DNA of 64,000 bases from IMG/VR virus record IMGVR_UViG_3300037245_000806, positions 1 to 64,000 of that record. One strand, 5' to 3'. This stretch comes from a virus. The translations under genes were made by a program, and so were the position numbers. The notes under the pieces are model-generated. The model was not told the DNA's origin. It searched no databases and was given only the letters and a program-made list of their open reading frames with translations. Every line of letters starts with the position of its first letter. Positions within the stretch are counted from its first letter, which is position 1. Shown here one piece after another: positions 1 to 64,000 of the stretch.

Positions 1-69
1 CATATCAACCAAAGGGTGCTCACCCTCCTTCGGTATCTTCCCGAACTTGGCTTCATCAACGGGATGCAT
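1..69 (-). CDS. hypothetical protein, 5' part only (runs off window)
   Basis: ATG at 69 with GGAGGA RBS; open to position 1 (MHPVDEAKFGK...). Confidence 0.5.
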   Translation of the reverse strand, partial: MHPVDEAKFGKIPKEGEHPLVDM

Positions 70-544
70 TAACTTCCTCCTGCTCGATAAGAAGTCCTGT
101 GCGTTTCGCGAAGTCCCAGACAATCCCCAGCATGTCAGCCGCGTCCTTCGGTGACTCCCATTCCAGCGCGAACCGTAGCGCTGCAACCGGATGCAGATTG
201 AGCAACAGCATTTCTGCGTACCCCGCCAGCCGCTCCGTTGTGAACTCGGGCTGGACCATCAGCGTGGGCACGAGTATCTTCAGCGCGTCCTGAACCTCCA
301 AGAATGGGATGTCCAGCTTCGAGCAATGCCGCTCAATTCGATCCTGAAAGATGTCCGGGTTGAAAAGCTCGACCTTCCCATCCTTGTGCCTCACTTTTGT
401 CTTACCCGGAACCACCCTCTCGTAGGTAGTCCAGCGATGTTTGCACAGGTGACACTCCCTCCTGCGCCGATACGTCACCCCACCTTCAGCCGGGCGACCA
501 TCGACCACACCGCTATCGTCCTTGCGACAAAGTGGGCATATCAT
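56..544 (-). CDS. nrdR: NrdR-like transcriptional regulator (Zn ribbon plus ATP-cone)
   Basis: MICPLC..SGVVDGR..YRRRRECHLCKHRWTTYER, then KDG..F ATP-cone start and C-terminal VAALRFA (NrdR has VAYVRFA). Confidence 0.85.
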   Translation of the reverse strand: MICPLCRKDDSGVVDGRPAEGGVTYRRRRECHLCKHRWTTYERVVPGKTKVRHKDGKVELFNPDIFQDRIERHCSKLDIPFLEVQDALKILVPTLMVQPEFTTERLAGYAEMLLLNLHPVAALRFALEWESPKDAADMLGIVWDFAKRTGLLIEQEEVNASR

Positions 545-552
545 GGTTCACC

Positions 553-807
553 TCAGACAAGCTCGGCCTTGTCACAAATGATCTTACCGGGCTCGTAAAT
601 CCACGCGCCCCGGAGTATGTGTGCCTCCAACACAGCGCCAATCCGATACGCGCGAACATCGCGCTTGTAGTCAGCAACCGGTGGAGTGGCAACACCCACC
701 GGGGGTCGCTTCAACTCGCCCAGCACTGACAGGGGGAACATGAACGTCCTGTATGTGCTCCCCCACTTGACCTCGACGGGCCACATCGTTTCTTCCTGCT
801 CAGGCAT
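553..807 (-). CDS. hypothetical protein
   Basis: 84-aa ORF, GGAGG RBS, tight packing. Confidence 0.65.
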   Translation of the reverse strand: MPEQEETMWPVEVKWGSTYRTFMFPLSVLGELKRPPVGVATPPVADYKRDVRAYRIGAVLEAHILRGAWIYEPGKIICDKAELV

Positions 808-821
808 AGCACCCTCCTGCG

Positions 822-834
822 TGACACAGTGTTA
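822..834. promoter_or_regulatory. palindromic operator-like site 1 (TGACACAGTGTTA)
   Basis: overlaps stop of 832..1998, directly before RBS of next gene. Confidence 0.75.
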
Positions 835-1998
835 CGAATTCTGGAAAATCCGGTACAGTTCGCACCGGCTACACGTGCAGCCGTTCGCAGCTGCTTCAGC
901 CATCGTCTGGCCCTTGTCATGCATCCACTGACCTGACTTCAATCCGGGCAGGACAGCCGCGAGCTTCCCAACCCGTGGCGGCACCGCCTTGAGCGCGGAG
1001 TCAATACTCTCCACGATGATCTGTGCGGTGACCGGGGGCAGGGCCTCACGAACGTAGCCCTTCGCCTGCACCAACACGTCAGCCAATATGCCCTGCGAGG
1101 CAAGCGCCTCCCGGTACGGTCCTGTCTCCTCCACGCAGATGCACGGGCGACGACCTGTTCGCTCCTCGACCCACCCGTCACCATCGCACTCGTCGCAGAC
1201 CTTACCGCCAAGCTCGACAAGCTCGTCCTCTAATGCCTTGACCTTCTCGCGTGCCTCGTGGAGTTGATTCGATGCTTCCACCATTCGCGTGTGCGTGTGC
1301 CCACGCTTCTCTTCGGCGTCTTCGTACTTCGCAGTGATCCGGCCCATCTCGATCTGGAACTCAGCCTTCACCTTCGCCCAGAAGTCGCGAATGTACTGCG
1401 CAACGAAAACCTTCTCCTCGTCGCCGATGGTCTCAGCCTTGCACACCACATCCTCGATGAAGTCCTCGGCGTCCTTGTCAGTGTCCAGCGCATGCATATG
1501 CGCCGCGTTCAGCATGAACGACAGATGCCCCTGACCCGCCAAGTGCATCTGTAGCACCACGCCACCGAGAAGCGACTTGGCAGTCTGCAACTCCACCCCG
1601 CATGCTTCGATCTCTGTATGCAGCGAATCGTTCGTGCGCTCGCGCCGGTCCAGAGCAACACGAAGAAGCCGCATCTCCCGCCGAAAATCCATCACGTTAT
1701 CAGGCGTCCCCGCGAGGCTCCGCAGGAATACCCACGGGTCGTAGCACTCCTGAAACTGCGGGTCATCCCACTCAGGCACTTCACCGCCGGTACCTTCTAG
1801 GAATTCCGAGTCGAGCTTGGCGAGTTCCGCGAGGAGCTTGAACCAATCCTTCGGATGGACGCGCGCTTCGATCTGTTGGTGTGCCCGCGCGAGTACACCC
1901 TCGATGGTCAGCTGCACGACCGTGCCATCTTTCCGGGGGATGACTACAAAGCCCCCGTCCCACTTCGCGTTTCCAAAATCCAGTTCTCTCTCGGGCAT
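832..1998 (-). CDS. hypothetical coiled-coil protein with Cys motifs
   Basis: ATG 1998 with AAGGA RBS; heptad region; CDECDGDG...CIC and CTCSRC. Confidence 0.7.
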   Translation of the reverse strand: MPERELDFGNAKWDGGFVVIPRKDGTVVQLTIEGVLARAHQQIEARVHPKDWFKLLAELAKLDSEFLEGTGGEVPEWDDPQFQECYDPWVFLRSLAGTPDNVMDFRREMRLLRVALDRRERTNDSLHTEIEACGVELQTAKSLLGGVVLQMHLAGQGHLSFMLNAAHMHALDTDKDAEDFIEDVVCKAETIGDEEKVFVAQYIRDFWAKVKAEFQIEMGRITAKYEDAEEKRGHTHTRMVEASNQLHEAREKVKALEDELVELGGKVCDECDGDGWVEERTGRRPCICVEETGPYREALASQGILADVLVQAKGYVREALPPVTAQIIVESIDSALKAVPPRVGKLAAVLPGLKSGQWMHDKGQTMAEAAANGCTCSRCELYRIFQNS

Positions 1999-2104
1999 CG
2001 AATTTTTCCTTTCGTGACTCTGTGTCACGGATTCTTCGTTACGCTTCTCAGGCAACCTTGCATCGAGGCCGTTCTCCTCGGATTAGACTCTAAAAGGTGT
2101 GCGT

Positions 2105-2188
2105 GACAGGCGGCTGCCGTTTGCCGCCTGTCGTAGAACCTTTTTGTATCAATTGAATACATAGATATTACATGTAATGCATATGTAT
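2105..2188. other. GC hairpin plus AT-rich imperfect palindrome in intergenic gap
   Basis: GACAGGCGGC/GCCGCCTGTC stem 2105-2132; ATACATA-GAT-ATTACATGTAAT-GCA-TATGTAT 2157-2188. Confidence 0.55.
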
Positions 2189-2304
2189 ACAGATGATCCA
2201 TTGACCCATGGGCCAAAAGCAAGAAGTGTGCCAGTGTACCCACGGGACATAACCTCCTGAGCGTGGCGGGGTAGCAACATACTCCCCCAAAGAGTTCACG
2301 CGCG

Positions 2305-2317
2305 TAACACAGTGTTA
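2305..2317. promoter_or_regulatory. palindromic operator-like site 2 (TAACACAGTGTTA)
   Basis: overlaps stop of 2315..2989. Confidence 0.75.
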
Positions 2318-2989
2318 AAAAGAAGCAGGAATTGCAAGTGTGTACAATTGCTGCTGAATCTCATAGACGTTACCGACGTAATCTGTCACGCAGCTTTTAC
2401 GTTTGTCGCCTTTGATTGCCAAGCGGACCTCCGCATTCATCAGCGGTGTTGCCGCTTCAGTCGCCGCTTCCAGTATGGAGCACACTTCCCGTACTCGCCA
2501 GAAACGTCCCGTCTTTGACTTGGCCTTCTTGCCGCGTCGATGATTGCACGAGACGTAGAGCTTCTGAGGACTCACTGCGACTTGGACATTCGCCAGTTCA
2601 GTGTGGGTGTGTACAAACTTGAAGTTTAGCTCCTTGATTGCCTCGACCAGCGAATCAGTCGCTTCATCGACGTCCATGTACTTTGGCCTGTGCGTGAGGC
2701 CAGCGCTCTGCATGCTCGTGCGCCAATCTGTCAACTCGTCTTTGACGCCACGTAGTTCTGACTCGACCACAGTCCACCATTCGCTCATGCTGCGCGTATA
2801 GTGGTCCTTCAGTTCAGCTATGTATTGGGCCTTTGTCGGAAGAAGCTTCAGAATCCGATACCGTCGCGCCCGACCTTTCTCGCGTTCCGCCTCCTCGACA
2901 TACCCCAGAGTCTCCAAATCTTCGCCCGCACCTTTGTGGTACATGTTTGCGAGCTTCTGAACGCCGATGATGCCGATGCGCAGTATCAT
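2315..2989 (-). CDS. hypothetical protein
   Basis: 224-aa helical ORF abutting the RecQ stop. Confidence 0.7.
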   Translation of the reverse strand: MILRIGIIGVQKLANMYHKGAGEDLETLGYVEEAEREKGRARRYRILKLLPTKAQYIAELKDHYTRSMSEWWTVVESELRGVKDELTDWRTSMQSAGLTHRPKYMDVDEATDSLVEAIKELNFKFVHTHTELANVQVAVSPQKLYVSCNHRRGKKAKSKTGRFWRVREVCSILEAATEAATPLMNAEVRLAIKGDKRKSCVTDYVGNVYEIQQQLYTLAIPASF

Positions 2990-4726
2990 TCAAAACCCCT
3001 TCTGGAAATAATCGCGGATGCACTGAGCGCGGTCCTTTGCGTGGACATACGCGCACATCTGCGCGAAGCGCTTCAACTCGCGTGCGCGTTTTGCTTCGAT
3101 TTCCTCGCGGGGCAGGAAGTCCTCAAGCTTTGCGAGCCACTGCTTGACGCGCGTAGTCTTCCCTCGGAATTGCCTCTCAACCCTAATGATGCCCTTCTTG
3201 TTCAGCACGCTGAGCGCCCGTGAGAAGGCCAGCTTACTCATGCCAAGCTTGGACGCCATCGAAGCCCGGTCAATGTGAAGCTCGCAGCATTTCTGCAACT
3301 GGCCCGTCGCTAGGTCAGCAAGCTCAGCCGCGACCTTGGTGACCACCTTGCCGGTCGCGTCCCCGAGTTGCTCCTTGTCCACGAGCAACGTCGCGCCTGA
3401 GCCTGCGTATGCGCGCACGACAAGATCGTTCTTCTCCATCATGTTGAGCACCGTGCGCACAACGCCTGACTCAATGCAGTGCCCGGCGCTCTTCAGTATG
3501 GCGGATATTGCAGCACAGGACAGCGAGAGTTGTTCTCTCGGGCCTGTAACCGCGAGATGGAGGTATTCCCATATGCACTCGAATGCCTCATAGGGAGGAT
3601 TGGCCTCTTCGAGGAACGCCTGTTGAAGCGTGTAGCTATAGTCACTGTTGAGAAGTATGGCCCGTGAGTTCTTGCCGTCACGCCCGGCCCGGCCTGACTC
3701 CTGCACGTAAGCTTCGAGCGAGCCGGGGATGCCGAAGTGTACAACCTCGCGAATGTTCGGCACGTCAATCCCCATGCCGAAGGCGCACGTGGCGACGATG
3801 ACCGGAAGCTTGCCGTCCTTGAACGCGTTCTGAACCTTCTCGCGCTCTTCCTTGCGCATCCCGCCGTGATAGAAGCCGACGCACCCCGGATACAGCTGGC
3901 GCTCCACGATCTCAGCGATCTTCTGTGATGCCGCCCGCGTCCCGACGTACACGATGTACCGCCCATGCGCCGTGTCGAAAGCACGAGCGATACGGTTTAT
4001 CGCGGACCACTCATTGGTATGGCAGACCTCATACTTGATGTTCGGCCTGACCGGGTCACCGACGAAGCGCACGTAATCGTCACGCATCCCAATGGACTCA
4101 GCGATGTCATCCTCGATGTCAGCCGTCGCAGTAGCCGTCACCGCAATGACCTGAGGACGCTCGTCTTCCCCGTGTGCTTCGCCGATAGCGTCGAGAATCA
4201 GCTTGATGCGCGAGTACATCGGTCGGAAGTCGTGGCCCCACATGGACGCGCAGTGCGCCTCGTCAACGACCAGATAGCTGATATGCGCGCTCCTGATCGT
4301 CGCAAGGAACTCCTTGGACCTGAGCCGTTCCGGCGCGACGTACAGGAGCTTGTACGAGCCGCCAATGAAGTCGTCTAGGCGCTCGGTTCGTTCGTCTTCA
4401 TCCACGTGGCTGTTGACATAGGTCGCCGGGATGCCGCGAGCATTGCAGTCGTCCACCTGATCCTTCATCAGCGCGATGAGGGGCGATATAACGAGCGTGC
4501 TGCCTTCGGCAATCATTGCAGGTATTTGGAAGCATACACTCTTGCCGTATCCGGTCGGAAGGACAGCAAGCACGTCTTTGCCGCTGAAGATGTCACGTAG
4601 CACGCGGGCTTGGTCCGCACGGAAGTCGTCAAACCCCCAGCGATCCTTGAGCACCCCGCGAGCGGCTTCCATGATTTCGTCCATGGACCTGTTGAGGTCT
4701 GCGGCGATTTCGCTTGTACTAGGCAT
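2990..4726 (-). CDS. recQ: RecQ-family ATP-dependent DNA helicase
   Basis: LPTGYGKS, SPLIALMKDQV, VDEAHCASMWGHDFRP, TATAT, YHGGM, ATCAFGMGID, YVQESGRAGRDG; start set at ATG 4726 (GGAGA RBS). Confidence 0.95.
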   Translation of the reverse strand: MPSTSEIAADLNRSMDEIMEAARGVLKDRWGFDDFRADQARVLRDIFSGKDVLAVLPTGYGKSVCFQIPAMIAEGSTLVISPLIALMKDQVDDCNARGIPATYVNSHVDEDERTERLDDFIGGSYKLLYVAPERLRSKEFLATIRSAHISYLVVDEAHCASMWGHDFRPMYSRIKLILDAIGEAHGEDERPQVIAVTATATADIEDDIAESIGMRDDYVRFVGDPVRPNIKYEVCHTNEWSAINRIARAFDTAHGRYIVYVGTRAASQKIAEIVERQLYPGCVGFYHGGMRKEEREKVQNAFKDGKLPVIVATCAFGMGIDVPNIREVVHFGIPGSLEAYVQESGRAGRDGKNSRAILLNSDYSYTLQQAFLEEANPPYEAFECIWEYLHLAVTGPREQLSLSCAAISAILKSAGHCIESGVVRTVLNMMEKNDLVVRAYAGSGATLLVDKEQLGDATGKVVTKVAAELADLATGQLQKCCELHIDRASMASKLGMSKLAFSRALSVLNKKGIIRVERQFRGKTTRVKQWLAKLEDFLPREEIEAKRARELKRFAQMCAYVHAKDRAQCIRDYFQKGF

Positions 4727-4798
4727 ACCACTCTCCGTTTCTAAATTCGGGTGCCGAGCGCGCCATCCGCGCTGCCGTTTCCCGTGTTCGACCGTGCG

Positions 4799-4827
4799 CT
4801 TGTACAGTGCTGCATGTACGCCGTCAA
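4799..4827 (-). promoter_or_regulatory. possible sigma70 promoter for recQ
   Basis: TTGACG-17-TACAAG with upstream A-tract; weak -10. Confidence 0.35.
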
Positions 4828-4871
4828 GTCTTTTTTCCGTACAGGGCGATAAATCTTTCTGGGGGTTTTGG

Positions 4872-4884
4872 TAACACAGTGTCA
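4872..4884. promoter_or_regulatory. palindromic operator-like site 3 (TAACACAGTGTCA)
   Basis: overlaps stop of 4882..5079. Confidence 0.75.
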
Positions 4885-5079
4885 AGCCGCCCGCGAAGCA
4901 AGATAGAGCACGCAGTCCCACATCATCTGGTGGAACTTGGCCCGTGTCACTTCGTACACCTTCGGGCGATCTTGAATGGTAAAGGATACGTGGGTCTTCG
5001 TGATCGTCTCGATCTTGACATGAAGACCACCGCTATATGTCATGTACACGTCGCCCTCTTTGACGATGTAGCTATCCAT
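4882..5079 (-). CDS. small hypothetical protein
   Basis: TGATG coupling to the upstream gene, GGAGG RBS. Confidence 0.6.
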   Translation of the reverse strand: MDSYIVKEGDVYMTYSGGLHVKIETITKTHVSFTIQDRPKVYEVTRAKFHQMMWDCVLYLASRAA

Positions 5080-5234
5080 CAGCGCTTCCTCCTCCACGGC
5101 AACTGCGTCACGTAATACCACAGCACCTTCCACCAACGGTCATAGACATGGATTGCCCGGTATGAGGCGAAGCCACACTTCGGGCAGTCATACCCTCTAA
5201 GGAATAGGCGTTCACAGTGCGCACAAACTCGCAT
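5079..5234 (-). CDS. small Zn-finger protein
   Basis: CAHC..CPKCG; GGAGG RBS. Confidence 0.55.
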   Translation of the reverse strand: MRVCAHCERLFLRGYDCPKCGFASYRAIHVYDRWWKVLWYYVTQLPWRRKR

Positions 5235-5235
5235 C

Positions 5236-5454
5236 TCAGCCCTCCTTGAAGCTCCCGCACCATACGTGGAGGATATCGAGCCCCCCTTGATAGTCAATCC
5301 TAGTTGTCATCTTGGGCTCGAAGGTACGGTTCAGGGGATGTTCACCGTTCTCTTTGCGGCGTAGTTTGCACGTGTCGGCATGCACGCAGGTGGGCTTGTT
5401 CAACGTGCATGGCCCCACCATCGAGACCACCGGCCACTTCTCCTTCTTCGCCAT
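5236..5454 (-). CDS. small Cys-rich protein (probable paralogue of 5921..6190)
   Basis: MAKKEKW start; C..C.H...CK...CGSF. Confidence 0.6.
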   Translation of the reverse strand: MAKKEKWPVVSMVGPCTLNKPTCVHADTCKLRRKENGEHPLNRTFEPKMTTRIDYQGGLDILHVWCGSFKEG

Positions 5455-5496
5455 CTCAGGCCCCTCGCAGCTTGTCTCAAAGCCCTTACTTGAGCG

Positions 5497-5538
5497 AACA
5501 GACAAGTCGGGGCCGACACGCAAGTGCCGACCCCGACT
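5497..5538 (-). terminator. hairpin / probable intrinsic terminator after the HTH gene
   Basis: AGTCGGGGTCGGCAC-TTGC-GTGTCGGCCCCGACT then TGTCTGTT. Confidence 0.55.
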
Positions 5539-5555
5539 CACTTCGACGGGCCGAG

Positions 5556-5813
5556 CTAGGCAGCCTTCTTGGCCTTCTTGGGCATCGCGGACGGCATGCC
5601 GTCGTAGCCTTCGAGGAACCACGCCGGGCTCACCTTCATCTTCTTGGCGAGCGTTTCGAGGTCGGCGAGGAGAATGGCGGTCTCGCCCCGGAGCTTCTTG
5701 CTCACGGTCTGCTGCGAGATGCTCATCATCTTGGCGACCTTCGCCTGCGTGCCACCCTTCGACATGATCCGCATGCCGATGTTCGTGTACCGTCCGACTT
5801 TCCTGTCAGCCAT
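5556..5813 (-). CDS. XRE/Cro-family helix-turn-helix regulator
   Basis: TQAKVAKMMSISQQTVSKKLRGE...LETLAKKMKVSPAWFL; GGTGGAG RBS. Confidence 0.85.
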   Translation of the reverse strand: MADRKVGRYTNIGMRIMSKGGTQAKVAKMMSISQQTVSKKLRGETAILLADLETLAKKMKVSPAWFLEGYDGMPSAMPKKAKKAA

Positions 5814-5887
5814 GAGTCTCCACCTCTCTCCTGCGCGACGGGTAAGCCCCACTCACTCGGCGGGGCGGTTTACGCCTGACACACCAA

Positions 5888-5916
5888 GTGATAACGCACC
5901 TGACCTGACCTGTCAA
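5888..5916 (-). promoter_or_regulatory. sigma70-like promoter for the HTH gene
   Basis: TTGACA-17-TATCAC; spacer holds GGTCA GGTCA GGT repeats; upstream A8 tract. Confidence 0.55.
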
Positions 5917-5920
5917 GACC

Positions 5921-6190
5921 TTATTTCGCTTGACGCGTCTTTTTTTTATTCTGATTTCGACCCGGCCCGGTCCTGAATTTGCCGGTCCCGTAGCTTCGAC
6001 ACCGTATCGTGCATGCCCCGCTCTCTTCAATCTCCACCAGAAGCTGGGGGAGTCGCCGCGACTGTGGGCCGTTGTGTCGGTACGACTGCGACAGCACTTT
6101 GCATCGCTGCTTGTGCAAGCAGCCCATGCCGTCACAGTACCCGAGGTCGTGGGTGTTCCCCACCATACGAACAGCTTTCGTGTCGGCCAT
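5921..6190 (-). CDS. small Cys-rich protein
   Basis: TGATG coupling; C....C.H...CK...CRSY. Confidence 0.6.
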   Translation of the reverse strand: MADTKAVRMVGNTHDLGYCDGMGCLHKQRCKVLSQSYRHNGPQSRRLPQLLVEIEESGACTIRCRSYGTGKFRTGPGRNQNKKKTRQAK

Positions 6191-9186
6191 CAGTCCTCCC
6201 AATCCTCTATCTCATCAGGAACCTTGGCGAAGTCGCCCTCCTCTTCCGGCGGCATCACGTCCACGCTCTTCGGAAACCGGAAGCTCGTAGGCAGCGCCTC
6301 ATCCTTGTGGAGCTTCAGCGGATGCTTGAGCCCCTTGGCCGTCTTCTTGACCCACGCGATGGACTTCCCGCCGAGCTTCAAGCCCTGCTCGACGATAGCG
6401 CAGAGTGGCTCGTCAAGCTCACGCATGTTCGGTCGGTGGAGCTTGTGCTTATCCTGCTGCTCCTTCAGATGGTCTTCCCACAGGGTCTCATCCTTGAGGT
6501 CTTCACGATACTTGGCGTGCTCAGCTTCGATTATCGCCTTGTGGACCACGTCTTCAGCCGCCGACTGTGCTTGGTCAACAATGACTTGGAGCTTCTTGCG
6601 CCGTATCGTCAGCGCGTCGTAGGCAGCCTCTTCCTTCACCAGCGTTTTGATATTCTCAGGCCATGACCGCAGGAGGCGCGTATGCTCGTCCGCGTACTGA
6701 TGATAGCGCGGTCGCTTCTCCTTGGTGAAGTCCCACGGAGCCCGAGTCACGGTACAGTCAATCTCGCTGTTGCAGGACATGCGGAAACGAAGCACGCCCG
6801 ACTTCCGCGACCATAGAATCTCCACGTACCTAATCGGAGCATTCTGCCGGTCAGCGGTCAGGATGCACTTGCCGGTCGTAATCACCGTCTTATGCGTCGT
6901 GAAATAGATCAACAGCTTATGCGACTCGGGTTGCCACGTTGCCGCGAGCTTGAGGAAGCGTAGATACTTCTTCCCCCGCAGTTCGGTGCGGTGTCCCCAC
7001 GTGTGGTTCCGAGTCGCGTCGGCTATCGCGTCCTCCTCAGCCGCCTCGAAGCCCCACACAACCGCCTGCTTGATCTCGGGGTCGCTGAGCACGTTCTCTC
7101 GCCGGAGCCCGATCTTGAGCTTCGGCCAGCGCTCCGTGGACCAGAGCACCTTCCAACGCTCGCTTCGCTTGTCGAGGAGTGACCACTCCCGGCAGACAAT
7201 CTCTTCAAGACTTCCGCTCCGCTTCGATAGCCGCCACACTTGCTCGCATACGAAGTCATTGTCCTTGTTCATGGGCGTGATGGTCACGTACCGCGTGCCC
7301 TTCTGGTGACCCACGTAGACACAGCCCTTGGCTGCCTTGCGAAGCGCCTTCACCACCGGGTCCACGAGGTCCGCTTGCTCCGCGAGGTCATTCGCGCGCA
7401 CACGTTCGAGCCGGAACTCATTGACGATCATCCTGATTGCCTTGGCGTCCTCAGACTTGAGCGCACGGTGCGTCTTGTTCTTGAACTTCCACCAGCGCAC
7501 GAGGTCGTCAACGCGCGCACGAGCCGCCGCAGCAGTAACGCCGTGGGCCTTGACGATCTCACCCGCGAGGAGCTTCTTGAACGGAACCTCTTCAGCTTCC
7601 TCCCTGTGCCGAAGCCGTCGAGCACACTTGAGGAGCGGGAACATGACAGTGTAGTTCGACCTGTCGAGTCGGTTGCTCAGATAGAAGTTGATGTCCGCTT
7701 CCGTCACAAGGTCGAAGTTGATAACGAAATCGTCGCCCTTGTGAATCCTGAAGGACGCCCGCTTGTCTGACGTATGGCCACTCCACCGGTCATACGCAAA
7801 GAGTATGACGCAAGACTCGTTCTCCTTGCGCTCAACCGTATAGAGTTCGTGGCTGTTCGGCATGCGGCCCCTCGGGTGCGAGCGGTATTCCATGTCCCTG
7901 TGCAGCGACGATAACGCATAGCTGCTGAACTCCCCAATGACGCGCATGCCAATTTCCATGCGGCTGTTGATGTCGTGCAGCCAATCGTGGAAGCGCGGTC
8001 GGCCATCCGATAGCACCATCTCCGCATCACGTAAGAAGCGGAGGTACTTCTCGTGCTGCTTCGGGTCACACAGGTTGATCGCAAGGTCGGGCAATGGCTT
8101 GAAGACCTTCGTCCGGTCGATGAGGCCCTGCATGAAGAGGAGGATGCGAAGGTAGTGCCGCTTTCTCTTATCCGCCTTCTTCATGGCGTCCATGTAACGA
8201 GACGTGCCGGGGTGCAGTGGCGTCTTCAACTGCTCGTGCGTATCCCAATCGCGGTCGAACGAGAAGAAGAAGTCCTGAAACTCTTCGTGCGTCGGGAAGA
8301 GGACATCGTCCACGGAGAGGTTTGTATTGACGCGATACAGGCGCTCGCCATTCCTGATGAGAAAGTATGTCTGCGTCACCGAGTCCGGGTCACCCCTGTT
8401 CTTCTTCTCCCCGCGAACATGGAACGCGACAACCCCTTTGATCTCAGGAAGCACCTGCTGAAGGTGCTTCGGTTGCTTCACCCACGCGTCGAACTCGTTG
8501 ACTTGATGCGTGTCGATACCGCCATCCTTCGCGGCAACCGCGCACTCTTCGTCCATGTTGAGGACAAGCTGGCGCACCACGATCTTCTCGTCCTTCGGCG
8601 CTGCCTTGCCGCCCCGTAGCTGCTTGATCTTCTCGTGACGCCCGAGATACAACTCGATGGTCCATATGGCTTCGGCTGCCATCTTGACCATCTTGTCCAG
8701 AGCATGGACCTTCGCTTCGAGCGCATGCTTCTGCTCACCCAAGAGAGCCGACAACTGCTCCTGCTTCGCGAGCATCTTCTTCTTGAACACCATCGCGCTG
8801 TTCCGGGCGAGCGCCACGGCCTTCCTTGCCTGCGCAGGTTCCAGAGACCCTTGCACCAAGTCACCGCCGGTCGTCGCGGCGAAGCCCTCCTGAGCAAGGG
8901 GCAGGAGCTTTGGAATCTCCGGGGACATTCCCTGAAGCTCCACCATGAGGTCCGCAAGCTCCTTCGCCCTCTCGTCACGCCCCTCGGGAGCGAACTCGTA
9001 GGCAGTCTCGAACCTGTCGTCTTCGTTGCCCTCTTCTTCCGTCCACATCGCACCATGGTCACCCCACACATAGTGGATGCCCTCTTCGTCAATCTCCGTG
9101 ATGAGGACGAGCCCGCCCTTGGGAACATCCCCACTGTAATCGGGTTCGCAGAGCGAACGCCAGTATTGTCCGGGTACGGGCTTCAT
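6190..9186 (-). CDS. large hypothetical protein (998 aa)
   Basis: long ORF, GAGGAGG RBS, N-proximal coiled coil; no catalytic motif recognised. Confidence 0.85.
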   Translation of the reverse strand: MKPVPGQYWRSLCEPDYSGDVPKGGLVLITEIDEEGIHYVWGDHGAMWTEEEGNEDDRFETAYEFAPEGRDERAKELADLMVELQGMSPEIPKLLPLAQEGFAATTGGDLVQGSLEPAQARKAVALARNSAMVFKKKMLAKQEQLSALLGEQKHALEAKVHALDKMVKMAAEAIWTIELYLGRHEKIKQLRGGKAAPKDEKIVVRQLVLNMDEECAVAAKDGGIDTHQVNEFDAWVKQPKHLQQVLPEIKGVVAFHVRGEKKNRGDPDSVTQTYFLIRNGERLYRVNTNLSVDDVLFPTHEEFQDFFFSFDRDWDTHEQLKTPLHPGTSRYMDAMKKADKRKRHYLRILLFMQGLIDRTKVFKPLPDLAINLCDPKQHEKYLRFLRDAEMVLSDGRPRFHDWLHDINSRMEIGMRVIGEFSSYALSSLHRDMEYRSHPRGRMPNSHELYTVERKENESCVILFAYDRWSGHTSDKRASFRIHKGDDFVINFDLVTEADINFYLSNRLDRSNYTVMFPLLKCARRLRHREEAEEVPFKKLLAGEIVKAHGVTAAAARARVDDLVRWWKFKNKTHRALKSEDAKAIRMIVNEFRLERVRANDLAEQADLVDPVVKALRKAAKGCVYVGHQKGTRYVTITPMNKDNDFVCEQVWRLSKRSGSLEEIVCREWSLLDKRSERWKVLWSTERWPKLKIGLRRENVLSDPEIKQAVVWGFEAAEEDAIADATRNHTWGHRTELRGKKYLRFLKLAATWQPESHKLLIYFTTHKTVITTGKCILTADRQNAPIRYVEILWSRKSGVLRFRMSCNSEIDCTVTRAPWDFTKEKRPRYHQYADEHTRLLRSWPENIKTLVKEEAAYDALTIRRKKLQVIVDQAQSAAEDVVHKAIIEAEHAKYREDLKDETLWEDHLKEQQDKHKLHRPNMRELDEPLCAIVEQGLKLGGKSIAWVKKTAKGLKHPLKLHKDEALPTSFRFPKSVDVMPPEEEGDFAKVPDEIEDWED

Positions 9187-9292
9187 ACGGCCTCCTCAAC
9201 CCACTTTGCAGCCCCATAGAGCTGTTTTTAGCGGAAATCCGGCCCCCAGCTGCCTGACGCCCTGAATCGCGCTCGTAGCGTCCTGACGCCTC

Positions 9293-9514
9293 TCAGCACA
9301 TCGACTGAGCGACCATGATGCTGGCTTCCTTCTCAGTCACGCCGAGGCGCTTGTTCAACCGGCGCACGATGCTCGGCCTGTTCTCCACGGGCGAGCAATC
9401 GTAATCCTCGACAGGCCTGAAGCCGCTAGTGCCAGCCTCCACGATGACCACCCGACCCTCGTGTTCGCCCGGCCCTGAATGAACCGCGTATGCGACCTTG
9501 GACTTCGCCATCAC
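9293..9514 (-). CDS. hypothetical protein
   Basis: overlaps upstream stop, GGAGG RBS. Confidence 0.6.
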   Translation of the reverse strand: MMAKSKVAYAVHSGPGEHEGRVVIVEAGTSGFRPVEDYDCSPVENRPSIVRRLNKRLGVTEKEASIMVAQSMC

Positions 9515-9747
9515 GTCCTCCCGTTCCAGAAACCGAAGAGCTTCTCCTTATCGTGGTGCGGGCCTGAGACCTTCGGCCTGACCTCGCACGTCGCGCTATG
9601 GCACCCAACGAAGTACCAGCGCACCGTCCCATTGCGGAAGCCCGTGAGCCCGAGCGTTGTCGGAACGTCACGCGTAGTAACCTTCCCCTCCCCTCCGCAG
9701 AAGGGGCAAGGCTTCAGCGTCACCGACTTGAGCTTCAGAAAATTCAC
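9511..9747 (-). CDS. Lar-family restriction-alleviation-like Zn-finger protein
   Basis: LKPCPFCGG...V.C...C...WNGR. Confidence 0.75.
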   Translation of the reverse strand: MNFLKLKSVTLKPCPFCGGEGKVTTRDVPTTLGLTGFRNGTVRWYFVGCHSATCEVRPKVSGPHHDKEKLFGFWNGRT

Positions 9748-9759
9748 GTCCAGCCCCCA

Positions 9760-10014
9760 TCAGCATGAGAAGAGCATGTGCTTGTGCGTCTCAGGCTTGT
9801 CGTCGCACGGGCACGGATTCGCCTCGCCGTTCTTGAACGTCCCGTCGTGCAAGGTCCACCGCGTAGGCACCGAAAGTATTTCCGAGTTGACCCGGTCCTC
9901 CGCTTCCTCCGGTGAGAGCGACGTACACACCGAGCAAAAGCAAAGCCCGGAGTTATAGATCACGAACTCATCCGCCTTCTTGTTGTCCTTCGCCTGCGCT
10001 TCTGCCCCCGTCAT
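9760..10014 (-). CDS. Cys/His-rich hypothetical protein
   Basis: CSVC, PCPC, HKH...C; ATGA overlap. Confidence 0.65.
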   Translation of the reverse strand: MTGAEAQAKDNKKADEFVIYNSGLCFCSVCTSLSPEEAEDRVNSEILSVPTRWTLHDGTFKNGEANPCPCDDKPETHKHMLFSC

Positions 10015-10319
10015 GGCGTTTCCTTTTCTAGAGTCACCCTGTGACTCGGCACGAATGCCTCACACCGGTTGAAGGCCAACAGCGTGAACGCGCGCTTGTA
10101 CGCTATGTCGAGTCCCCGGAACCAGCTTGCGAAGTCGGCTTGCATCGCCGTCCAGTTTTTGAAGGCTGGGCAGTCGTCCCGGTCGGCAAGGACCAGCGGG
10201 GTGTCGTCCTCGGGGAAGAGCCTCTTGCTGAACTCCTCGAAGCTGATGCCCTTCGCCGTCGAGCATACCATATCGACAAGTTGAACCATCTCCTGCAAGG
10301 GCAGTTGAATCTTCTCCAT
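10011..10319 (-). CDS. hypothetical protein
   Basis: ATG 10319 with GAGGAGG RBS. Confidence 0.65.
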   Translation of the reverse strand: MEKIQLPLQEMVQLVDMVCSTAKGISFEEFSKRLFPEDDTPLVLADRDDCPAFKNWTAMQADFASWFRGLDIAYKRAFTLLAFNRCEAFVPSHRVTLEKETP

Positions 10320-10330
10320 GTCAGGCCTCC

Positions 10331-10666
10331 TCAGTTCAGCAACCACGGCGGCGTCCGCGTAGTTGGCGCGTCTTCACCCTCGTCTTCGTCACTGTCGTCT
10401 TCCACGTCCGGGCCGATGCACTCCGCGCAGTCCATCGTGTCAACCAGACGCGCCATGAATTCGGCGGGGTCCATGCCAAGTTGGTGCGAAAGGCTGTACA
10501 CCACGGAGGCCACCATCTTGGACCAATTGAGCCCCTCAGGACCGCCCTGCTTTACGTCAACAGTACACCGGTCCTCTAGGAGCAACGCTATCAGCATCGG
10601 TCGCTGCTGCTGTTCCGCAAGGTCGAGAAGCTTGTCTGCCATATCCCTCAGTTCGTCAGTAGCCAT
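10331..10666 (-). CDS. hypothetical acidic protein
   Basis: 111-aa ORF in a tight operon. Confidence 0.6.
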   Translation of the reverse strand: MATDELRDMADKLLDLAEQQQRPMLIALLLEDRCTVDVKQGGPEGLNWSKMVASVVYSLSHQLGMDPAEFMARLVDTMDCAECIGPDVEDDSDEDEGEDAPTTRTPPWLLN

Positions 10667-10667
10667 A

Positions 10668-11210
10668 TTAGCTCCGTATGTCTATGGGCCTGCCGTCGCG
10701 ATGCGTGTAACGCGTCTCGCGACCTTCGCCCACCTGAACGACGTTCTCAGGCAAGAGCTTATGCGCCCGCTCTTCCCCGGACTCCCGCTTCTTCCACGCG
10801 TCAGCGAATGCAACCTCAGTACCGTCCTGAAACACATCGGAGCCACAGGAGAGGCACACGTGCCGACCGACCTCCGACGCATCCTTCAGAATGCACCACG
10901 GCTTGAGGGCGAAGAGGATGCCACATCTGCAACGTATGAACGCCACGTGGGCTTCTAGCATGTTGCGTTTGCGAGCCGTCAGGCCCAACTCGTCGCGGGG
11001 CTCCTTGGCTTCGAGTACGCTCTGGCAGACCTGCTCGACGACCCGCATGAATGACCGCGCTTCCTTGACCGTAGTCACCGCATGGGCCTTGGTGCCGGTC
11101 TCACCGTAATTGATCGTGAAGGTAACCTCACCATCCGGCCACTCCTTCTGCTCGTCCTCCGTCAAGGGGCGCACGCTCATGTACGTGCCCAACTCAGTCT
11201 GTTCCGGCAT
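10668..11210 (-). CDS. hypothetical protein with C-terminal Zn ribbon
   Basis: ATG 11210; CRCG...CLSCG. Confidence 0.65.
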   Translation of the reverse strand: MPEQTELGTYMSVRPLTEDEQKEWPDGEVTFTINYGETGTKAHAVTTVKEARSFMRVVEQVCQSVLEAKEPRDELGLTARKRNMLEAHVAFIRCRCGILFALKPWCILKDASEVGRHVCLSCGSDVFQDGTEVAFADAWKKRESGEERAHKLLPENVVQVGEGRETRYTHRDGRPIDIRS

Positions 11211-11523
11211 CTTCGACCTCTCTTCCCTTCCGTGGCGTCTTCTCCCCGCGCGCCTGATGGTCAAGGACACGCTGCGTGTCACCCTCGAATTCGACCTGAG
11301 CCCGAATAGAGGTGTCCACCTCCTGAGCCCGCGCGAGGAACAGGGCCTCCACGTTGACGTGACCCGGCTCTGGTACGTACTCGCGACCCTCACGCTTCCG
11401 CTTCTCCAAGCTCCGCGAACGCTTCCTGATATCCCGCCCGAGGCAAAGCAATACGTGCTTCACGTCCGCACCGGATAGGTCAAGAGTGACGCGCTGCTCT
11501 GCGGATTCAATGAGTTGCATCAA
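11194..11523 (-). CDS. hypothetical protein
   Basis: coupled ORF. Confidence 0.6.
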   Translation of the reverse strand: MMQLIESAEQRVTLDLSGADVKHVLLCLGRDIRKRSRSLEKRKREGREYVPEPGHVNVEALFLARAQEVDTSIRAQVEFEGDTQRVLDHQARGEKTPRKGREVEDAGTD

Positions 11524-11705
11524 TCGTTCCCTCCCATCATCGCGTGCCGCAGTCGTAGCTCAAACGGAGTCGAGTTCTCGTGCAGCCTGTCGATGATCTT
11601 CTTGAGGTCACGCTCCCCCGCCTCGTGGCAGGGAACGCACACGCTCGCGTACCGACCTTCGCCGGGTTTGAATACGTGCCCGCAGGCACCGCATGAAGAC
11701 GCCAT
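11520..11705 (-). CDS. small Zn-finger protein
   Basis: CGACG...CVPC. Confidence 0.6.
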   Translation of the reverse strand: MASSCGACGHVFKPGEGRYASVCVPCHEAGERDLKKIIDRLHENSTPFELRLRHAMMGGND

Positions 11706-11706
11706 T

Positions 11707-12000
11707 CTAGTGCTCCATCTCAGCTGCGGCCTTCACTGCGAGGAAGCCCGTGCTTCCATCGTTGTCGTCTAGCATGCCCTTGCGGTACATGTCCACCATG
11801 AATTTCCACGACCATCGGCGGCGATGCTTGAGCACGCGACGACTCTTGGGGTCTTCCGACTTGCACACGTCAATAGCCGTCTTGAGCGACCGGATGGCAA
11901 TCTTGGGGAACCCGTCCCGTATGGCATACCCGGCTGTCGCCATCCAGTATTCGACAGACGAGGCACGCTGTTTCTTGAAGCCTGTTCGTAGCCCTGCCAT
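11707..12000 (-). CDS. hypothetical protein
   Basis: ATG 12000 directly after the upstream stop. Confidence 0.6.
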   Translation of the reverse strand: MAGLRTGFKKQRASSVEYWMATAGYAIRDGFPKIAIRSLKTAIDVCKSEDPKSRRVLKHRRRWSWKFMVDMYRKGMLDDNDGSTGFLAVKAAAEMEH

Positions 12001-12002
12001 CG

Positions 12003-12341
12003 CTATACCCCGCATCCAGCTGCTGCCTTGCGCTCTTCCATCACGCGCGTGACCTCCTCGAAGTCAGCGCTCTTCAGTCTAACGCCCCAACGCTGCCCGG
12101 CGAGCTTCTTGCGCTCGGCTCTGTCATGCACGGCCTGCCTCACGCTATAGAAGCATGTCGTTCTCGGGCCAACGGATACACGCTCGTCAGTGCCCATCAA
12201 CAGAAACCGTTTCCGGCGACTCAAGACGGGATACTGCCGACCGTACCACTGCTCCGTGAACCCGGCGAAGCAGTAGCCACCGCGCACGAGCATTCGTGAC
12301 ACGGTGTTGACGATCTTAGCGTTTGCCTTACTCCGGGCCAT
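12003..12341 (-). CDS. hypothetical basic protein
   Basis: 112-aa coupled ORF. Confidence 0.6.
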   Translation of the reverse strand: MARSKANAKIVNTVSRMLVRGGYCFAGFTEQWYGRQYPVLSRRKRFLLMGTDERVSVGPRTTCFYSVRQAVHDRAERKKLAGQRWGVRLKSADFEEVTRVMEERKAAAGCGV

Positions 12342-12879
12342 CAGCCTTGCCCTTCGCGTCGAGCTTCTTCTCCTGCTCCTTGAGCTTCTCGACCCAAGCT
12401 TTGAACTTGAAGAGGTGATTCTGTATGACCATCACGCAGTGTACGGCCCCGGCCTCACTCGCCACCGCTGAGAGCGCCCACAAGCGCTGCTCGAAATGCT
12501 GCGGCGGCATCGGGCCATGCAACACCTGATCGAACCACACGCCGATCAACGTGACGTAAATGGGTTCGAGGAGTTCCGACGGAATGTGATACCCGCCGTT
12601 CGTGCGCATGGTGTACGACTCCTTCGCGGGCGCGGCCTGCTTCGATGCAACCGTGAGTTCCAAGCCCTCGTACTCGTTCATCAGCTTGCGAACACCGCGC
12701 TTCGTAGCAGCCCTCCACGCGGCGCGCTCCATGTCGCTGTCGCCCGGCGCAGCGTCCGCGCTGTTATCGAAGAGTGCGACGGCGTTGCGCAGAATGTCGT
12801 CGCGGTCGAACCTGAGCACCTTCCGGTCGTGCTCAGGCCCCCACTTGTACTCTATGAACGCCTTGACTTCGTCGGCCAC
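12328..12879 (-). CDS. hypothetical protein
   Basis: GTG 12879 with GGAGGAG RBS. Confidence 0.7.
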   Translation of the reverse strand: MADEVKAFIEYKWGPEHDRKVLRFDRDDILRNAVALFDNSADAAPGDSDMERAAWRAATKRGVRKLMNEYEGLELTVASKQAAPAKESYTMRTNGGYHIPSELLEPIYVTLIGVWFDQVLHGPMPPQHFEQRLWALSAVASEAGAVHCVMVIQNHLFKFKAWVEKLKEQEKKLDAKGKADGPE

Positions 12880-12901
12880 GGTAATTCTCCTCCGGTATTG
12901 T

Positions 12902-12914
12902 TGACACAGTGTTA
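12902..12914. promoter_or_regulatory. palindromic operator-like site 4 (TGACACAGTGTTA)
   Basis: overlaps stop of 12912..13838. Confidence 0.75.
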
Positions 12915-13838
12915 CGACTTCTTCCAAGTGCCGTTCTCATTGATATGCGCGTCGGCGAGCGCCCGGAGCCTCTTGTCCAACTCGGCCCAATCGGTGCCTT
13001 GGAGCTTGCGGAGGGTCTTGGCGTCGGCAGTGAGCTTCTCGATCTTGTCGAGCACCTTGTCGAGATTCATGCCGATCTGCGTGGGCCACTGGCTGGCGTC
13101 AGGGTTCAGCGTGAATGGCCTGAACTCGCTGAAGGGGTTGTTCGTGTTCTTGTCGTGGACGTGGATATACGCGGCTTCGTCATGTGTGATGACGTCGAGG
13201 TTGGCAAGCTCAAGTCCGAGATTCGCGTGCATCATCCGCCGGGTCAGTACATCGTAGGCCTGCGCTTCAATCGCCGTGATGAGCTTGTGACTCACCACGA
13301 TGACAATGCAGCGATGCGACACAGCGTGCTCACACTCGGAGTACCACGTGTCGCGGGCGGTATGGCACGACTCGGGATTGAAGCCTTCCCAGCGGGTACC
13401 TGTACGCAGGAGCGCTTCGTTCTCGGTGTCAATGTCGGGCTTGCCTTTGTACTCCTCCTTGTCAACGGTGAACAGCGCGTACTCAGACGTGCCCCGCTGG
13501 ATAATCCACTTCTGGAACTCCACCGGGAGGTCGCGGAAGACGATAGCGGGCAGCCCGCGCAACGCCCACGCCTGTTCGAGTTTTGGATCGCTCTCAGGGT
13601 AACTGTCGAAGGCCTTGTCTGTCGCGAAGACCTTGTGCGCGCCGTCGTCGTTTGTGGCGAGGCCTTCCGCGATAGCCCACTTGTGGAGTGTGCCATGCTT
13701 CCGGCCATCGGGCTCGACCATGCCGATACATACGACGCGCTGCGAACCATACAGCTTGTCGTCGATCACGGCCTGCGCCAGTGCGTCCCGCAACTTCTCC
13801 TTCTTCGCTTCGAGCGTCTCGTCGGTTTTGTGAGCCAT
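12912..13838 (-). CDS. hypothetical protein, first gene of the accessory operon
   Basis: ATG 13838 with AGGGGAG RBS. Confidence 0.75.
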   Translation of the reverse strand: MAHKTDETLEAKKEKLRDALAQAVIDDKLYGSQRVVCIGMVEPDGRKHGTLHKWAIAEGLATNDDGAHKVFATDKAFDSYPESDPKLEQAWALRGLPAIVFRDLPVEFQKWIIQRGTSEYALFTVDKEEYKGKPDIDTENEALLRTGTRWEGFNPESCHTARDTWYSECEHAVSHRCIVIVVSHKLITAIEAQAYDVLTRRMMHANLGLELANLDVITHDEAAYIHVHDKNTNNPFSEFRPFTLNPDASQWPTQIGMNLDKVLDKIEKLTADAKTLRKLQGTDWAELDKRLRALADAHINENGTWKKS

Positions 13839-13899
13839 GTTTGGCTCCCCTTTCGTTCCCGTCTCTGTGCGTCCCCTTGCTCCTTTACTTATCGGGAGG

Positions 13900-13927
13900 A
13901 TTATGCCTCGCCTTAACACAATGTCAA
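13900..13927 (-). promoter_or_regulatory. sigma70-like promoter with operator site 5 (13914-13926) overlapping -35
   Basis: TTGACA-16-CATAAT; A-tract upstream; TAACACAATGTCA. Confidence 0.7.
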
Positions 13928-13984
13928 GGATAAATCACGCGTAATGCGCAATTTTTTTCAGGGGGTCACACAGCTTGGTGGCAC

Positions 13985-14605
13985 CTATTGAAGGAGGAGT
14001 AGTATCGGCTCGATGGACCGAGGTGTGAGCCCGGCGGGCAGGAGTTGCACGGGGACCGGGAGGAACGCGGGACAGTCGATCTCTTGGTCCAGCAAATTCT
14101 CACGCTCTTTAAGGAGGGCCTCATAGGTTGCGATGGCACCAGCATGCTCCTCGCGGACCTGCTCAGCCTTCTCATCGAACGCGGCCTGCGACTCGGTGGG
14201 TATCACGTACCGCCCGTCAGTCTGTACCGGAACGCCCTTGTCGTCCTTCGCTGCGAACTCCTTGCAAAGAGCCTCGCGTTCCACGTCGTAGTCTTTGTAC
14301 TCTGGGGTCGGTTCGGCGGCGTTGTCGATCTCGACAACCACGGGCTGCAACAGCTGCCGGTTAAAGGCGACACGATGCGCGAACATGGCGTTCTCGGCAG
14401 GCACATCCATGAACGCATCGAGGCACTTCCTTATATCAAGGAGTCTTTGCCGCGTCAGCTTCTCGGGTCTCGGATTCCGGGCGTTCTGCATCGCTTCCAT
14501 CGCAGCTGCGCGTGCGACCGGCGGGAGTACCGCAAGCGCCTTGTGGATGTCGCTTCTCGGTGTGCCCCGAGGCTTCGACTTGCCCTGTCCTGTCTTACCG
14601 GCCAT
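13985..14605 (-). CDS. hypothetical protein at end of structural operon
   Basis: 206-aa ORF, AAGGAG RBS. Confidence 0.7.
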   Translation of the reverse strand: MAGKTGQGKSKPRGTPRSDIHKALAVLPPVARAAAMEAMQNARNPRPEKLTRQRLLDIRKCLDAFMDVPAENAMFAHRVAFNRQLLQPVVVEIDNAAEPTPEYKDYDVEREALCKEFAAKDDKGVPVQTDGRYVIPTESQAAFDEKAEQVREEHAGAIATYEALLKERENLLDQEIDCPAFLPVPVQLLPAGLTPRSIEPILLLLQ

Positions 14606-15083
14606 TTGAATCTCCTTCGCTTGTGTAACCGTATTGGATGTTGTGTGCCCGCGCGGCTGTGTTGTACTTCAGGACTCGGGTGTCGAGCGTGTTTGCATAC
14701 GTAGCCAAGATGGTCTCACGCGGTGTGAAGTCCTTTGGCTCCGCAGGGAGTGTCGGACAGACGGGCACGTCAATGGTGAGCCACTCGCCCTCGATGGTCA
14801 CGTACTTGGTGAAGAGGCATCCGGGCAGTACGAGGCACAGGAGGAGGAGAAGGCCCGCACCCCTGAGGCGGGCCTTCTCATTCCACGCTGCTGCGGTCGA
14901 AATGACCGCGTCGGGTATGGCTGCGTTGACCTCGCGCTCGATGCGGTCGATCATCTTCATGGATTCCATCTTGGCTGCCATCGCCTTCGCTTCCCACTCA
15001 GCCGCTTCTCTTCGCTCCCCATCATACCAGAGCTTGAAATAGCTGAGCACGGCTTTGACGATAGCGCCGATGACGGTCTCCAT
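14595..15083 (-). CDS. spanin-like membrane protein with internal lipobox
   Basis: N-terminal hydrophobic helix, charged helix, RLRGAGLLLLLCLVLPGC, then Pro-rich segment. Confidence 0.5.
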   Translation of the reverse strand: METVIGAIVKAVLSYFKLWYDGERREAAEWEAKAMAAKMESMKMIDRIEREVNAAIPDAVISTAAAWNEKARLRGAGLLLLLCLVLPGCLFTKYVTIEGEWLTIDVPVCPTLPAEPKDFTPRETILATYANTLDTRVLKYNTAARAHNIQYGYTSEGDSNGR

Positions 15084-15088
15084 GGGGG

Positions 15089-15808
15089 TTATGCTCCGTC
15101 CGTGTCAGGCTCGGTGACGACCTCAGCGGAAGGCACCGGGGGCGTCGTGATACCGTCGCTCTCAGGCGTCTCGCCCTTGAGCCACTTGGTGCGCACGTAG
15201 TCCACGCCCTTCGCCACGAGCCAGTTCGAGTATTTCTCCTCGGCGAGCGTCACAGCCGTTTCCTTGCCGGGGAACGGTGAGACATTGTCAGCCGCCCACC
15301 TGATTGCCTGATCGAGGTACGCGTCACCGACAAGCTCGACGATATCGAGGCCCTGCGTCTTGAAGTATGCCTTCGCGGAGTTCTTTGCTTCCATGCCCCA
15401 CTTCTTGAGTTCCGCCTTGATGTCAGAGGCATCCATATCGCCCGCGAGTATTTGCGGCAGGAGGGCCGGTAGCTTCTTCTCCATGGTCGTTGCACAGAAG
15501 TCGATCAGGAACCGTTTCAGGTCGATGGTGAGGATATGCCTCGCGTTGACGCCATGCACCAGACCCTCGGCCTTGAGCTTCACGGCTTCCGCCTTGGCTG
15601 CCGCCGCCTTGCGCGCGAGGTATGGCGTTGCAAAGGCGGTGATGACCAGCATGAGGACGACCTCGACAATCTGCGCCCACAGCGGTTGCCCCGCAGGAGG
15701 TACAGGCATTGCCGTGGCTTCCGCCGCGAGCACCATGCCGGGGACCGTCACGACAGCGAGCACCGCACACAGGGCACTCAATACAGCAAATCTCCATCTC
15801 CGCATCAT
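15089..15808 (-). CDS. membrane protein, possible holin-like
   Basis: signal peptide-like MMRRWRFAVL..VLA-A, one further TM helix, position after fibre genes. Confidence 0.45.
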   Translation of the reverse strand: MMRRWRFAVLSALCAVLAVVTVPGMVLAAEATAMPVPPAGQPLWAQIVEVVLMLVITAFATPYLARKAAAAKAEAVKLKAEGLVHGVNARHILTIDLKRFLIDFCATTMEKKLPALLPQILAGDMDASDIKAELKKWGMEAKNSAKAYFKTQGLDIVELVGDAYLDQAIRWAADNVSPFPGKETAVTLAEEKYSNWLVAKGVDYVRTKWLKGETPESDGITTPPVPSAEVVTEPDTDGA

Positions 15809-15850
15809 CACATCCCCCTTCCAGAGGTCTCGTAGTCGTATCACGCGAGA

Positions 15851-15879
15851 ATTGTGCCCCACACAGGGGGGCATGTCAA
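15851..15879 (-). promoter_or_regulatory. sigma70-like promoter for putative lysis cassette
   Basis: TTGACA-17-CACAAT. Confidence 0.6.
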
Positions 15880-15915
15880 GGCAATTCAGTGAGCTTTTTG
15901 ACCCGTCACGCGAGG

Positions 15916-16476
15916 CTATCGGGGGTCCACAATGGCGTCTAGCTCGGCCTTCGTGGTCGCATCCCGCACTTCCTTCTTGATTGTGCGCCCGGACTGAAGC
16001 CGATTGCGCAGCCTTGTGTTGAACGCCCGATACAGCGCGCGCAACGCAGGTTGGTCCCCGATCTCGTACTCAACGCTTTCGTCCGCAGTCGAGACCTTCG
16101 CGGGGTACGTCAGGTCGTTCATGCGCGCTTCCATGGCCACCGCGCTCAGTGTTGCCTGCGCGTTGCTTGACATGGAGAAATGGTGATCGTCGTAGTCGAA
16201 CCCCTTTGCGATGAGTTCACCGGTACGCTTGTCTATCGCTTCGTCCTTGGCTACCTTGAGCGAAGGGAGGCGCTCGGTGTCCACCACGTCCTTCTCCGCT
16301 TGGTCCATCTCGACGAGCTTGTCGTCGTCGATCTTCCAATACGCAGGGTCAACGTCCTTGATGATGTCAAGGTCCGGGTCAGCCATGAACTCGTCCGGGT
16401 TAGAGGCCACGAGCGTCGCAACATCCAAGACGGACATTGGCGTCATGTTGGACTTGTTGAAGCAGTTGATCTTCAC
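15916..16476 (-). CDS. tail fibre assembly/chaperone protein (DUF4376-like C-terminus)
   Basis: K.AK...ID...GFDY...FS...AQ pattern; follows fibre gene. Confidence 0.65.
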   Translation of the reverse strand: MKINCFNKSNMTPMSVLDVATLVASNPDEFMADPDLDIIKDVDPAYWKIDDDKLVEMDQAEKDVVDTERLPSLKVAKDEAIDKRTGELIAKGFDYDDHHFSMSSNAQATLSAVAMEARMNDLTYPAKVSTADESVEYEIGDQPALRALYRAFNTRLRNRLQSGRTIKKEVRDATTKAELDAIVDPR

Positions 16477-16479
16477 GGA

Positions 16480-18714
16480 TTACCTACCCTTCGCCATAAC
16501 GCTGATAGAAAAACCGGGATTGAAACTTCCGCCTCTTTCGATCTTCCAGAAGTAGCCCCGCTGAACCGGGAACGTAATACATCCCTTGCACCCACCGCTA
16601 CTCACGCCGTCATACGCCACAAGTTTAGCCGGATCAGGTGAAGCGTCTGTGTAACCCCTTATATTGAGGTCGGTATCGCCCGACCCTTGCACCACGACGA
16701 TCAAATCACAAGGAGCCTGATATACGGTGTCAATAGCGTAGTCATCAGTCAACTCAAGGTACTTGTCATACTGCCAACCGATCCCAGACACGGGGTCTAT
16801 AATCGGTCGAGTTAGCACCTTCTTGGGGGTCGCACCTGACGCTGTAGGTCCAGACATGCTCTCATTCATGGTGATACGCATGAACACGCCACTCTCAAGA
16901 ACAGCACTCTTTACGGTGTACCTGCCCGTGTTTTCTGAACCAAGGCTCAGATAGACAGCAGAATCATCCGGCCATTCGTCCACGTCAAGACTTTCAGCGT
17001 TGTAGAGCAAGACAGAGTTGGTTGATGGTGCTTCCTCAAAAATGGCATACTCATGCGCCGGAGCCTTTGTCGTTGCACCCGCACCTTCATTGGCTGAAGG
17101 GACAAGCGTACAATCAATCACAGTACGCCCCCCGGTTAAGGTGGAACCTAGACCGCCCACTCTGTAAGACCGGTTGTTTCCAGCAACACCAGCGCCCACC
17201 ACACGAAAATAGCGGTCCTTGCTGAACGCCGCGACATGGTCACCTTCCACCGTAATCGTACTGTTGGTATTCGAGATGATGTAAACTCTGGTGAAAAGAT
17301 CATCCTCGTAACGCAAGTCGCTAATCTGCCAGTCGGTCAGCGTGGCCTGATAGTGGAAGAGACCATAGACAATCGGCGCGCCCCTAGTACCAATCGCAGT
17401 AATGCGCGAAATACGCGGACCTGTGACATCCATGCTCAGTGGACCAACAACTGGACGCCACTTGTTCGAGGTCGATGTTGCTATTATGTCATCGACTTCC
17501 GCCCAACTGCCAACATAGATCATGGGCTGATCAAGGCCAACGAAGATCACAGACGTTGTGAGACCGCAAGAAAGAAGCTTCGCAGAAGCATTGACGTAGG
17601 CGTAGGTTACGCCAGAAAAATGAATGTCCCGCGCTGTGGCGTAATTATCTAATGTGAGGGAGCCCGTCATAGTAATCGTCGGTCTACCGACTCCGATGAG
17701 ATGGATATTGTGCGCCACACTGATATTGCCCGCCGACCAAGACTGCCCACTGCGTTTCTCAAACAAGTAGACCACGCATTGACGGTCAACAGCTCTAGGC
17801 AACCCGGCGACATACGAAAGCGCGACTGCCAAGTCCGTGAAGTCACAACCGGTCTCACCAACTGTAACGGCACTCAACGCCGCGTCAGAGCTAATCTCCA
17901 ACTTGAGCTTGAGCCCCGCCGCCGCACCAAAGCCCCACTTAGCGCCGTCATACACCAGCCCTGTACCTGTGGGGGGTGCAGCAGAGTCAACCGGAATGCT
18001 CTGAAGCGCGCGTGCGTTCTGGTCGGCAGAAAGGAACGGGCGCACGTCGGTGATATCCGCCGCGTCAACGACAATCGAGCCACTGTCCTCATCGACCTTC
18101 ACGATGGCAATCATCATCTTGTCACCGGGGAACTCAGGCACTGTCCCCGGAGTTCCAGCAACACCCTGCGTTACCCCGAGTGCCCCGGCGTCATTGATAT
18201 GCACGAGGTCGTAGCGGGTCTCACCGCCGCCAACAAGCGTCGTGATCTGCACGGAGTCGCCCGCGAAGCTCACGTATCCCGTACCAGCGGTTTTCTGATA
18301 GCGACCGGCGGCAACCTGAACGTAATCGTCGGGCGTCCCCGTTGGGGTCGGCCACAGGTCATTCGTAGCACCGACCTGATCCTTGCGGACTGCATCGCTG
18401 TCGGCTGTCCCGGCGGCAAGGCCAGTGATCTTCTTCGCACCCATCTTGAGGTCAGCGAGCATCGCCTGCACGCCGTCACGGGGGAGGAAGAGGACTTTTG
18501 AGTCCGCAGCACCGGTTGAGATCGCGTTGCTGTTGGCGATGAGAAGGTTCGCACGGTTATGTAGCGTGTCATCACGCTGCTTCAACGCGTCGGGCTGCCG
18601 GTTCGCCGCAGTCGGGCCAACCCGGTCAAATGAGTTGATCGGGTCGAGCGCGGGGAACGACGGGTCACCCGATGCCTCCGTGGGTATAGGGTCAATCGCT
18701 GGAAGTGTCGCCAT
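16480..18714 (-). CDS. tail fibre / receptor-binding protein
   Basis: 744 aa; KKITGLAAGTADSDAVRKDQ fibre motif, RYDLVHI..ITDVRPF, beta-rich distal part. Confidence 0.8.
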   Translation of the reverse strand: MATLPAIDPIPTEASGDPSFPALDPINSFDRVGPTAANRQPDALKQRDDTLHNRANLLIANSNAISTGAADSKVLFLPRDGVQAMLADLKMGAKKITGLAAGTADSDAVRKDQVGATNDLWPTPTGTPDDYVQVAAGRYQKTAGTGYVSFAGDSVQITTLVGGGETRYDLVHINDAGALGVTQGVAGTPGTVPEFPGDKMMIAIVKVDEDSGSIVVDAADITDVRPFLSADQNARALQSIPVDSAAPPTGTGLVYDGAKWGFGAAAGLKLKLEISSDAALSAVTVGETGCDFTDLAVALSYVAGLPRAVDRQCVVYLFEKRSGQSWSAGNISVAHNIHLIGVGRPTITMTGSLTLDNYATARDIHFSGVTYAYVNASAKLLSCGLTTSVIFVGLDQPMIYVGSWAEVDDIIATSTSNKWRPVVGPLSMDVTGPRISRITAIGTRGAPIVYGLFHYQATLTDWQISDLRYEDDLFTRVYIISNTNSTITVEGDHVAAFSKDRYFRVVGAGVAGNNRSYRVGGLGSTLTGGRTVIDCTLVPSANEGAGATTKAPAHEYAIFEEAPSTNSVLLYNAESLDVDEWPDDSAVYLSLGSENTGRYTVKSAVLESGVFMRITMNESMSGPTASGATPKKVLTRPIIDPVSGIGWQYDKYLELTDDYAIDTVYQAPCDLIVVVQGSGDTDLNIRGYTDASPDPAKLVAYDGVSSGGCKGCITFPVQRGYFWKIERGGSFNPGFSISVMAKGR

Positions 18715-18725
18715 GTCTTACCCCT

Positions 18726-19295
18726 TTAAGGCGCAGGTGCCAACGTGATCGTATGGTCAAACTGAAGCGCCAACGCAGACGTCTTCGTGTGCGGCGTGTA
18801 CGTAGTACGGGCAATCAGCTTACCGCTGTTGCTGAAGAGCCCCTCCTCAGTGAAGATCACGCCATCCTTCTCGGGCTGCGGAATGAGCCCGCTGAAACGA
18901 ACTTGGCCGGTGCTCGGATACGTCACGGTCAAGAGCGAATCGCCTTCACCAACCTCCGCGTGGAAGTCCCACTCCGTCACGCCCTCCAAGGCCGAGTCGC
19001 CAGAAACCGGTGCGGAGGGGGAAACCTCAGCCGTAACGAGCATCTGCACAACAGCGAGGTCGCGGACAGTTGCTTCGTCAACCGCTGAGCCGCCAACAGT
19101 CGGATTCCCGCGCCCGCCCCCGAGGAGCGCCGCGAGTGTGTCGAGCCCGATGTTCACCACGAGATTGTCAGAGCGGAAGACCGGCATGGCGAGCCCGTTC
19201 ACAATGGCCACAGCAAGCTCAGCCGGGGAAAGGAGCCGGTTAAGCTTGAGTGCAGTCACGCGTAGCACGCCGGTCGCCCTGAGGTCGTCACGCAC
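18726..19295 (-). CDS. baseplate / tail-fibre attachment protein
   Basis: NLVVNIG...FTEEGLF...LIARTT...KT motif. Confidence 0.7.
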   Translation of the reverse strand: MRDDLRATGVLRVTALKLNRLLSPAELAVAIVNGLAMPVFRSDNLVVNIGLDTLAALLGGGRGNPTVGGSAVDEATVRDLAVVQMLVTAEVSPSAPVSGDSALEGVTEWDFHAEVGEGDSLLTVTYPSTGQVRFSGLIPQPEKDGVIFTEEGLFSNSGKLIARTTYTPHTKTSALALQFDHTITLAPAP

Positions 19296-19307
19296 GCTTG
19301 TCTCCTC

Positions 19308-20708
19308 TTAAACGTCAGTGAGGACGATTGTATCCCCAACTGCTACTTCTTCGCCAGTACCAAATCCGTTTCCGACCTCAAGATCGGTCGCAAAGAAGCG
19401 GATGTCCACCTGTGCGGGGAGCACGTCCTCGCCAAGCTGTGCGGCAATGAACTGCTTGAAACGCGCCAACTCAGCCGCAGGGGTCAGCATGCTGATTGGC
19501 TGCCCGCCTGTTTGATTGATGTGCAACGCGATACGGCTGCTCGGAACGTAGTAGTTGTAAATACGCAGCGCGGCACACGCACTATTGAGCCGCCCCATGG
19601 TGAGCAGTAACTCAGGGTCGCCCTCAGGTGCCAGAGGCTTCGCGTCCAGCACCAAGGCGGAAGCGTCTATCGCAGCGACAAGATTATCACGCGTCTCGAA
19701 AGCATCAGCGCCTATCGGTACGGTCACGTCGCCGCCACTCCCGAAGCCGAATGTCACCTGCGTGATGTAGTCATCGACTGTCACCGTCTCGCCGTCGAAT
19801 GGCTGCGCAGCGCCCACGAACTGAAGCCCAATGTGTGGTGCGCGATTACGCGAGCCATGAATCACTTCGATCCAATCGATGCCCTTCTCGCCTGTCAGGT
19901 CATCCTTGTAATTGGCGGGGTTGTCAGGATTCACCCATATCTCAAGGGGGTACCCAGAGTACCCAAGGCTTCGCAGCCGGATGGAGACTGCACGAGCAAG
20001 CCCCTTCTGCTTGAACGTGGGGATTGCGTCACCCACCGTGCGGCGCTGCACTTCCTCAGGCTCAGCCGCGTTGGTCTTGAGTCCGAAGTTCTGTCCGAGC
20101 AACGGCAGCAAGTCCAGCGGGCACAGGTTGGGGTCGATGAACTCGGTCAATGCACGAGCGTCAACCATCCACTCTGTCATCGTCGCGCCCATCAAGCGTG
20201 CGTAGTAATCATAGATGCCGTCTGGATCGAGTGCCGTGAAAGCGGCCTGACCTGCGACGGCACGCTCGGGCCACGTCTTGTACGCCTTCCACACACCGTC
20301 ACGCCAGCGCTGGAAGCCTAGTTCAGTCGGAGCCCCCACGTCATCGAGAGCCACGTGCCAGACCACCTCGAATAGGTAAGGCTCGCGGAATACGTAGACA
20401 ACCGCTGCTTCGTGGAGGGTCTTCGTACCAATGCTGCCCGGCTTCGCGCCCTGATCGTACAGGGGGTCGCCAGCAGTTCCCGCGAAGCTTGGAGACATGA
20501 CGAAATGGCCGTCGATGGGAACGTTGGCTGCGGCAATTGACGTAAGGTTGAGCACGGACATTGAGTTCACAAGGAGGGGCGTACTCGGCCTATAGCCAAT
20601 AGCCTCCTTGCGGTCCTCGGGCGTGTACCGGTTCGCACGCAGCACATGGATCGTGCCTGTGAGGGCCGGATTGATATCGATGGAACCAGACAGGGTGTAG
20701 GTAGCCAC
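19308..20708 (-). CDS. baseplate wedge protein (P2 gpI-like core)
   Basis: IDPNLCPLDLLPLLGQNFG...FKQKG...LRSLGY. Confidence 0.75.
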   Translation of the reverse strand: MATYTLSGSIDINPALTGTIHVLRANRYTPEDRKEAIGYRPSTPLLVNSMSVLNLTSIAAANVPIDGHFVMSPSFAGTAGDPLYDQGAKPGSIGTKTLHEAAVVYVFREPYLFEVVWHVALDDVGAPTELGFQRWRDGVWKAYKTWPERAVAGQAAFTALDPDGIYDYYARLMGATMTEWMVDARALTEFIDPNLCPLDLLPLLGQNFGLKTNAAEPEEVQRRTVGDAIPTFKQKGLARAVSIRLRSLGYSGYPLEIWVNPDNPANYKDDLTGEKGIDWIEVIHGSRNRAPHIGLQFVGAAQPFDGETVTVDDYITQVTFGFGSGGDVTVPIGADAFETRDNLVAAIDASALVLDAKPLAPEGDPELLLTMGRLNSACAALRIYNYYVPSSRIALHINQTGGQPISMLTPAAELARFKQFIAAQLGEDVLPAQVDIRFFATDLEVGNGFGTGEEVAVGDTIVLTDV

Positions 20709-20723
20709 GTGACCCCCTAGAGC

Positions 20724-20740
20724 CTTAACACAGTGTTAAG
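20724..20740. promoter_or_regulatory. palindromic operator-like site 6 (CTTAACACAGTGTTAAG)
   Basis: 17-bp dyad in a 34-bp gap. Confidence 0.75.
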
Positions 20741-20742
20741 CC

Positions 20743-21144
20743 TCAGACGAACCGTACCGCCAAGTCGTCAAGCTCCAATTGATCGCCAGATGCGAGCGTG
20801 ATAGCGCCTGAAAGCTCCCACCACGCGAGGACGTTGCCACTGCCGTCCACAATGTAAGCGCCGCGCACGTTCTCTATTGAGCCACCACCGGCAGTCCACA
20901 CTTGATCGACAAGCGTCACCTTCGAGTTTGTCGCCGCGTAGGTCCAGTTGGCCTCTGTGATCGCGTGGCCACCCGCCGTGTACCCGTTGCCTGTCGGGAC
21001 TTCGTTGAAGCCGCTGCCATCCTTGGCCGGGGTGCTGTCGCCTTTGAAGAGCCGTATAGCCTCCGCAATGCGTGCGATACTGCCGAGGCTCGTGGGGCTC
21101 TTCAGCGTGGCCTCTTCACCCTTGTACGTCAGCGAGTTTGCCAT
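20743..21144 (-). CDS. small virion structural protein
   Basis: E...GNGYTAGG...WTAGGGSI..AYI motif; baseplate context. Confidence 0.65.
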   Translation of the reverse strand: MANSLTYKGEEATLKSPTSLGSIARIAEAIRLFKGDSTPAKDGSGFNEVPTGNGYTAGGHAITEANWTYAATNSKVTLVDQVWTAGGGSIENVRGAYIVDGSGNVLAWWELSGAITLASGDQLELDDLAVRFV

Positions 21145-21154
21145 CTGCGTCTCC

Positions 21155-23566
21155 TTACACGGTGATAGGTGTGAGGCTCAGCATCAGACGCCGCAAGTTG
21201 ATCGCCTGCACCAGCGACGAGGACGGAATGCCCGAGTCGTAGTATATCTCGTTGTTGTACAGATACGTCTCGTCATAGTACCTGCGCGTCCCGCCAACAG
21301 ACGGAATGTCAATGTCTTGAATGGGCTCGTATGGCGCAACACCACCGTCGCGGAAGAAGTCACCGCCAGTGCCGCCACCGCTCATACCAGCAACGGTGAT
21401 GGACGCGCCGGTCGTCGTCGTGTCCACGTTCCCGACCGAGCCGTCAGTGTTGTTCACGAGGTCAAGTGTCGGGTCGGTAGCTGCGCCATTCACCGTCGCA
21501 GTGATATTCAGGTTGGCCTCAATGGCCGTCTTCAGGGTGGCGAGAGTGGTGTCAGCGTCACCGCCAATAAGAACAGCTATGTTACCCGGAGTCACCCCAC
21601 CGCCATCGTCAAACTCGAATGTCTCAGCATTGACGCCGTCGCCTATCGCGATGGTCTCGCCGTCAGCAGGATTCGTGTCACCATCGAAGACAATGGTCCC
21701 TGACGCGGGCGATGATGGATCGTAAGGGCCTACTGGCCAGTGGTCATCCGAAGGGTCTTGGTCACGGCGGTAATCGATGATCTCAGCTTCAGCCGTGTCA
21801 AGCCCACCGGTCATACCGGTCACTGCCAGCACAGCGCCGGTCTTGAAAATCGCCTTATTCCCGTCAACGCCCGGCGTGTTGTTCAAGAGGTCCAGCGTCG
21901 GGTCAACGGCTGTAGTGTCGATAACAGCCACGACGTTCAGGTAACTGTTGATCGCGATGCGCAGGTTGTCCAGCGTGTCTGCCGCAGTGCCCAGCAAGGG
22001 CACAGCGATATTCCCCGGAATCACACCACCACCATCGTCAAACTCGAAGGTCTTTGCGCCGTTGCCGTCGTCAATGGTAACCGTGTCGCCATTTGCCGGA
22101 TTCACGTCGCCGCTGAAGGTGACGGTACCCGTGGCCGACGCGATGATGAGGTGCTCGAAGACCACACGATCAATATAGAAATAGGAGACCCCGACAGCGT
22201 CACGCACAGCGTTGTACAGTTCCGCGATGCGAATGGTGAACCCGGTGCTCCCCTCGAAGACCGCGATAACGGCTGCGGTGATATTGGCATGCACTTCTGC
22301 CTCAGTGTAGCGTGAGTCGTACCGAACACTGCCCAAGTACACGTCAACAAACGCCATGTCGGGGCGCTCAATCGACGTGAGCGCGCTCGTCATCGTGCGG
22401 GGTGAGATGTATTCCTGAACCTCGCGGATTCGACCGGCGGGCATTGTCGCGTATCGATTGTAAGGCAGCGTGGTCGAGACCGTGTCGTCTTCAGTCTCGG
22501 AGGTGAACTCAAATTCCTCCTCTTCCCACACGTGCAACCGCACGACGTTCGCCGTATACGAAGCGAGCAAGACGTCCGCGTAAGCTAGGACGATGTCAGG
22601 GATGCGTAGCGCCGTTGTCTCGAAGTCCAACAGGCTGAGCGCCTTGTCAACCGTGCGGATGTACGCCGGGATGTTGACGCGAAGATCGTCGAGTGTTTCG
22701 CGGTCTGCGCCGCCCGAAGCGGTACCCGTGGAGTTCGCATAGGTGACGCCAACCGTGCCGAGACCGCCGCCAATGTCAACCTTGATGGAGCCACTGACTG
22801 CGAGGAGGGGCAGGTCACCCGCTTTCCCGCGCGTGGTCTGGTATTCGAGCGTGATCGTGTCCGCAGGTATTGACCCGGCAGCACCGTCACCGAAGACGAT
22901 GTGCAACTTACCGTCGCCGTCGAAATAGACCTCGTATGTTTCGGTCGGGGCGACTTCAAAGGCGACTTTGTCAACCTGCACCCACTCGTTATCGGGGTTG
23001 CCCGCATCGCCCACGAATACGTGCCACGTGCCGTCCGCGACAACACCACTCGCCGAAGCAACCTCCTGACGGGGCTGACTTGAAGGATCGAAGGTCTCCA
23101 CGTAGCTGGTGACTTCCACCAGCGGAAGGGTCGAGTTGGTGTCACCCGACACGATTGTCACGTCTTCCTGAAGCTCGTACCGCAGGTCACCTATCTCGAT
23201 GGCGGAACCGGCGGGCACCGTGCCGCCGTTCGTTTGAAGGCTTGAGGGCAGGGGGTCGGCTATGACGAGCACACTCGATGGTGTCGCCGACCGTGGAACG
23301 TAGCCCACTGCGCGAGCGAAGCGGATTGCGGATTCGTATCGACGCATGGTGGAGAGGAAGAACTCACCCGCCCCGGCGTCCAAGCCGTATGTTATCATGT
23401 CGCCGATGAAGGCATTCAACTCAATCAGCATCTTGCCGAGGTTGCTCTCGAAGAAGTCGGACCACTCGCTGGGGCGCGTGGCCTTCACGAGAGCCTCTAG
23501 CTCAGAGCCTATCGTTGTGAGGTCTCTGGCCGTGAAGCTCAATTGAGGCGCTACTGTTACTGGCAT
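21155..23566 (-). CDS. baseplate wedge protein (T4 gp6 / gpJ-like) with two inserted domains
   Basis: WSDFFESNLGKMLIEL, GYVP, FGDG..G.IP, ASGGADRETLDDLR. Confidence 0.9.
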   Translation of the reverse strand: MPVTVAPQLSFTARDLTTIGSELEALVKATRPSEWSDFFESNLGKMLIELNAFIGDMITYGLDAGAGEFFLSTMRRYESAIRFARAVGYVPRSATPSSVLVIADPLPSSLQTNGGTVPAGSAIEIGDLRYELQEDVTIVSGDTNSTLPLVEVTSYVETFDPSSQPRQEVASASGVVADGTWHVFVGDAGNPDNEWVQVDKVAFEVAPTETYEVYFDGDGKLHIVFGDGAAGSIPADTITLEYQTTRGKAGDLPLLAVSGSIKVDIGGGLGTVGVTYANSTGTASGGADRETLDDLRVNIPAYIRTVDKALSLLDFETTALRIPDIVLAYADVLLASYTANVVRLHVWEEEEFEFTSETEDDTVSTTLPYNRYATMPAGRIREVQEYISPRTMTSALTSIERPDMAFVDVYLGSVRYDSRYTEAEVHANITAAVIAVFEGSTGFTIRIAELYNAVRDAVGVSYFYIDRVVFEHLIIASATGTVTFSGDVNPANGDTVTIDDGNGAKTFEFDDGGGVIPGNIAVPLLGTAADTLDNLRIAINSYLNVVAVIDTTAVDPTLDLLNNTPGVDGNKAIFKTGAVLAVTGMTGGLDTAEAEIIDYRRDQDPSDDHWPVGPYDPSSPASGTIVFDGDTNPADGETIAIGDGVNAETFEFDDGGGVTPGNIAVLIGGDADTTLATLKTAIEANLNITATVNGAATDPTLDLVNNTDGSVGNVDTTTTGASITVAGMSGGGTGGDFFRDGGVAPYEPIQDIDIPSVGGTRRYYDETYLYNNEIYYDSGIPSSSLVQAINLRRLMLSLTPITV

Positions 23567-23569
23567 GAC

Positions 23570-23986
23570 TTACTCCCCACTGAGCAACCGAACCTCAGGA
23601 CGATTGTTTACTCGCACAAGGCGAGTCTCGGCTGTTGCATCGCCCGTCAGGTGGAATGTAATACGTAGCTGCAAAACCTTCTCCACTGTCTGGACGATCA
23701 CGCTCTGTACAACCACGTGCGGTACCCAAACTTTTGCGGTGTCAATGATGATGCTTTCCACGAGCGGCTGCTGGCCCTTAGGGTCGGGCTCAAAGAGCAC
23801 CTTGCTGAGCGCGCTGCCAAAGTTACGCTTGCCCGGACGCGAGCCGATTGGCGTGAAGATAGCCAAAAGAAGATCGCCCCACGCGGTGTCATGGGCGCTC
23901 TTAGACGCGAAGTACCCGCCGACCGTGCGGATCGCGGGCAATGCGAGTCCTCTGCGTAACCTCTGTCCTGTGGTCGCGTTCGCCAT
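23570..23986 (-). CDS. baseplate protein, gp25/gpW-like
   Basis: TPIGSRPGKRNFGSAL..LFEP...WVPHV. Confidence 0.85.
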   Translation of the reverse strand: MANATTGQRLRRGLALPAIRTVGGYFASKSAHDTAWGDLLLAIFTPIGSRPGKRNFGSALSKVLFEPDPKGQQPLVESIIIDTAKVWVPHVVVQSVIVQTVEKVLQLRITFHLTGDATAETRLVRVNNRPEVRLLSGE

Positions 23987-23992
23987 GTAGCT

Positions 23993-24020
23993 ATCCTACT
24001 CACTCGTAACACAATGTCAA
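23993..24020 (-). promoter_or_regulatory. sigma70-like promoter with operator site 7 (24007-24019)
   Basis: TTGACA-16-TAGGAT; ATG follows after 6 nt. Confidence 0.6.
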
Positions 24021-24021
24021 C

Positions 24022-24561
24022 TCATGAGAGCACGTGAACGTGTGCCGGACCGAACCCTGTCGCCGTTGCCGCGTTCGCCGTCAGATGATCCATGAGCGCC
24101 GTGGCGAATGCGTCCACAAACGGGTCTATCGCTGGCCCGTTCATGGACACCGCCCCTATGATCGCTGACTTCAACCCTGAACCGCTTCCGAACGTGAGCC
24201 CGTGTGCATGTGGCGCGATGCCGTCCTGCACGTCCATCACCGTCGAAGATATCAGATACGATGAAACTGAACCCGCTATGTCGGTTGCAAACTGTGTCGC
24301 CGCACCCGCGTACCCCAAACCCGCCACCGGAGCCGACATCAACGCCGCGACAAGCGTAGTTAGCACGTGAGTATGAGGATACGCTGGTGGCGGCGGGGGA
24401 CCACCGAGGCCCGGTGCCATCACGCCCGCAGCCCACATGGACGCAAAGCCCTGACAGAGGGCGTCGATGTACGCGTAATTCGCTTGGCCCGACAGCCATT
24501 TCCAATCCCCCGGAAAGAGTACAATGGTCTCATCACGCAGGCCTGACGCGCTCACACCCAT
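24022..24561 (-). CDS. putative spike-tip protein, three repeats each ending in HxH
   Basis: PHTHVL, PHAHGL, AHVHVL; immediately after spike gene. Confidence 0.55.
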   Translation of the reverse strand: MGVSASGLRDETIVLFPGDWKWLSGQANYAYIDALCQGFASMWAAGVMAPGLGGPPPPPAYPHTHVLTTLVAALMSAPVAGLGYAGAATQFATDIAGSVSSYLISSTVMDVQDGIAPHAHGLTFGSGSGLKSAIIGAVSMNGPAIDPFVDAFATALMDHLTANAATATGFGPAHVHVLS

Positions 24562-24563
24562 GG

Positions 24564-25268
24564 CTATACCTTCAAATTCTCAGCGCCGCTGAAGGGCGAC
24601 CCTGCAAAGAGGCAGACAGGTATGATCTCATCCGTTAGCACCTTGCCTGAACCCCCGCCAACAACACACTTCGGGTCAATGCTCACCTGACTCGCTGCTT
24701 CAATCTTGACCGCGCCGCCTGACTTCACCGTGGCGTCACCGACTGCCTCCACGGTCGCAGTCCCACCAGCCTTCACGAGCGCATTGCCTTCAGCTTCTAT
24801 CGTAGCCGGGCCACTCACGACCACTTTGAAGCTATTGTCCTCCTGTGAGATGACCAACTCGGCGTCACCAGACTTGATTCTTACGTGAAGCTCGCCTTCC
24901 TTCTCAGACACTTCAATCAGGTTGCCAGCCCGGTCCTTCTTGACCCAGCGCCTGCGGTCTTCAGTGTAATCCTCAGTCTGCTCACTCGGGAGGTCTGACT
25001 TGCCCTTTGGGGCAGCAATCCATCCGCCGACCAGCACCGGCAACTCGCGGTCGCCGCCCTCGAAGTCCACCCACACAAGGTCATCGATCTCGTAGTGCGG
25101 TACATCTCCCCAGCCTCGCCCGGCATGCGTTAGCATCTCAGCCCACGGAAGATGCGCCACAGGTATTGCCTCGTCATGCAGCCGAAGAATACGAACACGG
25201 TAACGTGCCCGCTCTTGGCTGTCGTCCACGGCAACGATAATGGCGCGTTCCAAGCCAACCATGGACAT
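24564..25268 (-). CDS. baseplate central spike (gp5/gpV-like OB-fold plus beta-helix)
   Basis: RYRVRI..LPWA...P...D.VWVDFEGGDRELPVLVG; beta repeats; no lysozyme domain. Confidence 0.85.
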   Translation of the reverse strand: MSMVGLERAIIVAVDDSQERARYRVRILRLHDEAIPVAHLPWAEMLTHAGRGWGDVPHYEIDDLVWVDFEGGDRELPVLVGGWIAAPKGKSDLPSEQTEDYTEDRRRWVKKDRAGNLIEVSEKEGELHVRIKSGDAELVISQEDNSFKVVVSGPATIEAEGNALVKAGGTATVEAVGDATVKSGGAVKIEAASQVSIDPKCVVGGGSGKVLTDEIIPVCLFAGSPFSGAENLKV

Positions 25269-26611
25269 CAGGCACCCCCACGTTGTCGAGTAATTTCGCT
25301 TGACGACGGGATATTGCTTGTACGTATGGTCTTGTTGACAGTTGATCTGGTGGGGGCACGCTGACTCGCGGCTTTATCGGCCTGCGTCTCAGGCTCCTCA
25401 GTCGTCGCGTCTTTCTTGCCAGCGATGCTGCGCTCGCTCTCGTTACGTAGCGCCTTCGGTCCGCTCTGCCGGGTGCCCTCGCGGGTAAGCTCCATTGTGG
25501 TCTTCCAGCCGCCTGAGTCCACTGAATGCGTGATCTCGTACACCTTGAATGTGCCGGAAAGATAGTGAATCTTCCCATCGCTGTTGTAGTAGTTCACGGT
25601 CACATAGTCCATGGGGCTGACTGCGTGCGTGCCGACGACCTCAAGCGTTGCCTTGTACGATTCACGCCGCAGGCGTTGCAGCCGGTACGCTGCCTTCTGT
25701 ACCAACTCCTCCTGATCGCGAGCGTAAATGGGCACCCACGCTTTCATGTCGCCGAGCTGCTCAGAGGTGTATCCCGCATCGGGATACGTTATCTTCTTCG
25801 CGCCGTCCAAGCCGCCAGTGTCGGTACCCTCGGTCTTGATGCTGGTGCCTTCAGCCGAATCGATGCCGACGAACTTCGAGTTGCCTGCGCCGAGCAACCG
25901 CTGCACGAGCGACTCGTCTGAAGGGGCGAAACTGATTACGTTGCCCATCGAGTTGCGCGCGAAGTTATAGACAACGCCAACGTGGTTCAAGAAGCTGTCG
26001 CTATGGAAGTGCGCCTTGTTCTCAGCGTCTATGAAAAAGACAAAGCTCTGCTTGTCAACATTTGCTGTCTTCGGGAGTAGTATCTTCCGTATGAAGGAGA
26101 CATCACTTTCGCCGGTCTGCTGCATCTCGGGGAGCACGCCAACACTGTCTTCAACGACTTCAGCCGTGTCCCAATCACGTTTATCGGCAATGTCATTGAA
26201 TATCTCAGTCGCGGTCATTCCGGCTGGCCACGAACGATTCCGCTTGTCGAGCACCTGCTGTACGACCTTCTCAGCTGCAAGCTCAAGCTGAAGCTCAACA
26301 CCTTGCGCTGTGAACGTCGGGCTATACTTCACCAGCAGGAACGTGAACGAGCGGGAAGTGCTGCGATGATCGTCCCACTTCCACGAGAGCTTGATGAGCT
26401 TGGCCATACCCTGAACAATCAGGAGCTTCTCAAGGTACTCGCCAGCATGATCGAATAGCGAGAGTGTCGCCTGCGGTACGTCCTCATTGGAGAAGCGCAC
26501 CTCAAACGATTGAAGGTAGTCTTGTGTTGGCACTTCGATGACTTCGCCGGTTGCCGACTCGAAGAGGAGCCGAATTGCCATCGATGCCAGAGACCCGTAA
26601 GGGCTAGACAT
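25268..26611 (-). CDS. baseplate hub (gp27/gpD-like)
   Basis: QTGESDVSFIRK, ATLEVVG, LSGTFKVYEITHSV...WKTTMEL. Confidence 0.8.
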   Translation of the reverse strand: MSSPYGSLASMAIRLLFESATGEVIEVPTQDYLQSFEVRFSNEDVPQATLSLFDHAGEYLEKLLIVQGMAKLIKLSWKWDDHRSTSRSFTFLLVKYSPTFTAQGVELQLELAAEKVVQQVLDKRNRSWPAGMTATEIFNDIADKRDWDTAEVVEDSVGVLPEMQQTGESDVSFIRKILLPKTANVDKQSFVFFIDAENKAHFHSDSFLNHVGVVYNFARNSMGNVISFAPSDESLVQRLLGAGNSKFVGIDSAEGTSIKTEGTDTGGLDGAKKITYPDAGYTSEQLGDMKAWVPIYARDQEELVQKAAYRLQRLRRESYKATLEVVGTHAVSPMDYVTVNYYNSDGKIHYLSGTFKVYEITHSVDSGGWKTTMELTREGTRQSGPKALRNESERSIAGKKDATTEEPETQADKAASQRAPTRSTVNKTIRTSNIPSSSEITRQRGGA

Positions 26612-26942
26612 TCGGAACCCTCGCAATATACTCTAGCACAGCCTCGCGAGGCGGTATGAGGATCACTTGACCGCCGCGCATCTCCATCTCAGAGTCAAGG
26701 ATGCCATTGACAAGCGCAATCACCCACCAGAGTTCTTCGTACCCCGGCCCGAAATACTTCACGGCGAGCGCGTCGAGTGCTCCGATCTCGAAGTCACTGA
26801 CGCGATGCTCCCGGTAACCAATGCGGTCCTCAGTGAACTCTATCGGGGCCTCGAAGAGCGCGAATTCCGGGGTACCGAGCACAGACTCGTAGACTGCGGT
26901 GTCCTTGTACCTGCTCAGTTCCGACATGGAGAACGTGGCCAT
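26604..26942 (-). CDS. baseplate LysM-like protein (gp53/gpX-like)
   Basis: LDALAVKYFG...LWWVIALVNGI...GQVILIP. Confidence 0.8.
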   Translation of the reverse strand: MATFSMSELSRYKDTAVYESVLGTPEFALFEAPIEFTEDRIGYREHRVSDFEIGALDALAVKYFGPGYEELWWVIALVNGILDSEMEMRGGQVILIPPREAVLEYIARVPNV

Positions 26943-27619
26943 TACCTTCTCATTCCATACGAGTAGTTGTCAATCCGCTCCCGAACAGCCTCGAACGTAC
27001 ACGCCACGTCTGCTGCGTGGGCCAGAAGCGTCTCAGGATCAAAGGGCGGTTGCCATGTTATCTGCACGTCCGTCGCGAGGACGCGGCCCTCAAAGAGACG
27101 CCCCAACGTGAGCATGCATGGGGGAGGAGCGTGCGAAATACCATCAGACCCGGCCCAAGGTTGCTTCAAGGCGTCCAGCCAAAGCGCCGGATGAAAGACC
27201 TCATTCTCCAATACAGCGATTAGCGCCTCACGTTCCGGGTCGTTCACGGGCCTGTCACGTGCGGCGAGCCGGTCAAAACGCTCCCAACGTTTCTCGCGTT
27301 CCGCAGTAAGGCTTAGGCCCTGCGCATGGAACTTGAACACGAGGGAGAACGTGCGATTCCCTGTTCCGGTGTAACTCTTGTACGCCTCAGCACGACCGAT
27401 CACATCGAAGTCAGCGTAGTTCACTGCGCCGCCCTCTTCAAGACCACCTTCGAGGTCCAGCGACAGGAAGGACAGTTTTGTGGGGGCGACGTATGGCTTA
27501 CTCGATATGCTCCCTGAAAAGGCACCAAAGCCCAAGTCCTTGTTAAGCTCGTACCACGTCGGGTCGATACGCAAGGAAATGAGCTTGTCCATCTCGGGAA
27601 TGCTTCTGCGCTCACCCAT
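26942..27619 (-). CDS. tail tube initiator-like protein
   Basis: IGRAE...YTGTGNRTFSLVFKF...PPPCMLTLG; follows tape measure. Confidence 0.65.
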   Translation of the reverse strand: MGERRSIPEMDKLISLRIDPTWYELNKDLGFGAFSGSISSKPYVAPTKLSFLSLDLEGGLEEGGAVNYADFDVIGRAEAYKSYTGTGNRTFSLVFKFHAQGLSLTAEREKRWERFDRLAARDRPVNDPEREALIAVLENEVFHPALWLDALKQPWAGSDGISHAPPPCMLTLGRLFEGRVLATDVQITWQPPFDPETLLAHAADVACTFEAVRERIDNYSYGMRR

Positions 27620-30600
27620 TAGAGGCCCCCGTTTGCAATCGTGGCGACATCAGGGTCTATGCCCTTCGTGCGTGGCCCGGAACGCGTGCCTGCGCCAGCC
27701 ACTCGCACCGGCCTGCCACCCTTAATGGCGGCGACGATCTCAGCAAGTAGCTCATTCGAGCGTATCAACGCATCGTGTACCGGCTTGTCTGAAGTGCTCG
27801 GGTCAAGTTCCATACGCGTCGTCTGTGAAATCTCACCGTGAGCAAGGACCGGTGAACTGAGTTCCTGCCTGAGATTCTTCGCGGTTGACACAGCGGCACG
27901 AATCGCCGCAGCCGTCTTACCGCGCTGCGTGATTATCGACTTGGCGTCCTCGCGAACGTTTCGCAGCATGCCAGCAAGAGCCTTGATGCCAGCCACAGGC
28001 TTGACAAGTCCTGACACCGCCTGCGTAGCTACATCGGAAGTCGTCTTCAGCGTCTCGGCAGTCATGCCGCCGATATTCTGCTTGAGCAACGCCATCTCAC
28101 CCACGATTGAGACGATACCTTTGCGGAAGGGCTCCATGCCTGCCACAATCGTCGTGAGCGCGCCGCTGAATATCCAGCCGTCCTGAAGCGCGCCAATGTT
28201 CTCACCTGTTTCGGCCACAGCAAGCGCGAGCGGGTTAAGCCCACGCACAACCTCTGCGGACACCTTGATCGCATGGATCGCTGCGTCGGCCCCGCCGAGG
28301 CCCTTGTCGAGGAAGAAGAACTCTGCCACGAGGCTGCGAATAACACCCGTTATGCCTGAGGCCTTGCCTGCCAGCGCCGCCATCGGTGAATCGACGCCGA
28401 AGAAGTCCATGATCGACTCCGTGGCCCGGCCAAGGTAAGTCGGCGAGATACTGCGGAGGCTCTGCGTTATCTTGTTGTAGTTGACCGTGAACTCAGCCAC
28501 CGCCTTGACGGTCCCACTCACATTGTCCAGCGCCTTAATCTCCGAGTTGCTGAAGTTGAACTTGGACACGAGCTTGTTCACAGTCCGCTTGATGGACGTC
28601 GTTTGGTCTGAAAGGCTTTCCAGCGGTGACTTCGCACCGAAGCCCCAGAGGATGAGGTCAACTGCTTTGCCAACCATAGCGCCAGCCGCGAGACCCGTGA
28701 TCGTGGCGGCAACCACAGCCAAGCCCGTAATGAACCTTACCGAACCTGTCATCGCCTTGAGCGCCGCGTCGAGCTTCGCCTGATCCACGTTGAACGTGTC
28801 GAGAAGCGTACTGATTATGTTGCCCACGCTACCTGACACACCCGTGGGATTGAGCACCTTCATGGCCCCGGCGAAGAGCATGAAGCCCGGCACTGACAGT
28901 GCGAGCCCTGCGCTGAGGCCGACCACACCCACCCCGATGCCAAGGAACGCTGGACCGATGAGAAGCAGCGATGCTGCCGTAGCGGCAATCTGCCCGGCGC
29001 TCATCGACTTGAACGCGTCAAACATGGGTGTGACTGCTTTACCTATGGCTTCGCCTATCGCCACGATTGCAGGGGCGGCAATACGCGCCATCGCGGCAAC
29101 CGAGAACCCGACACCCACGAGCGCGAGAAGCCCGAGGCCACCCGGACCCATCATGGCTGCGCCGAACGTGGTGAGCGCGGGCGCGAGAGCCGTCAGACCA
29201 GCGGCAAAGCCCGTCAGGAAGCCGCCACCACCCACAGCGCCACCAGCAGCGCCTGCCCCGGTTGCGAGCGTGGTAACGCCAGCGCTCGCCTTCTTGAAGA
29301 CGCCCATCGACGACATCAGATTCTTGCCCACCTTGAGGACGCTGCTGCCAATACCGAATATGAGCCGCTTGCCCGCAATGAGTGACTCAACACCCATCTT
29401 GGCGAGGTATCCCGTAGATACGATCACCTGCGGGTTGAAGTCGTCGAAGAATTCCCCGAGGCGTATCCCGAACTTCTCGGAGAACCAGAGCCCCACGGAA
29501 TCCTTGAATCCGGTCCACGAACCGCGCGTGGCTTGTGACCGCTCAGACAACTCAGCCATACCCTCAGCGACAGGGGCTATCGAGGCACGGAGCTTCTTAG
29601 CCGTGGCGACAATCTGGTCACCGTTCCTCGCGAGGTTCACGAACTGCTCTGCGGTACCCTCAAAATTCAGTGCTTCGAGCACAGGCTTCATGTTCTGCGT
29701 TGTGTCGCCCGCGAACTTGGCCATCCGCTGCGTCATGGCCTCTATGACCTCGACGCCTTGCCCGGAGGCCAGACTGTTACGTAGCTGGTCAACTGTGAGG
29801 CCGGTCAGCTTCGTGAACTGCGGACCGTACTCAGCCGGGTCAGTGAGCGCCTGCGACATTATCTGCGCCATCTCACCGCCGAGTTCACCCCAGTTTTGCG
29901 CGAGCGAGCCTGAGATAAGGGCGAACTGCTCGATCACGCCCTTCTTCATCGCGGGGTCTTTTAGCTCGGACAGGAATGCACCCAAGCCGCCCTCATTGAT
30001 CTGCGACATCATCTTCTCGCGGAACTGCTCGAAGTCGAGTGGCGTCTGCTGCGCGAACCTCCCGAAGGTCGTGAAGGTAGCAGCAATCTCATCGCGCGAA
30101 AGGCCGAAGGCATCGTTGAGCCGGTACATGCTTTCGGCCACACCACCAGCGTCGGTACCAAAGGCCTTGGCGGTCATGGCAGCGAGTGGTGCCATTTCCT
30201 TGAGCACGTCAACGTTTGTCTCACCGGCTTCGGTCATGGCGAGGTACGCACGGCCAACCTCGTCGGCGTTGACCGCGTTACCGTACAGCGCACGAGTATT
30301 TGCGATGAGCGCTTCCGTGGTGCTGTACAGCGTTTCGCGTGTCATGCCAAGCTTCGTGTTGGCTTCAAACATGCTCTCCGACAGGCTCTGCGTAGCATCG
30401 GTGCTTATGCCCACTTGGTCAGCGACTTCCCCGGCGGCGGAACGCACCCCACCAAAAGCCTGTTGCATGGACCCGAGTGCCCGGTGTATCGCCGCGAAGC
30501 GTGTCGGGCCAAGGATTTTCTTGAAGAGGTTACTGAACGTGTCTTCAGCCTCTTCGCCTTCCTCCTGAAACGCCTTGACCTGACCGGTCGCCTTCTTGAG

Positions 30601-31422
30601 CGCCGGGAGGAGCATCTTCTGCATCGACTGCGGCATCTTGGTGAAGTGCTCGCGGGCACCCACGAGGTGAACGTTGAGTGCGTCCATGGCCACGTTGTAC
30701 TTCGACTGCGCCTTGGGGTCGAGCCCAAGCTCCGCGAGGTCTTTGAGCTTCTCGGACGCCGTGGCGATGTTCTCAATGTTGGCCATGGCCTCCGCGAGAC
30801 CCTTACTGACGAACTTCCCCTTCGCCATCGTCTGCAATTCTTTGACGACATCAACAGGCAAGACAGCTTCGCCGGGCGTCAGTAGTGCGAGCACGTCGTC
30901 AATCCCACCGGCACCGGGGACGATACCACCCTTCGCGAACTTGGGGAGCCCCTGAAAGACGCCACGCATGTCGGGTGGCTGCGTCATGTCTTTGTACGCG
31001 GACCTGAGCGCGATGCTCGTGTCGAAAAACTTGTTCCGCTTGAGCGGAATCGTTGCACTGAGCCGAAGGGTTGTCTTGCGGAGAGCTTTCGTGACGGCCA
31101 TCGTAACAGCCCTGCCGATGGACTTCGCGCCCTTCGGCGACAACTCAAGAATGAGCGGTTGCGTGATGGGCTTGACGACTTTCCTGATCTTCGCGAGCGC
31201 CTTGCGATAGCTCGCAGCGGCGGTATTAGGCAGGGCCTCGAAGCTCTTCACCAATCTGGTGAGAGCCCCGAAGCCCTTGTTTGCGGAAGTGTATGCCTGT
31301 GCGTTCCACTTCGTGAGCGACTTGGTGAAACGCTCGTAGTCATTCGACGCACGCTGAAGCTCTGGCGACAGCGTGTTATCCAGCTGTAGGTAGAAGCCGA
31401 TGGCGTCCGCAGCGAAGCTCAT
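27619..31422 (-). CDS. tape measure protein
   Basis: 1267 aa, Ala/Gly-rich helical, hydrophobic middle, between chaperones and baseplate. Confidence 0.85.
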   Translation of the reverse strand: MSFAADAIGFYLQLDNTLSPELQRASNDYERFTKSLTKWNAQAYTSANKGFGALTRLVKSFEALPNTAAASYRKALAKIRKVVKPITQPLILELSPKGAKSIGRAVTMAVTKALRKTTLRLSATIPLKRNKFFDTSIALRSAYKDMTQPPDMRGVFQGLPKFAKGGIVPGAGGIDDVLALLTPGEAVLPVDVVKELQTMAKGKFVSKGLAEAMANIENIATASEKLKDLAELGLDPKAQSKYNVAMDALNVHLVGAREHFTKMPQSMQKMLLPALKKATGQVKAFQEEGEEAEDTFSNLFKKILGPTRFAAIHRALGSMQQAFGGVRSAAGEVADQVGISTDATQSLSESMFEANTKLGMTRETLYSTTEALIANTRALYGNAVNADEVGRAYLAMTEAGETNVDVLKEMAPLAAMTAKAFGTDAGGVAESMYRLNDAFGLSRDEIAATFTTFGRFAQQTPLDFEQFREKMMSQINEGGLGAFLSELKDPAMKKGVIEQFALISGSLAQNWGELGGEMAQIMSQALTDPAEYGPQFTKLTGLTVDQLRNSLASGQGVEVIEAMTQRMAKFAGDTTQNMKPVLEALNFEGTAEQFVNLARNGDQIVATAKKLRASIAPVAEGMAELSERSQATRGSWTGFKDSVGLWFSEKFGIRLGEFFDDFNPQVIVSTGYLAKMGVESLIAGKRLIFGIGSSVLKVGKNLMSSMGVFKKASAGVTTLATGAGAAGGAVGGGGFLTGFAAGLTALAPALTTFGAAMMGPGGLGLLALVGVGFSVAAMARIAAPAIVAIGEAIGKAVTPMFDAFKSMSAGQIAATAASLLLIGPAFLGIGVGVVGLSAGLALSVPGFMLFAGAMKVLNPTGVSGSVGNIISTLLDTFNVDQAKLDAALKAMTGSVRFITGLAVVAATITGLAAGAMVGKAVDLILWGFGAKSPLESLSDQTTSIKRTVNKLVSKFNFSNSEIKALDNVSGTVKAVAEFTVNYNKITQSLRSISPTYLGRATESIMDFFGVDSPMAALAGKASGITGVIRSLVAEFFFLDKGLGGADAAIHAIKVSAEVVRGLNPLALAVAETGENIGALQDGWIFSGALTTIVAGMEPFRKGIVSIVGEMALLKQNIGGMTAETLKTTSDVATQAVSGLVKPVAGIKALAGMLRNVREDAKSIITQRGKTAAAIRAAVSTAKNLRQELSSPVLAHGEISQTTRMELDPSTSDKPVHDALIRSNELLAEIVAAIKGGRPVRVAGAGTRSGPRTKGIDPDVATIANGGL

Positions 31423-31434
31423 CGCTCATCCCCG

Positions 31435-31447
31435 TAACACAGTGTCA
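31435..31447. promoter_or_regulatory. palindromic operator-like site 8 (TAACACAGTGTCA)
   Basis: overlaps upstream stop; 12 nt before tape measure ATG. Confidence 0.75.
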
Positions 31448-31657
31448 ACGCTTCCGCATACTCTGCCTGACCCGCTGATTGTGCTGTTGCTGTGCCTGAT
31501 GCTTCTCCTTCAGTTCGTCATTCAGGCGATTCACATGCCAATTCAGCGTGTCGAGCGTCATTTCACCGATGAAGTCACCGGTGTAGCCATTCCCACAGTT
31601 TAGCAGGAAGTACGTATAGACCCGAAGCGTCTCGGCATCACAGACTGCTTGGCCGAA
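31445..31657 (-). CDS. tail chaperone second ORF (gp51/gpT-like), probably reached by frameshift
   Basis: YFLL...MTL...W...L...K pattern, position before tape measure, no plausible start of its own. Confidence 0.55.
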   Translation of the reverse strand, partial: FGQAVCDAETLRVYTYFLLNCGNGYTGDFIGEMTLDTLNWHVNRLNDELKEKHQAQQQHNQRVRQSMRKR

Positions 31658-32462
31658 AGAACTCGGCGGTGAACGGCATCGCCATCTTGTTGACCGCGCC
31701 ACAACCCCGACACTCAGGGTAGACGGTCAAGTCGATGCCGGGCTCAACGCCCTCCACTTCGATTCTGATCTTCGCGGTATCCGTCGCCGACAACTTGCGG
31801 ACAAACTGCTCGCGCTTATTGAGCTTCACTTCCTCTTCGTCTATCGACACGATCTGAAGCGCGATGCGCAGCAGGTACGACGGGTCAGCTGCGTCCACGG
31901 ACTGAAGCAGCAGACGCTTCGTCCGCTTGACGATGCGCTCCTCGTCGCTGCCCCGCAGGAACCTGAGCTTCAGTTCACTCCCAGAGTCGGGCAGTGTGAT
32001 CGCAATGGGCTCTTCGAGAGTCCAATCCTCAACGTCTTCCCCGGCCTTATCCGCCTTCTCCGCACGCGCGTCGGCGATGGTATCCGGGGTGTTTTCTTCG
32101 AGGTCTTCGAGAATGTTGACCGGCGTGCGCTGCATCTGGCCGCAGTACGCACACTTGTAATCGAAGTTGTAGTTGGGGCCAAACGTGATCGTCCTGAGCG
32201 CCAGCATGGTCGCCATGCGGTCCGTCAGCAGCAGGTCTTCATGCTTGAAGCCGCCGGGAAGCTGGACGCAACTCTTCAGGGTGAGGTTCATCCTGTCGAG
32301 GCCTTGAGCACCCTGCCCAAGCAAAAGTGCCTCCTCGGTGGCCTTGAGCTTCCTGATGCCTATGACACCATCAGGAATGCTGTCCCCGTAGAGGACGCCG
32401 CGAGAAGGCAAATTTGCCGTCGTGTAACCCAATTGCTTCGTATCAGACTGTGCTTCGCCCAT
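31638..32462 (-). CDS. tail/hub assembly chaperone (T4 gp26-like)
   Basis: LPSRGVLY, EEALL, CAYCG, LRFLRG.DE, CRGCG, C-terminal EFFRP. Confidence 0.8.
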   Translation of the reverse strand: MGEAQSDTKQLGYTTANLPSRGVLYGDSIPDGVIGIRKLKATEEALLLGQGAQGLDRMNLTLKSCVQLPGGFKHEDLLLTDRMATMLALRTITFGPNYNFDYKCAYCGQMQRTPVNILEDLEENTPDTIADARAEKADKAGEDVEDWTLEEPIAITLPDSGSELKLRFLRGSDEERIVKRTKRLLLQSVDAADPSYLLRIALQIVSIDEEEVKLNKREQFVRKLSATDTAKIRIEVEGVEPGIDLTVYPECRGCGAVNKMAMPFTAEFFRPSSL

Positions 32463-32544
32463 CTTAATACCCCTTCGCTGAAAGAGGGCCTATACCAACT
32501 CCGACACAATGCCGGAACACACACACATGCATCGTCTCACCTGA

Positions 32545-33066
32545 TTAGGCGAGGACGTTTCCGCCTGCGACCGGGATCGCCTTGTCGATGGTGAGCGTCA
32601 ACGTGATGTTGATCGTGTCCTCACCCGCGAGGTCAACGTCGCCCGGATCGAAGCCCGAAGGCCAGCAACCGATGAGGTCGTACTGGCGGATGAACTCGCC
32701 GTTGGGCGCGTAGAGTTCCGCCCAACCGTTCTTCGCGTACTCCCACTTGAGGCCAATCTTGCCGGTCTCAGGATCATACACGAGCTTGCGCCACGCGTGC
32801 AGGATCGAGGACGTGTTCACAGGGACGTAGTCCTTGTAAAGCACGGACAGGTCGTCGAACGTCGGCAGGCCCGCGAACTTGCGCTTCTCGTTCACGTGCC
32901 CAATCTCGACGATACCGTTCGTCACCTTCGGGAGAGGGAATGACGCCAGCGAGAGCGACAACTCCTCGTCACCCGGAAGATCGGCGAAGTGCAACACAGC
33001 GTTGTTTACGCGCTGCGGCTCCCAGCCCTGCGAACCGACATGGTCTGCTACAAGGGAAATCGGCAT
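32545..33066 (-). CDS. tail tube protein (gp19-like)
   Basis: RKFAG..F, W...VYDPETG, GCWP, LTLTID; follows sheath. Confidence 0.9.
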   Translation of the reverse strand: MPISLVADHVGSQGWEPQRVNNAVLHFADLPGDEELSLSLASFPLPKVTNGIVEIGHVNEKRKFAGLPTFDDLSVLYKDYVPVNTSSILHAWRKLVYDPETGKIGLKWEYAKNGWAELYAPNGEFIRQYDLIGCWPSGFDPGDVDLAGEDTINITLTLTIDKAIPVAGGNVLA

Positions 33067-33124
33067 GTGAGCCTCCCAACCTTCACCGCATCCAGAAGCC
33101 TAAAGGCTTCGCCTCATCGCGTCG

Positions 33125-35428
33125 TTACTCCGAGAATTCTACCCCGGAGGCGAAGACCGCGAAGTCCATCTCAATGCCCTCAGCGCCGGGCGTCGGCGTA
33201 AGGTAAAGCTTGCCCTTCATCGACCGCCTGCGCCGCAACGTCGGCGGGTTCGTAGTGCCGTCACACACGACCTTGAACGACTCCAAACCCCGCTGGGCCG
33301 CGATGTCCCCGAGGTGCTTGTTGCAGACCGTCTGGAACTTCTTCCACGTCGTCGGGTCATTCGGCTCGAAGACCAGATACTTCACGGACGTGGCGCAGAG
33401 CTTCTCGGCGCGCAGGAGCAAGCGGCGCACATGCACGTCGGTCAGCTGAGACCACTTCCTCTGAAGCGTCCGGTTGCCGAAGAGCGTCGGCCCCTGCCCC
33501 ACGAAGTCCACGATGGGGTTGACGCGGTTGTCGCCCGTGAAGATCGGGCACATCTCGTCGCGGTCGTCCTGCGACGGACTGTACTCGACGGCATCCGAAT
33601 CGATGATACCCCGGTTGTGTCCGGCGGCGGGGAACCATGGCGCGGCCACGCGGTCGGTGTACGCGAACCGTGCAGCGACGTAGCCGGATGTCGGCAGCCA
33701 GATGTTCTGCTTGTTGTACTCGTCGTACACACGCGACCACGACCACGTGAAGGTACCGTAACTCGTGTCGAGCGCGACGAGCGGTGCCTCCGGGTCAGTG
33801 GCGAGATCGCCGTTGTGCCAGTCAATCGCCTCGGCCTTGGTGAGCCCGAAGGGGGCGTCCACAAGGCAGATGCTGTCGAGGCGCTTTTCCGCCGTGGCAA
33901 TCATCTCGTTCACCACGTCGCGATGGCTGACGCCCGGCACCGCGAGGACGTTGAACTCGATGGACTCGTTGTTCTGCACGGCCTTGAGGCCGGTCGCAGA
34001 CGTGCCCGAGATCGTGCCGACGTAGTCGGCGGTCGTGAGGCCGGTGATACCATTGCGACCCTCAGTTGCGGGTGACGTGCCGAGTTGGTACGTGGCATTC
34101 GTCGGGGTACCATCGGTGATGACGTCCAGAGTGATGTACTCCGACGGATCGACCTCGTTCAAGATGCCTTCCTCGATGACCTTCTCGGCGTAGCGTTCTG
34201 AGGCCGGGTCGAGTACGAGGTTCACGAAACGCTCGACAATCGCGCGGGCACCACTCTTGTCCACCACGGCCTCGACGACGAGGTCGAAGGCGTCCACGGG
34301 CGCATTGAGGGCGCTCGTGTCGCTGATGATAACGGAAACGTTGTTATTCGCCCACGTCCCCGGCGTTGCCGCAACTGCGTCCATCAACGGAATGACGCCG
34401 CCCGGTATGGCGTCCACACCACCGGTCAGACCGACCGTCCCGATGTTCACGCCGTCAGTGACGAGCACTGCATTGCCGTCGATGCCGCCGGTCTTGTGCG
34501 TCACGTCCATCTGAGGAATCGTGACAGTGCCGTCCGCAACGTTCACGTCAACGCTCGTGAGCGCAATGGCGGCGATGAGGTTGGTCAGCGTCTCGGCAGC
34601 ATCCGTGCCAATGAGGACGGGCACGTTGCCGGGGAGATAGCTGGCGTTGTCGTCGAACTCGAAGGTGTACTTGTGTGTATTCGCGTAGTTCACGCTGCTG
34701 ACGTTGAACGCCTCGCCGTTGATCGCAGCGTGGAGCGCGGCCATCGCCTCGTAAGGATCGGTGATGCCCGTGATGTCCACCCACACCTCGGTGACGGGGT
34801 CAACCGTGTTGAACTCGAAGGTGGTCGGCGTCACGCCATCGGAGACAATGACTTGGTCACCAGACAGAGGCATGGCGCTGCCAATGAGCTTGAGCGTGCC
34901 GACCGCAGGATGTGTCGGGTCGCCACCGTCCATGCCAGTTGCGGCGATGCGCGCACCACCGACAGGCACCGAGAGCGCCACGTTACCGAGCGCACCGTCG
35001 TTGTCATTCTCAAGGTTAAGCTGCGGCACCGTGTCGTGGATGGTGACGGTCTCACCGTCACTCGGGTTCGTGGACGCGGTGAACGAAACGTTACCGCTGG
35101 CGTCAACTGCTGCCACGCCCGCCGAAGGCCCGTTGATCTCTACCTCAGCGCTCGCCACGCCGGTGACAGGAGTCTTGTCGGCGACACGCGTGTAGATCAG
35201 CTGGTCGCCCTCCTTGAGGTATTGAATCGCGGCCTGAAGGCCGTAGTCAGTCACGAGGGGTGCGCCGAACTTTTCGATGAGTTCCGGCTCATTGGTAACG
35301 AGCGTCGGGGTATCGACTGGCCCCTTCGTCGCGCCGCCAAGAGCACAGAAGCGCGTGAGGCCCAGCTGCGCAGCGTACTCGGAGAAGTCCAACTCATTAA
35401 CACGAACGCCTGCACTCAGGATAGCCAT
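33125..35428 (-). CDS. contractile tail sheath protein (gp18-like)
   Basis: SAGVRVNELDFS, KGPVDTP, PWFPAAGHNRG, VNPI, GNRTL, VRRLL, FEPND. Confidence 0.95.
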   Translation of the reverse strand: MAILSAGVRVNELDFSEYAAQLGLTRFCALGGATKGPVDTPTLVTNEPELIEKFGAPLVTDYGLQAAIQYLKEGDQLIYTRVADKTPVTGVASAEVEINGPSAGVAAVDASGNVSFTASTNPSDGETVTIHDTVPQLNLENDNDGALGNVALSVPVGGARIAATGMDGGDPTHPAVGTLKLIGSAMPLSGDQVIVSDGVTPTTFEFNTVDPVTEVWVDITGITDPYEAMAALHAAINGEAFNVSSVNYANTHKYTFEFDDNASYLPGNVPVLIGTDAAETLTNLIAAIALTSVDVNVADGTVTIPQMDVTHKTGGIDGNAVLVTDGVNIGTVGLTGGVDAIPGGVIPLMDAVAATPGTWANNNVSVIISDTSALNAPVDAFDLVVEAVVDKSGARAIVERFVNLVLDPASERYAEKVIEEGILNEVDPSEYITLDVITDGTPTNATYQLGTSPATEGRNGITGLTTADYVGTISGTSATGLKAVQNNESIEFNVLAVPGVSHRDVVNEMIATAEKRLDSICLVDAPFGLTKAEAIDWHNGDLATDPEAPLVALDTSYGTFTWSWSRVYDEYNKQNIWLPTSGYVAARFAYTDRVAAPWFPAAGHNRGIIDSDAVEYSPSQDDRDEMCPIFTGDNRVNPIVDFVGQGPTLFGNRTLQRKWSQLTDVHVRRLLLRAEKLCATSVKYLVFEPNDPTTWKKFQTVCNKHLGDIAAQRGLESFKVVCDGTTNPPTLRRRRSMKGKLYLTPTPGAEGIEMDFAVFASGVEFSE

Positions 35429-35497
35429 CGGTCACCAACCTTCTTTCACATTAGCCGCCGAACCACGTCCGGTAGCCAACCCTCCGATGCGCCCCTG

Positions 35498-35689
35498 TTA
35501 CGCAGGGCGGATTTTGATGTGATGCCGGTCAGCGAGGTGCTTCGTGCGCTTCGTCTGACAGGATGCATCCACCGGTCCATGCTTGCCGCGTGGCCCAAGG
35601 TTTACCGTCTCATCCTCGCCTGCCGCGTTGCGGAGCACGAGCTTGACGGACTGATTGAGCTTGTTATGGATTGTTATCATGTCGGCCAC
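35498..35689 (-). CDS. small hypothetical virion-cluster protein
   Basis: fills gap between terminator and sheath genes; AAGGAAGG RBS. Confidence 0.55.
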   Translation of the reverse strand: MADMITIHNKLNQSVKLVLRNAAGEDETVNLGPRGKHGPVDASCQTKRTKHLADRHHIKIRPA

Positions 35690-35721
35690 GGTCAACCCAA
35701 CCTTCCTTGCAGATACGCCGC

Positions 35722-37269
35722 CTATATTGAATGGCCCCGATAGGGACCGTCAAACCTTTGAATATAGACCGCAGAAAGCGCGGTTGTCTTCGGAACGCGC
35801 AGCGCGAGGGTATCGCCCTTCGGTTGCACGAGGAAGACAGCGCCCACGTTCACGGAGGAATCTACAACACGCTGCGCCGAGTAGGCGGGGGCGGCAGCAT
35901 CATCCTCAACCGTGACAATGTTGGGGCCACCGGTAGTGGCCGAAACGACAATTATGCACAGCCATGGTTCCCGTGCAAGTGAAAACCACTCATATTTTAT
36001 CTCCTCGCCGAGGTCAGTTTGGGCGTCGGGAGCGACCTTTGTTTGCTCATATACCCGGCGAACCTCGATTGCAGACACGAGCACGTCCTGCGCGGCCTGA
36101 TTACCGATGCCAGCGATGCGCGCGATATAAGAATCTTCATCGACAACGCTGAAGTAATGTACCTTCTGCCACAGGTCGCTCGCGGGAAGGATCAAACTGT
36201 CAGCGCTTGACAGTGTGTCAACATCGAACTTGCGCTGCACGACTTCGAGTTCAACCCGTCCTGACGCCGTATACTGGAATGACGTGGCGAAGACGTTAAG
36301 GCCGTCGTCATCGAGAAGCGTTGGGCTCTCGATCAATGGCACCTTGTCTGCCTGAACTGCCACGCCTATACGCAGGGTCAATGGCACGCCGCCAGCAAAG
36401 GCGTCCTTGGGGAACTCAACACTCGCTTTTACCGTAGCGTCACCCTCGACAGGCCACAACTCTGAGAAGCGGTTCTCAGGGAACTTGACGCGAAAGAGGT
36501 TCCACGACTGCACTGAAAGGTCAGCGGTGTCCAGAAGCACCCCGTCGTCGCCTACCTCCGCGTATACATCAGTGCCACCAACCTCGACAGGGTATCCGCC
36601 TTCAGTCGAGGGCTTGAACACCCACGTGCGCAGACTGAACGTGTATTCCTTGCGCATGTACCGCGCGCCTTCGCCTTCGAGGTCGGAAAGGTCACTGCTG
36701 CCGGTCATCTTGAGGGAATGCATGATCTCACCGAACGGCTCTTTGTGAACCACGGGGATGAAGAGTTCGTTCTCAGCGGCTCCGCGATTCCCGAGCTGTC
36801 CGTATATCCATTCGCGCATATAGACTTCGGTATACTTCTTGATGCACCACAGGGTGACGCGGTAATCAGTGCGGTAGTGCGACGGGAATGGATGCCGCTC
36901 ATACTGCCCGGTCGCCTCATTGAAATACTTGGTCCTGAACTCCTTCGTCGGCGAACCGGGAAGCTCAGGATCGAGGACCGGCTCATCGCGTTCCAGCGTG
37001 GCGATGGGGAGGGGAAGTATCGTGAAGTCCTTCTTCGCCTCTTTGCGCATCTCTTCCGCGTCGGCACCCTTTACAAAATCCAGCCCCACGAGGAGGTCAA
37101 CCACGGTCGCATACGCGCGTTGAGGGGTGCTGTACACACGCAAGATAGGGAACTGCGGCTTGGCCTCACCACCGAGATCGCCGTAATCGACAAGAAGCCC
37201 GCTAATCCAGTTGTAGAAGGCCACGTCGTGGACCCGCATGCTGTCTTCAAATGTCTCAGGGACCGCCAT
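35722..37269 (-). CDS. tail terminator-like protein (gp15-like) with C-terminal extension
   Basis: LPIATLER, P..Y...YRVTLW, R.EYTFSL in N-half; position before sheath. Confidence 0.6.
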   Translation of the reverse strand: MAVPETFEDSMRVHDVAFYNWISGLLVDYGDLGGEAKPQFPILRVYSTPQRAYATVVDLLVGLDFVKGADAEEMRKEAKKDFTILPLPIATLERDEPVLDPELPGSPTKEFRTKYFNEATGQYERHPFPSHYRTDYRVTLWCIKKYTEVYMREWIYGQLGNRGAAENELFIPVVHKEPFGEIMHSLKMTGSSDLSDLEGEGARYMRKEYTFSLRTWVFKPSTEGGYPVEVGGTDVYAEVGDDGVLLDTADLSVQSWNLFRVKFPENRFSELWPVEGDATVKASVEFPKDAFAGGVPLTLRIGVAVQADKVPLIESPTLLDDDGLNVFATSFQYTASGRVELEVVQRKFDVDTLSSADSLILPASDLWQKVHYFSVVDEDSYIARIAGIGNQAAQDVLVSAIEVRRVYEQTKVAPDAQTDLGEEIKYEWFSLAREPWLCIIVVSATTGGPNIVTVEDDAAAPAYSAQRVVDSSVNVGAVFLVQPKGDTLALRVPKTTALSAVYIQRFDGPYRGHSI

Positions 37270-37271
37270 GG

Positions 37272-37694
37272 TTACGCGCGTCCGTTTCCATTCAGTATGT
37301 TCTTGACAAGAACGATGTCAAAACCCTGATCCTTCAGCCATGCGTAGAAGGTACTCACTTCGAGTCGCGGCTCGTCGAGACCGAACGGCTTTATCAGCCC
37401 TTCGGGGTCACCGAAGACTTTCTGGTCGAGGAACACGCGCCCGTAAAGATGCCCGTCCTTCTGCTCGTCGTCGATATGTATCAGGATATTCTTGCCACCC
37501 AGCAGGACCACAAGACAATGCTTCGCCTTGCTAACGAGTGTCTTTGGGATGTCTGCACGGTCGATACCTTCGAGGACAACGGTCTTCTTCACGGATATCC
37601 CGAAGCCGAGGTCAATGTCAACTTCAACGCAATTGACAGAGCGCACACGGAACGTGCGCCCACGATAAAGACGTGTCGGAAGCACCGTGTTCAT
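37272..37694 (-). CDS. staphylococcal nuclease-like protein, catalytic residues degenerate
   Basis: Y....RV...VEVDIDLGFGI....V.L.GID. Confidence 0.6.
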   Translation of the reverse strand: MNTVLPTRLYRGRTFRVRSVNCVEVDIDLGFGISVKKTVVLEGIDRADIPKTLVSKAKHCLVVLLGGKNILIHIDDEQKDGHLYGRVFLDQKVFGDPEGLIKPFGLDEPRLEVSTFYAWLKDQGFDIVLVKNILNGNGRA

Positions 37695-38266
37695 GCTCCG
37701 TGCCTCCTGTGTTCACAGTTGATTGCCATGTACAGCCTCACGTTCGTGTTCTTCCAATAGCCCACACGGTCGATCTGAAGGAAGGTGTACTCGTCACCGT
37801 CCCATGACACGTAGTCACCCTGCTGCATCGTAACCCCCGCCTTGTCGAGGAGCGTGAGCGGGATGAAAAGCAGGAGGTCACGTATCTTGTCGAATCCGTA
37901 CTTCTTCAATTCAAGCTCATGTGCCTCACGCTGAACACGGAAGTTAAGCTTCACGGGGTCGCGGAAAAGCTCCGTGTCCGCAGCGTCCGCAACGCCATCG
38001 CCGTGGGGTTGCTTCCACCCCGTTACCGCCATGCTCTCCGGTACCGACTCGCCCCACACGGGGTCAAACTGCGTATTGCCCGGCTCGCCGGTTGGCTGGT
38101 CGGGGTCAGTCATGGGCGTCGTGGCTTTCTTGAGCCCGTAGTAATCAAGCTCTGGGAAGTGCCGAAGCCACTTGGACTCGATCTGCCGCAACACGTTGAC
38201 AATATCTTTGCCATAGGCCTTGGGCCATGTGGCAGAGATCAACGGGTCAGGTGGAAGATAGCTCAT
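37691..38266 (-). CDS. neck / head-closure protein (gp14-like)
   Basis: DPVWGE, LKKYG, GDYV.W; neck position. Confidence 0.65.
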   Translation of the reverse strand: MSYLPPDPLISATWPKAYGKDIVNVLRQIESKWLRHFPELDYYGLKKATTPMTDPDQPTGEPGNTQFDPVWGESVPESMAVTGWKQPHGDGVADAADTELFRDPVKLNFRVQREAHELELKKYGFDKIRDLLLFIPLTLLDKAGVTMQQGDYVSWDGDEYTFLQIDRVGYWKNTNVRLYMAINCEHRRHGA

Positions 38267-38805
38267 TTGAACACCGCCGGGAACCTCTTCTTCATGCGAG
38301 TGCGCACGCGCTTCATCACACGCTTGCGCACTCCGGGGGCCTGCCCTCGCATCACGTCATAATAGGGCTTCCAGTGCCTGCGCCTTGGAATGTGCATCTT
38401 GACCGACCCGTATTCGTGTACGCGGGCCAGCTTCCACAGCGGATACGGAACCTTCTTGCCCTTACTGTTCTGAGCCATCGTCAGCCGGTCGAAGCCCACA
38501 CGGAACCGCATGCGATACTTCGACTGATGCTCGCGGAAGACCTGTATCGAATCAAGGTAGTGACGCGTGCGAATCATCACGCGCGGGTCGAGTCCTGCCT
38601 TGATCTTCGCGGCCCTGTACTCCGGGTTGAGGGGTGCGGCGTTGAAGTCCTCGAAGCCCTGTCGCTTGACACGATTGACAAAGCCTACCCGCGAGCTATC
38701 CGCGAAGCTTGACACCTCCGCTTCCGTCTCCTGCACAGCAACTTCAGCCAGCACCGTCACAATGCGACGGAAATTCGGTATGTGCGGTTTCTTCGGCCCA
38801 CCCAC
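38263..38805 (-). CDS. virion morphogenesis / tail completion protein
   Basis: PL..EY...K, ARVHEYGS...IPRR.HW.P. Confidence 0.65.
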   Translation of the reverse strand: MGGPKKPHIPNFRRIVTVLAEVAVQETEAEVSSFADSSRVGFVNRVKRQGFEDFNAAPLNPEYRAAKIKAGLDPRVMIRTRHYLDSIQVFREHQSKYRMRFRVGFDRLTMAQNSKGKKVPYPLWKLARVHEYGSVKMHIPRRRHWKPYYDVMRGQAPGVRKRVMKRVRTRMKKRFPAVFK

Positions 38806-38816
38806 AGCGCACCTCG

Positions 38817-38829
38817 TAACACAGTGTTA
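38817..38829. promoter_or_regulatory. palindromic operator-like site 9 (TAACACAGTGTTA)
   Basis: overlaps upstream stop and abuts GAGGTG RBS. Confidence 0.75.
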
Positions 38830-39591
38830 CCCAATAATCGGGTTGATGGGGACCATTCGCAGCTTGATCTCCTCGATCAGCTTCTCCTGATCCGTGCGAC
38901 CCTCCTCCTGAAGCTCAGCGTAGTCATTGTCCTCAACGCTGCCGTCAGGCATGTTGACGCCGTGGTACTTGCCACGAATGCGCCCGAGTATCTGCTTCAC
39001 GAGCGCGGTGACGAACTGCAATATCCAATCCACGTCGCCATTCGGGACGAACTGCATCCCGGTGTCCTTGTCGTTGTCAGGCGTCACGTGCCACGTGTAC
39101 GTGTAAGAGCACAGGTAATTCACGTTCGGCGAAACGTCGAGGAAGAGGTACAGCTTGTTGTCGCGCTCCCACTCGACGTGGAACTCGGGCTCTGAACTCG
39201 TCACCTGCCGCGCCTGTTCGAGGTAATCCAGCTGCTGCGCGAAGGCACCGTATGTGTCCCCGGAGCCTAGCAGCTGCCCGAATCGATATGAGTACGGGTT
39301 AAATGGATCGATGTCGCCTGTGTGGACGGTCGCGTTGACGAACTGAACGCGCGTGATCCCAGCGATACCCGCGTGATCGATGGGGCCATACTTCTTCTGC
39401 GCGGAAGTAATCGGGATGGCTTGGTTGGCGTGCTGAGGCCTGTAGCGATTGTATTCGCCAATGGCCTCGTCTAGACAGGAAAGCACGTCCTCATCGTCGG
39501 TCTCGACGTCAACGCCCGTGCAACTGGACGCGCCGAGCCGACGATTCACATGCTCCGTTATCTTGGACCGCTTGAGTCGATTGTTCGGCAC
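38827..39591 (-). CDS. neck / head-tail adaptor (T4 gp13-like)
   Basis: RRLGA..VDVE, WILQFVTALVKQILGRIRGKY..MPDG. Confidence 0.8.
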   Translation of the reverse strand: MPNNRLKRSKITEHVNRRLGASSCTGVDVETDDEDVLSCLDEAIGEYNRYRPQHANQAIPITSAQKKYGPIDHAGIAGITRVQFVNATVHTGDIDPFNPYSYRFGQLLGSGDTYGAFAQQLDYLEQARQVTSSEPEFHVEWERDNKLYLFLDVSPNVNYLCSYTYTWHVTPDNDKDTGMQFVPNGDVDWILQFVTALVKQILGRIRGKYHGVNMPDGSVEDNDYAELQEEGRTDQEKLIEEIKLRMVPINPIIG

Positions 39592-39627
39592 AGTACACCT
39601 CCCGGTTAGCCGTCAGCGGGAAGCGCC

Positions 39628-40101
39628 CTACGCCTCGGGGTCGCCCTCGCCACCCTCGCCCGCAGCGGCTTCCTCAATATCGGCGATGCGCTTCTCGATG
39701 GCGTCGAGTGCGCCCTTGCGGGCTTCACCCTCAAGCTCGATGGAGAGCCACGAGTTGAGTTCCTCGACGTCGTCCATCTTGGCGACCATCTCCTTGATGA
39801 GAGGGATGGTGTAGTCGCTCACCGTCTCGACTTCGGGAGCGCCAGAGCCGCCGTCACCTGTGCCTTTACCATCCGCTTCACCCTTGTCAGAAGCCTCCGG
39901 GGCAGGCTTGGCTTCTTGGGGACAGGGAAACAAGGGGCCTTGCGAGCTGACGAACTGCTCGTAGTGCGCTCCCGTCACGGAGTAGATGCCATCGCCACCG
40001 GCCTTGCGCTTCTCCCATGGGGCAACTCTGACAGGACGCCGCTCTTCATTGAATATCTGGACGGGAGCGTCTTGCAGGTTGACGAACACTTGGTCCGACA
40101 T
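39628..40101 (-). CDS. hypothetical protein after capsid gene
   Basis: ATG 40101; C-terminal helical E..G..RK..LDAIEKR module. Confidence 0.7.
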   Translation of the reverse strand: MSDQVFVNLQDAPVQIFNEERRPVRVAPWEKRKAGGDGIYSVTGAHYEQFVSSQGPLFPCPQEAKPAPEASDKGEADGKGTGDGGSGAPEVETVSDYTIPLIKEMVAKMDDVEELNSWLSIELEGEARKGALDAIEKRIADIEEAAAGEGGEGDPEA

Positions 40102-40146
40102 GGTAAGACCCCTTTCACAGACTGCCGATAGCAGTTGTCCTCGACT

Positions 40147-40204
40147 TGACAACCCTCACATCAGAGGGTCGCCAAGGCGAGGGGGTGGTTTCCCACCCCC
40201 TGCC
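40147..40204 (-). terminator. tandem hairpins after capsid gene
   Basis: GGGGGTGG-GAAA-CCACCCCC and GGCGACCCTC-TGATGT-GAGGGTTGTC; no U-tract. Confidence 0.45.
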
Positions 40205-40218
40205 AAGGAACGCGGAGC

Positions 40219-41730
40219 TTACACTCCGAGGTCGATCCTGACGTACATCAGGTTGTTGACCATCTTGGTGGCGTACCGGGACGCCATGCCCTTCTGCGTG
40301 ATGAAGTCCGCAGTCTGCAAGGACTCGGTGCTGTAGAGCAGCTGGTACGGGCTCCACACCATCCCGGCCTCGAAGAACTGCGAGCCCTTGAAGCCCATGA
40401 GGATGTTGCCGTAATCCGAGGCACCGACTTCCTTGTCGAGGTGCAAGTCCTTGTAGACCCTGTACTTCTTCAGGAGCGTCCCGATGAAGTGCAGACCCTG
40501 CACGTTCGACGGGCGAGGTGCCGCGACGAACATGCCCTGAGGGAGCGACTCGATGACGTTCGACGCGCCCTCATCGACGACCAGCCAGTTGCCGTAGCCC
40601 TTCTGCGTCCGTGCCCAGATGCGGTTGGACGCCTGATGGAGGACATAGCCGATGTCCTTGAAGTGGTCCTGCTGGTTGTATCCGGGCGTCGAGGGCGGCG
40701 TGATGGGGAACGACGCGACGACCGGCGCGACGACCCACATCTCGTGGATGATCTGCCGGGCGATCTCGAAGTTCATCTGCTCTGCCGCGCCGGAAACGAG
40801 GTTGGGCTCAAGGCTCACCCCGAACTCGGCCATGATGTCCTGCATGGACTCCATGCTGTAGTTGATGAGGATCGCACGACGCTCTGTCTCGACGGTGGAG
40901 GTGATAATCTGCACGTCCACCTGAGGCGTGAGCTTCGACCCTTCCGAGTCCCAGCGGTACGTTGCGGTCGCCGGGGTCGTGGTGAAGGTCGTCGTGTCGA
41001 TGACGATCTCCCAGACGCCGGTCTTGTAGTCGATGACGCTGGACACGATGGAGAAGCCAGTGCCGCCGGAAAGAATGAAGGCACCCTGCGAGTTGTCATT
41101 GAACGTGACAGTTGCAGCACCTGCGGTGATCTGTGCGGTGAGCTTCACGGTGCCGGGGCGAACGCCGCCGCCGTCGTGCTGCTTGAGCGTGCCACCGATG
41201 GTCGTGCCAGCGCTGCCGAGCGTGGCGACGGTCTCGATGTCGATGACTTCGTTGGAGAAGTTGAAGCCAGCGTCCTGCTTACCGGTCTGCGCGTCGAAGA
41301 GGCGCATGCCCTGATGGTACGAGCCCTTGCCCTTGCCGACGATCCAGTTCCAGTACACGATGGTCGCGTTCCGGCGAGTCGTGGGCTGGACCGACACGAG
41401 GTCGTTGATCGGGTTCGTCGGGAAGGCGGCGCGGATGATGGGGAAGATGTAGTCGGAGAAGCCGCCGACCATTGCGGAGCGGGTGACCTCGTCGATCACG
41501 AACCGACCCTGAGGGTCGAGCCTCTTCCGGCACTTCGTCGCCATCCAGCGCTTCGCGTTTTCGAGCATCAGCGCCGTCTGCGAACGCAGGTTGTCGTCGG
41601 GGATGCGGAGGTCCGCGTCGTCGGACTCGGAGAAATACTCCTGCCAACCGCCCTCTGCTTCCGGCGTATCCGCGAGGCGAAGACCCGCCTCGATCATGCC
41701 CTCGTAAAGTCCGTCATTTCCCAGAATCAT
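40219..41730 (-). CDS. major capsid protein (T4 gp23-like)
   Basis: FPIIRAAFP..DLVSVQP, YSMESMQD, EIARQII, GFKG..FEAG..SPY, SRYA. Confidence 0.95.
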   Translation of the reverse strand: MILGNDGLYEGMIEAGLRLADTPEAEGGWQEYFSESDDADLRIPDDNLRSQTALMLENAKRWMATKCRKRLDPQGRFVIDEVTRSAMVGGFSDYIFPIIRAAFPTNPINDLVSVQPTTRRNATIVYWNWIVGKGKGSYHQGMRLFDAQTGKQDAGFNFSNEVIDIETVATLGSAGTTIGGTLKQHDGGGVRPGTVKLTAQITAGAATVTFNDNSQGAFILSGGTGFSIVSSVIDYKTGVWEIVIDTTTFTTTPATATYRWDSEGSKLTPQVDVQIITSTVETERRAILINYSMESMQDIMAEFGVSLEPNLVSGAAEQMNFEIARQIIHEMWVVAPVVASFPITPPSTPGYNQQDHFKDIGYVLHQASNRIWARTQKGYGNWLVVDEGASNVIESLPQGMFVAAPRPSNVQGLHFIGTLLKKYRVYKDLHLDKEVGASDYGNILMGFKGSQFFEAGMVWSPYQLLYSTESLQTADFITQKGMASRYATKMVNNLMYVRIDLGV

Positions 41731-41758
41731 AGCCTAACTCCCTTTTCCTTGACGTTTC

Positions 41759-43363
41759 TTAGCTACTCGGTGCCGCCATCTTTCTGACGGCCCCACCAGC
41801 CATACGTGCCCCACGGCTCGGGTTGACTCCTTGACGCTGCGGACCACCGCTAACGTCAGACTCGACAACCATACCGCGCGCGGGTAGCGCACGACTCACA
41901 ACAGGTTTCGGCGGCGTCACAGAATTCCGGGCCGCTTGCCTCTTGGCGGCGACCGCAGGAAGAAGCTCTTCAGCAAGCTCAATGACCGCGTCGGCATCCA
42001 CTGCCTTTTCAAGCGCAGAGCGGAAGTCTTCAAGGCCAGCGACCTCATTGATTGCTTCGTCCACGGCTTTCTGCTTCGCGTCATCAACCTCTACAGTGGA
42101 TTGCGAGGATATCACATCCCGCGCAATGGAAAGCATCCCACGAACACGCTCAAGTTCGGCCTTCGCGTCTTCAAGGTCTTCCTCAAACGTGTCGTCGTCG
42201 GACATGCGTGCGGCTTCGAGTTCCTCTTGCGTAGTCTCCAATTCGGCCCGGAGACTCTCAACTTCCTCAGAGGCGCTTTCGACTTGGCCCTGAAGGTCAT
42301 TGATCACGCTTTGGGCTGCCTCATCCTGCTCGGGGTCACCGTCTGCAACGATGTTGGCGAGGACTTCGTCAATGTCCGTCAACGCAGTGTCCGGGCTGGC
42401 CTCATGTGATTCCTTCAGCGTTCGGACCAACCAGTCCTGAAGCTCGGTGACATCTTCGTCCGACATGCCGTTCGAGCGTCCGAGGCTGTTGACTCGGCTG
42501 AGTTGACCCATGAGATCAGACATGAACTTGCGCCGGGTGGACTCGTCAAGGCCCTCCACGTCAATCTCGCGCAAACTTGTGACTTCCGCAAGACAGGACT
42601 TCGCATCCTCAGTGAGGCTACTCGGTCCGTTCGCACTCTCCGTGGTACGCTTCCCCTTTCCTCCGGTAGGTTGCGGATAAGCTCCGGGTGTGGAAGGGCG
42701 CATCACAGCGTCAAAGGTAACGAGTTGGAAATCAGACTCATTCACCTTGCCGCCGTCGTCAACAGAGCCATTGCCCCGCGACGATACACCCCACCTGACC
42801 TTCTTACGTGTGTACTCCTGAAGAATGAGACCGTTGGGGGTGTCCAAAAGCTCGGAGGCACCCCATACCACGCCGTCTTCTCGAAGGCGTAGGCTCCGGG
42901 TGACAATCGCGCCTTCCTTGCCATCCATGCGGCCATCCGCAGGATGCTCAAGGTGCCCGACCATGCCACCGGCTTTGATATTCTGCTGAGCGTCACTCGA
43001 CTCGTTGCCGACGATGCGCTCCCATATCTTGCGTGAGTAGGTTCGACCATTCGCGTTCTTGGTATCGGAGCGCTGGTACGGACCTTCGACGATCCAGACG
43101 CCGTCCTTCACCGTCTTGATGGGCTTGCCGCCGACCACGCGCTCGACAAGCTCAAGGTCTTCAAAGTTCTCGACGATGTCAACCGACTCGTCAATTGACT
43201 CAATGAGAAGTTGCGTAGATTCGCCTAGCGCGAACCACGCCTTCTTGCCCTGCTTAACGCAGATGACTTCGGGGATAGAAAAAACGCAGGCTCCTGCATC
43301 GCCGAAGCCTGAGTCAAGGCCTTCACATATGGGACCGAAGGCTTGGGAGATTTTGGGGTCCAT
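41759..43363 (-). CDS. prohead protease (T4 gp21-like) fused to acidic coiled-coil scaffold
   Basis: NANGRTY, GHLEHP, LDTPNG, GVSSRGNGS, FDAV..PSTPGAY; GAGGAGGAG RBS. Confidence 0.9.
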   Translation of the reverse strand: MDPKISQAFGPICEGLDSGFGDAGACVFSIPEVICVKQGKKAWFALGESTQLLIESIDESVDIVENFEDLELVERVVGGKPIKTVKDGVWIVEGPYQRSDTKNANGRTYSRKIWERIVGNESSDAQQNIKAGGMVGHLEHPADGRMDGKEGAIVTRSLRLREDGVVWGASELLDTPNGLILQEYTRKKVRWGVSSRGNGSVDDGGKVNESDFQLVTFDAVMRPSTPGAYPQPTGGKGKRTTESANGPSSLTEDAKSCLAEVTSLREIDVEGLDESTRRKFMSDLMGQLSRVNSLGRSNGMSDEDVTELQDWLVRTLKESHEASPDTALTDIDEVLANIVADGDPEQDEAAQSVINDLQGQVESASEEVESLRAELETTQEELEAARMSDDDTFEEDLEDAKAELERVRGMLSIARDVISSQSTVEVDDAKQKAVDEAINEVAGLEDFRSALEKAVDADAVIELAEELLPAVAAKRQAARNSVTPPKPVVSRALPARGMVVESDVSGGPQRQGVNPSRGARMAGGAVRKMAAPSS

Positions 43364-43670
43364 CCGTCTCCTCCTCAAAGCTCACTCTCGCAGTGCGGTC
43401 ACCCCCGCGAGGGAACACTGCAACTGCACGGCCAGTGACGAGTGAAGCCTTAACGGCTCCGAACTCTTTCGCTATGTCAATGGCCCGGTCACCAAGTTCG
43501 CTGCAACCCCACCGCCTGAAACATGCACGCGCGGCAGGGATATCGCCACTGAGGTTGTAGCTGCTCGCGTCCGCGTCTTGGATGTGGAGGATGAAAACAT
43601 GCTTGTCCCGATTCCACTCCAAGGCGAAGACCTCACCGGGTAACTTATCCGGCAGAGGTGCTTCAGCCAC
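43323..43670 (-). CDS. hypothetical protein
   Basis: GTG with GGGAGG RBS. Confidence 0.6.
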   Translation of the reverse strand: MAEAPLPDKLPGEVFALEWNRDKHVFILHIQDADASSYNLSGDIPAARACFRRWGCSELGDRAIDIAKEFGAVKASLVTGRAVAVFPRGGDRTARVSFEEETDGPQNLPSLRSHM

Positions 43671-43764
43671 GTACAGCCTCCCTCACTCGTCGTCAGGCTT
43701 CGCGCCCCTCGGTGTCTCGCACGAAGGACACGCTGAGGGATAGCGACCCGGATAGATCGGCAGC

Positions 43765-43805
43765 GGAAAACCGCAACCGCAAATTTCTCGGTTGCGGTTG
43801 CGGTT
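43765..43805 (-). terminator. 14-bp hairpin of AACCGC repeats, terminator-like
   Basis: AACCGCAACCGCAA-9-TTGCGGTTGCGGTT followed by TT. Confidence 0.55.
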
Positions 43806-43834
43806 CAACGCCTTCAAGACTCCGTTTGTCAGTT

Positions 43835-44281
43835 TCACGCTTCTGCCCTCGACTCCCACCGCTGAAGGTCGTCAGTCCATGACACGATGGCGAGCCTGCC
43901 ATGCTGCGCTTTGCTCACCGCGTCGGCCTTGAAGCGGAGGTAGCTGTCGCCAGCTGTGAGTTCGCCGGGCTCGATGGCAAAGACAACGCGGGCACCGGGG
44001 ACCACGACCACGCTTGTGACCTCGCTGCCGAGGTTACGTATTTCGATGCCCGAGTACGCGTCAACCTTACCATCGTCGTCTGACTCCTCCACAGAGAAAG
44101 TGAAGGGTTCATCACCGAGGTTATCGACCATGCCGAAGAGGGGCGCAACAAGCCCGTCCGCTTCAGCCCGGCCAAGCAACTTGAGCCCGCCGATGACCGG
44201 CTCCAACGCTGCGGGGGTACCGGCGACCTCACCGACTTCAAAGGTCTCTATTCTCGGTAGCAACTCGGTCGGCACAGTCAT
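43835..44281 (-). CDS. beta-rich hypothetical protein, possible head decoration
   Basis: 148 aa; motif spacing resembles 44341..44709. Confidence 0.6.
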   Translation of the reverse strand: MTVPTELLPRIETFEVGEVAGTPAALEPVIGGLKLLGRAEADGLVAPLFGMVDNLGDEPFTFSVEESDDDGKVDAYSGIEIRNLGSEVTSVVVVPGARVVFAIEPGELTAGDSYLRFKADAVSKAQHGRLAIVSWTDDLQRWESRAEA

Positions 44282-44340
44282 GATTCATCCCCTCGCGTTA
44301 CAAGCGCACGCAGAAGCCAGACACTACACCTGAAACGCGC

Positions 44341-44709
44341 TTAAATCTTCAGCGTTTCGAGGTTCATGTCGGCACGAATCTGCACCTGCAAGCGCGTCTC
44401 GCCGAGGCCGACGACCCGCATGTGCGTGTCCACGCCCTCGCGGAGGAGGAGCGTATAGTCGCGATGCTCGACCTGCGGAATCACCTCGTCAACCACGCCC
44501 TTGAGGTTGTCGGCGTCCGTGGTGTCGGCCCACGTGCTGCCATCGGGAGAAACCTGCACGGAGACGGTGCCGTCGTAAAGGCCCTCTGCGTTCTCGAATC
44601 GCATCGAGACCTTTCCGCCATGGACGACGCGGAACTTGAGGACTTCACCCTCGGTGGCCGGAAGGCCAACGTCGAAATTCTGCACCGCAGCAACCTGACT
44701 CTTCGGCAT
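44341..44709 (-). CDS. beta-rich hypothetical protein, possible head decoration
   Basis: VQVSPDGSTWAD; AAGGAGG RBS. Confidence 0.65.
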   Translation of the reverse strand: MPKSQVAAVQNFDVGLPATEGEVLKFRVVHGGKVSMRFENAEGLYDGTVSVQVSPDGSTWADTTDADNLKGVVDEVIPQVEHRDYTLLLREGVDTHMRVVGLGETRLQVQIRADMNLETLKI

Positions 44710-44729
44710 GACCGACCTCCTTCTTCCCG

Positions 44730-44742
44730 TGACACAGTGTTA
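44730..44742. promoter_or_regulatory. palindromic operator-like site 10 (TGACACAGTGTTA)
   Basis: between promoter and RBS. Confidence 0.75.
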
Positions 44743-44759
44743 CCTAACTACGAGTCCGA

Positions 44760-44797
44760 ATAATAGGTGGGGGGTAGTAGTTTGTCCAGCGTATTTT
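44760..44797 (-). promoter_or_regulatory. promoter for head operon
   Basis: AAAATACGC-TGGACA-17-TATTAT. Confidence 0.6.
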
Positions 44798-44828
44798 CGC
44801 CATTTTGTTGACGCTATGTCACGAGGAT

Positions 44829-45557
44829 TTAGCGCTGACGATTGACAATGTCATCGACATAGCCGGTTGTCATCTCGATCTTTCCGGCCTCAAGTGACGC
44901 GGGGATGGGAAGGCGCTGCTCGATCAACCACGCGAAGAAGTCTTCCATGTCTGGCCTGTCTTCGTTGGAACTCCACTGCTCCGCGAAGACCTGAAGCCAC
45001 TCACTGGAACCGCCCACAGCAGCATTCCCATACTCGTCTATGGCGAGCACAGCCTTGGACCCCTGCACGGAATTCAGGAAGATTCGACCAACCTTGCGAA
45101 GGCCGCTATTGCGCTCCTGTAGTTCCTTCACGACGTCAATCTCAGGTCGTGCGTTGACTGCCTCGATCCATGGGCTGATGTCAATGCCATCGCCGAGTGA
45201 CTCCTGAAGATTCGCCAACGCAGTCAGGTACTCACTGCGATGCAGGTCTGTGTTTTCGCGTGCGCTCACGATACGTGCGGCCATATCGGCATCCGCAGCC
45301 CCGGCCAACACAATGTCCTTCGCGTCACCCATTGCCCAGCTATACGGCTCTTCCCCGACAAGTGGAGGTATGGGCTCGAACTCGTCATACGCGACTTCCA
45401 AGCCCTCACCCAACGCCCACGAAATTGTCCACCAATGTGCCCACAGAACCACAGACACGCCCTCGGAGGAGAGCGCGAAGTCAACCGGAACATCTTCCTC
45501 GTAGTACGGGGAGTGCAATTGGAGCCCACGCATGCTCGCCTGAACAAGGTCTATCAC
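44829..45557 (-). CDS. acidic hypothetical protein
   Basis: GTGA overlap with the giant ORF. Confidence 0.7.
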   Translation of the reverse strand: MIDLVQASMRGLQLHSPYYEEDVPVDFALSSEGVSVVLWAHWWTISWALGEGLEVAYDEFEPIPPLVGEEPYSWAMGDAKDIVLAGAADADMAARIVSARENTDLHRSEYLTALANLQESLGDGIDISPWIEAVNARPEIDVVKELQERNSGLRKVGRIFLNSVQGSKAVLAIDEYGNAAVGGSSEWLQVFAEQWSSNEDRPDMEDFFAWLIEQRLPIPASLEAGKIEMTTGYVDDIVNRQR

Positions 45558-48500
45558 AGCTTCTCCTTGCCAACCAACACAAACACTTTCTCAGGGGGTT
45601 GCTTCTGCGGTCCGAAAGCTGTCCAGCCACGCTCTGCACACATGTCAAGAATAGCGTCTATATCACTTTGATTCGCGCACGTGGCACGGTAAAGGTAATC
45701 GAGAAGGTTAATGCCGTGTCGAACGTTCACTTGATACCGTGACATCGTGTTAAGCGCGCCAGAAGAACTGCCGTAGCCTTCGTCAAAATCCCTTTTCCAT
45801 TGCTCGGGCGTCATCAAGCGCTCTTTGACGTCACTGCCAAATTCGTCACCACGACCGACAACGACGCAATCAGTGCGCAGAGCAAGAGACTTATCAAAGT
45901 AAAGCACGTGATCCTGCTTCGTGGCTGCCTTACGGAAGCCCAAGAATACACCCTGCGTACCGCCATAACCGTAGTCTGACTCAACCGAAGCGCCTGTGTT
46001 GCCTGCGCCCCAGAACGACCTGACATTATGCGCCATGAGAATTGGCAATTCACCCAGCGACTTGATATACGACTTGGTGGTGCTGTTCAAACCATGCCCT
46101 ACATAGAAGTGCTTGCCAAAGAGCTTTTCCAGCTTTGCCCTGTCCCAGCCAAGGCGTTCGTGGCGCATGTACCCCACACTGCCTTCGTCGTACCGCCCGG
46201 CGAGCAATGGTTTGGCCTCAGCCTTAGCCTTGGTCACAGAGATTCCAAGAGCTTTTGCCGTTTGCTTCTGCAAGGCAGACAACGCCAGATCGTCGGCACC
46301 CTTACGGTACAGCTCCATGGCAGTCGTATACTCAGGGGTCACAACGCCAGTACCGTCCGACTTTGGCTTAATTTCGCCACCACTCTGATTCAAGTAGGCC
46401 TGCTTGGACCAGAATAGAATCTCTTTATCCTTCTCCGTAGCCACAGACATATCGATGCCGGTTGCCTGCGCAAAGAGCGTGAACAACGTTGCAATAGTTG
46501 CTGCGGACGCCGTCCCCTCAATGTACCCCCAAGACTGCCCTTGATGGCCTTTAACGCCCGTCTGCAATCCGGGCAGATTGGAGTCCATACCCGTGGAGTT
46601 CACGAAGAGTTTTGCGCCCAACGCCTTGGCCACGATCACAAACTGGTCCTGATTAGCGCCTGCGTAAACGTCATGGCTATCGTGCTGAAGAAGCAACGTG
46701 CCGTCCGCCTCCTGAACTACCTTTGGCCACTTGGCGTGGCTGTTCCCCTTCACGTCGAAAGCCTTCGGCACGTCGGGTTGCTCGTCAGATTCATCGACCT
46801 CAGGGGCTTGCCACAGGAACTCGCCCAGCTTCGGCGTGTGCTTACCCTTATGCGCAAGGAGGTCAGCCATGATAGGCTCAATGTACAAAGTGAGGTATTC
46901 AAGGTACATCCCGGCCATCGAGTTCACGATAGCGTTGGGCTCGTCCATCGGGCCATAAGTTCCAGCCGTCTTACCAGTAGCCTTTATGATCGCTATCAGG
47001 TCGGGCTTGATAGCAAAACAGGCCGCCATGGTCTTCTCGTTTACCGCCATATCCTGATTAGCCCCGCCGCCATCCTCTTCAGGGGCGAGGTGGTAGTTGA
47101 TCGACTTGATCGCGGCTTGGATTTTGGACCAGAAACCGTTCTGCGAGTCCACGGCCAATAGGTGCGGCCCCCCACTCCCCGTCACTTGCTTGATAACACC
47201 GGACTGCTTGAGCAACTTCGGAACAGCAAGCATCCCGGCGTGGCGTGCCATACGGAAATGAATGAGTGTTGCCGGAACCTTCTTACCCGGCGACTTCTCC
47301 CACATCACCGCCTTGACCATCACCTCCTGCTGCTCTATGGAATCACGGTCCACCTTCATCGCTCGCCCGCGTATCGGATACGCGGAGGCTATCGCTATGT
47401 CTTCCGCCTGCGCCTTGCCAAAACCCAAGGTCTTCGGATCAATGCGCAGCCGTGGTGCCTTCATCGACATCTTGATCTTGCCGATCTTCGGCCACTTGAA
47501 GTCGCTCTGAAGCTTCTTCAGCACCTTGGTCCAATCCTTCAGGTAGTTCTTCTGCCGTTTGTACAGCGTGTCAAGAATCTTGGTGCGCTTAGCCCCCGTG
47601 ATATCCTCAGACGCGAAGATGGGCGCGAGGAGCCCCTGAATATGCTTCTCCGTTAGCTTCCTGATCTTCTCGATCATTTCCCGAGCGGCCTTCCAAGCCA
47701 ACTCAGGTATCTCAGCCGTGGAGGCACCCCAATCATTCAGAAGCTTCTTTGCGTAGCCCTCCCCAACATTGCCCTTCGGATGCCAATGGGGGTCGAGACT
47801 CTCCGTAAGGCCCTTGAGTACGAACTTGAAGGCCTGTCCTCGATCAACAGGAACAAGACGCCCGGCCTTGAGTCGCATCCAGTTCCCGCGATGCCCGTCA
47901 TGGTCACCCATGAACATGTCGAGCATATGCTGTGTAAGGATTTCACCCTTGTCTTCATCCGGCAGGTCATTGGGGTCTGACTCAGGCGGCGAGCCTTCAA
48001 GCAATGGCTGGAAACTCCCGAGCTTCCCGTTGAACTCCATTTTCCCGACAGGTACCGTTGGCGTCTTGTCAACAAGCTGCGCCAGTTTGAAGGCTGCAAC
48101 CTCAACGTGTACCCGAACCTCAGCTTGGTCCTTTGGCGTCTTGAAGAACCATTGAAAGCCACCCGGCGAGGAGAGGACAGCGCAAGGATTGCTCCCACCG
48201 CTAATTGTGCCGCCCGTGTCCTTGAAGAGTCCGGGCTCAGGCGCACTGACCTGCTGTAGTATCGCGGGTGAATCGAACGCGATTTTAGCTGTGCCGATCT
48301 TCACGACAGGGGCAATGACGGGCTTCCACGCGGGCACAGCTGCGTATGACTTCTGCACCATTCCCGTCGCCGTGGGCGGCGCACCCACCGGAGCTTTCGT
48401 CTTCTTCGCGAGCTTGTTCTTGCCCTTGTGTGAGGCCTTCATGCGCGCCTTGAGCATACCGATGACAGCTTCGTACACAGGCTTCGTTGCAGCACCGGGT

Positions 48501-51500
48501 ATGAACAAAGACGCCACGTCCTGCACAACTATCTTCGTCATAATCGACCATGCAGGAAACTTGACCTTCTTCATCCACGCCGTGCTGAACGTCGTCATGT
48601 TTGTACCGACGGCCTTCAAATTTCCGCCGTTAGCGTAGAGTTGCTGAATCAACTTATTAGTCTTGGGGTCAGGGTGAGTGAACCACGCGTCGGGATTGCC
48701 AAAGCCTTCGTCACCGGACACCGGGAGGTACGCCCCCATTGCGGTGTCGGTCGCGGACAAAACGATATACTGTCCGGCCTTATTCTGTGAGAACATAAGC
48801 TTGTGCTGCTTCTTCATTGTGTCCGTGACAGCGAGGTAGCCAAGACACACAAGAGGTGCCCCGTGCAGCAGGAACACGTCACCAAACGAGACACCCGGAA
48901 CACTGGCGTGCTGACGTGAGCAATTGAAGGCGGCAGGAGCATACCCCTCTTCTGCTACGACGTCCTTCAGCACCGTGAGCATTTCTTCGTTGACCGGATA
49001 CGGGCACTTGAACAAGAGCGCGCGCCATATGTCAGCCTTGCTGGTGTCCGCAGGGATCGTCTTAGTCTTTGCCATGACCGGTGAGACGACGGGGTAGAAG
49101 TCTTTAGCCTTCGTGGCGTATTCCTTCTTGCCGGTCGGCCCTTCAGCCTCCATCTGCCAATACAGCGTGCGCCAATCGAAATCAGTACCCGACTGCATTA
49201 CAATCGCAGTCGTGACAAAGCCCCCGGTGGTCACGTACCGCATGTAACCAATAACAGTCTGTTGTAGCTTTTCAATTTTGACGGTGACCTTAACGCCGGG
49301 CGGAGGATAGCCCTGATCCAACATCGACAGCGCTGGAATCCATGCCCACGTCTTTGCGTCCGGTAAACTCAATGAAGCAGACACCCACGCCACTGCACCC
49401 GCTGGGACAGCGTAGTCAACAATACTGGCCTGCTGGTCTGTGCCGGTGGCCGCTATCGTGTGCATGTCATTCGGATTGAACGCCACAACGCCGGTCTGCC
49501 CCTCGACGTCCTGCGGACCAGTGACCTGACTATACGCGTCGGCCTTCTCACCCGTGAAGAGGTGCGGCCAACCCTTGTCAAGAAGCCACTTGACCGTGGC
49601 GTCGGTGACCAGCTGATCACGCTTGTGCAGTTCCCCGTACCACGGCAGCTTCTGGTACGAAAGGGGCACTGGCTTGAATGTCACAGCGTCAGTCTCACTG
49701 CCCGCCTTCAGGGGGTCGCCGCCCGTGATATAGCCAATGAAGAATCGCGTGACTGAGTCGTTGCCCTTGAAATCGCCTAGATAACCCACGGGCTTCACGG
49801 CGAGGCCTGTCTCCTCGTACACTTCCCTGACAGCCGTCTGCTCAAGTGACTCGCCCTTGTCCACGGTCCCCTTCGGGTACGTGAGCGTGTACCCGCCGTA
49901 GTCGTTCATCGGGTTGACCAAGAGGAAGAGCGTGCTCGGTGCGGGTGCCATGGACTCGCCGTCGCTCATCATCGCCAGCGGAGGCATGACGGCAATGATA
50001 CCTGCTGAGATGTGTCCTCCCGTGGGGAGCTTCGCCATGGGGGGCTGCTCCACTGGGTCGGGGTCATCCCAGCCGTATGGCAGAGGAACACCCGCCCCGA
50101 TATTGGCGTCATAGGGGGTCTTCAGCGTCAAGCCTTGGCCGTTCATCTTGCTGAAGACCATCTCACCGGTAACCGAATTCATGTCGGCGCTGTGCTTGAA
50201 CGCGATGGTGTAGCTGTTCGCAAGGTCTTCGACTTCGACGAGGTACGTGGCATCGTCGTCCTTGTGCCGCAGGACCGCCAACTTTTCACCTGTTGGCTCG
50301 CCCATCTTCGTCTGGTCTACCCACGCAATCAACTTGATCTTCTGGGGCTCAGTGGCGGGCTTGTACACCAGCTTAGCACCGACAGGGAATGGCGCGTCGT
50401 CTGGCGACGGGACGTAAATCAGTTTGTCTTCCAGCGCCACCTTCTTCGCGGTGCTGCTCAGCGCATAGTTAAGCTTCGGGAACGCAACCACCTCCTTGCC
50501 GGGGGCCGGGAGGAGTTCGTCCACCACGTCCTGCAAAATCTCGATCATGGGGCCATACGCCATGTTCCCTGAGAGCGCCTGCTTAAAATTGATGTTCCCC
50601 TTCTCAGTCATGATGATGTAGTAGTGCTTCGGCGAATCGCCATCTGGTTGTCGCGCGTACCCGATGATCGTGCGCGTCTTGGCGTGCCCGTAAGCAAGCT
50701 TCCCCCCAAGATCAAACATGAAGATGGGGCTGTCGCCCTTCGTGAGGGGTACAAAGCCCTTCTTCGCGATGAACTGAAGTGCCTCCGGGGTGCCTGACAT
50801 CTTCGACGGGCCAGCCTCCGAGTCCAGCGCGTCTTCAGCACCTCGCTCGGGTCGCGGACCTTCGGGCTCATAGCTGGACGTGACCGGCTTGCCTATGGAC
50901 GCGTAATCGATGACGTAGTAATTGGGGTACGTGATTGTGTTGCCGCTCAGCGTGATGGTGTCGAACGCATATGCCAAGACAACCTTGCCGTCGTCTGTAT
51001 CGAAGGCACTGACAAGGGTGTAATCCTTGTCGCCGAGCGCAACAGGGCCACCGGCAGAAAAGCCCGGCGGCAGGCTAATCGCAGACGCCGTTGTCCAATT
51101 CGGTATGGTCACGTACTTCTCGCCGGTCATCGTGCCGTCAACGTGCGTGGCAATGTCTACACCACTGTCCTCAATCGACTCCTTCAACTGAGTCTCGACA
51201 TTGCACCCTGTCGCTGACGCATGCAGGCGCAACAGCTGATACATACCGTCGTCAAAGCCAAGGACCAAGTAGTTCCCCAGACCTTGCCGCTTAACGATGG
51301 TGCCGATCTCGAACTTCATCGGAGGCCCGCCTTCAGTGGCGGTCGTGGGCGTGCCAGCTATTTCCGGCGTTTGCGAGGCCACGTTCAAGACATTCGGGTC
51401 TTTCCAGCCCGACAACTTGATGTTGCCCTCCGAAATGATATCAGCGAAGTCACCGTCATCCTGCCAGATTAGCTCGCCGTCAGGATTGCGGATGATGATG

Positions 51501-53305
51501 ATCAAACCCTCGGGCGTCGTATACACCGCGAGGAACACGAACACGTCGCCGTTCTTGTCTGTGAGCGTCATGCCCTCTGAGAGGTGCCCGCTAAAACGAT
51601 TGTAAGCCGCCATTGACGAGTCTGTGTCATTGAACGACGCCTTCTCAAATGTCGTGTAGTGGTTGGGGAAGTCAGCCGCGAGAAGCTCGTCGATCTCGCC
51701 TTCCTGCGTCGTAACAGGCTCCTGCACAGCCGCAGGTGCCACCACAGTCTGGCCATACAGAGTTCCGGGCATGTCCTTGTGCGCCTGCTTGACGACAGTC
51801 GTGCCTCCGGTCAGATCGCTGGTAAAATTGTGGTCCAAGATACCTACCACTTTGCCCTGCGGATTCTCGACCATGTGTACGACCGTACCTGACGCGTTCT
51901 TCCACGCGCCAAGATACACGTAGTCCACGCCAGCCAACGTTATTATGGAGTAAACACCCAAGGGCGTCTTCTTACCCAACGCCACGAACGCCGCCTTGGT
52001 GCTCTTGACCGGGGTGGTCTTTGAGTTCTTCCAAGCAGGGCCGCTGAGATACTTGGCGACCTTCGCCTTTTCCGACTTCTTCGCAAGCGTCTGCTGAAGC
52101 TTGATGCCGTCCTTGGGTATCGGGTTGCCCTTCACGAACTGCTCGAAGTATGGGCGCACGTCAGCGTCACGTGGGATGTTCTCTAGAATGTGCTGCCAGT
52201 TGCCCTTCTTCCAATCGGCGATGAAGATATGAAAGAGGTTACCGGCAAGCTTGTTCTGTGCTGTCCATCGCCGAGCGGAGCCGAGAAGCTTCTTGGCAAA
52301 TGGCGGCGGAATGTTCTTGCCGTAGTACGCCTTCCATACGAGCGAGATCACCTCGGCCTCAACGCCGCTGAACTTCGGATCGCCAGCTGAGGAGACGTAC
52401 CGACCGCCGTCAGGATGGAAGTAGGAGATGCACGTGTTGATCGTGTCATTGTACGATAACCACGACAGCGGATTCTGGCCATACTTCGGCGGCTTCGCCG
52501 ATAGCTCGTTGTACTCCTTGACGATATCAGGCGCTTCCGTGGCGAGGATGAAGTACGCCACGAATGGAGCCCACACAAGCTTCGCAGCCTGCTTCGGGTT
52601 CATGCCCGTGAAGACATACTTCTTGAACGCCTCCAAGACCAGCTTATCGTCAGGCGGCGTGTTGCGCTTGAGGAACGCAAGGTCACGTGAGGCGGCAATG
52701 CGATACTCAACGTCTTCCGCCATCATCGCACGATACAGCGTTCGGAACGGGTTCGGTGTGTGATAGCGCCTGTACACCGCGTTCCCGACAGCCTCAGCGC
52801 TCTGACCGAATGCCTGCCTGAGGTCCAGTGGCCATCCTGTTGCACGCATGTAGTTCTCAGTGAAACGCGCTGCCTTGCGTGGGTTCAGATCGTACTCGTA
52901 ACGCCACGCGCCGAGTGCGAAGCGATTGTACACACCTTCCGGGCGAAGGGTCATGAGTTCCGTCACGGGATCAGCCGGAATGATGCCCTGCTCAACTGAC
53001 TCCTTGAAGACCCGGTCGGACCACGCACGCCCGCTGGCTGAACCGTGTAGGTACCACGATTGAATCAGCGCGGAGTCCTGAAGGGTCTTGAAGGATTGCA
53101 CCTCTTCGAGATACGGCTTCGCGTTGACCGCGAAGAAGCGGTGCAGCTTGGCAACAACATCGAGAGTCACGTGACCGCTGGCGAGAGCCTCAGCCATACT
53201 GAAACCAGCGACACCGGGTAGCTTCCCCTCGGGATCACTGTGGGCGTCTAGGCCCTTCTGGGCGGCACGCTGAACAATCGCTGGAACGATGAAGGTCATT
53301 GGCAT
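45554..53305 (-). CDS. giant multidomain (polyvalent-like) protein: Nudix, HipA/PI3K-like kinase, possible ADP-ribosyltransferase
   Basis: GTVDKGESLEQTAVREVYEETGL; GGS..WFFK..E..DHDGHRGN..VDRG; ATG 53305 with GAGGG RBS. Confidence 0.85.
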   Translation of the reverse strand: MPMTFIVPAIVQRAAQKGLDAHSDPEGKLPGVAGFSMAEALASGHVTLDVVAKLHRFFAVNAKPYLEEVQSFKTLQDSALIQSWYLHGSASGRAWSDRVFKESVEQGIIPADPVTELMTLRPEGVYNRFALGAWRYEYDLNPRKAARFTENYMRATGWPLDLRQAFGQSAEAVGNAVYRRYHTPNPFRTLYRAMMAEDVEYRIAASRDLAFLKRNTPPDDKLVLEAFKKYVFTGMNPKQAAKLVWAPFVAYFILATEAPDIVKEYNELSAKPPKYGQNPLSWLSYNDTINTCISYFHPDGGRYVSSAGDPKFSGVEAEVISLVWKAYYGKNIPPPFAKKLLGSARRWTAQNKLAGNLFHIFIADWKKGNWQHILENIPRDADVRPYFEQFVKGNPIPKDGIKLQQTLAKKSEKAKVAKYLSGPAWKNSKTTPVKSTKAAFVALGKKTPLGVYSIITLAGVDYVYLGAWKNASGTVVHMVENPQGKVVGILDHNFTSDLTGGTTVVKQAHKDMPGTLYGQTVVAPAAVQEPVTTQEGEIDELLAADFPNHYTTFEKASFNDTDSSMAAYNRFSGHLSEGMTLTDKNGDVFVFLAVYTTPEGLIIIIRNPDGELIWQDDGDFADIISEGNIKLSGWKDPNVLNVASQTPEIAGTPTTATEGGPPMKFEIGTIVKRQGLGNYLVLGFDDGMYQLLRLHASATGCNVETQLKESIEDSGVDIATHVDGTMTGEKYVTIPNWTTASAISLPPGFSAGGPVALGDKDYTLVSAFDTDDGKVVLAYAFDTITLSGNTITYPNYYVIDYASIGKPVTSSYEPEGPRPERGAEDALDSEAGPSKMSGTPEALQFIAKKGFVPLTKGDSPIFMFDLGGKLAYGHAKTRTIIGYARQPDGDSPKHYYIIMTEKGNINFKQALSGNMAYGPMIEILQDVVDELLPAPGKEVVAFPKLNYALSSTAKKVALEDKLIYVPSPDDAPFPVGAKLVYKPATEPQKIKLIAWVDQTKMGEPTGEKLAVLRHKDDDATYLVEVEDLANSYTIAFKHSADMNSVTGEMVFSKMNGQGLTLKTPYDANIGAGVPLPYGWDDPDPVEQPPMAKLPTGGHISAGIIAVMPPLAMMSDGESMAPAPSTLFLLVNPMNDYGGYTLTYPKGTVDKGESLEQTAVREVYEETGLAVKPVGYLGDFKGNDSVTRFFIGYITGGDPLKAGSETDAVTFKPVPLSYQKLPWYGELHKRDQLVTDATVKWLLDKGWPHLFTGEKADAYSQVTGPQDVEGQTGVVAFNPNDMHTIAATGTDQQASIVDYAVPAGAVAWVSASLSLPDAKTWAWIPALSMLDQGYPPPGVKVTVKIEKLQQTVIGYMRYVTTGGFVTTAIVMQSGTDFDWRTLYWQMEAEGPTGKKEYATKAKDFYPVVSPVMAKTKTIPADTSKADIWRALLFKCPYPVNEEMLTVLKDVVAEEGYAPAAFNCSRQHASVPGVSFGDVFLLHGAPLVCLGYLAVTDTMKKQHKLMFSQNKAGQYIVLSATDTAMGAYLPVSGDEGFGNPDAWFTHPDPKTNKLIQQLYANGGNLKAVGTNMTTFSTAWMKKVKFPAWSIMTKIVVQDVASLFIPGAATKPVYEAVIGMLKARMKASHKGKNKLAKKTKAPVGAPPTATGMVQKSYAAVPAWKPVIAPVVKIGTAKIAFDSPAILQQVSAPEPGLFKDTGGTISGGSNPCAVLSSPGGFQWFFKTPKDQAEVRVHVEVAAFKLAQLVDKTPTVPVGKMEFNGKLGSFQPLLEGSPPESDPNDLPDEDKGEILTQHMLDMFMGDHDGHRGNWMRLKAGRLVPVDRGQAFKFVLKGLTESLDPHWHPKGNVGEGYAKKLLNDWGASTAEIPELAWKAAREMIEKIRKLTEKHIQGLLAPIFASEDITGAKRTKILDTLYKRQKNYLKDWTKVLKKLQSDFKWPKIGKIKMSMKAPRLRIDPKTLGFGKAQAEDIAIASAYPIRGRAMKVDRDSIEQQEVMVKAVMWEKSPGKKVPATLIHFRMARHAGMLAVPKLLKQSGVIKQVTGSGGPHLLAVDSQNGFWSKIQAAIKSINYHLAPEEDGGGANQDMAVNEKTMAACFAIKPDLIAIIKATGKTAGTYGPMDEPNAIVNSMAGMYLEYLTLYIEPIMADLLAHKGKHTPKLGEFLWQAPEVDESDEQPDVPKAFDVKGNSHAKWPKVVQEADGTLLLQHDSHDVYAGANQDQFVIVAKALGAKLFVNSTGMDSNLPGLQTGVKGHQGQSWGYIEGTASAATIATLFTLFAQATGIDMSVATEKDKEILFWSKQAYLNQSGGEIKPKSDGTGVVTPEYTTAMELYRKGADDLALSALQKQTAKALGISVTKAKAEAKPLLAGRYDEGSVGYMRHERLGWDRAKLEKLFGKHFYVGHGLNSTTKSYIKSLGELPILMAHNVRSFWGAGNTGASVESDYGYGGTQGVFLGFRKAATKQDHVLYFDKSLALRTDCVVVGRGDEFGSDVKERLMTPEQWKRDFDEGYGSSSGALNTMSRYQVNVRHGINLLDYLYRATCANQSDIDAILDMCAERGWTAFGPQKQPPEKVFVLVGKEKL

Positions 53306-53317
53306 AATTAGCCCTCG

Positions 53318-53330
53318 TAACACTGTGTTA
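53318..53330. promoter_or_regulatory. palindromic operator-like site 11 (TAACACTGTGTTA)
   Basis: abuts RBS of the giant ORF; only copy with inverted centre. Confidence 0.75.
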
Positions 53331-53353
53331 AGCGGTTGCGGACATTATGCACT

Positions 53354-54571
53354 TTAGATGGCAGGCGTCAAGGCCTGCCAATCGGCATCTTCTCCATGAA
53401 CCTGCTCGACCCAACGCATACGAATCGTGTCAACGTGAGTTGGGCTCATCTCAGCCATGTAGCAGACACGACCGAGCGCCTCAGCTGCGGCGAGCGCGGT
53501 ACCCGATCCACCGAAGGGATCGAAGACAATTTGGCCTTCCGAGGTCGAGTCCTCAACCATCTGGGTAATCAATTCCACGGGTTTCTGGCAGGGGTGCAGC
53601 TTGTTGACCTTGGGCTGCGGGTACTCAAAGACATTCGAGCAAATCCGGTTCGGCTTCGGCAACGCAACGCCAGCACGACCGCCGTAAAGGAGGAGGTCGA
53701 ACTGATGCATGTAGTCACCCTGCGTGAGGTTCCACGAGTCCTTCGCCCACATGAGCCACTGGTGTACCTCGCCCTTGTTCATTAGCCATGACTCGAAGAG
53801 GTTGGGCAGGAAGCGACTCGCGCAAAAGACATACGACGCGCCCTTCGTGACAGACAGGATGGTCTTGCACATGGCAGTCAGGAACATCGCCCACGAATCG
53901 CTGTCCATGTCGTCGTTATCAATGCCCTCCCACGAGTAGTTCTCGTAATCGACATTGTACGGCGGGTCGGTGATGCAGACGTGCGCCTTCTTGCGCCCGA
54001 AGAGGTCGAGCACTGCGCCGGGTTGCATGATGTCGCAGCACGCGAGACGGTGCTTGCCCAACTTATAAATGGTGTCCTTCTTCGACGCGGCTTTGTCTGG
54101 TGCCTCGGGTGTCTTGTCCTTCGCCCTGTTCTGAAGCTTCTTATCCTTCGGCAACAGCGCGTGAATGGACTCCTGTAGCTCAGCGAAACCCATCACGTCA
54201 AGCTGCGGCAATGACTTGCGTATCGACTCAAGCTGAGGGAGCGCCTTCTCCGCGTCCCAATGGCCCTGCACCGCTGGGTTATTCATCACGAGGTTCGCCG
54301 TCTTCTCAGTCACCTCATCGAACTCGACGACGATGCAGTCCACGAACTCAAAGCCCTCCTCAACGAGGCCTCTGATTCGCTGATGCCCCGAAATGCAGCG
54401 CGGAGGATCGACGGCAACGTTGACCACCGGTACTTCGAGAAGGGTCAGCGCGCGGAGGGATTCCTTGAGCCCGCGAAGAGCGTCGGGCGTGATGTCTCGC
54501 GGGTTGTAGTCGGCAAGCTCGATGTCAGCTAGGCGAAGCTTCCGGGTCTCCGGCTGAAGCGCTGCGGGCAT
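53354..54571 (-). CDS. ParB-N domain plus N6A/N4C DNA methyltransferase (beta class)
   Basis: YNPR..SGHQR; TDPPYN, HPCQKPVEL, FDPFGGSGT. Confidence 0.9.
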   Translation of the reverse strand: MPAALQPETRKLRLADIELADYNPRDITPDALRGLKESLRALTLLEVPVVNVAVDPPRCISGHQRIRGLVEEGFEFVDCIVVEFDEVTEKTANLVMNNPAVQGHWDAEKALPQLESIRKSLPQLDVMGFAELQESIHALLPKDKKLQNRAKDKTPEAPDKAASKKDTIYKLGKHRLACCDIMQPGAVLDLFGRKKAHVCITDPPYNVDYENYSWEGIDNDDMDSDSWAMFLTAMCKTILSVTKGASYVFCASRFLPNLFESWLMNKGEVHQWLMWAKDSWNLTQGDYMHQFDLLLYGGRAGVALPKPNRICSNVFEYPQPKVNKLHPCQKPVELITQMVEDSTSEGQIVFDPFGGSGTALAAAEALGRVCYMAEMSPTHVDTIRMRWVEQVHGEDADWQALTPAI

Positions 54572-54812
54572 TTTTGGTCTCCTTCACAACTTGCGCGAGC
54601 GCGTGTGCGCGTGCGCCGTTACTCGACATGGCTCTCAGCCGGGTGTAAAGCCTGTGCGCTGATTCAGCGGTCTCGCGCACGATCTTACTGGTTTCAGACT
54701 CAGGGTCATCAAGTTCCTTGAGCCTTTGCGCCGCCCTCTCTGCAATAGCCTTGCGCAACTCAGGTGACAACGCGCTGAGCGCCGCGTGTAGTTTGTTCTT
54801 TGAAGCCGTCAA
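54525..54812 (-). CDS. small helical hypothetical protein
   Basis: TTG start overlapping the upstream TGA; fills gap between the two MTase genes. Confidence 0.5.
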   Translation of the reverse strand: MTASKNKLHAALSALSPELRKAIAERAAQRLKELDDPESETSKIVRETAESAHRLYTRLRAMSSNGARAHALAQVVKETKNARSASAGDPEASPS

Positions 54813-56089
54813 TCGATCATTGGTGTCACGGCCTGCCACTTCGCCCCCTCGCCATGTACGAACGTGGCCCATCGCTTCCGCACGATGTCGCAGAGCCGGG
54901 GCGTTCGCACGTATCCGATGAGCCGACGACCTGTCTTCTCAGCTGCAATGACCGTGGCCCCTGTGCCCATGTTCGGATCAAGCACGGTGTCGCCGATCTT
55001 CGAGGAGTCCATGATCGCGCGAGTCACGATCTCGACCGGCAACTTCGTCGTGGGCTTACGCTTCAAGCGGAACAGATTGCCAACGCTGCGCTCGCCCTTC
55101 ACCGCATTCCTCGCACGGAAGTATCGAGGAGAGCCTTCGCGCCAACCGTAGAGGACCGGAATCGTCGCCTCCCGGTAAGGGTACTTGGAGCTTGCCTTGA
55201 GCGAAGGGATCATCCACGCAAGCGTGTTGGACCAATGCCCCCCGAGCGCCACGAACCTTTGGTGGAGTCGCGGCAGCGTGAGAAGATTACTCGCTACGTA
55301 GACGTTGCCGTCAGTGTTATCGAGCGTGTGCTGAAGCATGACGTTCAAGAAGTCTTCGTTCACGTGCTTGGTCTCAGCGATGCACGTGAAAGCCATATCG
55401 GCGACCTTGACAGGAAAGCCTTCAAGGCTCCCCGGCTTCTCAATGGCGGCGCAAGCAATGACGTGCTCGCCCAGCTGATAGAGCCGTCCCCGTACTGACT
55501 CGGGTGATGTGCGCGCCACGGAGGGCTCAATATCCTCGTCAACCTTGCCGTGATTCTCGACGTCGTCAACGCCAGCCACAGCGCGAAGACTCCGCAAGGT
55601 GGTCTTGAGAAGTGAGTCCAGCCGCAGTGACTTGAGTTGCTTCTGTGCCTTGTCCCCGAGGGTCGAGCCGATGTCAGCGAGTAGTCGCTTCGTGAGTTCC
55701 GGTATGAAGTGCCCCCGGATGGTGCCGTTGTTGAGCGCGAAGTTGGCCCGGCGCTCCGTGGCATCATCGAAGCGGACGACAATGCAGCTAACCTCCTCCA
55801 CGCCATGAGCGATAAGCTGCCGGATGCGCTGGTGACCGCCGACGATACGCGCGCTGCCCTTGCGTAGGTTCACGACAGGGAAGGCGAGCAACCCCAGCTG
55901 CTGAAGGCTATTCGAGAGCCCGGTGAGCGCGTCCTGCGTAATGGACCTCGCGTTGTACGGGGCCTCTTCGAGCGCTGCTATGTTGAGGGTCTTCAGGGTG
56001 ACGCTGGCGTACTTCGGGTCGGCCTTCGGCTTCTTCACCGCAGACTTGCTCTTCTTCTTGGCGCTCTTCTTCTTCTTACGGGCAACCAT
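54809..56089 (-). CDS. ParB-N domain plus degenerate DNA methyltransferase
   Basis: YNAR..GGHQR; AFTCIA in place of TDPPY; VLDPNMGTGAT. Confidence 0.8.
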   Translation of the reverse strand: MVARKKKKSAKKKSKSAVKKPKADPKYASVTLKTLNIAALEEAPYNARSITQDALTGLSNSLQQLGLLAFPVVNLRKGSARIVGGHQRIRQLIAHGVEEVSCIVVRFDDATERRANFALNNGTIRGHFIPELTKRLLADIGSTLGDKAQKQLKSLRLDSLLKTTLRSLRAVAGVDDVENHGKVDEDIEPSVARTSPESVRGRLYQLGEHVIACAAIEKPGSLEGFPVKVADMAFTCIAETKHVNEDFLNVMLQHTLDNTDGNVYVASNLLTLPRLHQRFVALGGHWSNTLAWMIPSLKASSKYPYREATIPVLYGWREGSPRYFRARNAVKGERSVGNLFRLKRKPTTKLPVEIVTRAIMDSSKIGDTVLDPNMGTGATVIAAEKTGRRLIGYVRTPRLCDIVRKRWATFVHGEGAKWQAVTPMID

Positions 56090-56143
56090 GCTGCCCTCCC
56101 TCTCGTTGTAAAGGGGTACGGGCGTGTGAAACACAACGTAGTC

Positions 56144-57517
56144 TCAACTCACCCAATCAGCGAAATTCACAGCACTCTGTCGAGCTTCGGCGTCGGTCTT
56201 GATCTTACCGGCCTTCGCTCGCTGTTCCTTCTCCCAATCGTCCTGCTTGCCCATCTCCCAATCGCCGTGGTACGTCAGCTTCGGAAAGAACTTGTCGCCG
56301 ACACCAAAGCCACTGAAGGCACGGTGCGACCAGCCATACCACTTGCCGGTCTTCGCGCCCTTGCCGATGCTGGCCACCTCGTGACTCGAATGTGATTTCT
56401 CAGGCGTGATCTTGTACCGATTTCGGAAGTCCTTCGGATTGTCACGCCAATGCTTCTCGTCCAACGCGATGGGGAACATCACGTCTGCGCGCTCGGAAAT
56501 GAAGCGTGAGCCCCGAAAGCGAAACTGCTCAGTCGGGACGTATACGCCGTCCTGTTCGCGCTCGAAGAGGATGGACAAGTCGGGACGTGCATGGATGTAG
56601 TATTCGGTCGCAGGCTGCACTGACTCAACGATGAAATTAGACTGACCGGGGCGCAGGAAGAGCGGGCCTTCGACCACGGAACGATCCATCGCCTCGATGA
56701 TCGCCTCGGTGGTCCCATGCTTCTTCCCGGTCTTCTTGGCCTTGTACTTCTTGGCGTTGAACGGGGGCGGTACCTTAGGCTTGGGCCATTCGTTCTTCCC
56801 CGGCTTGTCGAACGTTCGCGTGGCGGGGTTTTGCTGCTTCTTGAGCCACGCCTTCCCGATAGGATTCTTCAACGGGCGCTTGAGGATACGCTGCCCAAGG
56901 TTATGTAGCTGCGGCTTGATAACCGCGACCCAATCGTCAACGCTCACGTCCACGTTGTTATCGACAATGCGCATGTTCTTCGGGCCGAAGAGCTTGGCGT
57001 ACTTCTCCATATTCCGGTGCGCGCCACGCCACGCATCTTCCACGAAGCTGTCGGGCACGAAACGTCCACCGGCTTCTTTGCGCACGCGGTTGCGTTCGAG
57101 CGCCTTCTCAAGTGACGTGGTCACGAAGACCATGAAGATGTCATAGCCGAGCGCCCTGAGTTTCCGGGCGGGTTTGGCAACGCGGTCATAGGCCCATGCG
57201 GTACCGTCGATGATGAGCCCGAGGCGTCGTTGAGCGTAGTGGCGCAACTCCATCTTCATGGCATCACGCGCCTTGGTGAAGAGCCCGTATTCTTTGCCGA
57301 CCTCGGCGGGGGGTATACCGGCGAATTTCATGTAACGCTCAAGGTGCTTGTCTGCGTTGATGATCTTGAGGCCCGCACCGCCGAAGAGCGCCGTGGATAC
57401 CAGCGACTTGCCTGCGCCACCAGCACCGGCGAGGAAGACGGCGCGTAGGGTATGCGAGTCGCGAAGCCCCTCAGAAACCACAGAGTCTTCGGACACGAAC
57501 GCCTCACTCAGACTCAT
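56144..57517 (-). CDS. Zeta-toxin-like P-loop kinase with extra C-terminal domain
   Basis: AVFLAGAGGAGKS, INAD, LIIDGT, GYDIFMVFVTTSLEKALERN..R; C-terminal SIG..KWYGWSHRA..FGVG. Confidence 0.8.
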   Translation of the reverse strand: MSLSEAFVSEDSVVSEGLRDSHTLRAVFLAGAGGAGKSLVSTALFGGAGLKIINADKHLERYMKFAGIPPAEVGKEYGLFTKARDAMKMELRHYAQRRLGLIIDGTAWAYDRVAKPARKLRALGYDIFMVFVTTSLEKALERNRVRKEAGGRFVPDSFVEDAWRGAHRNMEKYAKLFGPKNMRIVDNNVDVSVDDWVAVIKPQLHNLGQRILKRPLKNPIGKAWLKKQQNPATRTFDKPGKNEWPKPKVPPPFNAKKYKAKKTGKKHGTTEAIIEAMDRSVVEGPLFLRPGQSNFIVESVQPATEYYIHARPDLSILFEREQDGVYVPTEQFRFRGSRFISERADVMFPIALDEKHWRDNPKDFRNRYKITPEKSHSSHEVASIGKGAKTGKWYGWSHRAFSGFGVGDKFFPKLTYHGDWEMGKQDDWEKEQRAKAGKIKTDAEARQSAVNFADWVS

Positions 57518-57978
57518 GCGTCCTCCTCAGGGAGCCGAGTAACCGGCGCGTCCTCGATGAGGCCCTCTGCGCCAATGAGAAGATACGCACGCGCGATGGT
57601 CTCCGTCGTGAAGCCCAACGAGACAGCAGCATGTTGCGCGGCGTCAACTGCGTAAGCACCGTACTGGTCAGCAAGGTCGTGCGCGGCCACGATTGATGGC
57701 CCGCGCTCAACTGCGCCCTCTTCGCCCTGAACTTGGTGGCAACAGTCGAGCATACGCTTGACGAGCCGATGCGTAGTGATGGACTCGCGGACCACGCGCA
57801 GGTCGTCGCCTTCGAGGTCAGTCAACTCCACTGACTCCCCCGAAAGCACGTTGACGGCGAACCACTGGCCGTCCTTCTCCGACTTGACCGGCGTAAGTCC
57901 ATTTTCTTGCTCAGCAACTTCGCAGTCGGATATCTGTCGCATGATATGGGCGTGGGGATCATAAATGCGAAGGCTCAT
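57514..57978 (-). CDS. hypothetical protein
   Basis: ATGA overlaps at both ends. Confidence 0.7.
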   Translation of the reverse strand: MSLRIYDPHAHIMRQISDCEVAEQENGLTPVKSEKDGQWFAVNVLSGESVELTDLEGDDLRVVRESITTHRLVKRMLDCCHQVQGEEGAVERGPSIVAAHDLADQYGAYAVDAAQHAAVSLGFTTETIARAYLLIGAEGLIEDAPVTRLPEEDA

Positions 57979-58319
57979 GTGAGCTTCCTCATCCGGCCAA
58001 GTGCAGCACTGGCCAAGGACGCACCGGTCTTCTGCTCGACAACTGGCGAACGCTCTCGCAGGAATGCACCGGGGTCGAAGGGCTGATCACCTTCATCCTC
58101 GGCCAAGTCACCCGCCAGACCAGCTGCGAGCGCGCCAAGCGTAGTCACGACAGGGCGCTTCGGAGCGGTCGGCTTTACCGGCGGCTTGGCTTGGAAGTCC
58201 TCCTGCGCCGATTCATCCGCGTGTTTGGTGATGCCTCGATACGTGGATGCGTCAGCTTGTAAGTGTCCGACAGGGGGGAGTACGCCGGAAGGTGCGTTGT
58301 CTGGTACAGGGTTCATCAT
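57975..58319 (-). CDS. Pro-rich hypothetical protein
   Basis: ATG 58319 with GAGGAGG RBS. Confidence 0.65.
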   Translation of the reverse strand: MMNPVPDNAPSGVLPPVGHLQADASTYRGITKHADESAQEDFQAKPPVKPTAPKRPVVTTLGALAAGLAGDLAEDEGDQPFDPGAFLRERSPVVEQKTGASLASAALGRMRKLT

Positions 58320-58407
58320 GGCCTCCTCGGTAGTAGGAGGATTGGGGGCGACCACCCTGCCCGAAGTGGTCGCCCCCGTTCCCGCCGCGCAGGAAGGAGG
58401 AAGAATA

Positions 58408-59358
58408 TCAGGCGTCGTCGCCTGCCTTGTCCTTCTTGGTTTCGTCTGGGGCACGCCCGTTGGTCACGTGCTCGCAAAGGCTGCCTGCGAGCGATGCGCC
58501 TTCGAGGATGCGCTTGGGCCTCGGCTGGCCTTCGACGGATGCGGCAATGCCCTTCTTGCCCTTTTGCGCGCCCTTCTTGGCGAGCTTCTTGGCCGCGCCC
58601 TTCTTGGCCTTCGCCTTCTTCTTGACCGTCTTGCCGCCCGCAGCGTCGGCGGTCGCCTGCCCCATCTTCGCCTTCTTGGCGGTACGGGCAATCGCGCCCT
58701 TGTGCGCCTTCTTGTACTTCTGCCACTTCTTGACGCCCGCCGGGGTGCCATCGGCGTAACCGGCAGGGTCTTTCTTGTAGTCGCCCGACTTGTAACCCTT
58801 GCCCGACGGAACGCGCTTGATGACCGACTTGTGGAGCATGGCGAGGAGCATGCGCGTGACCCTGTCCTTGCCCTTGTCGCTGCGGTTGCGAATCTTGCGG
58901 AACTCGCCCTTCTTGAACGGCCCCTTCGCCTCATCGACCTCGTAGCCCGCGAACTCCAAGGCCGCTGCGAGACGCGCCTTCTCTTCGAGCGTGTCGCCGC
59001 CGAGTTCGTTCTCAAGGTGGTACTCGAACATGGCGAGGAGGTCATCGACGTCGATGATCTTCGCGAGCGCCTCGGGGTCGAGGGTCTCGACAGGATACAG
59101 AGTCGCGCCCTCTTCGCCTTCCTTGGAGGCCTCGAACACACCGTCCTTCTCGGTGAGCCAGAGTTCCTCGAAGGTCACGATACCGGACTCGCGAACCTCG
59201 GGGTCAGCGAAGACCTCCTGAAAATCCACGCCATCGAGGAAGTCGCTGATGATTTCGCCTTCGAGGGTGAGGGTCTCCCCGTCATCCTTGAAAAGCAGGC
59301 CCATTACGTCCTGAGGATCACTGCTCGCTGCTTCGCCAACGCTAATCTCGACCGGCAT
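58408..59358 (-). CDS. bipartite acidic / Lys-Ala-rich protein, possible prohead core or DNA-condensing protein
   Basis: acidic N-half; KKKAKAKKGAAKKLAKKGAQKGKK; AAGGAGG RBS. Confidence 0.7.
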   Translation of the reverse strand: MPVEISVGEAASSDPQDVMGLLFKDDGETLTLEGEIISDFLDGVDFQEVFADPEVRESGIVTFEELWLTEKDGVFEASKEGEEGATLYPVETLDPEALAKIIDVDDLLAMFEYHLENELGGDTLEEKARLAAALEFAGYEVDEAKGPFKKGEFRKIRNRSDKGKDRVTRMLLAMLHKSVIKRVPSGKGYKSGDYKKDPAGYADGTPAGVKKWQKYKKAHKGAIARTAKKAKMGQATADAAGGKTVKKKAKAKKGAAKKLAKKGAQKGKKGIAASVEGQPRPKRILEGASLAGSLCEHVTNGRAPDETKKDKAGDDA

Positions 59359-59396
59359 GTTACGCCTCCTTCCGAATCCCATTCGTAGTACCCGGA

Positions 59397-59434
59397 AGCT
59401 TAGCGCCGGGTGACGCGCTTGTCCAGCATATTTT
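59397..59434 (-). promoter_or_regulatory. promoter
   Basis: AAAATATGC-TGGACA-17-TAAGCT, near-identical upstream part to 44760 promoter. Confidence 0.6.
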
Positions 59435-59440
59435 TGCTCA

Positions 59441-59461
59441 CTCGTGACACAGTGTCACGAG
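59441..59461. promoter_or_regulatory. palindromic operator-like site 12 (CTCGTGACACAGTGTCACGAG)
   Basis: 21-bp dyad with perfect 10-bp arms. Confidence 0.8.
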
Positions 59462-60775
59462 CTACTCAGCGTCGGAATCGTCTTCATCGTCTTCGACTGT
59501 CTCGTATGTGACCTCGTCGCCCTTGAAGAACATCTTGACAGCGGACGCGACTGACTCGTCAAGGGTGACCTCGTAGCTGTCGCCAGTCTTGACGACCTCC
59601 GCGCTGTCGCCCGCACCGGCCTTCTGCGCGACCTCGATGAACTCCTCAATGCGCGTTGCGGGGAGGGTGACAACGACCTCACCGACACCACCGGCATCGT
59701 GTGGCTTGCGTGACTTGAACAGGCCCTTGAATTCGCCACGGTATTCCCGTGCGCCGACCTTGAGCTTGCGAATGACCATGTCCACCGCGCGGAAGTCAAC
59801 ATTCCACGTACCGTCCTTCTGCTTGGTGGGGGGGTGAATGTCCGAGACGCCGCCCTCGTAGTCGTCCAAGATAGCTTCTTTGAACTTCTTGGCGTCTGCC
59901 TGCGACTTGAAAATAACCCGAGCGCCGCGCCACTTGCCACCGGCTGCCTTCTTGCGCTCATCGACGGACTCGCCAGTGTTCTTGCCCGGCCCCGGACCGA
60001 CATCGAGGGGTTTCTTCGGCTTGGGTGCAGCCTTCGTGGGAACGCCTACCCTTGGGCTGCCCTTGCCGCCTGCGCCAGTGCTCTTGCCCGGACCCGGACC
60101 GACATCGACCGGCTTCTTCGGGGCGGGAAGCGACTTGCCAACGGCCTCGGCGATGGCGTTGGCCGCGACGAGTGCCTCGTCGTAGTTGCCCTCTGCCTTG
60201 GCGTCGTCGAAGATGCGGAGAGCCTCCATCAGCTTCTCCTGCGCGAAGTCGGCCCCGTCGAGGATTTCTTCGACCCGCTCTTGCAGTCCATCGAGGGTGC
60301 TCTCGGGCTTGAGCTTACCGTCCTCGGTCTCGTCTTCGAGGACGTAGCAGAGCGAAAGGCCCTCGGCCTCGAATGCCTCTGACTTCTCAGTGGCATCCTC
60401 GGCGGTAAGGCTGCACGCGTCGGAAATGACCACACCGGTTTCCATCTGGACGAGCACGTATTCCTCAGTGTCGCCCTCGTTGGTGTCATCATCGTCATCA
60501 TCGTCATCGTCGAAGGTTTCGCCCGATGCGGGAAGGTCAGCAATCTCGAAGGCACCGCCGTGGCCCATGAAGATCGCATGGCCGGGACTCGCGATTGCGA
60601 AGCCGTCATGCATCTCGTAGACGTCACCGGGCTCCTCGTCGAACTCCTCGAAGAGCGATACCGACGCTTCACGCGCAAGCAGCTGCGGTGACTCACCGGA
60701 TTCATCGATTTGATCGGCGGAATGAACTTCGATAACCGTCCTGCCAAAAGCAGCCTCGACCTGAGCCTTGGACAT
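59462..60775 (-). CDS. highly acidic protein, possible prohead core
   Basis: ATG 60775 with GAGGGGAG RBS; poly-Asp; duplicated PKKPxDVGPGPGKxTG. Confidence 0.7.
   Translation of the reverse strand: MSKAQVEAAFGRTVIEVHSADQIDESGESPQLLAREASVSLFEEFDEEPGDVYEMHDGFAIASPGHAIFMGHGGAFEIADLPASGETFDDDDDDDDDTNEGDTEEYVLVQMETGVVISDACSLTAEDATEKSEAFEAEGLSLCYVLEDETEDGKLKPESTLDGLQERVEEILDGADFAQEKLMEALRIFDDAKAEGNYDEALVAANAIAEAVGKSLPAPKKPVDVGPGPGKSTGAGGKGSPRVGVPTKAAPKPKKPLDVGPGPGKNTGESVDERKKAAGGKWRGARVIFKSQADAKKFKEAILDDYEGGVSDIHPPTKQKDGTWNVDFRAVDMVIRKLKVGAREYRGEFKGLFKSRKPHDAGGVGEVVVTLPATRIEEFIEVAQKAGAGDSAEVVKTGDSYEVTLDESVASAVKMFFKGDEVTYETVEDDEDDSDAE
59971..60121. repeat. 49-bp imperfect direct repeat (59971-60019, 60073-60121)
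   Basis: cgccagtg.tcttgcccgg.cccggaccgacatcga..gg.ttcttcgg, in frame. Confidence 0.8.
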
Positions 60776-60824
60776 TCGATTCTCCCCTCGTAGCCTGAAG
60801 ACCACATCATGCACGGAGCGAATA

Positions 60825-61037
60825 CTAAGTCAAGCCCTTTCGAGCGGAATTTATGACCTTCCGCAGGGTGCCGCTGGACTTGGATTTCGTTACGCGTTTT
60901 CGCGCCTCCGCGCATCGCTGAGAAAGCGTGTCTGCCTCTAGAAGTGAATTCAAATTGGTGGCCAACTCCGCAACAAACGCCGCACGGTCTTTACGACTCG
61001 TGTCGATACACCACGAAATGAATTCTCCATACTCCAA
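60825..61037 (-). CDS. small hypothetical protein
   Basis: purine-rich RBS; fills gap. Confidence 0.55.
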   Translation of the reverse strand: MEYGEFISWCIDTSRKDRAAFVAELATNLNSLLEADTLSQRCAEARKRVTKSKSSGTLRKVINSARKGLT

Positions 61038-61064
61038 CCTGCCCTTCCCTTCTCCCCCCGTAGC

Positions 61065-61580
61065 TTAACAACCCCCGGCCTTCCGCATACGCTCGCGAAT
61101 ACTCATGCGAGATTTCTTGCGCACACCTCCGCTCGATTTCTTGCGAACGCCCGCACTTGGCTTCTTGGTGGTCAGGCCTGCATGCTGCTTCAGCACCGTG
61201 AGCGCTTTCAACGTGTGGAGATTGACGTCTACTTCGTTGAGCAACTCCGTATCGAACCGCTCGATTGTGCGCACGATACCGGCGAGGGTGGAAGCTTCCA
61301 TTGGCTCACTGCCGAAGAGCAACTCGGAGGCGAGGTATCGCGTTTGCTGTTGCGGGAAATACATAAGCACGGCTAGAAGCGCGTCTTCAAGGTCTTGCGG
61401 CAGCTTCGATGTTGACGTATGTGTAGGTGTGCTGCGCAGAGGCGGGGCAGACGAGGCGCGCTTGCGCAGCTTCACGCCCTCATTGGGCTTTACGCGCTTG
61501 CGGAGGCGTACACCCGAGTTTGCCGTCGCACGTGCATTCGTGCTGCATTTCGCCGACGAGGTTGCGGAGCCGCTTTTCAT
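61065..61580 (-). CDS. basic protein with GV(R/K)(L)RK repeats
   Basis: GVRLRKR, GVKLRKR, GVRKK twice, flanking a helical core. Confidence 0.6.
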   Translation of the reverse strand: MKSGSATSSAKCSTNARATANSGVRLRKRVKPNEGVKLRKRASSAPPLRSTPTHTSTSKLPQDLEDALLAVLMYFPQQQTRYLASELLFGSEPMEASTLAGIVRTIERFDTELLNEVDVNLHTLKALTVLKQHAGLTTKKPSAGVRKKSSGGVRKKSRMSIRERMRKAGGC

Positions 61581-61686
61581 TCATTGCCTTCTCTCGAACC
61601 GTTCTCCTGAGTCGCCAGTTCTGTACTGCCTGCACGACAACCAACACGTACAGCACAATGATTACGGCTGCGCAGGGTATTGACAT
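61480..61686 (-). CDS. small membrane protein
   Basis: GGGGAGGAGG RBS, N-terminal TM helix, CTC...C. Confidence 0.5.
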   Translation of the reverse strand: MSIPCAAVIIVLYVLVVVQAVQNWRLRRTVREKAMNEKRLRNLVGEMQHECTCDGKLGCTPPQARKAQ

Positions 61687-61707
61687 AACGCCTCCTCCCC
61701 CTGTAGC

Positions 61708-61735
61708 AGAATAGCAATCGGTAACACAGTGTCAA
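61708..61735 (-). promoter_or_regulatory. sigma70-like promoter with operator site 13 (61722-61734)
   Basis: TTGACA-16-TATTCT with TGn extension. Confidence 0.7.
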
Positions 61736-61737
61736 GG

Positions 61738-62553
61738 TCATCTGCTCCCATGGAGTAATCGCCAAAACTTCCTCAAGCTCTTCTTCCCATACAGGTGCTT
61801 CGGAAGAAGCGCGTGTATCGGGAAGCTCGGAACAACGTGATTGTACACCTGCACATTCCGCAGTGCGCCTGTCCGGGGAGCGTAGCCGTCTGTCGAATCA
61901 AACCAGCGCAGCAACCATTCCTTCCAGCCCTCCCGCAAACCGCGAAGCTGGTGCGGCCTGATCCGGCGGAAGTCGCCACGCCATTGCGCGCCGTCCTCAA
62001 GGCGACACTGCGCAAGAATGGCTAGGACCACGGCGAAGTCGAGCACGTAACATTCGTTGACATGCTGCGCGAGCGCGTACTGAAGCTCGCTCTGATACTC
62101 AAAGTCGCCAACCTTCTCCTTGATGCCGTGGACCCAGAAGACGAAGAGCATCGCGGGGTTCGGGTCGAGCCCCCGATGCACGGGTTCATACGCCTCCGTC
62201 AATTGCATGTAGTTATCTATCGCCCGTTCATGCAGGAAGAAGTGTCGGCCCCGTGGCCCGGTCGCCTTACACTCAATGAAGAATTCACCGTTGGCCTCAA
62301 TGTGATCGGGGCACAGGTCTGCGTTGGAATCGTTGACGTATCGATTAGCGCCATTCACGCCGAAGAGGTGGCTCGTGAGTTCCTCGAAGAAGTCGCCGAC
62401 AATCACGGAGCCATGCCAAGACCCGCGCACCTCGGGGTCGTCCCACGGGTCACCCCCGTCGTCTTTACCGCCAGCAGACGTGAGGGACATTTGATCGAAG
62501 CGCGCCCTGTTCCGAGGCAGCTTCTTCGGTGGAGTCTCAGGTTCTTTTGCCAC
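61738..62553 (-). CDS. PD-(D/E)xK nuclease-like protein
   Basis: GDFFEE...CPD...FFIECKA. Confidence 0.65.
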   Translation of the reverse strand: MAKEPETPPKKLPRNRARFDQMSLTSAGGKDDGGDPWDDPEVRGSWHGSVIVGDFFEELTSHLFGVNGANRYVNDSNADLCPDHIEANGEFFIECKATGPRGRHFFLHERAIDNYMQLTEAYEPVHRGLDPNPAMLFVFWVHGIKEKVGDFEYQSELQYALAQHVNECYVLDFAVVLAILAQCRLEDGAQWRGDFRRIRPHQLRGLREGWKEWLLRWFDSTDGYAPRTGALRNVQVYNHVVPSFPIHALLPKHLYGKKSLRKFWRLLHGSR

Positions 62554-62575
62554 GGTACCTCTGGGGGGTCAATGT

Positions 62576-62896
62576 TTAGAATGCGCGCTGAACCTCAGCG
62601 TCACTCGGTAATGGGCCATCAGCACCTACGAGCGGGACTGACACTTCAATGGACCCGAAGACTGTAGTAAAGAACGTGATGTGATCCTCGTGTACGCGAC
62701 TTATCACCTTGAGGCTCGGGTCGTCCACGATCTTTTCCATCGCCTTGCAGAGCGTCTCAGACACCTTCATGCGTGCCTCGACGATCTCAGAGGGTGTCGG
62801 AGAATCCCCAAGTTGCTTCGTCAGTTCCTCCGTGAGTTCCTCGCTGAGTGCTGCGCCAGCACGGCATAAGAGCGCCAGTGTGTTCTCAGTCATCAT
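62576..62896 (-). CDS. hypothetical protein
   Basis: ATG with GGAGG RBS. Confidence 0.65.
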   Translation of the reverse strand: MMTENTLALLCRAGAALSEELTEELTKQLGDSPTPSEIVEARMKVSETLCKAMEKIVDDPSLKVISRVHEDHITFFTTVFGSIEVSVPLVGADGPLPSDAEVQRAF

Positions 62897-62903
62897 GCCT
62901 CCA

Positions 62904-63620
62904 TTATCCTGCGAGTACCGCGCCGAAGCGCTGTAGTGTTTCCATGGCTTCCGCTGAGATAGCAAGCTTTGGCTTGCCGCCATAGAGCGCCGCGAACTTC
63001 TCCTGCTTCGTGAGCTTGAACTCCTTCATGAGCTTCACCACCATTGACTCGCCGTACTCTGACGGCGGAAGACTCTGCACAAGCCCCATACCGTGGGGAG
63101 GCTCCATACCAGCGCATGAATCCCAGACCACCCCGGCTGCCTGCTGCTGTATACCGAAGTTCTTCACATTCGTGACTATCGCCGCCATCATCTTGTCCTC
63201 GGCCTCGGCGAAGTCGATACCGCCCATGTGCGCCACGTCCTTGGGGAAGTGAACCTGCTTGAGCCCCGGCAGGATAGACTTCGGCAGGGACTTAACCGCA
63301 GACGCGTTACCGTACAAAACATCGTGTAGCTGCCCCTTGAAAGCTGAGGGATGATGCTGGCCGACGATCACCCCGGACGCTGTCTCCAACGCTTTCGCTT
63401 CCAGCCATGCCTTGGCAGCGGACTCAGTCATTTCCAGACACATCTGGTCATACGCGTGGTCGGTGATTGCGAAAAGCTCCGCGAGGCACTTGCCACCACA
63501 GTACAACCGATACTGCAAGGTACAGAGGGACATGCTGCCCACACACATGATATCGTAGCTGTTCCCCTGAAACACGAATGACTTCACAGACGTGCCCGGA
63601 AGCAGCTTGGAATGTGTCAT
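62904..63620 (-). CDS. hypothetical protein
   Basis: ATGA overlap, GGAGG RBS. Confidence 0.65.
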   Translation of the reverse strand: MTHSKLLPGTSVKSFVFQGNSYDIMCVGSMSLCTLQYRLYCGGKCLAELFAITDHAYDQMCLEMTESAAKAWLEAKALETASGVIVGQHHPSAFKGQLHDVLYGNASAVKSLPKSILPGLKQVHFPKDVAHMGGIDFAEAEDKMMAAIVTNVKNFGIQQQAAGVVWDSCAGMEPPHGMGLVQSLPPSEYGESMVVKLMKEFKLTKQEKFAALYGGKPKLAISAEAMETLQRFGAVLAG

Positions 63621-63961
63621 GAGTCGTCCTCCGATAGAACTGCACCGAAACGATTGAGCGTGCGCATGGCCATGGGCGTCAGGGCCTTGACGATCACAGC
63701 CTTCTCCTTCACCGTGACGTCCTTCTTGAAATCAATATCGCCCGGCGTGAACGTGAAGTCACCGGTAAAGGACACACGCACGTGCTCGTTGCCATGCATG
63801 AACTCGTACTGTGTCGGCCACAGTTTCATCAGACCACGCTCAGCAAGCACCTCACCCGCAGCATCGAGGTAGCAGAGCGTACCGTCCTGCTTGTGGCCTC
63901 CGCTGAGAATGGGCGGGTCGAATACTGTCTGCCGCCACTCCATGAGCTTCTGAAACTCCAT
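63617..63961 (-). CDS. hypothetical protein
   Basis: 114-aa ORF coupled to next gene. Confidence 0.6.
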   Translation of the reverse strand: MEFQKLMEWRQTVFDPPILSGGHKQDGTLCYLDAAGEVLAERGLMKLWPTQYEFMHGNEHVRVSFTGDFTFTPGDIDFKKDVTVKEKAVIVKALTPMAMRTLNRFGAVLSEDDS

Positions 63962-64000
63962 CGAATCCGCAGGGACTATGACGCTAAGCTCAACGTCGGG

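Follow-up and report, generated by a model that had tools for sequence, protein, structure and literature searches.

Which protein reads a short palindrome that recurs at gene junctions along a large phage genome, and what does it do there? The question arises from a window of 64,000 nucleotides, the whole stretch of DNA analysed here, in which a sequence-only reading had described 13 copies of TRACACWRTGTYA. All 13 copies were found at the reported positions, compared to 0 in 100 dinucleotide shuffles. The window belongs to a 143,033-bp phage genome (hereafter G000); the phage comes from marine sediment and is known from metagenomes alone. The whole genome contains 26 copies, and a looser form of the pattern, TRACAY-N-RTGTYA, yielded 28 exact and 11 one-mismatch occurrences genome-wide, compared to 0 and 2, respectively, in the reversed-genome control. 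The genes lie on the minus strand and the sense-strand site reads [C/G][G/T]-T[A/G]ACAC-T-GTGT[C/T]A-[C/A]G, a 17-bp palindrome.

Intergenic enrichment, proposed beforehand as a check, was observed at the genome scale, as about 20 of the 26 copies lie between genes, in non-coding DNA that makes up some 10% of the genome. In the window, no site falls within a gene body when sensible start codons are chosen (13/13) and 8 of 13 sites end 11-22 nt upstream of a start codon, both in agreement with the sequence-only reading. Its further claim that six sites overlap a stop codon stands in part: the overlap is secure at five sites (822, 2305, 4872, 12902 and 38817) and possible at 20726, 24007, 31435 and 59445, where it hinges on which overlapping ORF is real.

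All features of the window given here are on the minus strand. The site at 822-834 (TAACACTGTGTCA on the sense strand) includes the TAA stop of ORF 832-2055, and gene 553-807 starts 14 nt downstream, followed by a gene encoding an NrdR-like protein (56-544) with a zinc ribbon and a weak ATP-cone match. TAA stops are likewise included in the sites at 2305-2317 (TAACACTGTGTTA; ORF 2315-2989), at 12902-12914 (TAACACTGTGTCA; ORF 12912-13919), followed at 22 nt by a GTG start that is preceded by a GGAGGAG ribosome-binding site, and at 38817-38829 (TAACACTGTGTTA; 38827-39591), with the next gene 11 nt downstream. At 4872-4884 (TGACACTGTGTTA) the stop is the TGA of ORF 4882-5136, a T before the site gives TTGACA, and the site lies 146 nt upstream of the start of a RecQ-like helicase (ATG at 4726, GGAGAG ribosome-binding site). 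The site at 20726-20738 (TAACACTGTGTTA) lies between gene 20743-21144 and a tail gene (19308-20708) that begins 17 nt downstream, and the site at 31435-31447 (TGACACTGTGTTA) lies 12 nt upstream of a tape-measure-like gene (27619-31422; 1267 aa), at a junction whose ortholog in the complete relative G001 is also site-bearing. Finally, the site at 59445-59457 (TGACACTGTGTCA), upstream of gene 58408-59382, has flanks that lengthen the palindrome to 10-bp arms and overlaps a weak promoter-like sequence, GTGACA-N17-AAAAAT (9/12). A weaker family member at 45740-45752 (plus-strand sequence TGACATCGTGTTA), inside the 3' end of a giant gene, matches TRACAY-N-RTGTYA and not TRACACWRTGTYA.

A palindrome of this kind may be read as double-stranded DNA or as a hairpin, and the sequence-only reading had favoured a double-stranded site bound by a dimer. 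The A.C mispairs that it reported on the sense strand at 822, 12902 and 44730 are present, and the independent variation of the half-sites is borne out genome-wide: the pair formed by positions 2 and 12 is A-T in 5 copies, G-C in 3, G-T in 9 and A-C in 9, so there is no selection for pairing. When RNA folding was compared with shuffled controls, z was below -2 in 3 of the 13 window copies and the other 10 folded no better than the shuffles. Since only these three copies fold above shuffles, the 17-bp palindrome is best regarded as a double-stranded DNA site for a dimer. It is hard to credit that the element works instead by forming a hairpin, in RNA or single-stranded DNA, whether as an RNA processing or stability signal or as an N4-like promoter for a phage RNA polymerase. 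The arms do reach 8-9 bp in G001 and G006, the central base of G000 is oriented with transcription, and sites stand directly upstream of ribosome-binding sites; however, besides the ten copies that fold like shuffles, the A.C mispair of G000 falls on the sense strand in 9/26 sites and on the template strand in 9/26, compensatory changes are absent, and T7-like RNA polymerase and sigma-70-family genes were not detected, a weak negative. The central base is the same in 12 of the 13 window sites, as had been claimed, and in 23 of the 26 across the genome, but its orientation is mixed in G001, G006, G007, L031 and G004; the strong bias of G000 is weak or reversed in relatives, and is unexplained by a symmetric dimer.

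The position of the sites relative to promoters bears on their function. When the 12 best sense-strand sigma-70-like promoters are considered, a site is centred at -27/-28 or +13/+17 in 7 of them, compared to an expectation of 0.25. When the left half of the site gives TTGACA, a correctly spaced -10-like hexamer is present in 5/12 cases in G000 and 10/24 in G001, against a background of about 2%, and TTGACA is selected in the sense-strand half alone. The top sigma-70-like promoter of the window (13900-13927; TTGACA-N16-CATAAT, 11/12 matches) contains the site at 13914-13926 (TGACATTGTGTTA), which spans the -35 hexamer and spacer with its centre at about -27. The -35 hexamer and spacer are similarly spanned by the site at 24007-24019 (TGACATTGTGTTA) in the sigma-70-like promoter 23993-24020 (TTGACA-N16-TAGGAT, 10/12 matches), 20 nt before the ATG of gene 23570-23986, and by the site at 61722-61734 (TGACACTGTGTTA) in the sigma-70-like promoter 61708-61735 (TTGACA-N16-TATTCT with a TG extension, 10/12 matches), 35 nt before an ATG. 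At two other places the site follows the promoter. In the unit 44730-44788, the site at 44730-44742 (TAACACTGTGTCA) is centred at about +17 of a promoter-like match at 44760-44788 (TGGACA-N17-TATTAT), 20 nt before the ATG of a conserved 122-aa gene (44341-44709); this unit heads the segment leading to the major capsid gene. In the unit 53318-53371, the site at 53318-53330 (TAACACAGTGTTA), the sole window copy with the opposite central base, is centred at about +13 of a promoter-like match at 53344-53371 (TTGACG-N16-CATAAT), 12 nt before the ATG of a giant protein of 2583 aa. The location of sites at -27/-28 or +13/+17 in 7 of the 12 best promoters implies that a bound protein would repress them. 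About 18 of the 26 sites have no recognisable promoter.

A candidate for the bound protein is encoded outside the window, at genome positions 126631-127773 on the minus strand. This 380-aa orphan ParB-family CTPase has an N-terminal ParB_N CTPase domain, in which GERRLRA and ENxxxxR represent the nucleotide-binding motifs GxRR (box II) and ENxxR (box III), followed by a central HTH domain and a predicted dimerisation region at the C-terminus (Pfam matches: ParB_N 5.5e-12, HTH_ParB 6e-8). Its top match in the PDB is ParB 6t1f (1.7e-16), followed by Noc and Spo0J, with KorB at 2e-5; GERRLRA and AENSEEGR align with C. crescentus ParB, and the HTH aligns to the ParB HTH domain in 6t1f. Among 28 homologs, G119, R122 and E156 never vary, and E120 and R121 are almost as constant (90% or more); the G001 ortholog has GHRR in place of GERR. 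A homodimer model, with interface residues 288-342 and 92-156, gave an ipSAE of 0.55 compared to 0.00 for the best control, a mark reached by 20 of 30 solved homodimers and 1 of 23 monomers, although resemblance to ParB dimers that have already been solved may account for this pass; the runs agreed in at least 49% of contacts and pLDDT was at least 66. The gene adjoins a RecA/UvsX-like gene and a flap endonuclease, with Rad50/SbcC-like genes nearby, in a replication/recombination module. A ParABS partition system was considered and rejected: the gene is not adjacent to a parA, ParA (AAA_31) was absent from G000, G001, G006 and G007 in a search that was positive in 14/14 control genomes, and the ParA-binding motif LG[KR]GL was not found in the protein sequence. 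Among the 40 proteins common to G000, G001 and G006, the ParB-like protein is the sole one with a recognised sequence-specific DNA-binding domain. On balance, the palindrome is probably the cognate site, parS- or operator-like, of this phage-encoded protein, and the predicted binding would be physical and CTP-dependent.

Comparison of related phages brings the protein and its putative site closer together. The site family is kept at orthologous junctions, the conservation that the sequence-only reading had called for, and all near-complete relatives with the ParB-like gene have 17-56 xGACA-N3-TGTCx sites (G000 26-30, G001 47-56, G006 17-18, G007 40 in 95 kb; controls 0). The palindrome itself can differ between close relatives. 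L008 and G002, which are 93-96% identical, have ATTAACGAWTCGTTAAT and CCAACAAWTTGTTGG, respectively, at the same junctions, and the junction of site 38817 carries CAACAAATTGTTG in G002 and ATTAACGAATCGTTAAT in L008. L250 and L249 are 99-100% identical across about 7 kb, while their ParB-like genes are 69-81% identical, lowest in the HTH domain, and palindromes are exchanged between them at two orthologous junctions. Similarly, the recognition helix starts with H-x-x-K-[I/V]-R-R where the site core is GACAY, and with YAERIRR or EQSRVRR where the site cores are different. It should be noted that this co-variation of HTH and site consists of one clean swap and a few lineages, that the swap region is mosaic with further diverged patches in the same loci, and that two tandem ParB paralogs in the G002-type phages count against assigning the site to one of them. 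These comparisons suggest that the ParB-like protein and the sites most likely changed together between close relatives.

They also bear on the idea that a host transcription factor reads the site, the phage thereby exploiting host regulation. In line with this idea, the left half is often TTGACA, the -35 consensus of the host, but near-identical phages from similar samples carry wholly different palindromes at the same junctions, which is better explained by a phage-borne than by a host specificity determinant; we regard host control as very unlikely. The promoter of the ParB-like gene is itself informative. It carries one site in G000, and in G000, G001, L031, L034 and G007 a site is located within it or immediately upstream; since L032, L033, L035, G006 and the G002/L008 types have no family site there, the predicted autoregulation is not universal.

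Two other phage proteins had been named as candidate binders, and neither is supported. It is most improbable that the NrdR-like protein binds the site and ties phage expression to ATP/dATP levels. Its gene belongs to a two-gene unit directly downstream of site 822, and ACAC...GTGT arms are common to NrdR boxes, which are 16 bp long (ACAC, an AT-rich 8-mer and GTGT) and lie upstream of nrd genes. However, the arms are spaced by 1 nt here versus 8 nt in NrdR boxes, the ATP-cone match is under the Pfam cut-off, and the gene is found in this genome alone, being absent from all other relatives checked, including G001 with its 47 sites. In addition, this genome has no canonical (AT-rich-centred) NrdR box and no ribonucleotide reductase above the Pfam cut-off. 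We also consider it rather improbable, if less so, that another phage-encoded dimeric regulator, either the window XRE HTH_3 protein (5556-5852) or an unannotated core protein, reads the site and that the ParB-like gene is a mere member of the regulon. XRE dimers typically bind 14-17-bp palindromes, HTH_3 genes occur in G001 too, one with a site just upstream, and three core proteins (122, 231 and 312 aa) have no assigned fold. Against this, the window XRE gene is unsupported because its neighbourhood is site-free and it has no ortholog in G001, and the 231-aa core protein resembles a small terminase (a weak lead). In the swap pair, which belongs to a sister lineage, the neighbouring XRE gene is a different one, beside the DNA polymerase, and its protein is letter-identical in both phage types though their palindromes differ.

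The ParB-like protein thus remains the preferred binder. In the mechanism we propose, one dimer would occupy each 13-17-bp site. Host RNA polymerase would be blocked where the site lies over the -35 hexamer and spacer (five promoters) or just past the start point (two promoters); the promoter of the ParB-like gene would be among the seven repressed, resembling KorB of RK2. The other 18 or so sites lie in the very short space that separates a stop codon from the following ribosome-binding site and most likely serve as extra nucleation or loading points, from which the protein may hold or spread on phage DNA, the sites acting as possible roadblocks or as clamp-loading sites. The earlier proposal of a single factor working at many junctions between genes, whether accessory, head, tail or baseplate, is supported, as is that of a double-stranded dimer site. 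It should be noted that repression of structural-gene promoters by a replication-module protein is an oddity of timing that speaks against the ParB reading.

The same binder could have a mainly structural role, in which ParB-CTP complexes would condense, gather or tether replicating phage genomes, acting like Noc, chromosomal ParB or an SMC loader, with junctions chosen to avoid coding constraints and RNA polymerase collisions. The closest structural relatives are indeed chromosomal ParB and Noc rather than KorB, the gene lies in the replication/recombination module, ParA was not found, and most sites (about 18/26) lack a recognisable promoter. We nevertheless think this unlikely, though less so than the other alternatives: 7/12 of the best promoters bear sites at classic operator positions, selection for TTGACA is confined to the sense-strand half, and the sites are strongly intergenic, unlike chromosomal parS and Noc sites, which may also lie within genes.

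CTP switches of the ParB type have been described in the segregation of chromosomes and plasmids and in Noc, VirB and KorB. We tentatively propose, and hold it possible rather than probable, that these apparently virulent sediment-metagenome myoviruses of about 145 kb have an orphan ParB-type CTPase that serves as master switch for the whole genome, loading at 17-56 palindromes in sigma-70-type promoters and stop/start junctions, with the reading head and every site replaced together. If so, KorB-style global control would extend to large virulent phages and could explain expression timing in such phages in the absence of a phage-borne RNA polymerase or sigma factor, and the replacement of specificities may reflect a heteroimmunity-like arms race of lytic phages or avoidance of cross-regulation in co-infection. 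In a bolder version, the sliding clamp would couple late transcription to DNA state, in the manner of the phage T4 clamp gp45. An exchange of dozens of dispersed sites in concert would be an unusual evolutionary event, and the near-identical pair with exchanged specificities offers material for mapping the DNA-reading residues of ParB. Orphan ParB proteins of phages are listed in a 2025 survey which, in the part considered, assigns them no function (PMC12704722); the present locus offers one such protein a concrete candidate function, with a defined site, a protein and predicted target promoters.

Among known systems, Noc with its NBS sites and ParB with parS are the nearest in sequence, have palindromic sites scattered over the replicon, and share the site-dependent, CTP-driven loading expected for the ParB-like protein. 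Their sites are not tied to junctions or promoters and their functions are nucleoid occlusion or segregation, whereas the phage lacks a ParA and shows a clear promoter link. The closest analogue would be KorB, whose clamp-locking partner is KorA or TrbA. KorB of the IncP plasmid RK2 is a ParB-family CTPase with an HTH and a global repressor, and its OB operators, 13-bp odd-centred palindromes with the core TTTAGCGGCTAAA, occur in many copies over the replicon, some at promoters and others distant from any (PMC11790492, PMC13584720). Comparably, 26 sites are spread over the phage replicon and lie at 7 of the 12 best promoters, including that of the ParB-like gene. By contrast, the replicon is a large tailed phage rather than a plasmid, the 17-56 sites mostly fit tightly between a stop codon and the ribosome-binding site that follows, ParA/IncC was not found, and the match of 2e-5, compared to 1.7e-16 for the chromosomal ParB/Noc group, argues against orthology with KorB.

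The likeness to mycobacteriophage stoperators, suggested from the sequence, holds for the layout and not for mechanism or membership. As with Cluster A stoperators, tens of 13-bp sites lie in short intergenic gaps, would be served by one phage protein and co-vary in sequence with it among related phages (PMC9283540, PMC6550527). However, stoperators are asymmetric and bound by the monomeric immunity repressor of temperate phages (PMC9283540), which in Cluster A is a two-domain protein, and they are orientation-dependent (PMC9283540, PMC6550527), whereas the site here is palindromic, a ParB-type dimer is its candidate binder, and this phage yielded no integrase. Several dispersed ParB-type sites on a phage genome are also seen in the plasmid-prophage N15, where SopB has four dispersed centromere sites, IR1-4, and its complexes can silence a nearby promoter, SopA being used for partition of the prophage-plasmid (PMC7205306), and in phi29-family phages, which carry parS sites for the host Spo0J (PMC2731898). 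Unlike in both, the protein described here is an orphan encoded by the phage itself, and many more sites are present.

The palindrome TRACACWRTGTYA was found at exactly the 13 window positions listed by the sequence-only reading, and no copy appeared in 100 dinucleotide shuffles. The whole genome (G000) carries 26 copies, and a looser family pattern gave 28 exact and 11 one-mismatch matches, where the reversed genome, as a control, gave 0 and 2. The gene-strand sequence of the site is [C/G][G/T]-T[A/G]ACAC-T-GTGT[C/T]A-[C/A]G; the two flanks contribute information about equally, which extends the palindrome to 17 bp. Its central base is oriented in 23 of the 26 copies, a bias that is weak or reversed in relatives. 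Intergenic enrichment, proposed as a check, holds for the whole genome, where about 20 of 26 sites are intergenic though about 90% of the sequence is coding. Within the window the claim that no gene body is interrupted was confirmed under reasonable start-codon choices; site 4872, for example, located in the longest helicase ORF, sits 146 nt upstream of the real ATG with its ribosome-binding site. Eight window sites do end 11-22 nt ahead of a start codon, and the use of the motif TAA/TGA as the upstream gene's stop, reported for six sites, is secure at five and possible at four more. Six genomic copies are inside ORFs (83643, 85645, 98779, 104414, 107472 and 121307). The copies at 90287 and 98779 (L002:10287 and L003:4779) carry an identical 21-nt stretch, TAACACTGTGTCACGACTACG; the latter lies in frame within a 2081-aa ORF, with GGGAG next and, 15 nt later, an ATG in the same frame, and could be an internal start or an internal promoter.

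The proposal that the site acts as double-stranded DNA rather than as an RNA hairpin is supported by how its half-sites vary. Positions 2 and 12 combine as A-T in 5 copies, G-C in 3, G-T in 9 and A-C in 9; perfect pairs are thus below the independence prediction, and on either strand a third of the copies contain a mispair. When the 13 window sites were folded as RNA, only 3 were more stable than shuffled controls (z < -2), and several lacked the motif hairpin altogether. An N4-like hairpin promoter, prompted by the 5-7-bp stem, the 3-nt loop and the template-strand purine at the loop centre, was also considered; it was abandoned on account of non-conserved pairing and the mixed orientation seen among relatives.

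The record comprises 143,033 bp at 58.7% GC, with an estimated completeness of 98% and nearly all genes on the minus strand. The window, its first 64 kb, carries a myovirus structural module with major head protein, sheath and baseplate genes, and beyond it are found a T4-like portal, a family A DNA polymerase, a primase, helicases, a flap endonuclease, Rad50/Mre11-like genes and a RecA-like gene. Neither an integrase nor ParA was detected in this genome, nor were a T7-like RNA polymerase or a sigma factor (sigma-70 region 2); the RNA polymerase result is uninformative, since control genomes gave no match either. When 20 kb were compared by megablast with 50,697 phage records, no match was returned, and the DNA polymerase shares only about 33% identity with its SPO1-like phage counterparts. 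A search of 185,579 bacterial and archaeal genomes with the major capsid protein gave no relative, hence no prophage or host lead. Among the sequencing runs listed, no RNA run contained the genome and the sole full match was a marine sediment metagenome, perhaps the source sample itself.

Relatives were recovered via the capsid protein and via a ParB-like protein, for which an alignment-based search of IMG/VR succeeded and a single-protein search gave almost none. Every relative found has its own version of the palindrome. The complete genomes G001 (150 kb) and G006 (156 kb) contain respectively about 47 copies of TGACA[CGA/TCG/CSG]TGTCA and 17-18 copies of GTGACA[GCG/CGC]TGTCAC, and G007 (95 kb) contains 40 copies of TRACAY-W-RTGTYA. 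G002 and G008 carry CCAACAAWTTGTTGG, the contigs L008 and L250 carry ATTAACGA-N-TCGTTAAT, L034, L035 and L043 carry GGACAC-S-GTGTCC types, and G003 and G004 have few copies each. CCGATSATCGG is present in only 2 copies in G009, and no clear repeated motif was found in L036, L038 and L041. In the four large genomes the motif itself supplies the stop codon at about half of the sites, and at about half a start codon follows after 5-40 nt, both values being upper bounds. Conservation in related phages, suggested as a check, was observed, several site-bearing junctions being common to multiple genomes: upstream of the tape-measure gene, at the 38827/38263 junction, downstream of the 44341 ortholog and upstream of the ParB-like gene.

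Regarding the protein that reads the site, neither binder put forward from the sequence alone was retained. The NrdR-like gene occurs in G000 alone, a genome without NrdR boxes or a detected ribonucleotide reductase, and the window XRE gene lacks both a site in its vicinity and a G001 ortholog. The NrdR-like protein (window 56-544, minus strand) has a zinc ribbon match (2e-16) and an ATP-cone under the Pfam cut-off, and no canonical NrdR boxes are present in the genome. Two ParB_N-methyltransferase fusions (window 53354-56134) were dropped as site readers because they are missing from G001; these neighbouring genes (53354-54571 and 54809-56134, minus strand) are also present in G002 and G004. 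Among 40 proteins common to G000, G001 and G006, the sole recognised sequence-specific DNA-binding domain belongs to a 380-aa ParB-family protein (genome 126631-127773, minus strand), our candidate binder. A small-terminase identity was tried for a 231-aa core protein, a very high language-model score being its sole basis.

The ParB-like protein combines a ParB HTH domain with a ParB_N domain that carries the GERRLRA and ENxxxxR motifs. Among solved structures it matches ParB, Noc and Spo0J best and KorB less well, and the ParA-binding motif is absent from its sequence. A homodimer model reached an intermediate score compared to nil for the best control; in the calibration set this mark is attained by 20 of the 30 solved homodimers and by 1 of the 23 monomers. 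Run agreement was at least 49% of contacts and pLDDT at least 66; this pass may reflect likeness to solved ParB dimers. The gene order RecA-like gene, ParB-like gene, flap endonuclease is kept. Site 127852 falls within the ParB-like gene's own promoter, TTGACA-N17-CATACT, an arrangement also present in L031, G001, L034 and G007 and not in L032, L033, L035, G006 or the G002 and L008 types. The ParB-like promoter of L249 (8730-8770) and L250 (7995-8035), TTGACA-N17-TACTAT, holds in its spacer the GC-rich palindrome GGCCCG-CA-CGGGCC and no family site.

Near-identical phages provide a natural swap of palindromes. L008 and G002 are 93-96% identical over 13 kb, mainly 99-100% with few diverged patches, and despite this identity the same two junctions carry different palindromes, ATTAACGAWTCGTTAAT in L008 and CCAACAAWTTGTTGG in G002. 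L250, from the same sample as L008, is of the L008 type, and L249 and L251 are of the G002 type. Their replication modules are 99-100% identical over about 7 kb with the exception of the ParB-like gene, where identity falls to 69-81%, lowest in the HTH domain, before returning to 91-95% at the 3' end; the protein differences cluster in and after the recognition helix. Two orthologous junctions, one following the DNA polymerase gene and one preceding the flap endonuclease gene, have their palindromes exchanged in otherwise identical flanks. The 100-aa XRE protein encoded beside the polymerase gene does not differ by a single residue between the two types; for the contig joining this gene to the L008-type ParB gene, the palindrome type was deduced from L250, which encodes an identical ParB protein. 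It should be noted that the swap loci hold other diverged patches and that the L008 type has a single ParB-like gene versus two in tandem in the G002 type. These paralogs (L249 8822-10972, L251 16231-17804; 373 and 323 aa) are 57% identical and have different recognition helices. A possible anti-defence gene (L249 3545-4414, L250 2811-3680), with matches to the anti-Pycsar Apyc1 and metallo-beta-lactamase families, adjoins the DNA polymerase gene.

Sigma-70-like promoters with at least 10 of 12 matches number 12 on the gene strand of G000 and 1 on the other, a bias suggesting that host RNA polymerase transcribes much of the genome, structural genes included. Seven of the 12 carry a site centred at -27/-28 (13914, 24007, 61722, 100889, 127852) or +13/+17 (53318, 44730) against a chance expectation of 0.25, a result that is partly circular as the left half-site can itself read TTGACA. 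Independently of the site, a -10-like hexamer stands at the right distance from a TTGACA left half in 5 of 12 cases in G000 and 10 of 24 in G001, compared to a background of about 2% and 1-2 among other sites. Moreover, T precedes the TGACA half-site on the gene-strand side in 11 of 12 cases versus 4 of 12 on the other side, which shows selection for a -35 element facing the genes. Since these are classic repressor positions, we infer that the sites repress host-polymerase promoters, with autoregulation of the ParB-like gene included; repression of structural-gene promoters by a protein encoded in the replication module would be an unexpected arrangement. The remaining sites, about 18, have no promoter signal and might serve as roadblocks, clamp-loading points or structural anchors. 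Among the strong promoters of this type, one with a site near +13 drives the gene for a 2589-aa giant protein with an internal Nudix motif (window 45554-53323, minus strand), kept across the family. About 13 sites of G001 (L013-L020; e.g. 3077, 108004, 129419) lie within a highly conserved composite promoter consisting of a TTCCGCG-N3/4-CGCGGAA palindrome, about 8 nt, the site, 7 nt, a TAnnnT hexamer (15-nt spacer) and a leader GGTCC-N4-GGACC palindrome; the extra palindromes suggest that additional regulators act there.

Functionally, the array comes closest to KorB of plasmid RK2, whose sites are the 13-bp OB palindromes (PMC11790492). The likeness to mycobacteriophage stoperators drawn earlier applies to layout and not to mechanism, stoperators being asymmetric sites read by a monomer in temperate phages (PMC9283540, PMC6550527). 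Further removed are the SopB sites of N15 (PMC7205306) and, in phi29, the parS sites recognised by the host's Spo0J (PMC2731898). A 2025 survey reports orphan ParB proteins from phages, with no function assigned in the portion consulted (PMC12704722). No account of an array like this in a large, apparently virulent phage emerged from our literature search. A scan of IMG/VR for TTAACGAWTCGTTAA gave mainly chance single matches, plus two unrelated viral contigs of 97 kb and 42 kb (L201 375-422, L205 6708-6755), each with a tandem pair of TAACGAWTCGTTA palindromes 33 nt apart, a chance find that looks like a classical double operator.

Follow-up and report, generated by a model that had tools for sequence, protein, structure and literature searches.

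The window analysed here, a stretch of 64,000 nucleotides, comes from an uncultured 143-kb contractile-tailed phage (IMG/VR record) and carries a giant gene on its minus strand. This gene is part of the head module; it runs in the same direction as the genes for a Gp23-type capsid protein and an S77 prohead protease and is situated upstream of both. On its other side, adjacent genes encode anti-defence functions, namely DNA methyltransferases and a fusion of Zeta/AAA_33 with Tad6, a Thoeris inhibitor. This position between anti-defence and prohead protease/capsid genes is kept in relatives, and the surrounding gene order is conserved in four of them (L007-L010).

In the list of open reading frames, the frame is called from a GTG (45554..53323, minus strand, 2,589 aa). 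Because the relatives share an N-terminus of the form MP(L/M)T..VP and a GAGG motif is found 8 nt upstream, we set the start at ATG 53305. The coding sequence then spans 45554..53305 (minus strand; stop codon 45554-45556) and encodes 2,583 aa, which bears out the length proposed in a first-pass annotation of these positions. Residue numbers of the domains are counted from GTG 53323 (the C-terminal domain thus ends at aa 2589). The frame is real, since 7.7 kb free of stop codons and full-length relatives with 33-60% identity, 17 in number, are far beyond chance. At least 53 representative clusters of relatives, all uncultured, are present in metagenomes. The multi-domain architecture suggested in the same annotation is supported overall: reading frame, domain folds and motifs, conservation, and synteny are all observed. 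The Nudix domain is the only one with a sequence match to a curated family.

A gene for a 242-aa protein follows (44829..45557, minus strand). Its GTG start overlaps the TGA stop of the giant gene and is preceded by AAGGAG, an arrangement which, as read from the sequence, makes it translationally coupled. In L007-L010, each of the four giant genes is followed by a homologue; none stands beside genes encoding the N-domain alone (see below). No family match was found for the 242-aa protein, and complex prediction with the C-terminal domain of the giant protein gave a score of 0.00, that is, no verdict.

The N-Terminal Half

The protein begins with a helical module of about 105 aa (52979..53305, minus strand; aa 7-115), a candidate for head association or packaging. 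The first-pass annotation had noticed a motif in these ~100 residues and likened it to a small domain of phage head-morphogenesis proteins. The motif is conserved in the relatives, and a profile search retrieves the module in 410 representative proteins. Its fusion partners elsewhere include Phage_portal_3, Peptidase_S78_2 (XkdF prohead proteases), GNAT, NUDIX, and 2-5 RNA ligase (2H) domains. In one portal fusion (P0134), Phage_portal_3 covers aa 48-404 and the module aa 505-612. A BFVD search also matches the module to proteins annotated "prohead protease/XkdF" and to other phage proteins (probability 1.0, rmsd 2.4-4 Å, 19-29% identity). No Pfam family covers it, stand-alone copies included, and a search for a second copy in the phage genome found none.

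The module is the tip of an all-helical N-domain, the rest of which (52064..52978, minus strand; aa 116-420) is conserved, modelled by AlphaFold with a pLDDT of 80, and matched by no PDB relative. In related phages (L004-L006), the whole N-domain of about 400 aa exists as a stand-alone gene of 360-414 aa at the same position of the head module. Two known identities were considered for it. A T4-type portal (PF07230), suggested by the position upstream of the protease, is rejected because the portal of this phage lies elsewhere in the genome, in a separate 656-aa frame (G000:C1:111454-112566, 152 bits). MuF (PF04233) and VG15 (PF25310) are likewise rejected: Pfam gives no match at E <= 1, and a search of the whole genome finds no MuF.

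The N-domain is followed by a variable, beta-rich region (50069..52003, minus strand; aa 441-1085), where relatives carry insertions of 168-347 aa according to the conservation profile. Degenerate small repeats are possible there: BLAST self-comparison of the giant protein reveals no internal repeats, and HMMs of the repeat unit give weak unit-to-unit cross-matches (i-E 0.003-0.006).

Nudix, Kinase-Like, and ADP-Ribosyltransferase-Like Domains

The Nudix domain (49544..50026, minus strand; aa ~1100-1260) contains a complete Nudix box at 49802-49870, where the first-pass annotation had read one (~49803-49871). The box spans aa 1152-1174 (G1152-x5-E1158-x7-R1166-E1167-V-Y-E1170-E1171-T-G-L1174); it is found in strict form in 49 of 53 giants, and its residues vary little or not at all among the 17 full-length relatives. 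Matches come from Pfam NUDIX (PF00293; 41.3 bits, the cut-off being 21.1; E 1.8e-10), PHROG Nudix families, and PDB Nudix entries. By sequence, the domain thus belongs to the Nudix hydrolase superfamily. As regards the substrate subfamily (ADPR-ase, NADH, ApnA, RppH, MutT), NCBIfam equivalogs score at most 30 bits against cut-offs of 103-475, and the best PDB sequence matches, which are weak, are ApnA/RppH-like.

Next comes a first middle region (48344..49540, minus strand; aa 1262-1660), conserved in relatives and matching no family and no PDB sequence. It leads to a domain (47489..48271, minus strand; aa 1685-1945) with the bilobal fold of the PI3/4K-CtkA-HipA group of kinases. The atypical kinase motifs announced at ~47520-48230 are present and invariant in 17 relatives: K1728 (WFFK), D1807-H-D1809, N1814 (D1809-G-H-R-G-N1814), and D1827-R-G. 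The residue set is hence complete, with an ATP-binding Lys, a catalytic Asp with an Asn five residues on, and a metal-binding DxG. Identity to kinases of the PI4K type II, CtkA, and HipA types amounts to 13-15%. Curated models do not recognize the domain: PI3_PI4_kinase, HipA_2, and Kinase-PolyVal HMMs have no match on the phage genome at E <= 10, and hmmscan of the giant protein with curated kinase HMMs gives none at E <= 1.

What the kinase-like and Nudix domains act on may be asked jointly. They might form a unit that processes NAD or ADP-ribose or destroys signals, its targets being immune second messengers or products of NAD breakdown that are first phosphorylated and then hydrolyzed; the substrates would in that case be small molecules derived from nucleotides, not host proteins. 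The closest solved folds of the kinase domain do include the lipid and small-molecule kinases PI4KIIalpha and MavQ; a fold search of the ESM Atlas finds the same fold in bacterial proteins with HD domains or with NUDIX, the latter in 98% of the proteins of one 641-aa cluster; and phage Nudix domains have been proposed to counter ADPr-derived signals (PMC9503650). However, the protein kinases CtkA, HipA, Fam20, CotH, and actin-fragmin kinase score nearly as well, and the recurrent partner of the kinase module in other phages is a protein-modifying ADP-ribosyltransferase (ART) of the R-S-E type. We consider a purely small-molecule role possible, with the odds against it. The module also occurs in Phage_Mu_F proteins with DRAT/ADPrib_exo_Tox domains. 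Kinase and ART are paired in at least three phage groups that are unrelated, and capsid-linked proteins of unrelated phages show this pairing repeatedly.

A second middle region (46229..47461, minus strand; aa 1955-2365), made of an alpha/beta part and a beta-sandwich, packs in the model against the kinase and C-terminal domains (pLDDT 83, pTM 0.71). Feature searches of the ESM Atlas with this region and with the C-terminus returned low-confidence leads, at noise level for this region: DUF5846/DUF5863 (145-154 shared features) and portal-like clusters (0.83-0.84).

Finally, modelling of the C-terminal domain (45557..46153, minus strand; aa 2391-2589) finds an ART fold with its split beta-sheet NAD-binding core. 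An ART fold had been suspected there with low confidence, and its resemblance to DarT, of moderate strength, is at the level of the fold only. The motifs noticed earlier (~45560-46130), including a Gln in place of Glu, are present and conserved in 53 relatives: VGH2410G, S2446..D2450..G2454G, Y2475FD, and Q2531. H2410 is kept in 50 of these relatives, Y2475 in about 40, and Q2531 in 52, the one exception being an Asp. The model (strands in its own numbering) places H2410 in strand 728-732 and Q2531 at the start of strand 852-855; Y2475 falls in strand 794-797. We read the three residues as a putative triad and the domain as a candidate H-Y-[E/D/Q] ART, in which Gln would occupy the place of the canonical Glu.

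Membership of the DarT family (PF14487/DUF4433) is rejected: the Gln is conserved, the catalytic Glu (E170 in EPEC DarT) is absent, and the sequence tests are negative. A Pfam search of the giant protein for DarT or another ART at the C-terminus, DarT (PF14487; E <= 10) and ART-PolyVal HMMs and PADLOC on the phage genome, and tblastn of the C-terminus against phages and plasmids found nothing. A PDB profile search with the domain and hhalign of the C-terminus against one DarT sequence gave no match, and hhalign of the 53-sequence profile against 31 DarT sequences gave a probability of 0.2.

Since the catalytic Glu is missing, the domain could be a non-catalytic module that binds NAD/ADP-ribose or nucleic acids, within a protein that is mainly an internal head or ejection protein (inner body, core, DNA conduit), whose size matters and some of whose enzyme-like domains are degenerate. 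The Gln on the catalytic strand of 52 of 53 relatives, the roughly 1,400 aa with no enzymatic assignment, the core head-module gene formed by the stand-alone N-domain, and the 910-aa C-terminal model, one compact body (pTM 0.71), are all in line with such a structural role. Yet related phages that have only the N-domain still build heads, and the extension is therefore not structurally essential. The catalytic residues of the Nudix and kinase domains are invariant, and many polar residues of the C-terminal domain (R2390, H2410, S2446, D2450, R2464, D2477, R2483, D2485, D2493, Q2531, R2535, and H2536) are nearly so, as is expected of an active site. Moreover, the ART clade named HY-[EDQ] is accepted to include members with Gln or Asp (PMC9503650). 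A mainly structural protein seems to us very unlikely.

Relation to Known Phage Effectors

Polyvalent virion effectors are an already described class, of which the giant protein is a variant. Phage polyvalent proteins were described by Iyer, Burroughs, Anand, de Souza, and Aravind (2017; PMC5512222), and virion-packaged ART and Nudix domains are treated there and in PMC9503650, Nudix being mentioned only once in PMC5512222. The class is recognized by at least two effector-type domains on one polypeptide, encoded by a phage or a conjugative element among virion or transfer genes; the giant protein has three enzyme-type domains and a head-associated one. As in these proteins, effector domains (kinase, ART, nucleotide hydrolase) stand behind a head-associated domain in a very large protein encoded among virion morphogenesis genes, for which packaging and injection are predicted. 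In contrast, it matches neither Kinase-PolyVal, ART-PolyVal, and LPD domains nor MuF, and its anchor is another, unnamed helical domain. We found no description of a Nudix domain combined with a PI4K/HipA-like kinase and a DarT-like fold. With this family come three enzyme modules and one head-associated module missed by curated libraries.

The kinase-like middle module has a homologue in Mycobacterium prophage McProf gp54 (BK061309.1; E 4e-16, 28% identity across 225 aa) that keeps the kinase motifs (K, HD..H, DxGQAF), as Parafrankia proteins also do. Gp54 follows the same logic, from head domain to kinase to ART, and is encoded between portal and capsid genes. Gp54 has 1,185 aa, a VG15 minor-capsid N-domain, an R-S-E ADPrib_exo_Tox ART, and no Nudix domain, whereas the giant protein has an unrelated N-domain, a DarT-like (H-Y-Q) ART-like fold, and twice the length. 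In Yersinia phage fHe-Yen8-01 (OR620963.1), gp131 (272 aa, Nudix) aligns to aa 967-1250 with 30% identity (E 2e-21), and gp129 (2,146 aa, "ADP-ribosyltransferase toxin") carries the same kinase-like module with K, D-x4-N, and DxG (HMM i-E 3e-5); a search for the module in gp130 gave no significant match. The "particle associated" labels of gp129 and gp131 are the depositor's annotation and were traced to no paper. These are separate neighbouring genes near tail fibre and terminase genes, otherwise dissimilar, whereas the giant is one head-module polypeptide.

DarT (DUF4433) of the DarTG toxin-antitoxin and phage defence system differs in having no sequence relationship to the giant's C-terminus and a Glu where the giant has Gln. 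The giant protein is phage-encoded and fused instead of part of a toxin-antitoxin pair, and no macro or NADAR (DarG-like) partner was found in the phage genome. T4 Alt, an ART produced late, goes into a T4-type head and is injected to modify host proteins (PMC5512222). The giant protein would resemble it in concept, but Alt, which has 682 aa, belongs to the R-S-E ARTs, lacks both kinase and Nudix domains, and shows no sequence similarity.

Possible Packaging and Delivery of the Giant Protein

The reading we prefer, to which we give a probability of about 0.65, is that of a late protein of the polyvalent kind, from a myovirus of the T4-capsid type, that is packaged and delivered as a host-acting multi-enzyme. 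A head-module protein of about 400 aa, with the recurrent ~105-aa module at its tip, would have been extended in this lineage by about 2,170 aa carrying three predicted enzymes: a Nudix pyrophosphohydrolase, an atypical PI4K/CtkA/HipA-like kinase, and the DarT-like ART-fold domain. The N-domain would take the protein into the prohead, and the protein would enter the host with the DNA. There, early in infection, as with T4 Alt and MuF-linked effectors, the kinase and ART-like domains may modify host macromolecules, protein or nucleic acid, and the Nudix domain may hydrolyze NDP-X compounds such as ADP-ribose- or NAD-derived molecules or nucleotide caps. Packaging or injection and the substrates, which the first-pass annotation had also suggested, are steps that we infer, as is catalysis by the Gln-type domain.

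Alternatively, the head-module position could reflect late co-transcription, and the protein could be a late cytoplasmic multi-enzyme of the producing cell, neither packaged nor injected, that protects or modifies progeny DNA, for example, or suppresses NAD-based abortive infection late. The neighbouring methyltransferases and Zeta/AAA_33-Tad6 fusion are able to act in the cytoplasm, and packaging is, as said, what we infer. The domain borders also show no conserved set of T4-type [LIVMF]xE protease sites. Apart from the Nudix box, conservation of such sites is limited to E928 and to E231, which falls in a disordered N-domain loop; proteolytic processing is therefore unsupported. However, the fusions of the N-terminal module to portal and prohead protease proteins, the conservation of the N-domain in the head module even with no enzymes attached, and the kinase and Nudix homologues in capsid-fusion and virion-annotated proteins all point to the virion; late genes alone would, besides, counter defences too late in a first infection. 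We hold this cytoplasmic role to be unlikely.

In weighing virion delivery, we counted for it the head-module position, the stand-alone N-domain, the module fusions, the complete Nudix box, and the capsid-linked kinase homologues, and against it the fold-only DarT similarity, the Gln for Glu, the unmatched curated kinase HMMs, and the ~1,400 unassigned residues.

Proteins that a phage delivers along with its DNA are at work before its genes are expressed, and therefore decide whether NAD- or signal-based defences can fire. More speculatively, and in our opinion rather improbably as a conjunction, the ~105-aa module could be a general capsid-loading tag across phage lineages and the H-Y-Q domain an active virion-delivered nucleic-acid ADP-ribosyltransferase. 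If active on nucleic acids, the domain would be a phage counterpart of DarT, and the phage would turn the chemistry of the host's DarT defence on host DNA or RNA, alongside the adjoining kinase. If the module is a loading tag, packaged effectors could be traced in metagenomes by a simple sequence handle, and cargo might perhaps be loaded into phage heads with it.

The giant protein and its phage

The giant protein P0001 is best read as a virion-linked effector of the polyvalent kind described in PMC5512222 and PMC9503650. This class of effectors is already known. What is new is the anchor domain, the kinase clade, the ART-like domain and their combination with a Nudix domain within about 2,600 aa; curated libraries recognise none of these. 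The architecture of the protein is what the analysis shows; its packaging, delivery, processing and substrates are what we infer.

The IMG/VR virus record from which bases 1-64000 are taken is 143,033 bp long, with a CheckV completeness of 98%. The phage is a myovirus: it encodes tail sheath and baseplate proteins, its capsid protein is of the Gp23 type, and its prohead protease belongs to S77 (T4 gp21-type). Among 50,697 GenBank records, no phage is more than 30% identical in the capsid protein; hence, the lineage is uncultured.

The giant gene occupies 53323 to 45554 of the minus strand as a single open frame, of 2,589 codons when counted from a GTG. The N-terminus common to the family, MP(L/M)T..VP, and a GAGG located 8 nt upstream set the start at the ATG at 53305. 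The product therefore has 2,583 aa, the length proposed by the first-pass annotation, whose listed motifs were also all found where it had placed them. Residues are numbered here from the GTG, as in P0001. A word-indexed search retrieved 17 full-length relatives (2,275-3,179 aa, 29-59% identity), all 17 metagenomic and carried by contigs of up to 155 kb, and an exhaustive profile search gave about 53 representative clusters of giant relatives (2,185-3,800 aa).

An N-terminal domain linked to the head module

In a conservation profile, residues 1-420 form the best-conserved non-catalytic part of the protein. Related phage loci (L004, 10001-11245; L005, 9659-10903; L006, 212-1411) encode, at the same position, stand-alone proteins that have 399-414 aa and share 42-52% identity with this domain. 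Their genes precede the same small genes, homologous to those encoding 122, 148 and 115 aa in the window, and then the protease and capsid genes. This shared place in the head module indicates, at the level of gene order and sequence, that the giant protein is a conserved head-module protein with an extension of about 2,170 aa. The domain is not the portal, which sits at 111 kb of the genome, nor is it a MuF or VG15 protein, since it has no Pfam match and the genome has no MuF.

The first ~105-125 residues match predicted viral structures with a probability of 1.0 (rmsd 2.4-4 Å, 19-29% identity), in proteins labelled prohead protease, XkdF, portal-related, Tudor, HAD or ParB. When 1.8 billion proteins were searched with a profile of residues 7-126, 410 representatives had E <= 0.001. 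In remoter matches, the module lies at either terminus or in the middle, and its fusion partners are Phage_portal_3, Peptidase_S78_2, NUDIX, GNAT and 2',5'-RNA-ligase-type domains as well as DUF5824. For example, P0134 carries Phage_portal_3 at residues 48-404 and the module at residues 505-612. Stand-alone copies of ~100 aa have no Pfam family match. These matches and fusions support the first-pass suggestion that a small domain here is linked to the head, and the distribution fits a module that would act inside the capsid. PMC9503650 reports frequent packaging of ART and Nudix domains in myovirus heads, or their fusion to MuF, portal and prohead protease. A less likely alternative to a virion-linked effector is a purely cytoplasmic late enzyme. 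Hardly any conserved T4-type cleavage site was seen between the domains.

Nudix, kinase-like and ART-like domains

The stretch spanning residues ~440-1085 is rich in beta structure and poorly conserved, and it is where inserts of 168-347 aa occur in relatives. Repeat units are degenerate at best: a BLAST self-comparison gave no self-match, and cross-matches between unit HMMs reached only i-E 0.003-0.006. The Nudix domain, judged by sequence, is unambiguous (41.3 bits in Pfam, with PHROG Nudix families and PDB Nudix matches), and its metal-binding residues are conserved in relatives. Comparison with NCBIfam equivalogs assigned no substrate subfamily. Residues 967-1250 align at 30% identity with gp131 of Yersinia phage fHe-Yen8-01, a Nudix protein labelled particle-associated by its depositors.

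In the kinase-like domain, K1728, D1809-x4-N1814 and D1827-x-G are invariant among the 17 full-length relatives, and curated kinase HMMs (HipA_2, PI3_PI4_kinase, Kinase-PolyVal; Pfam on the protein) gave no match. A homologue of the module forms the middle part of gp54 of the Mycobacterium prophage McProf, which is encoded between portal and capsid genes and reads VG15 minor-capsid domain, kinase module, ADPrib_exo_Tox ART. Another homologous segment spans residues 1536-1713 of fHe-Yen8-01 gp129, a virion-annotated "ART toxin" of 2,146 aa. An ESM Atlas fold search found the module in Phage_Mu_F proteins with DRAT/ADPrib_exo_Tox, in HipA_2 proteins and in bacterial proteins of the NUDIX and HD kinds. 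Thus, the pairing of a kinase with an adjacent ART recurs in capsid-linked proteins, as McProf gp54, gp129 and the Phage_Mu_F fusions illustrate. Two chromosomal Parafrankia proteins (P0025 and P0026, 862 and 834 aa) carry the module near their C-terminus at 35-40% identity and keep GDHDG..N and VDRGQAFKF. Alternatively, the kinase and Nudix pair may act on small molecules rather than on proteins.

At the C-terminus, every sequence test was negative (DarT and ART-PolyVal HMMs, PADLOC, PDB profile, hhalign against DarT, tblastn against phages and plasmids), and membership of the DarT family is therefore not accepted. The domain is strongly constrained across 53 relatives: D2450 is present in all 53, Q2531 in 52, with Asp in the remaining one, and H2410 in 50. 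R2390, S2446, R2464, D2477, R2483, D2485, D2493, R2535 and H2536 are also conserved. The structural model places H2410 on the domain's first strand and Y2475 on a middle strand, with Q2531 at the start of the strand that bears the catalytic Glu in ARTs. The putative triad H2410/Y2475/Q2531 would fit the "HY-[EDQ]" ART clade named in PMC9503650. We file the domain as an ART fold that would work like a DarT-type or PARP-type enzyme. A less likely alternative here is a mainly structural internal protein whose ART-like domain is non-catalytic. Residues 1262-1660 and 1955-2365 are conserved in relatives, with no family assigned by Pfam or PDB sequence searches or, for the latter, by atlas features; in the model, residues 1955-2365 are packed together with the kinase domain and the ART-like domain.

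Genes around the giant gene

Along transcription, a Zeta/AAA_33-Tad6 fusion and then two ParB-N6/N4 methyltransferases precede the giant gene; after it come a coupled 242-aa gene, three small genes, the protease, the capsid protein and a gp13-like neck protein. This neighbourhood order is kept in four relatives (L007-L010). The 457-aa fusion (56144-57517, minus strand) has a Zeta-toxin/AAA_33 P-loop kinase domain at residues 25-189 and a Tad6 type I Thoeris inhibitor at residues 360-457 (E 2e-25). It is also upstream of the giant gene in L007-L009; in L010, the Zeta/AAA_33 protein has no Tad6 match. The fusion was not found beside stand-alone N-domain genes. Also present in L007 and missing from L008-L010, the two paralogous methyltransferase genes (53354-54571 and 54809-56134, minus strand) resemble an insertion within a conserved Zeta-Tad6/giant gene pair; in relatives without them, a Zeta-like gene directly precedes the giant gene.

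The 242-aa gene (44829-45557, minus strand) is translationally coupled to the giant gene, its GTG overlapping the TGA of the latter (GTGA), with AAGGAG upstream. Homologues follow the giant gene in four of four relatives examined. The gene accompanies only the extended form, being absent beside stand-alone N-domain genes, and its product had no family match in protein searches.

The S77 prohead protease (41759-43378, minus strand) has 539 aa here and 860 aa in L010. This far exceeds the ~200 aa of the protease domain and suggests that a scaffold or core segment is fused to it. Finally, outside the window, at 111454-112566 of the whole genome (G000:C1), is the T4-type portal gene, a 656-aa frame scoring 152 bits. 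It is ~60 kb away from the protease and capsid genes, unlike in T4, where gene 20 precedes gene 21.
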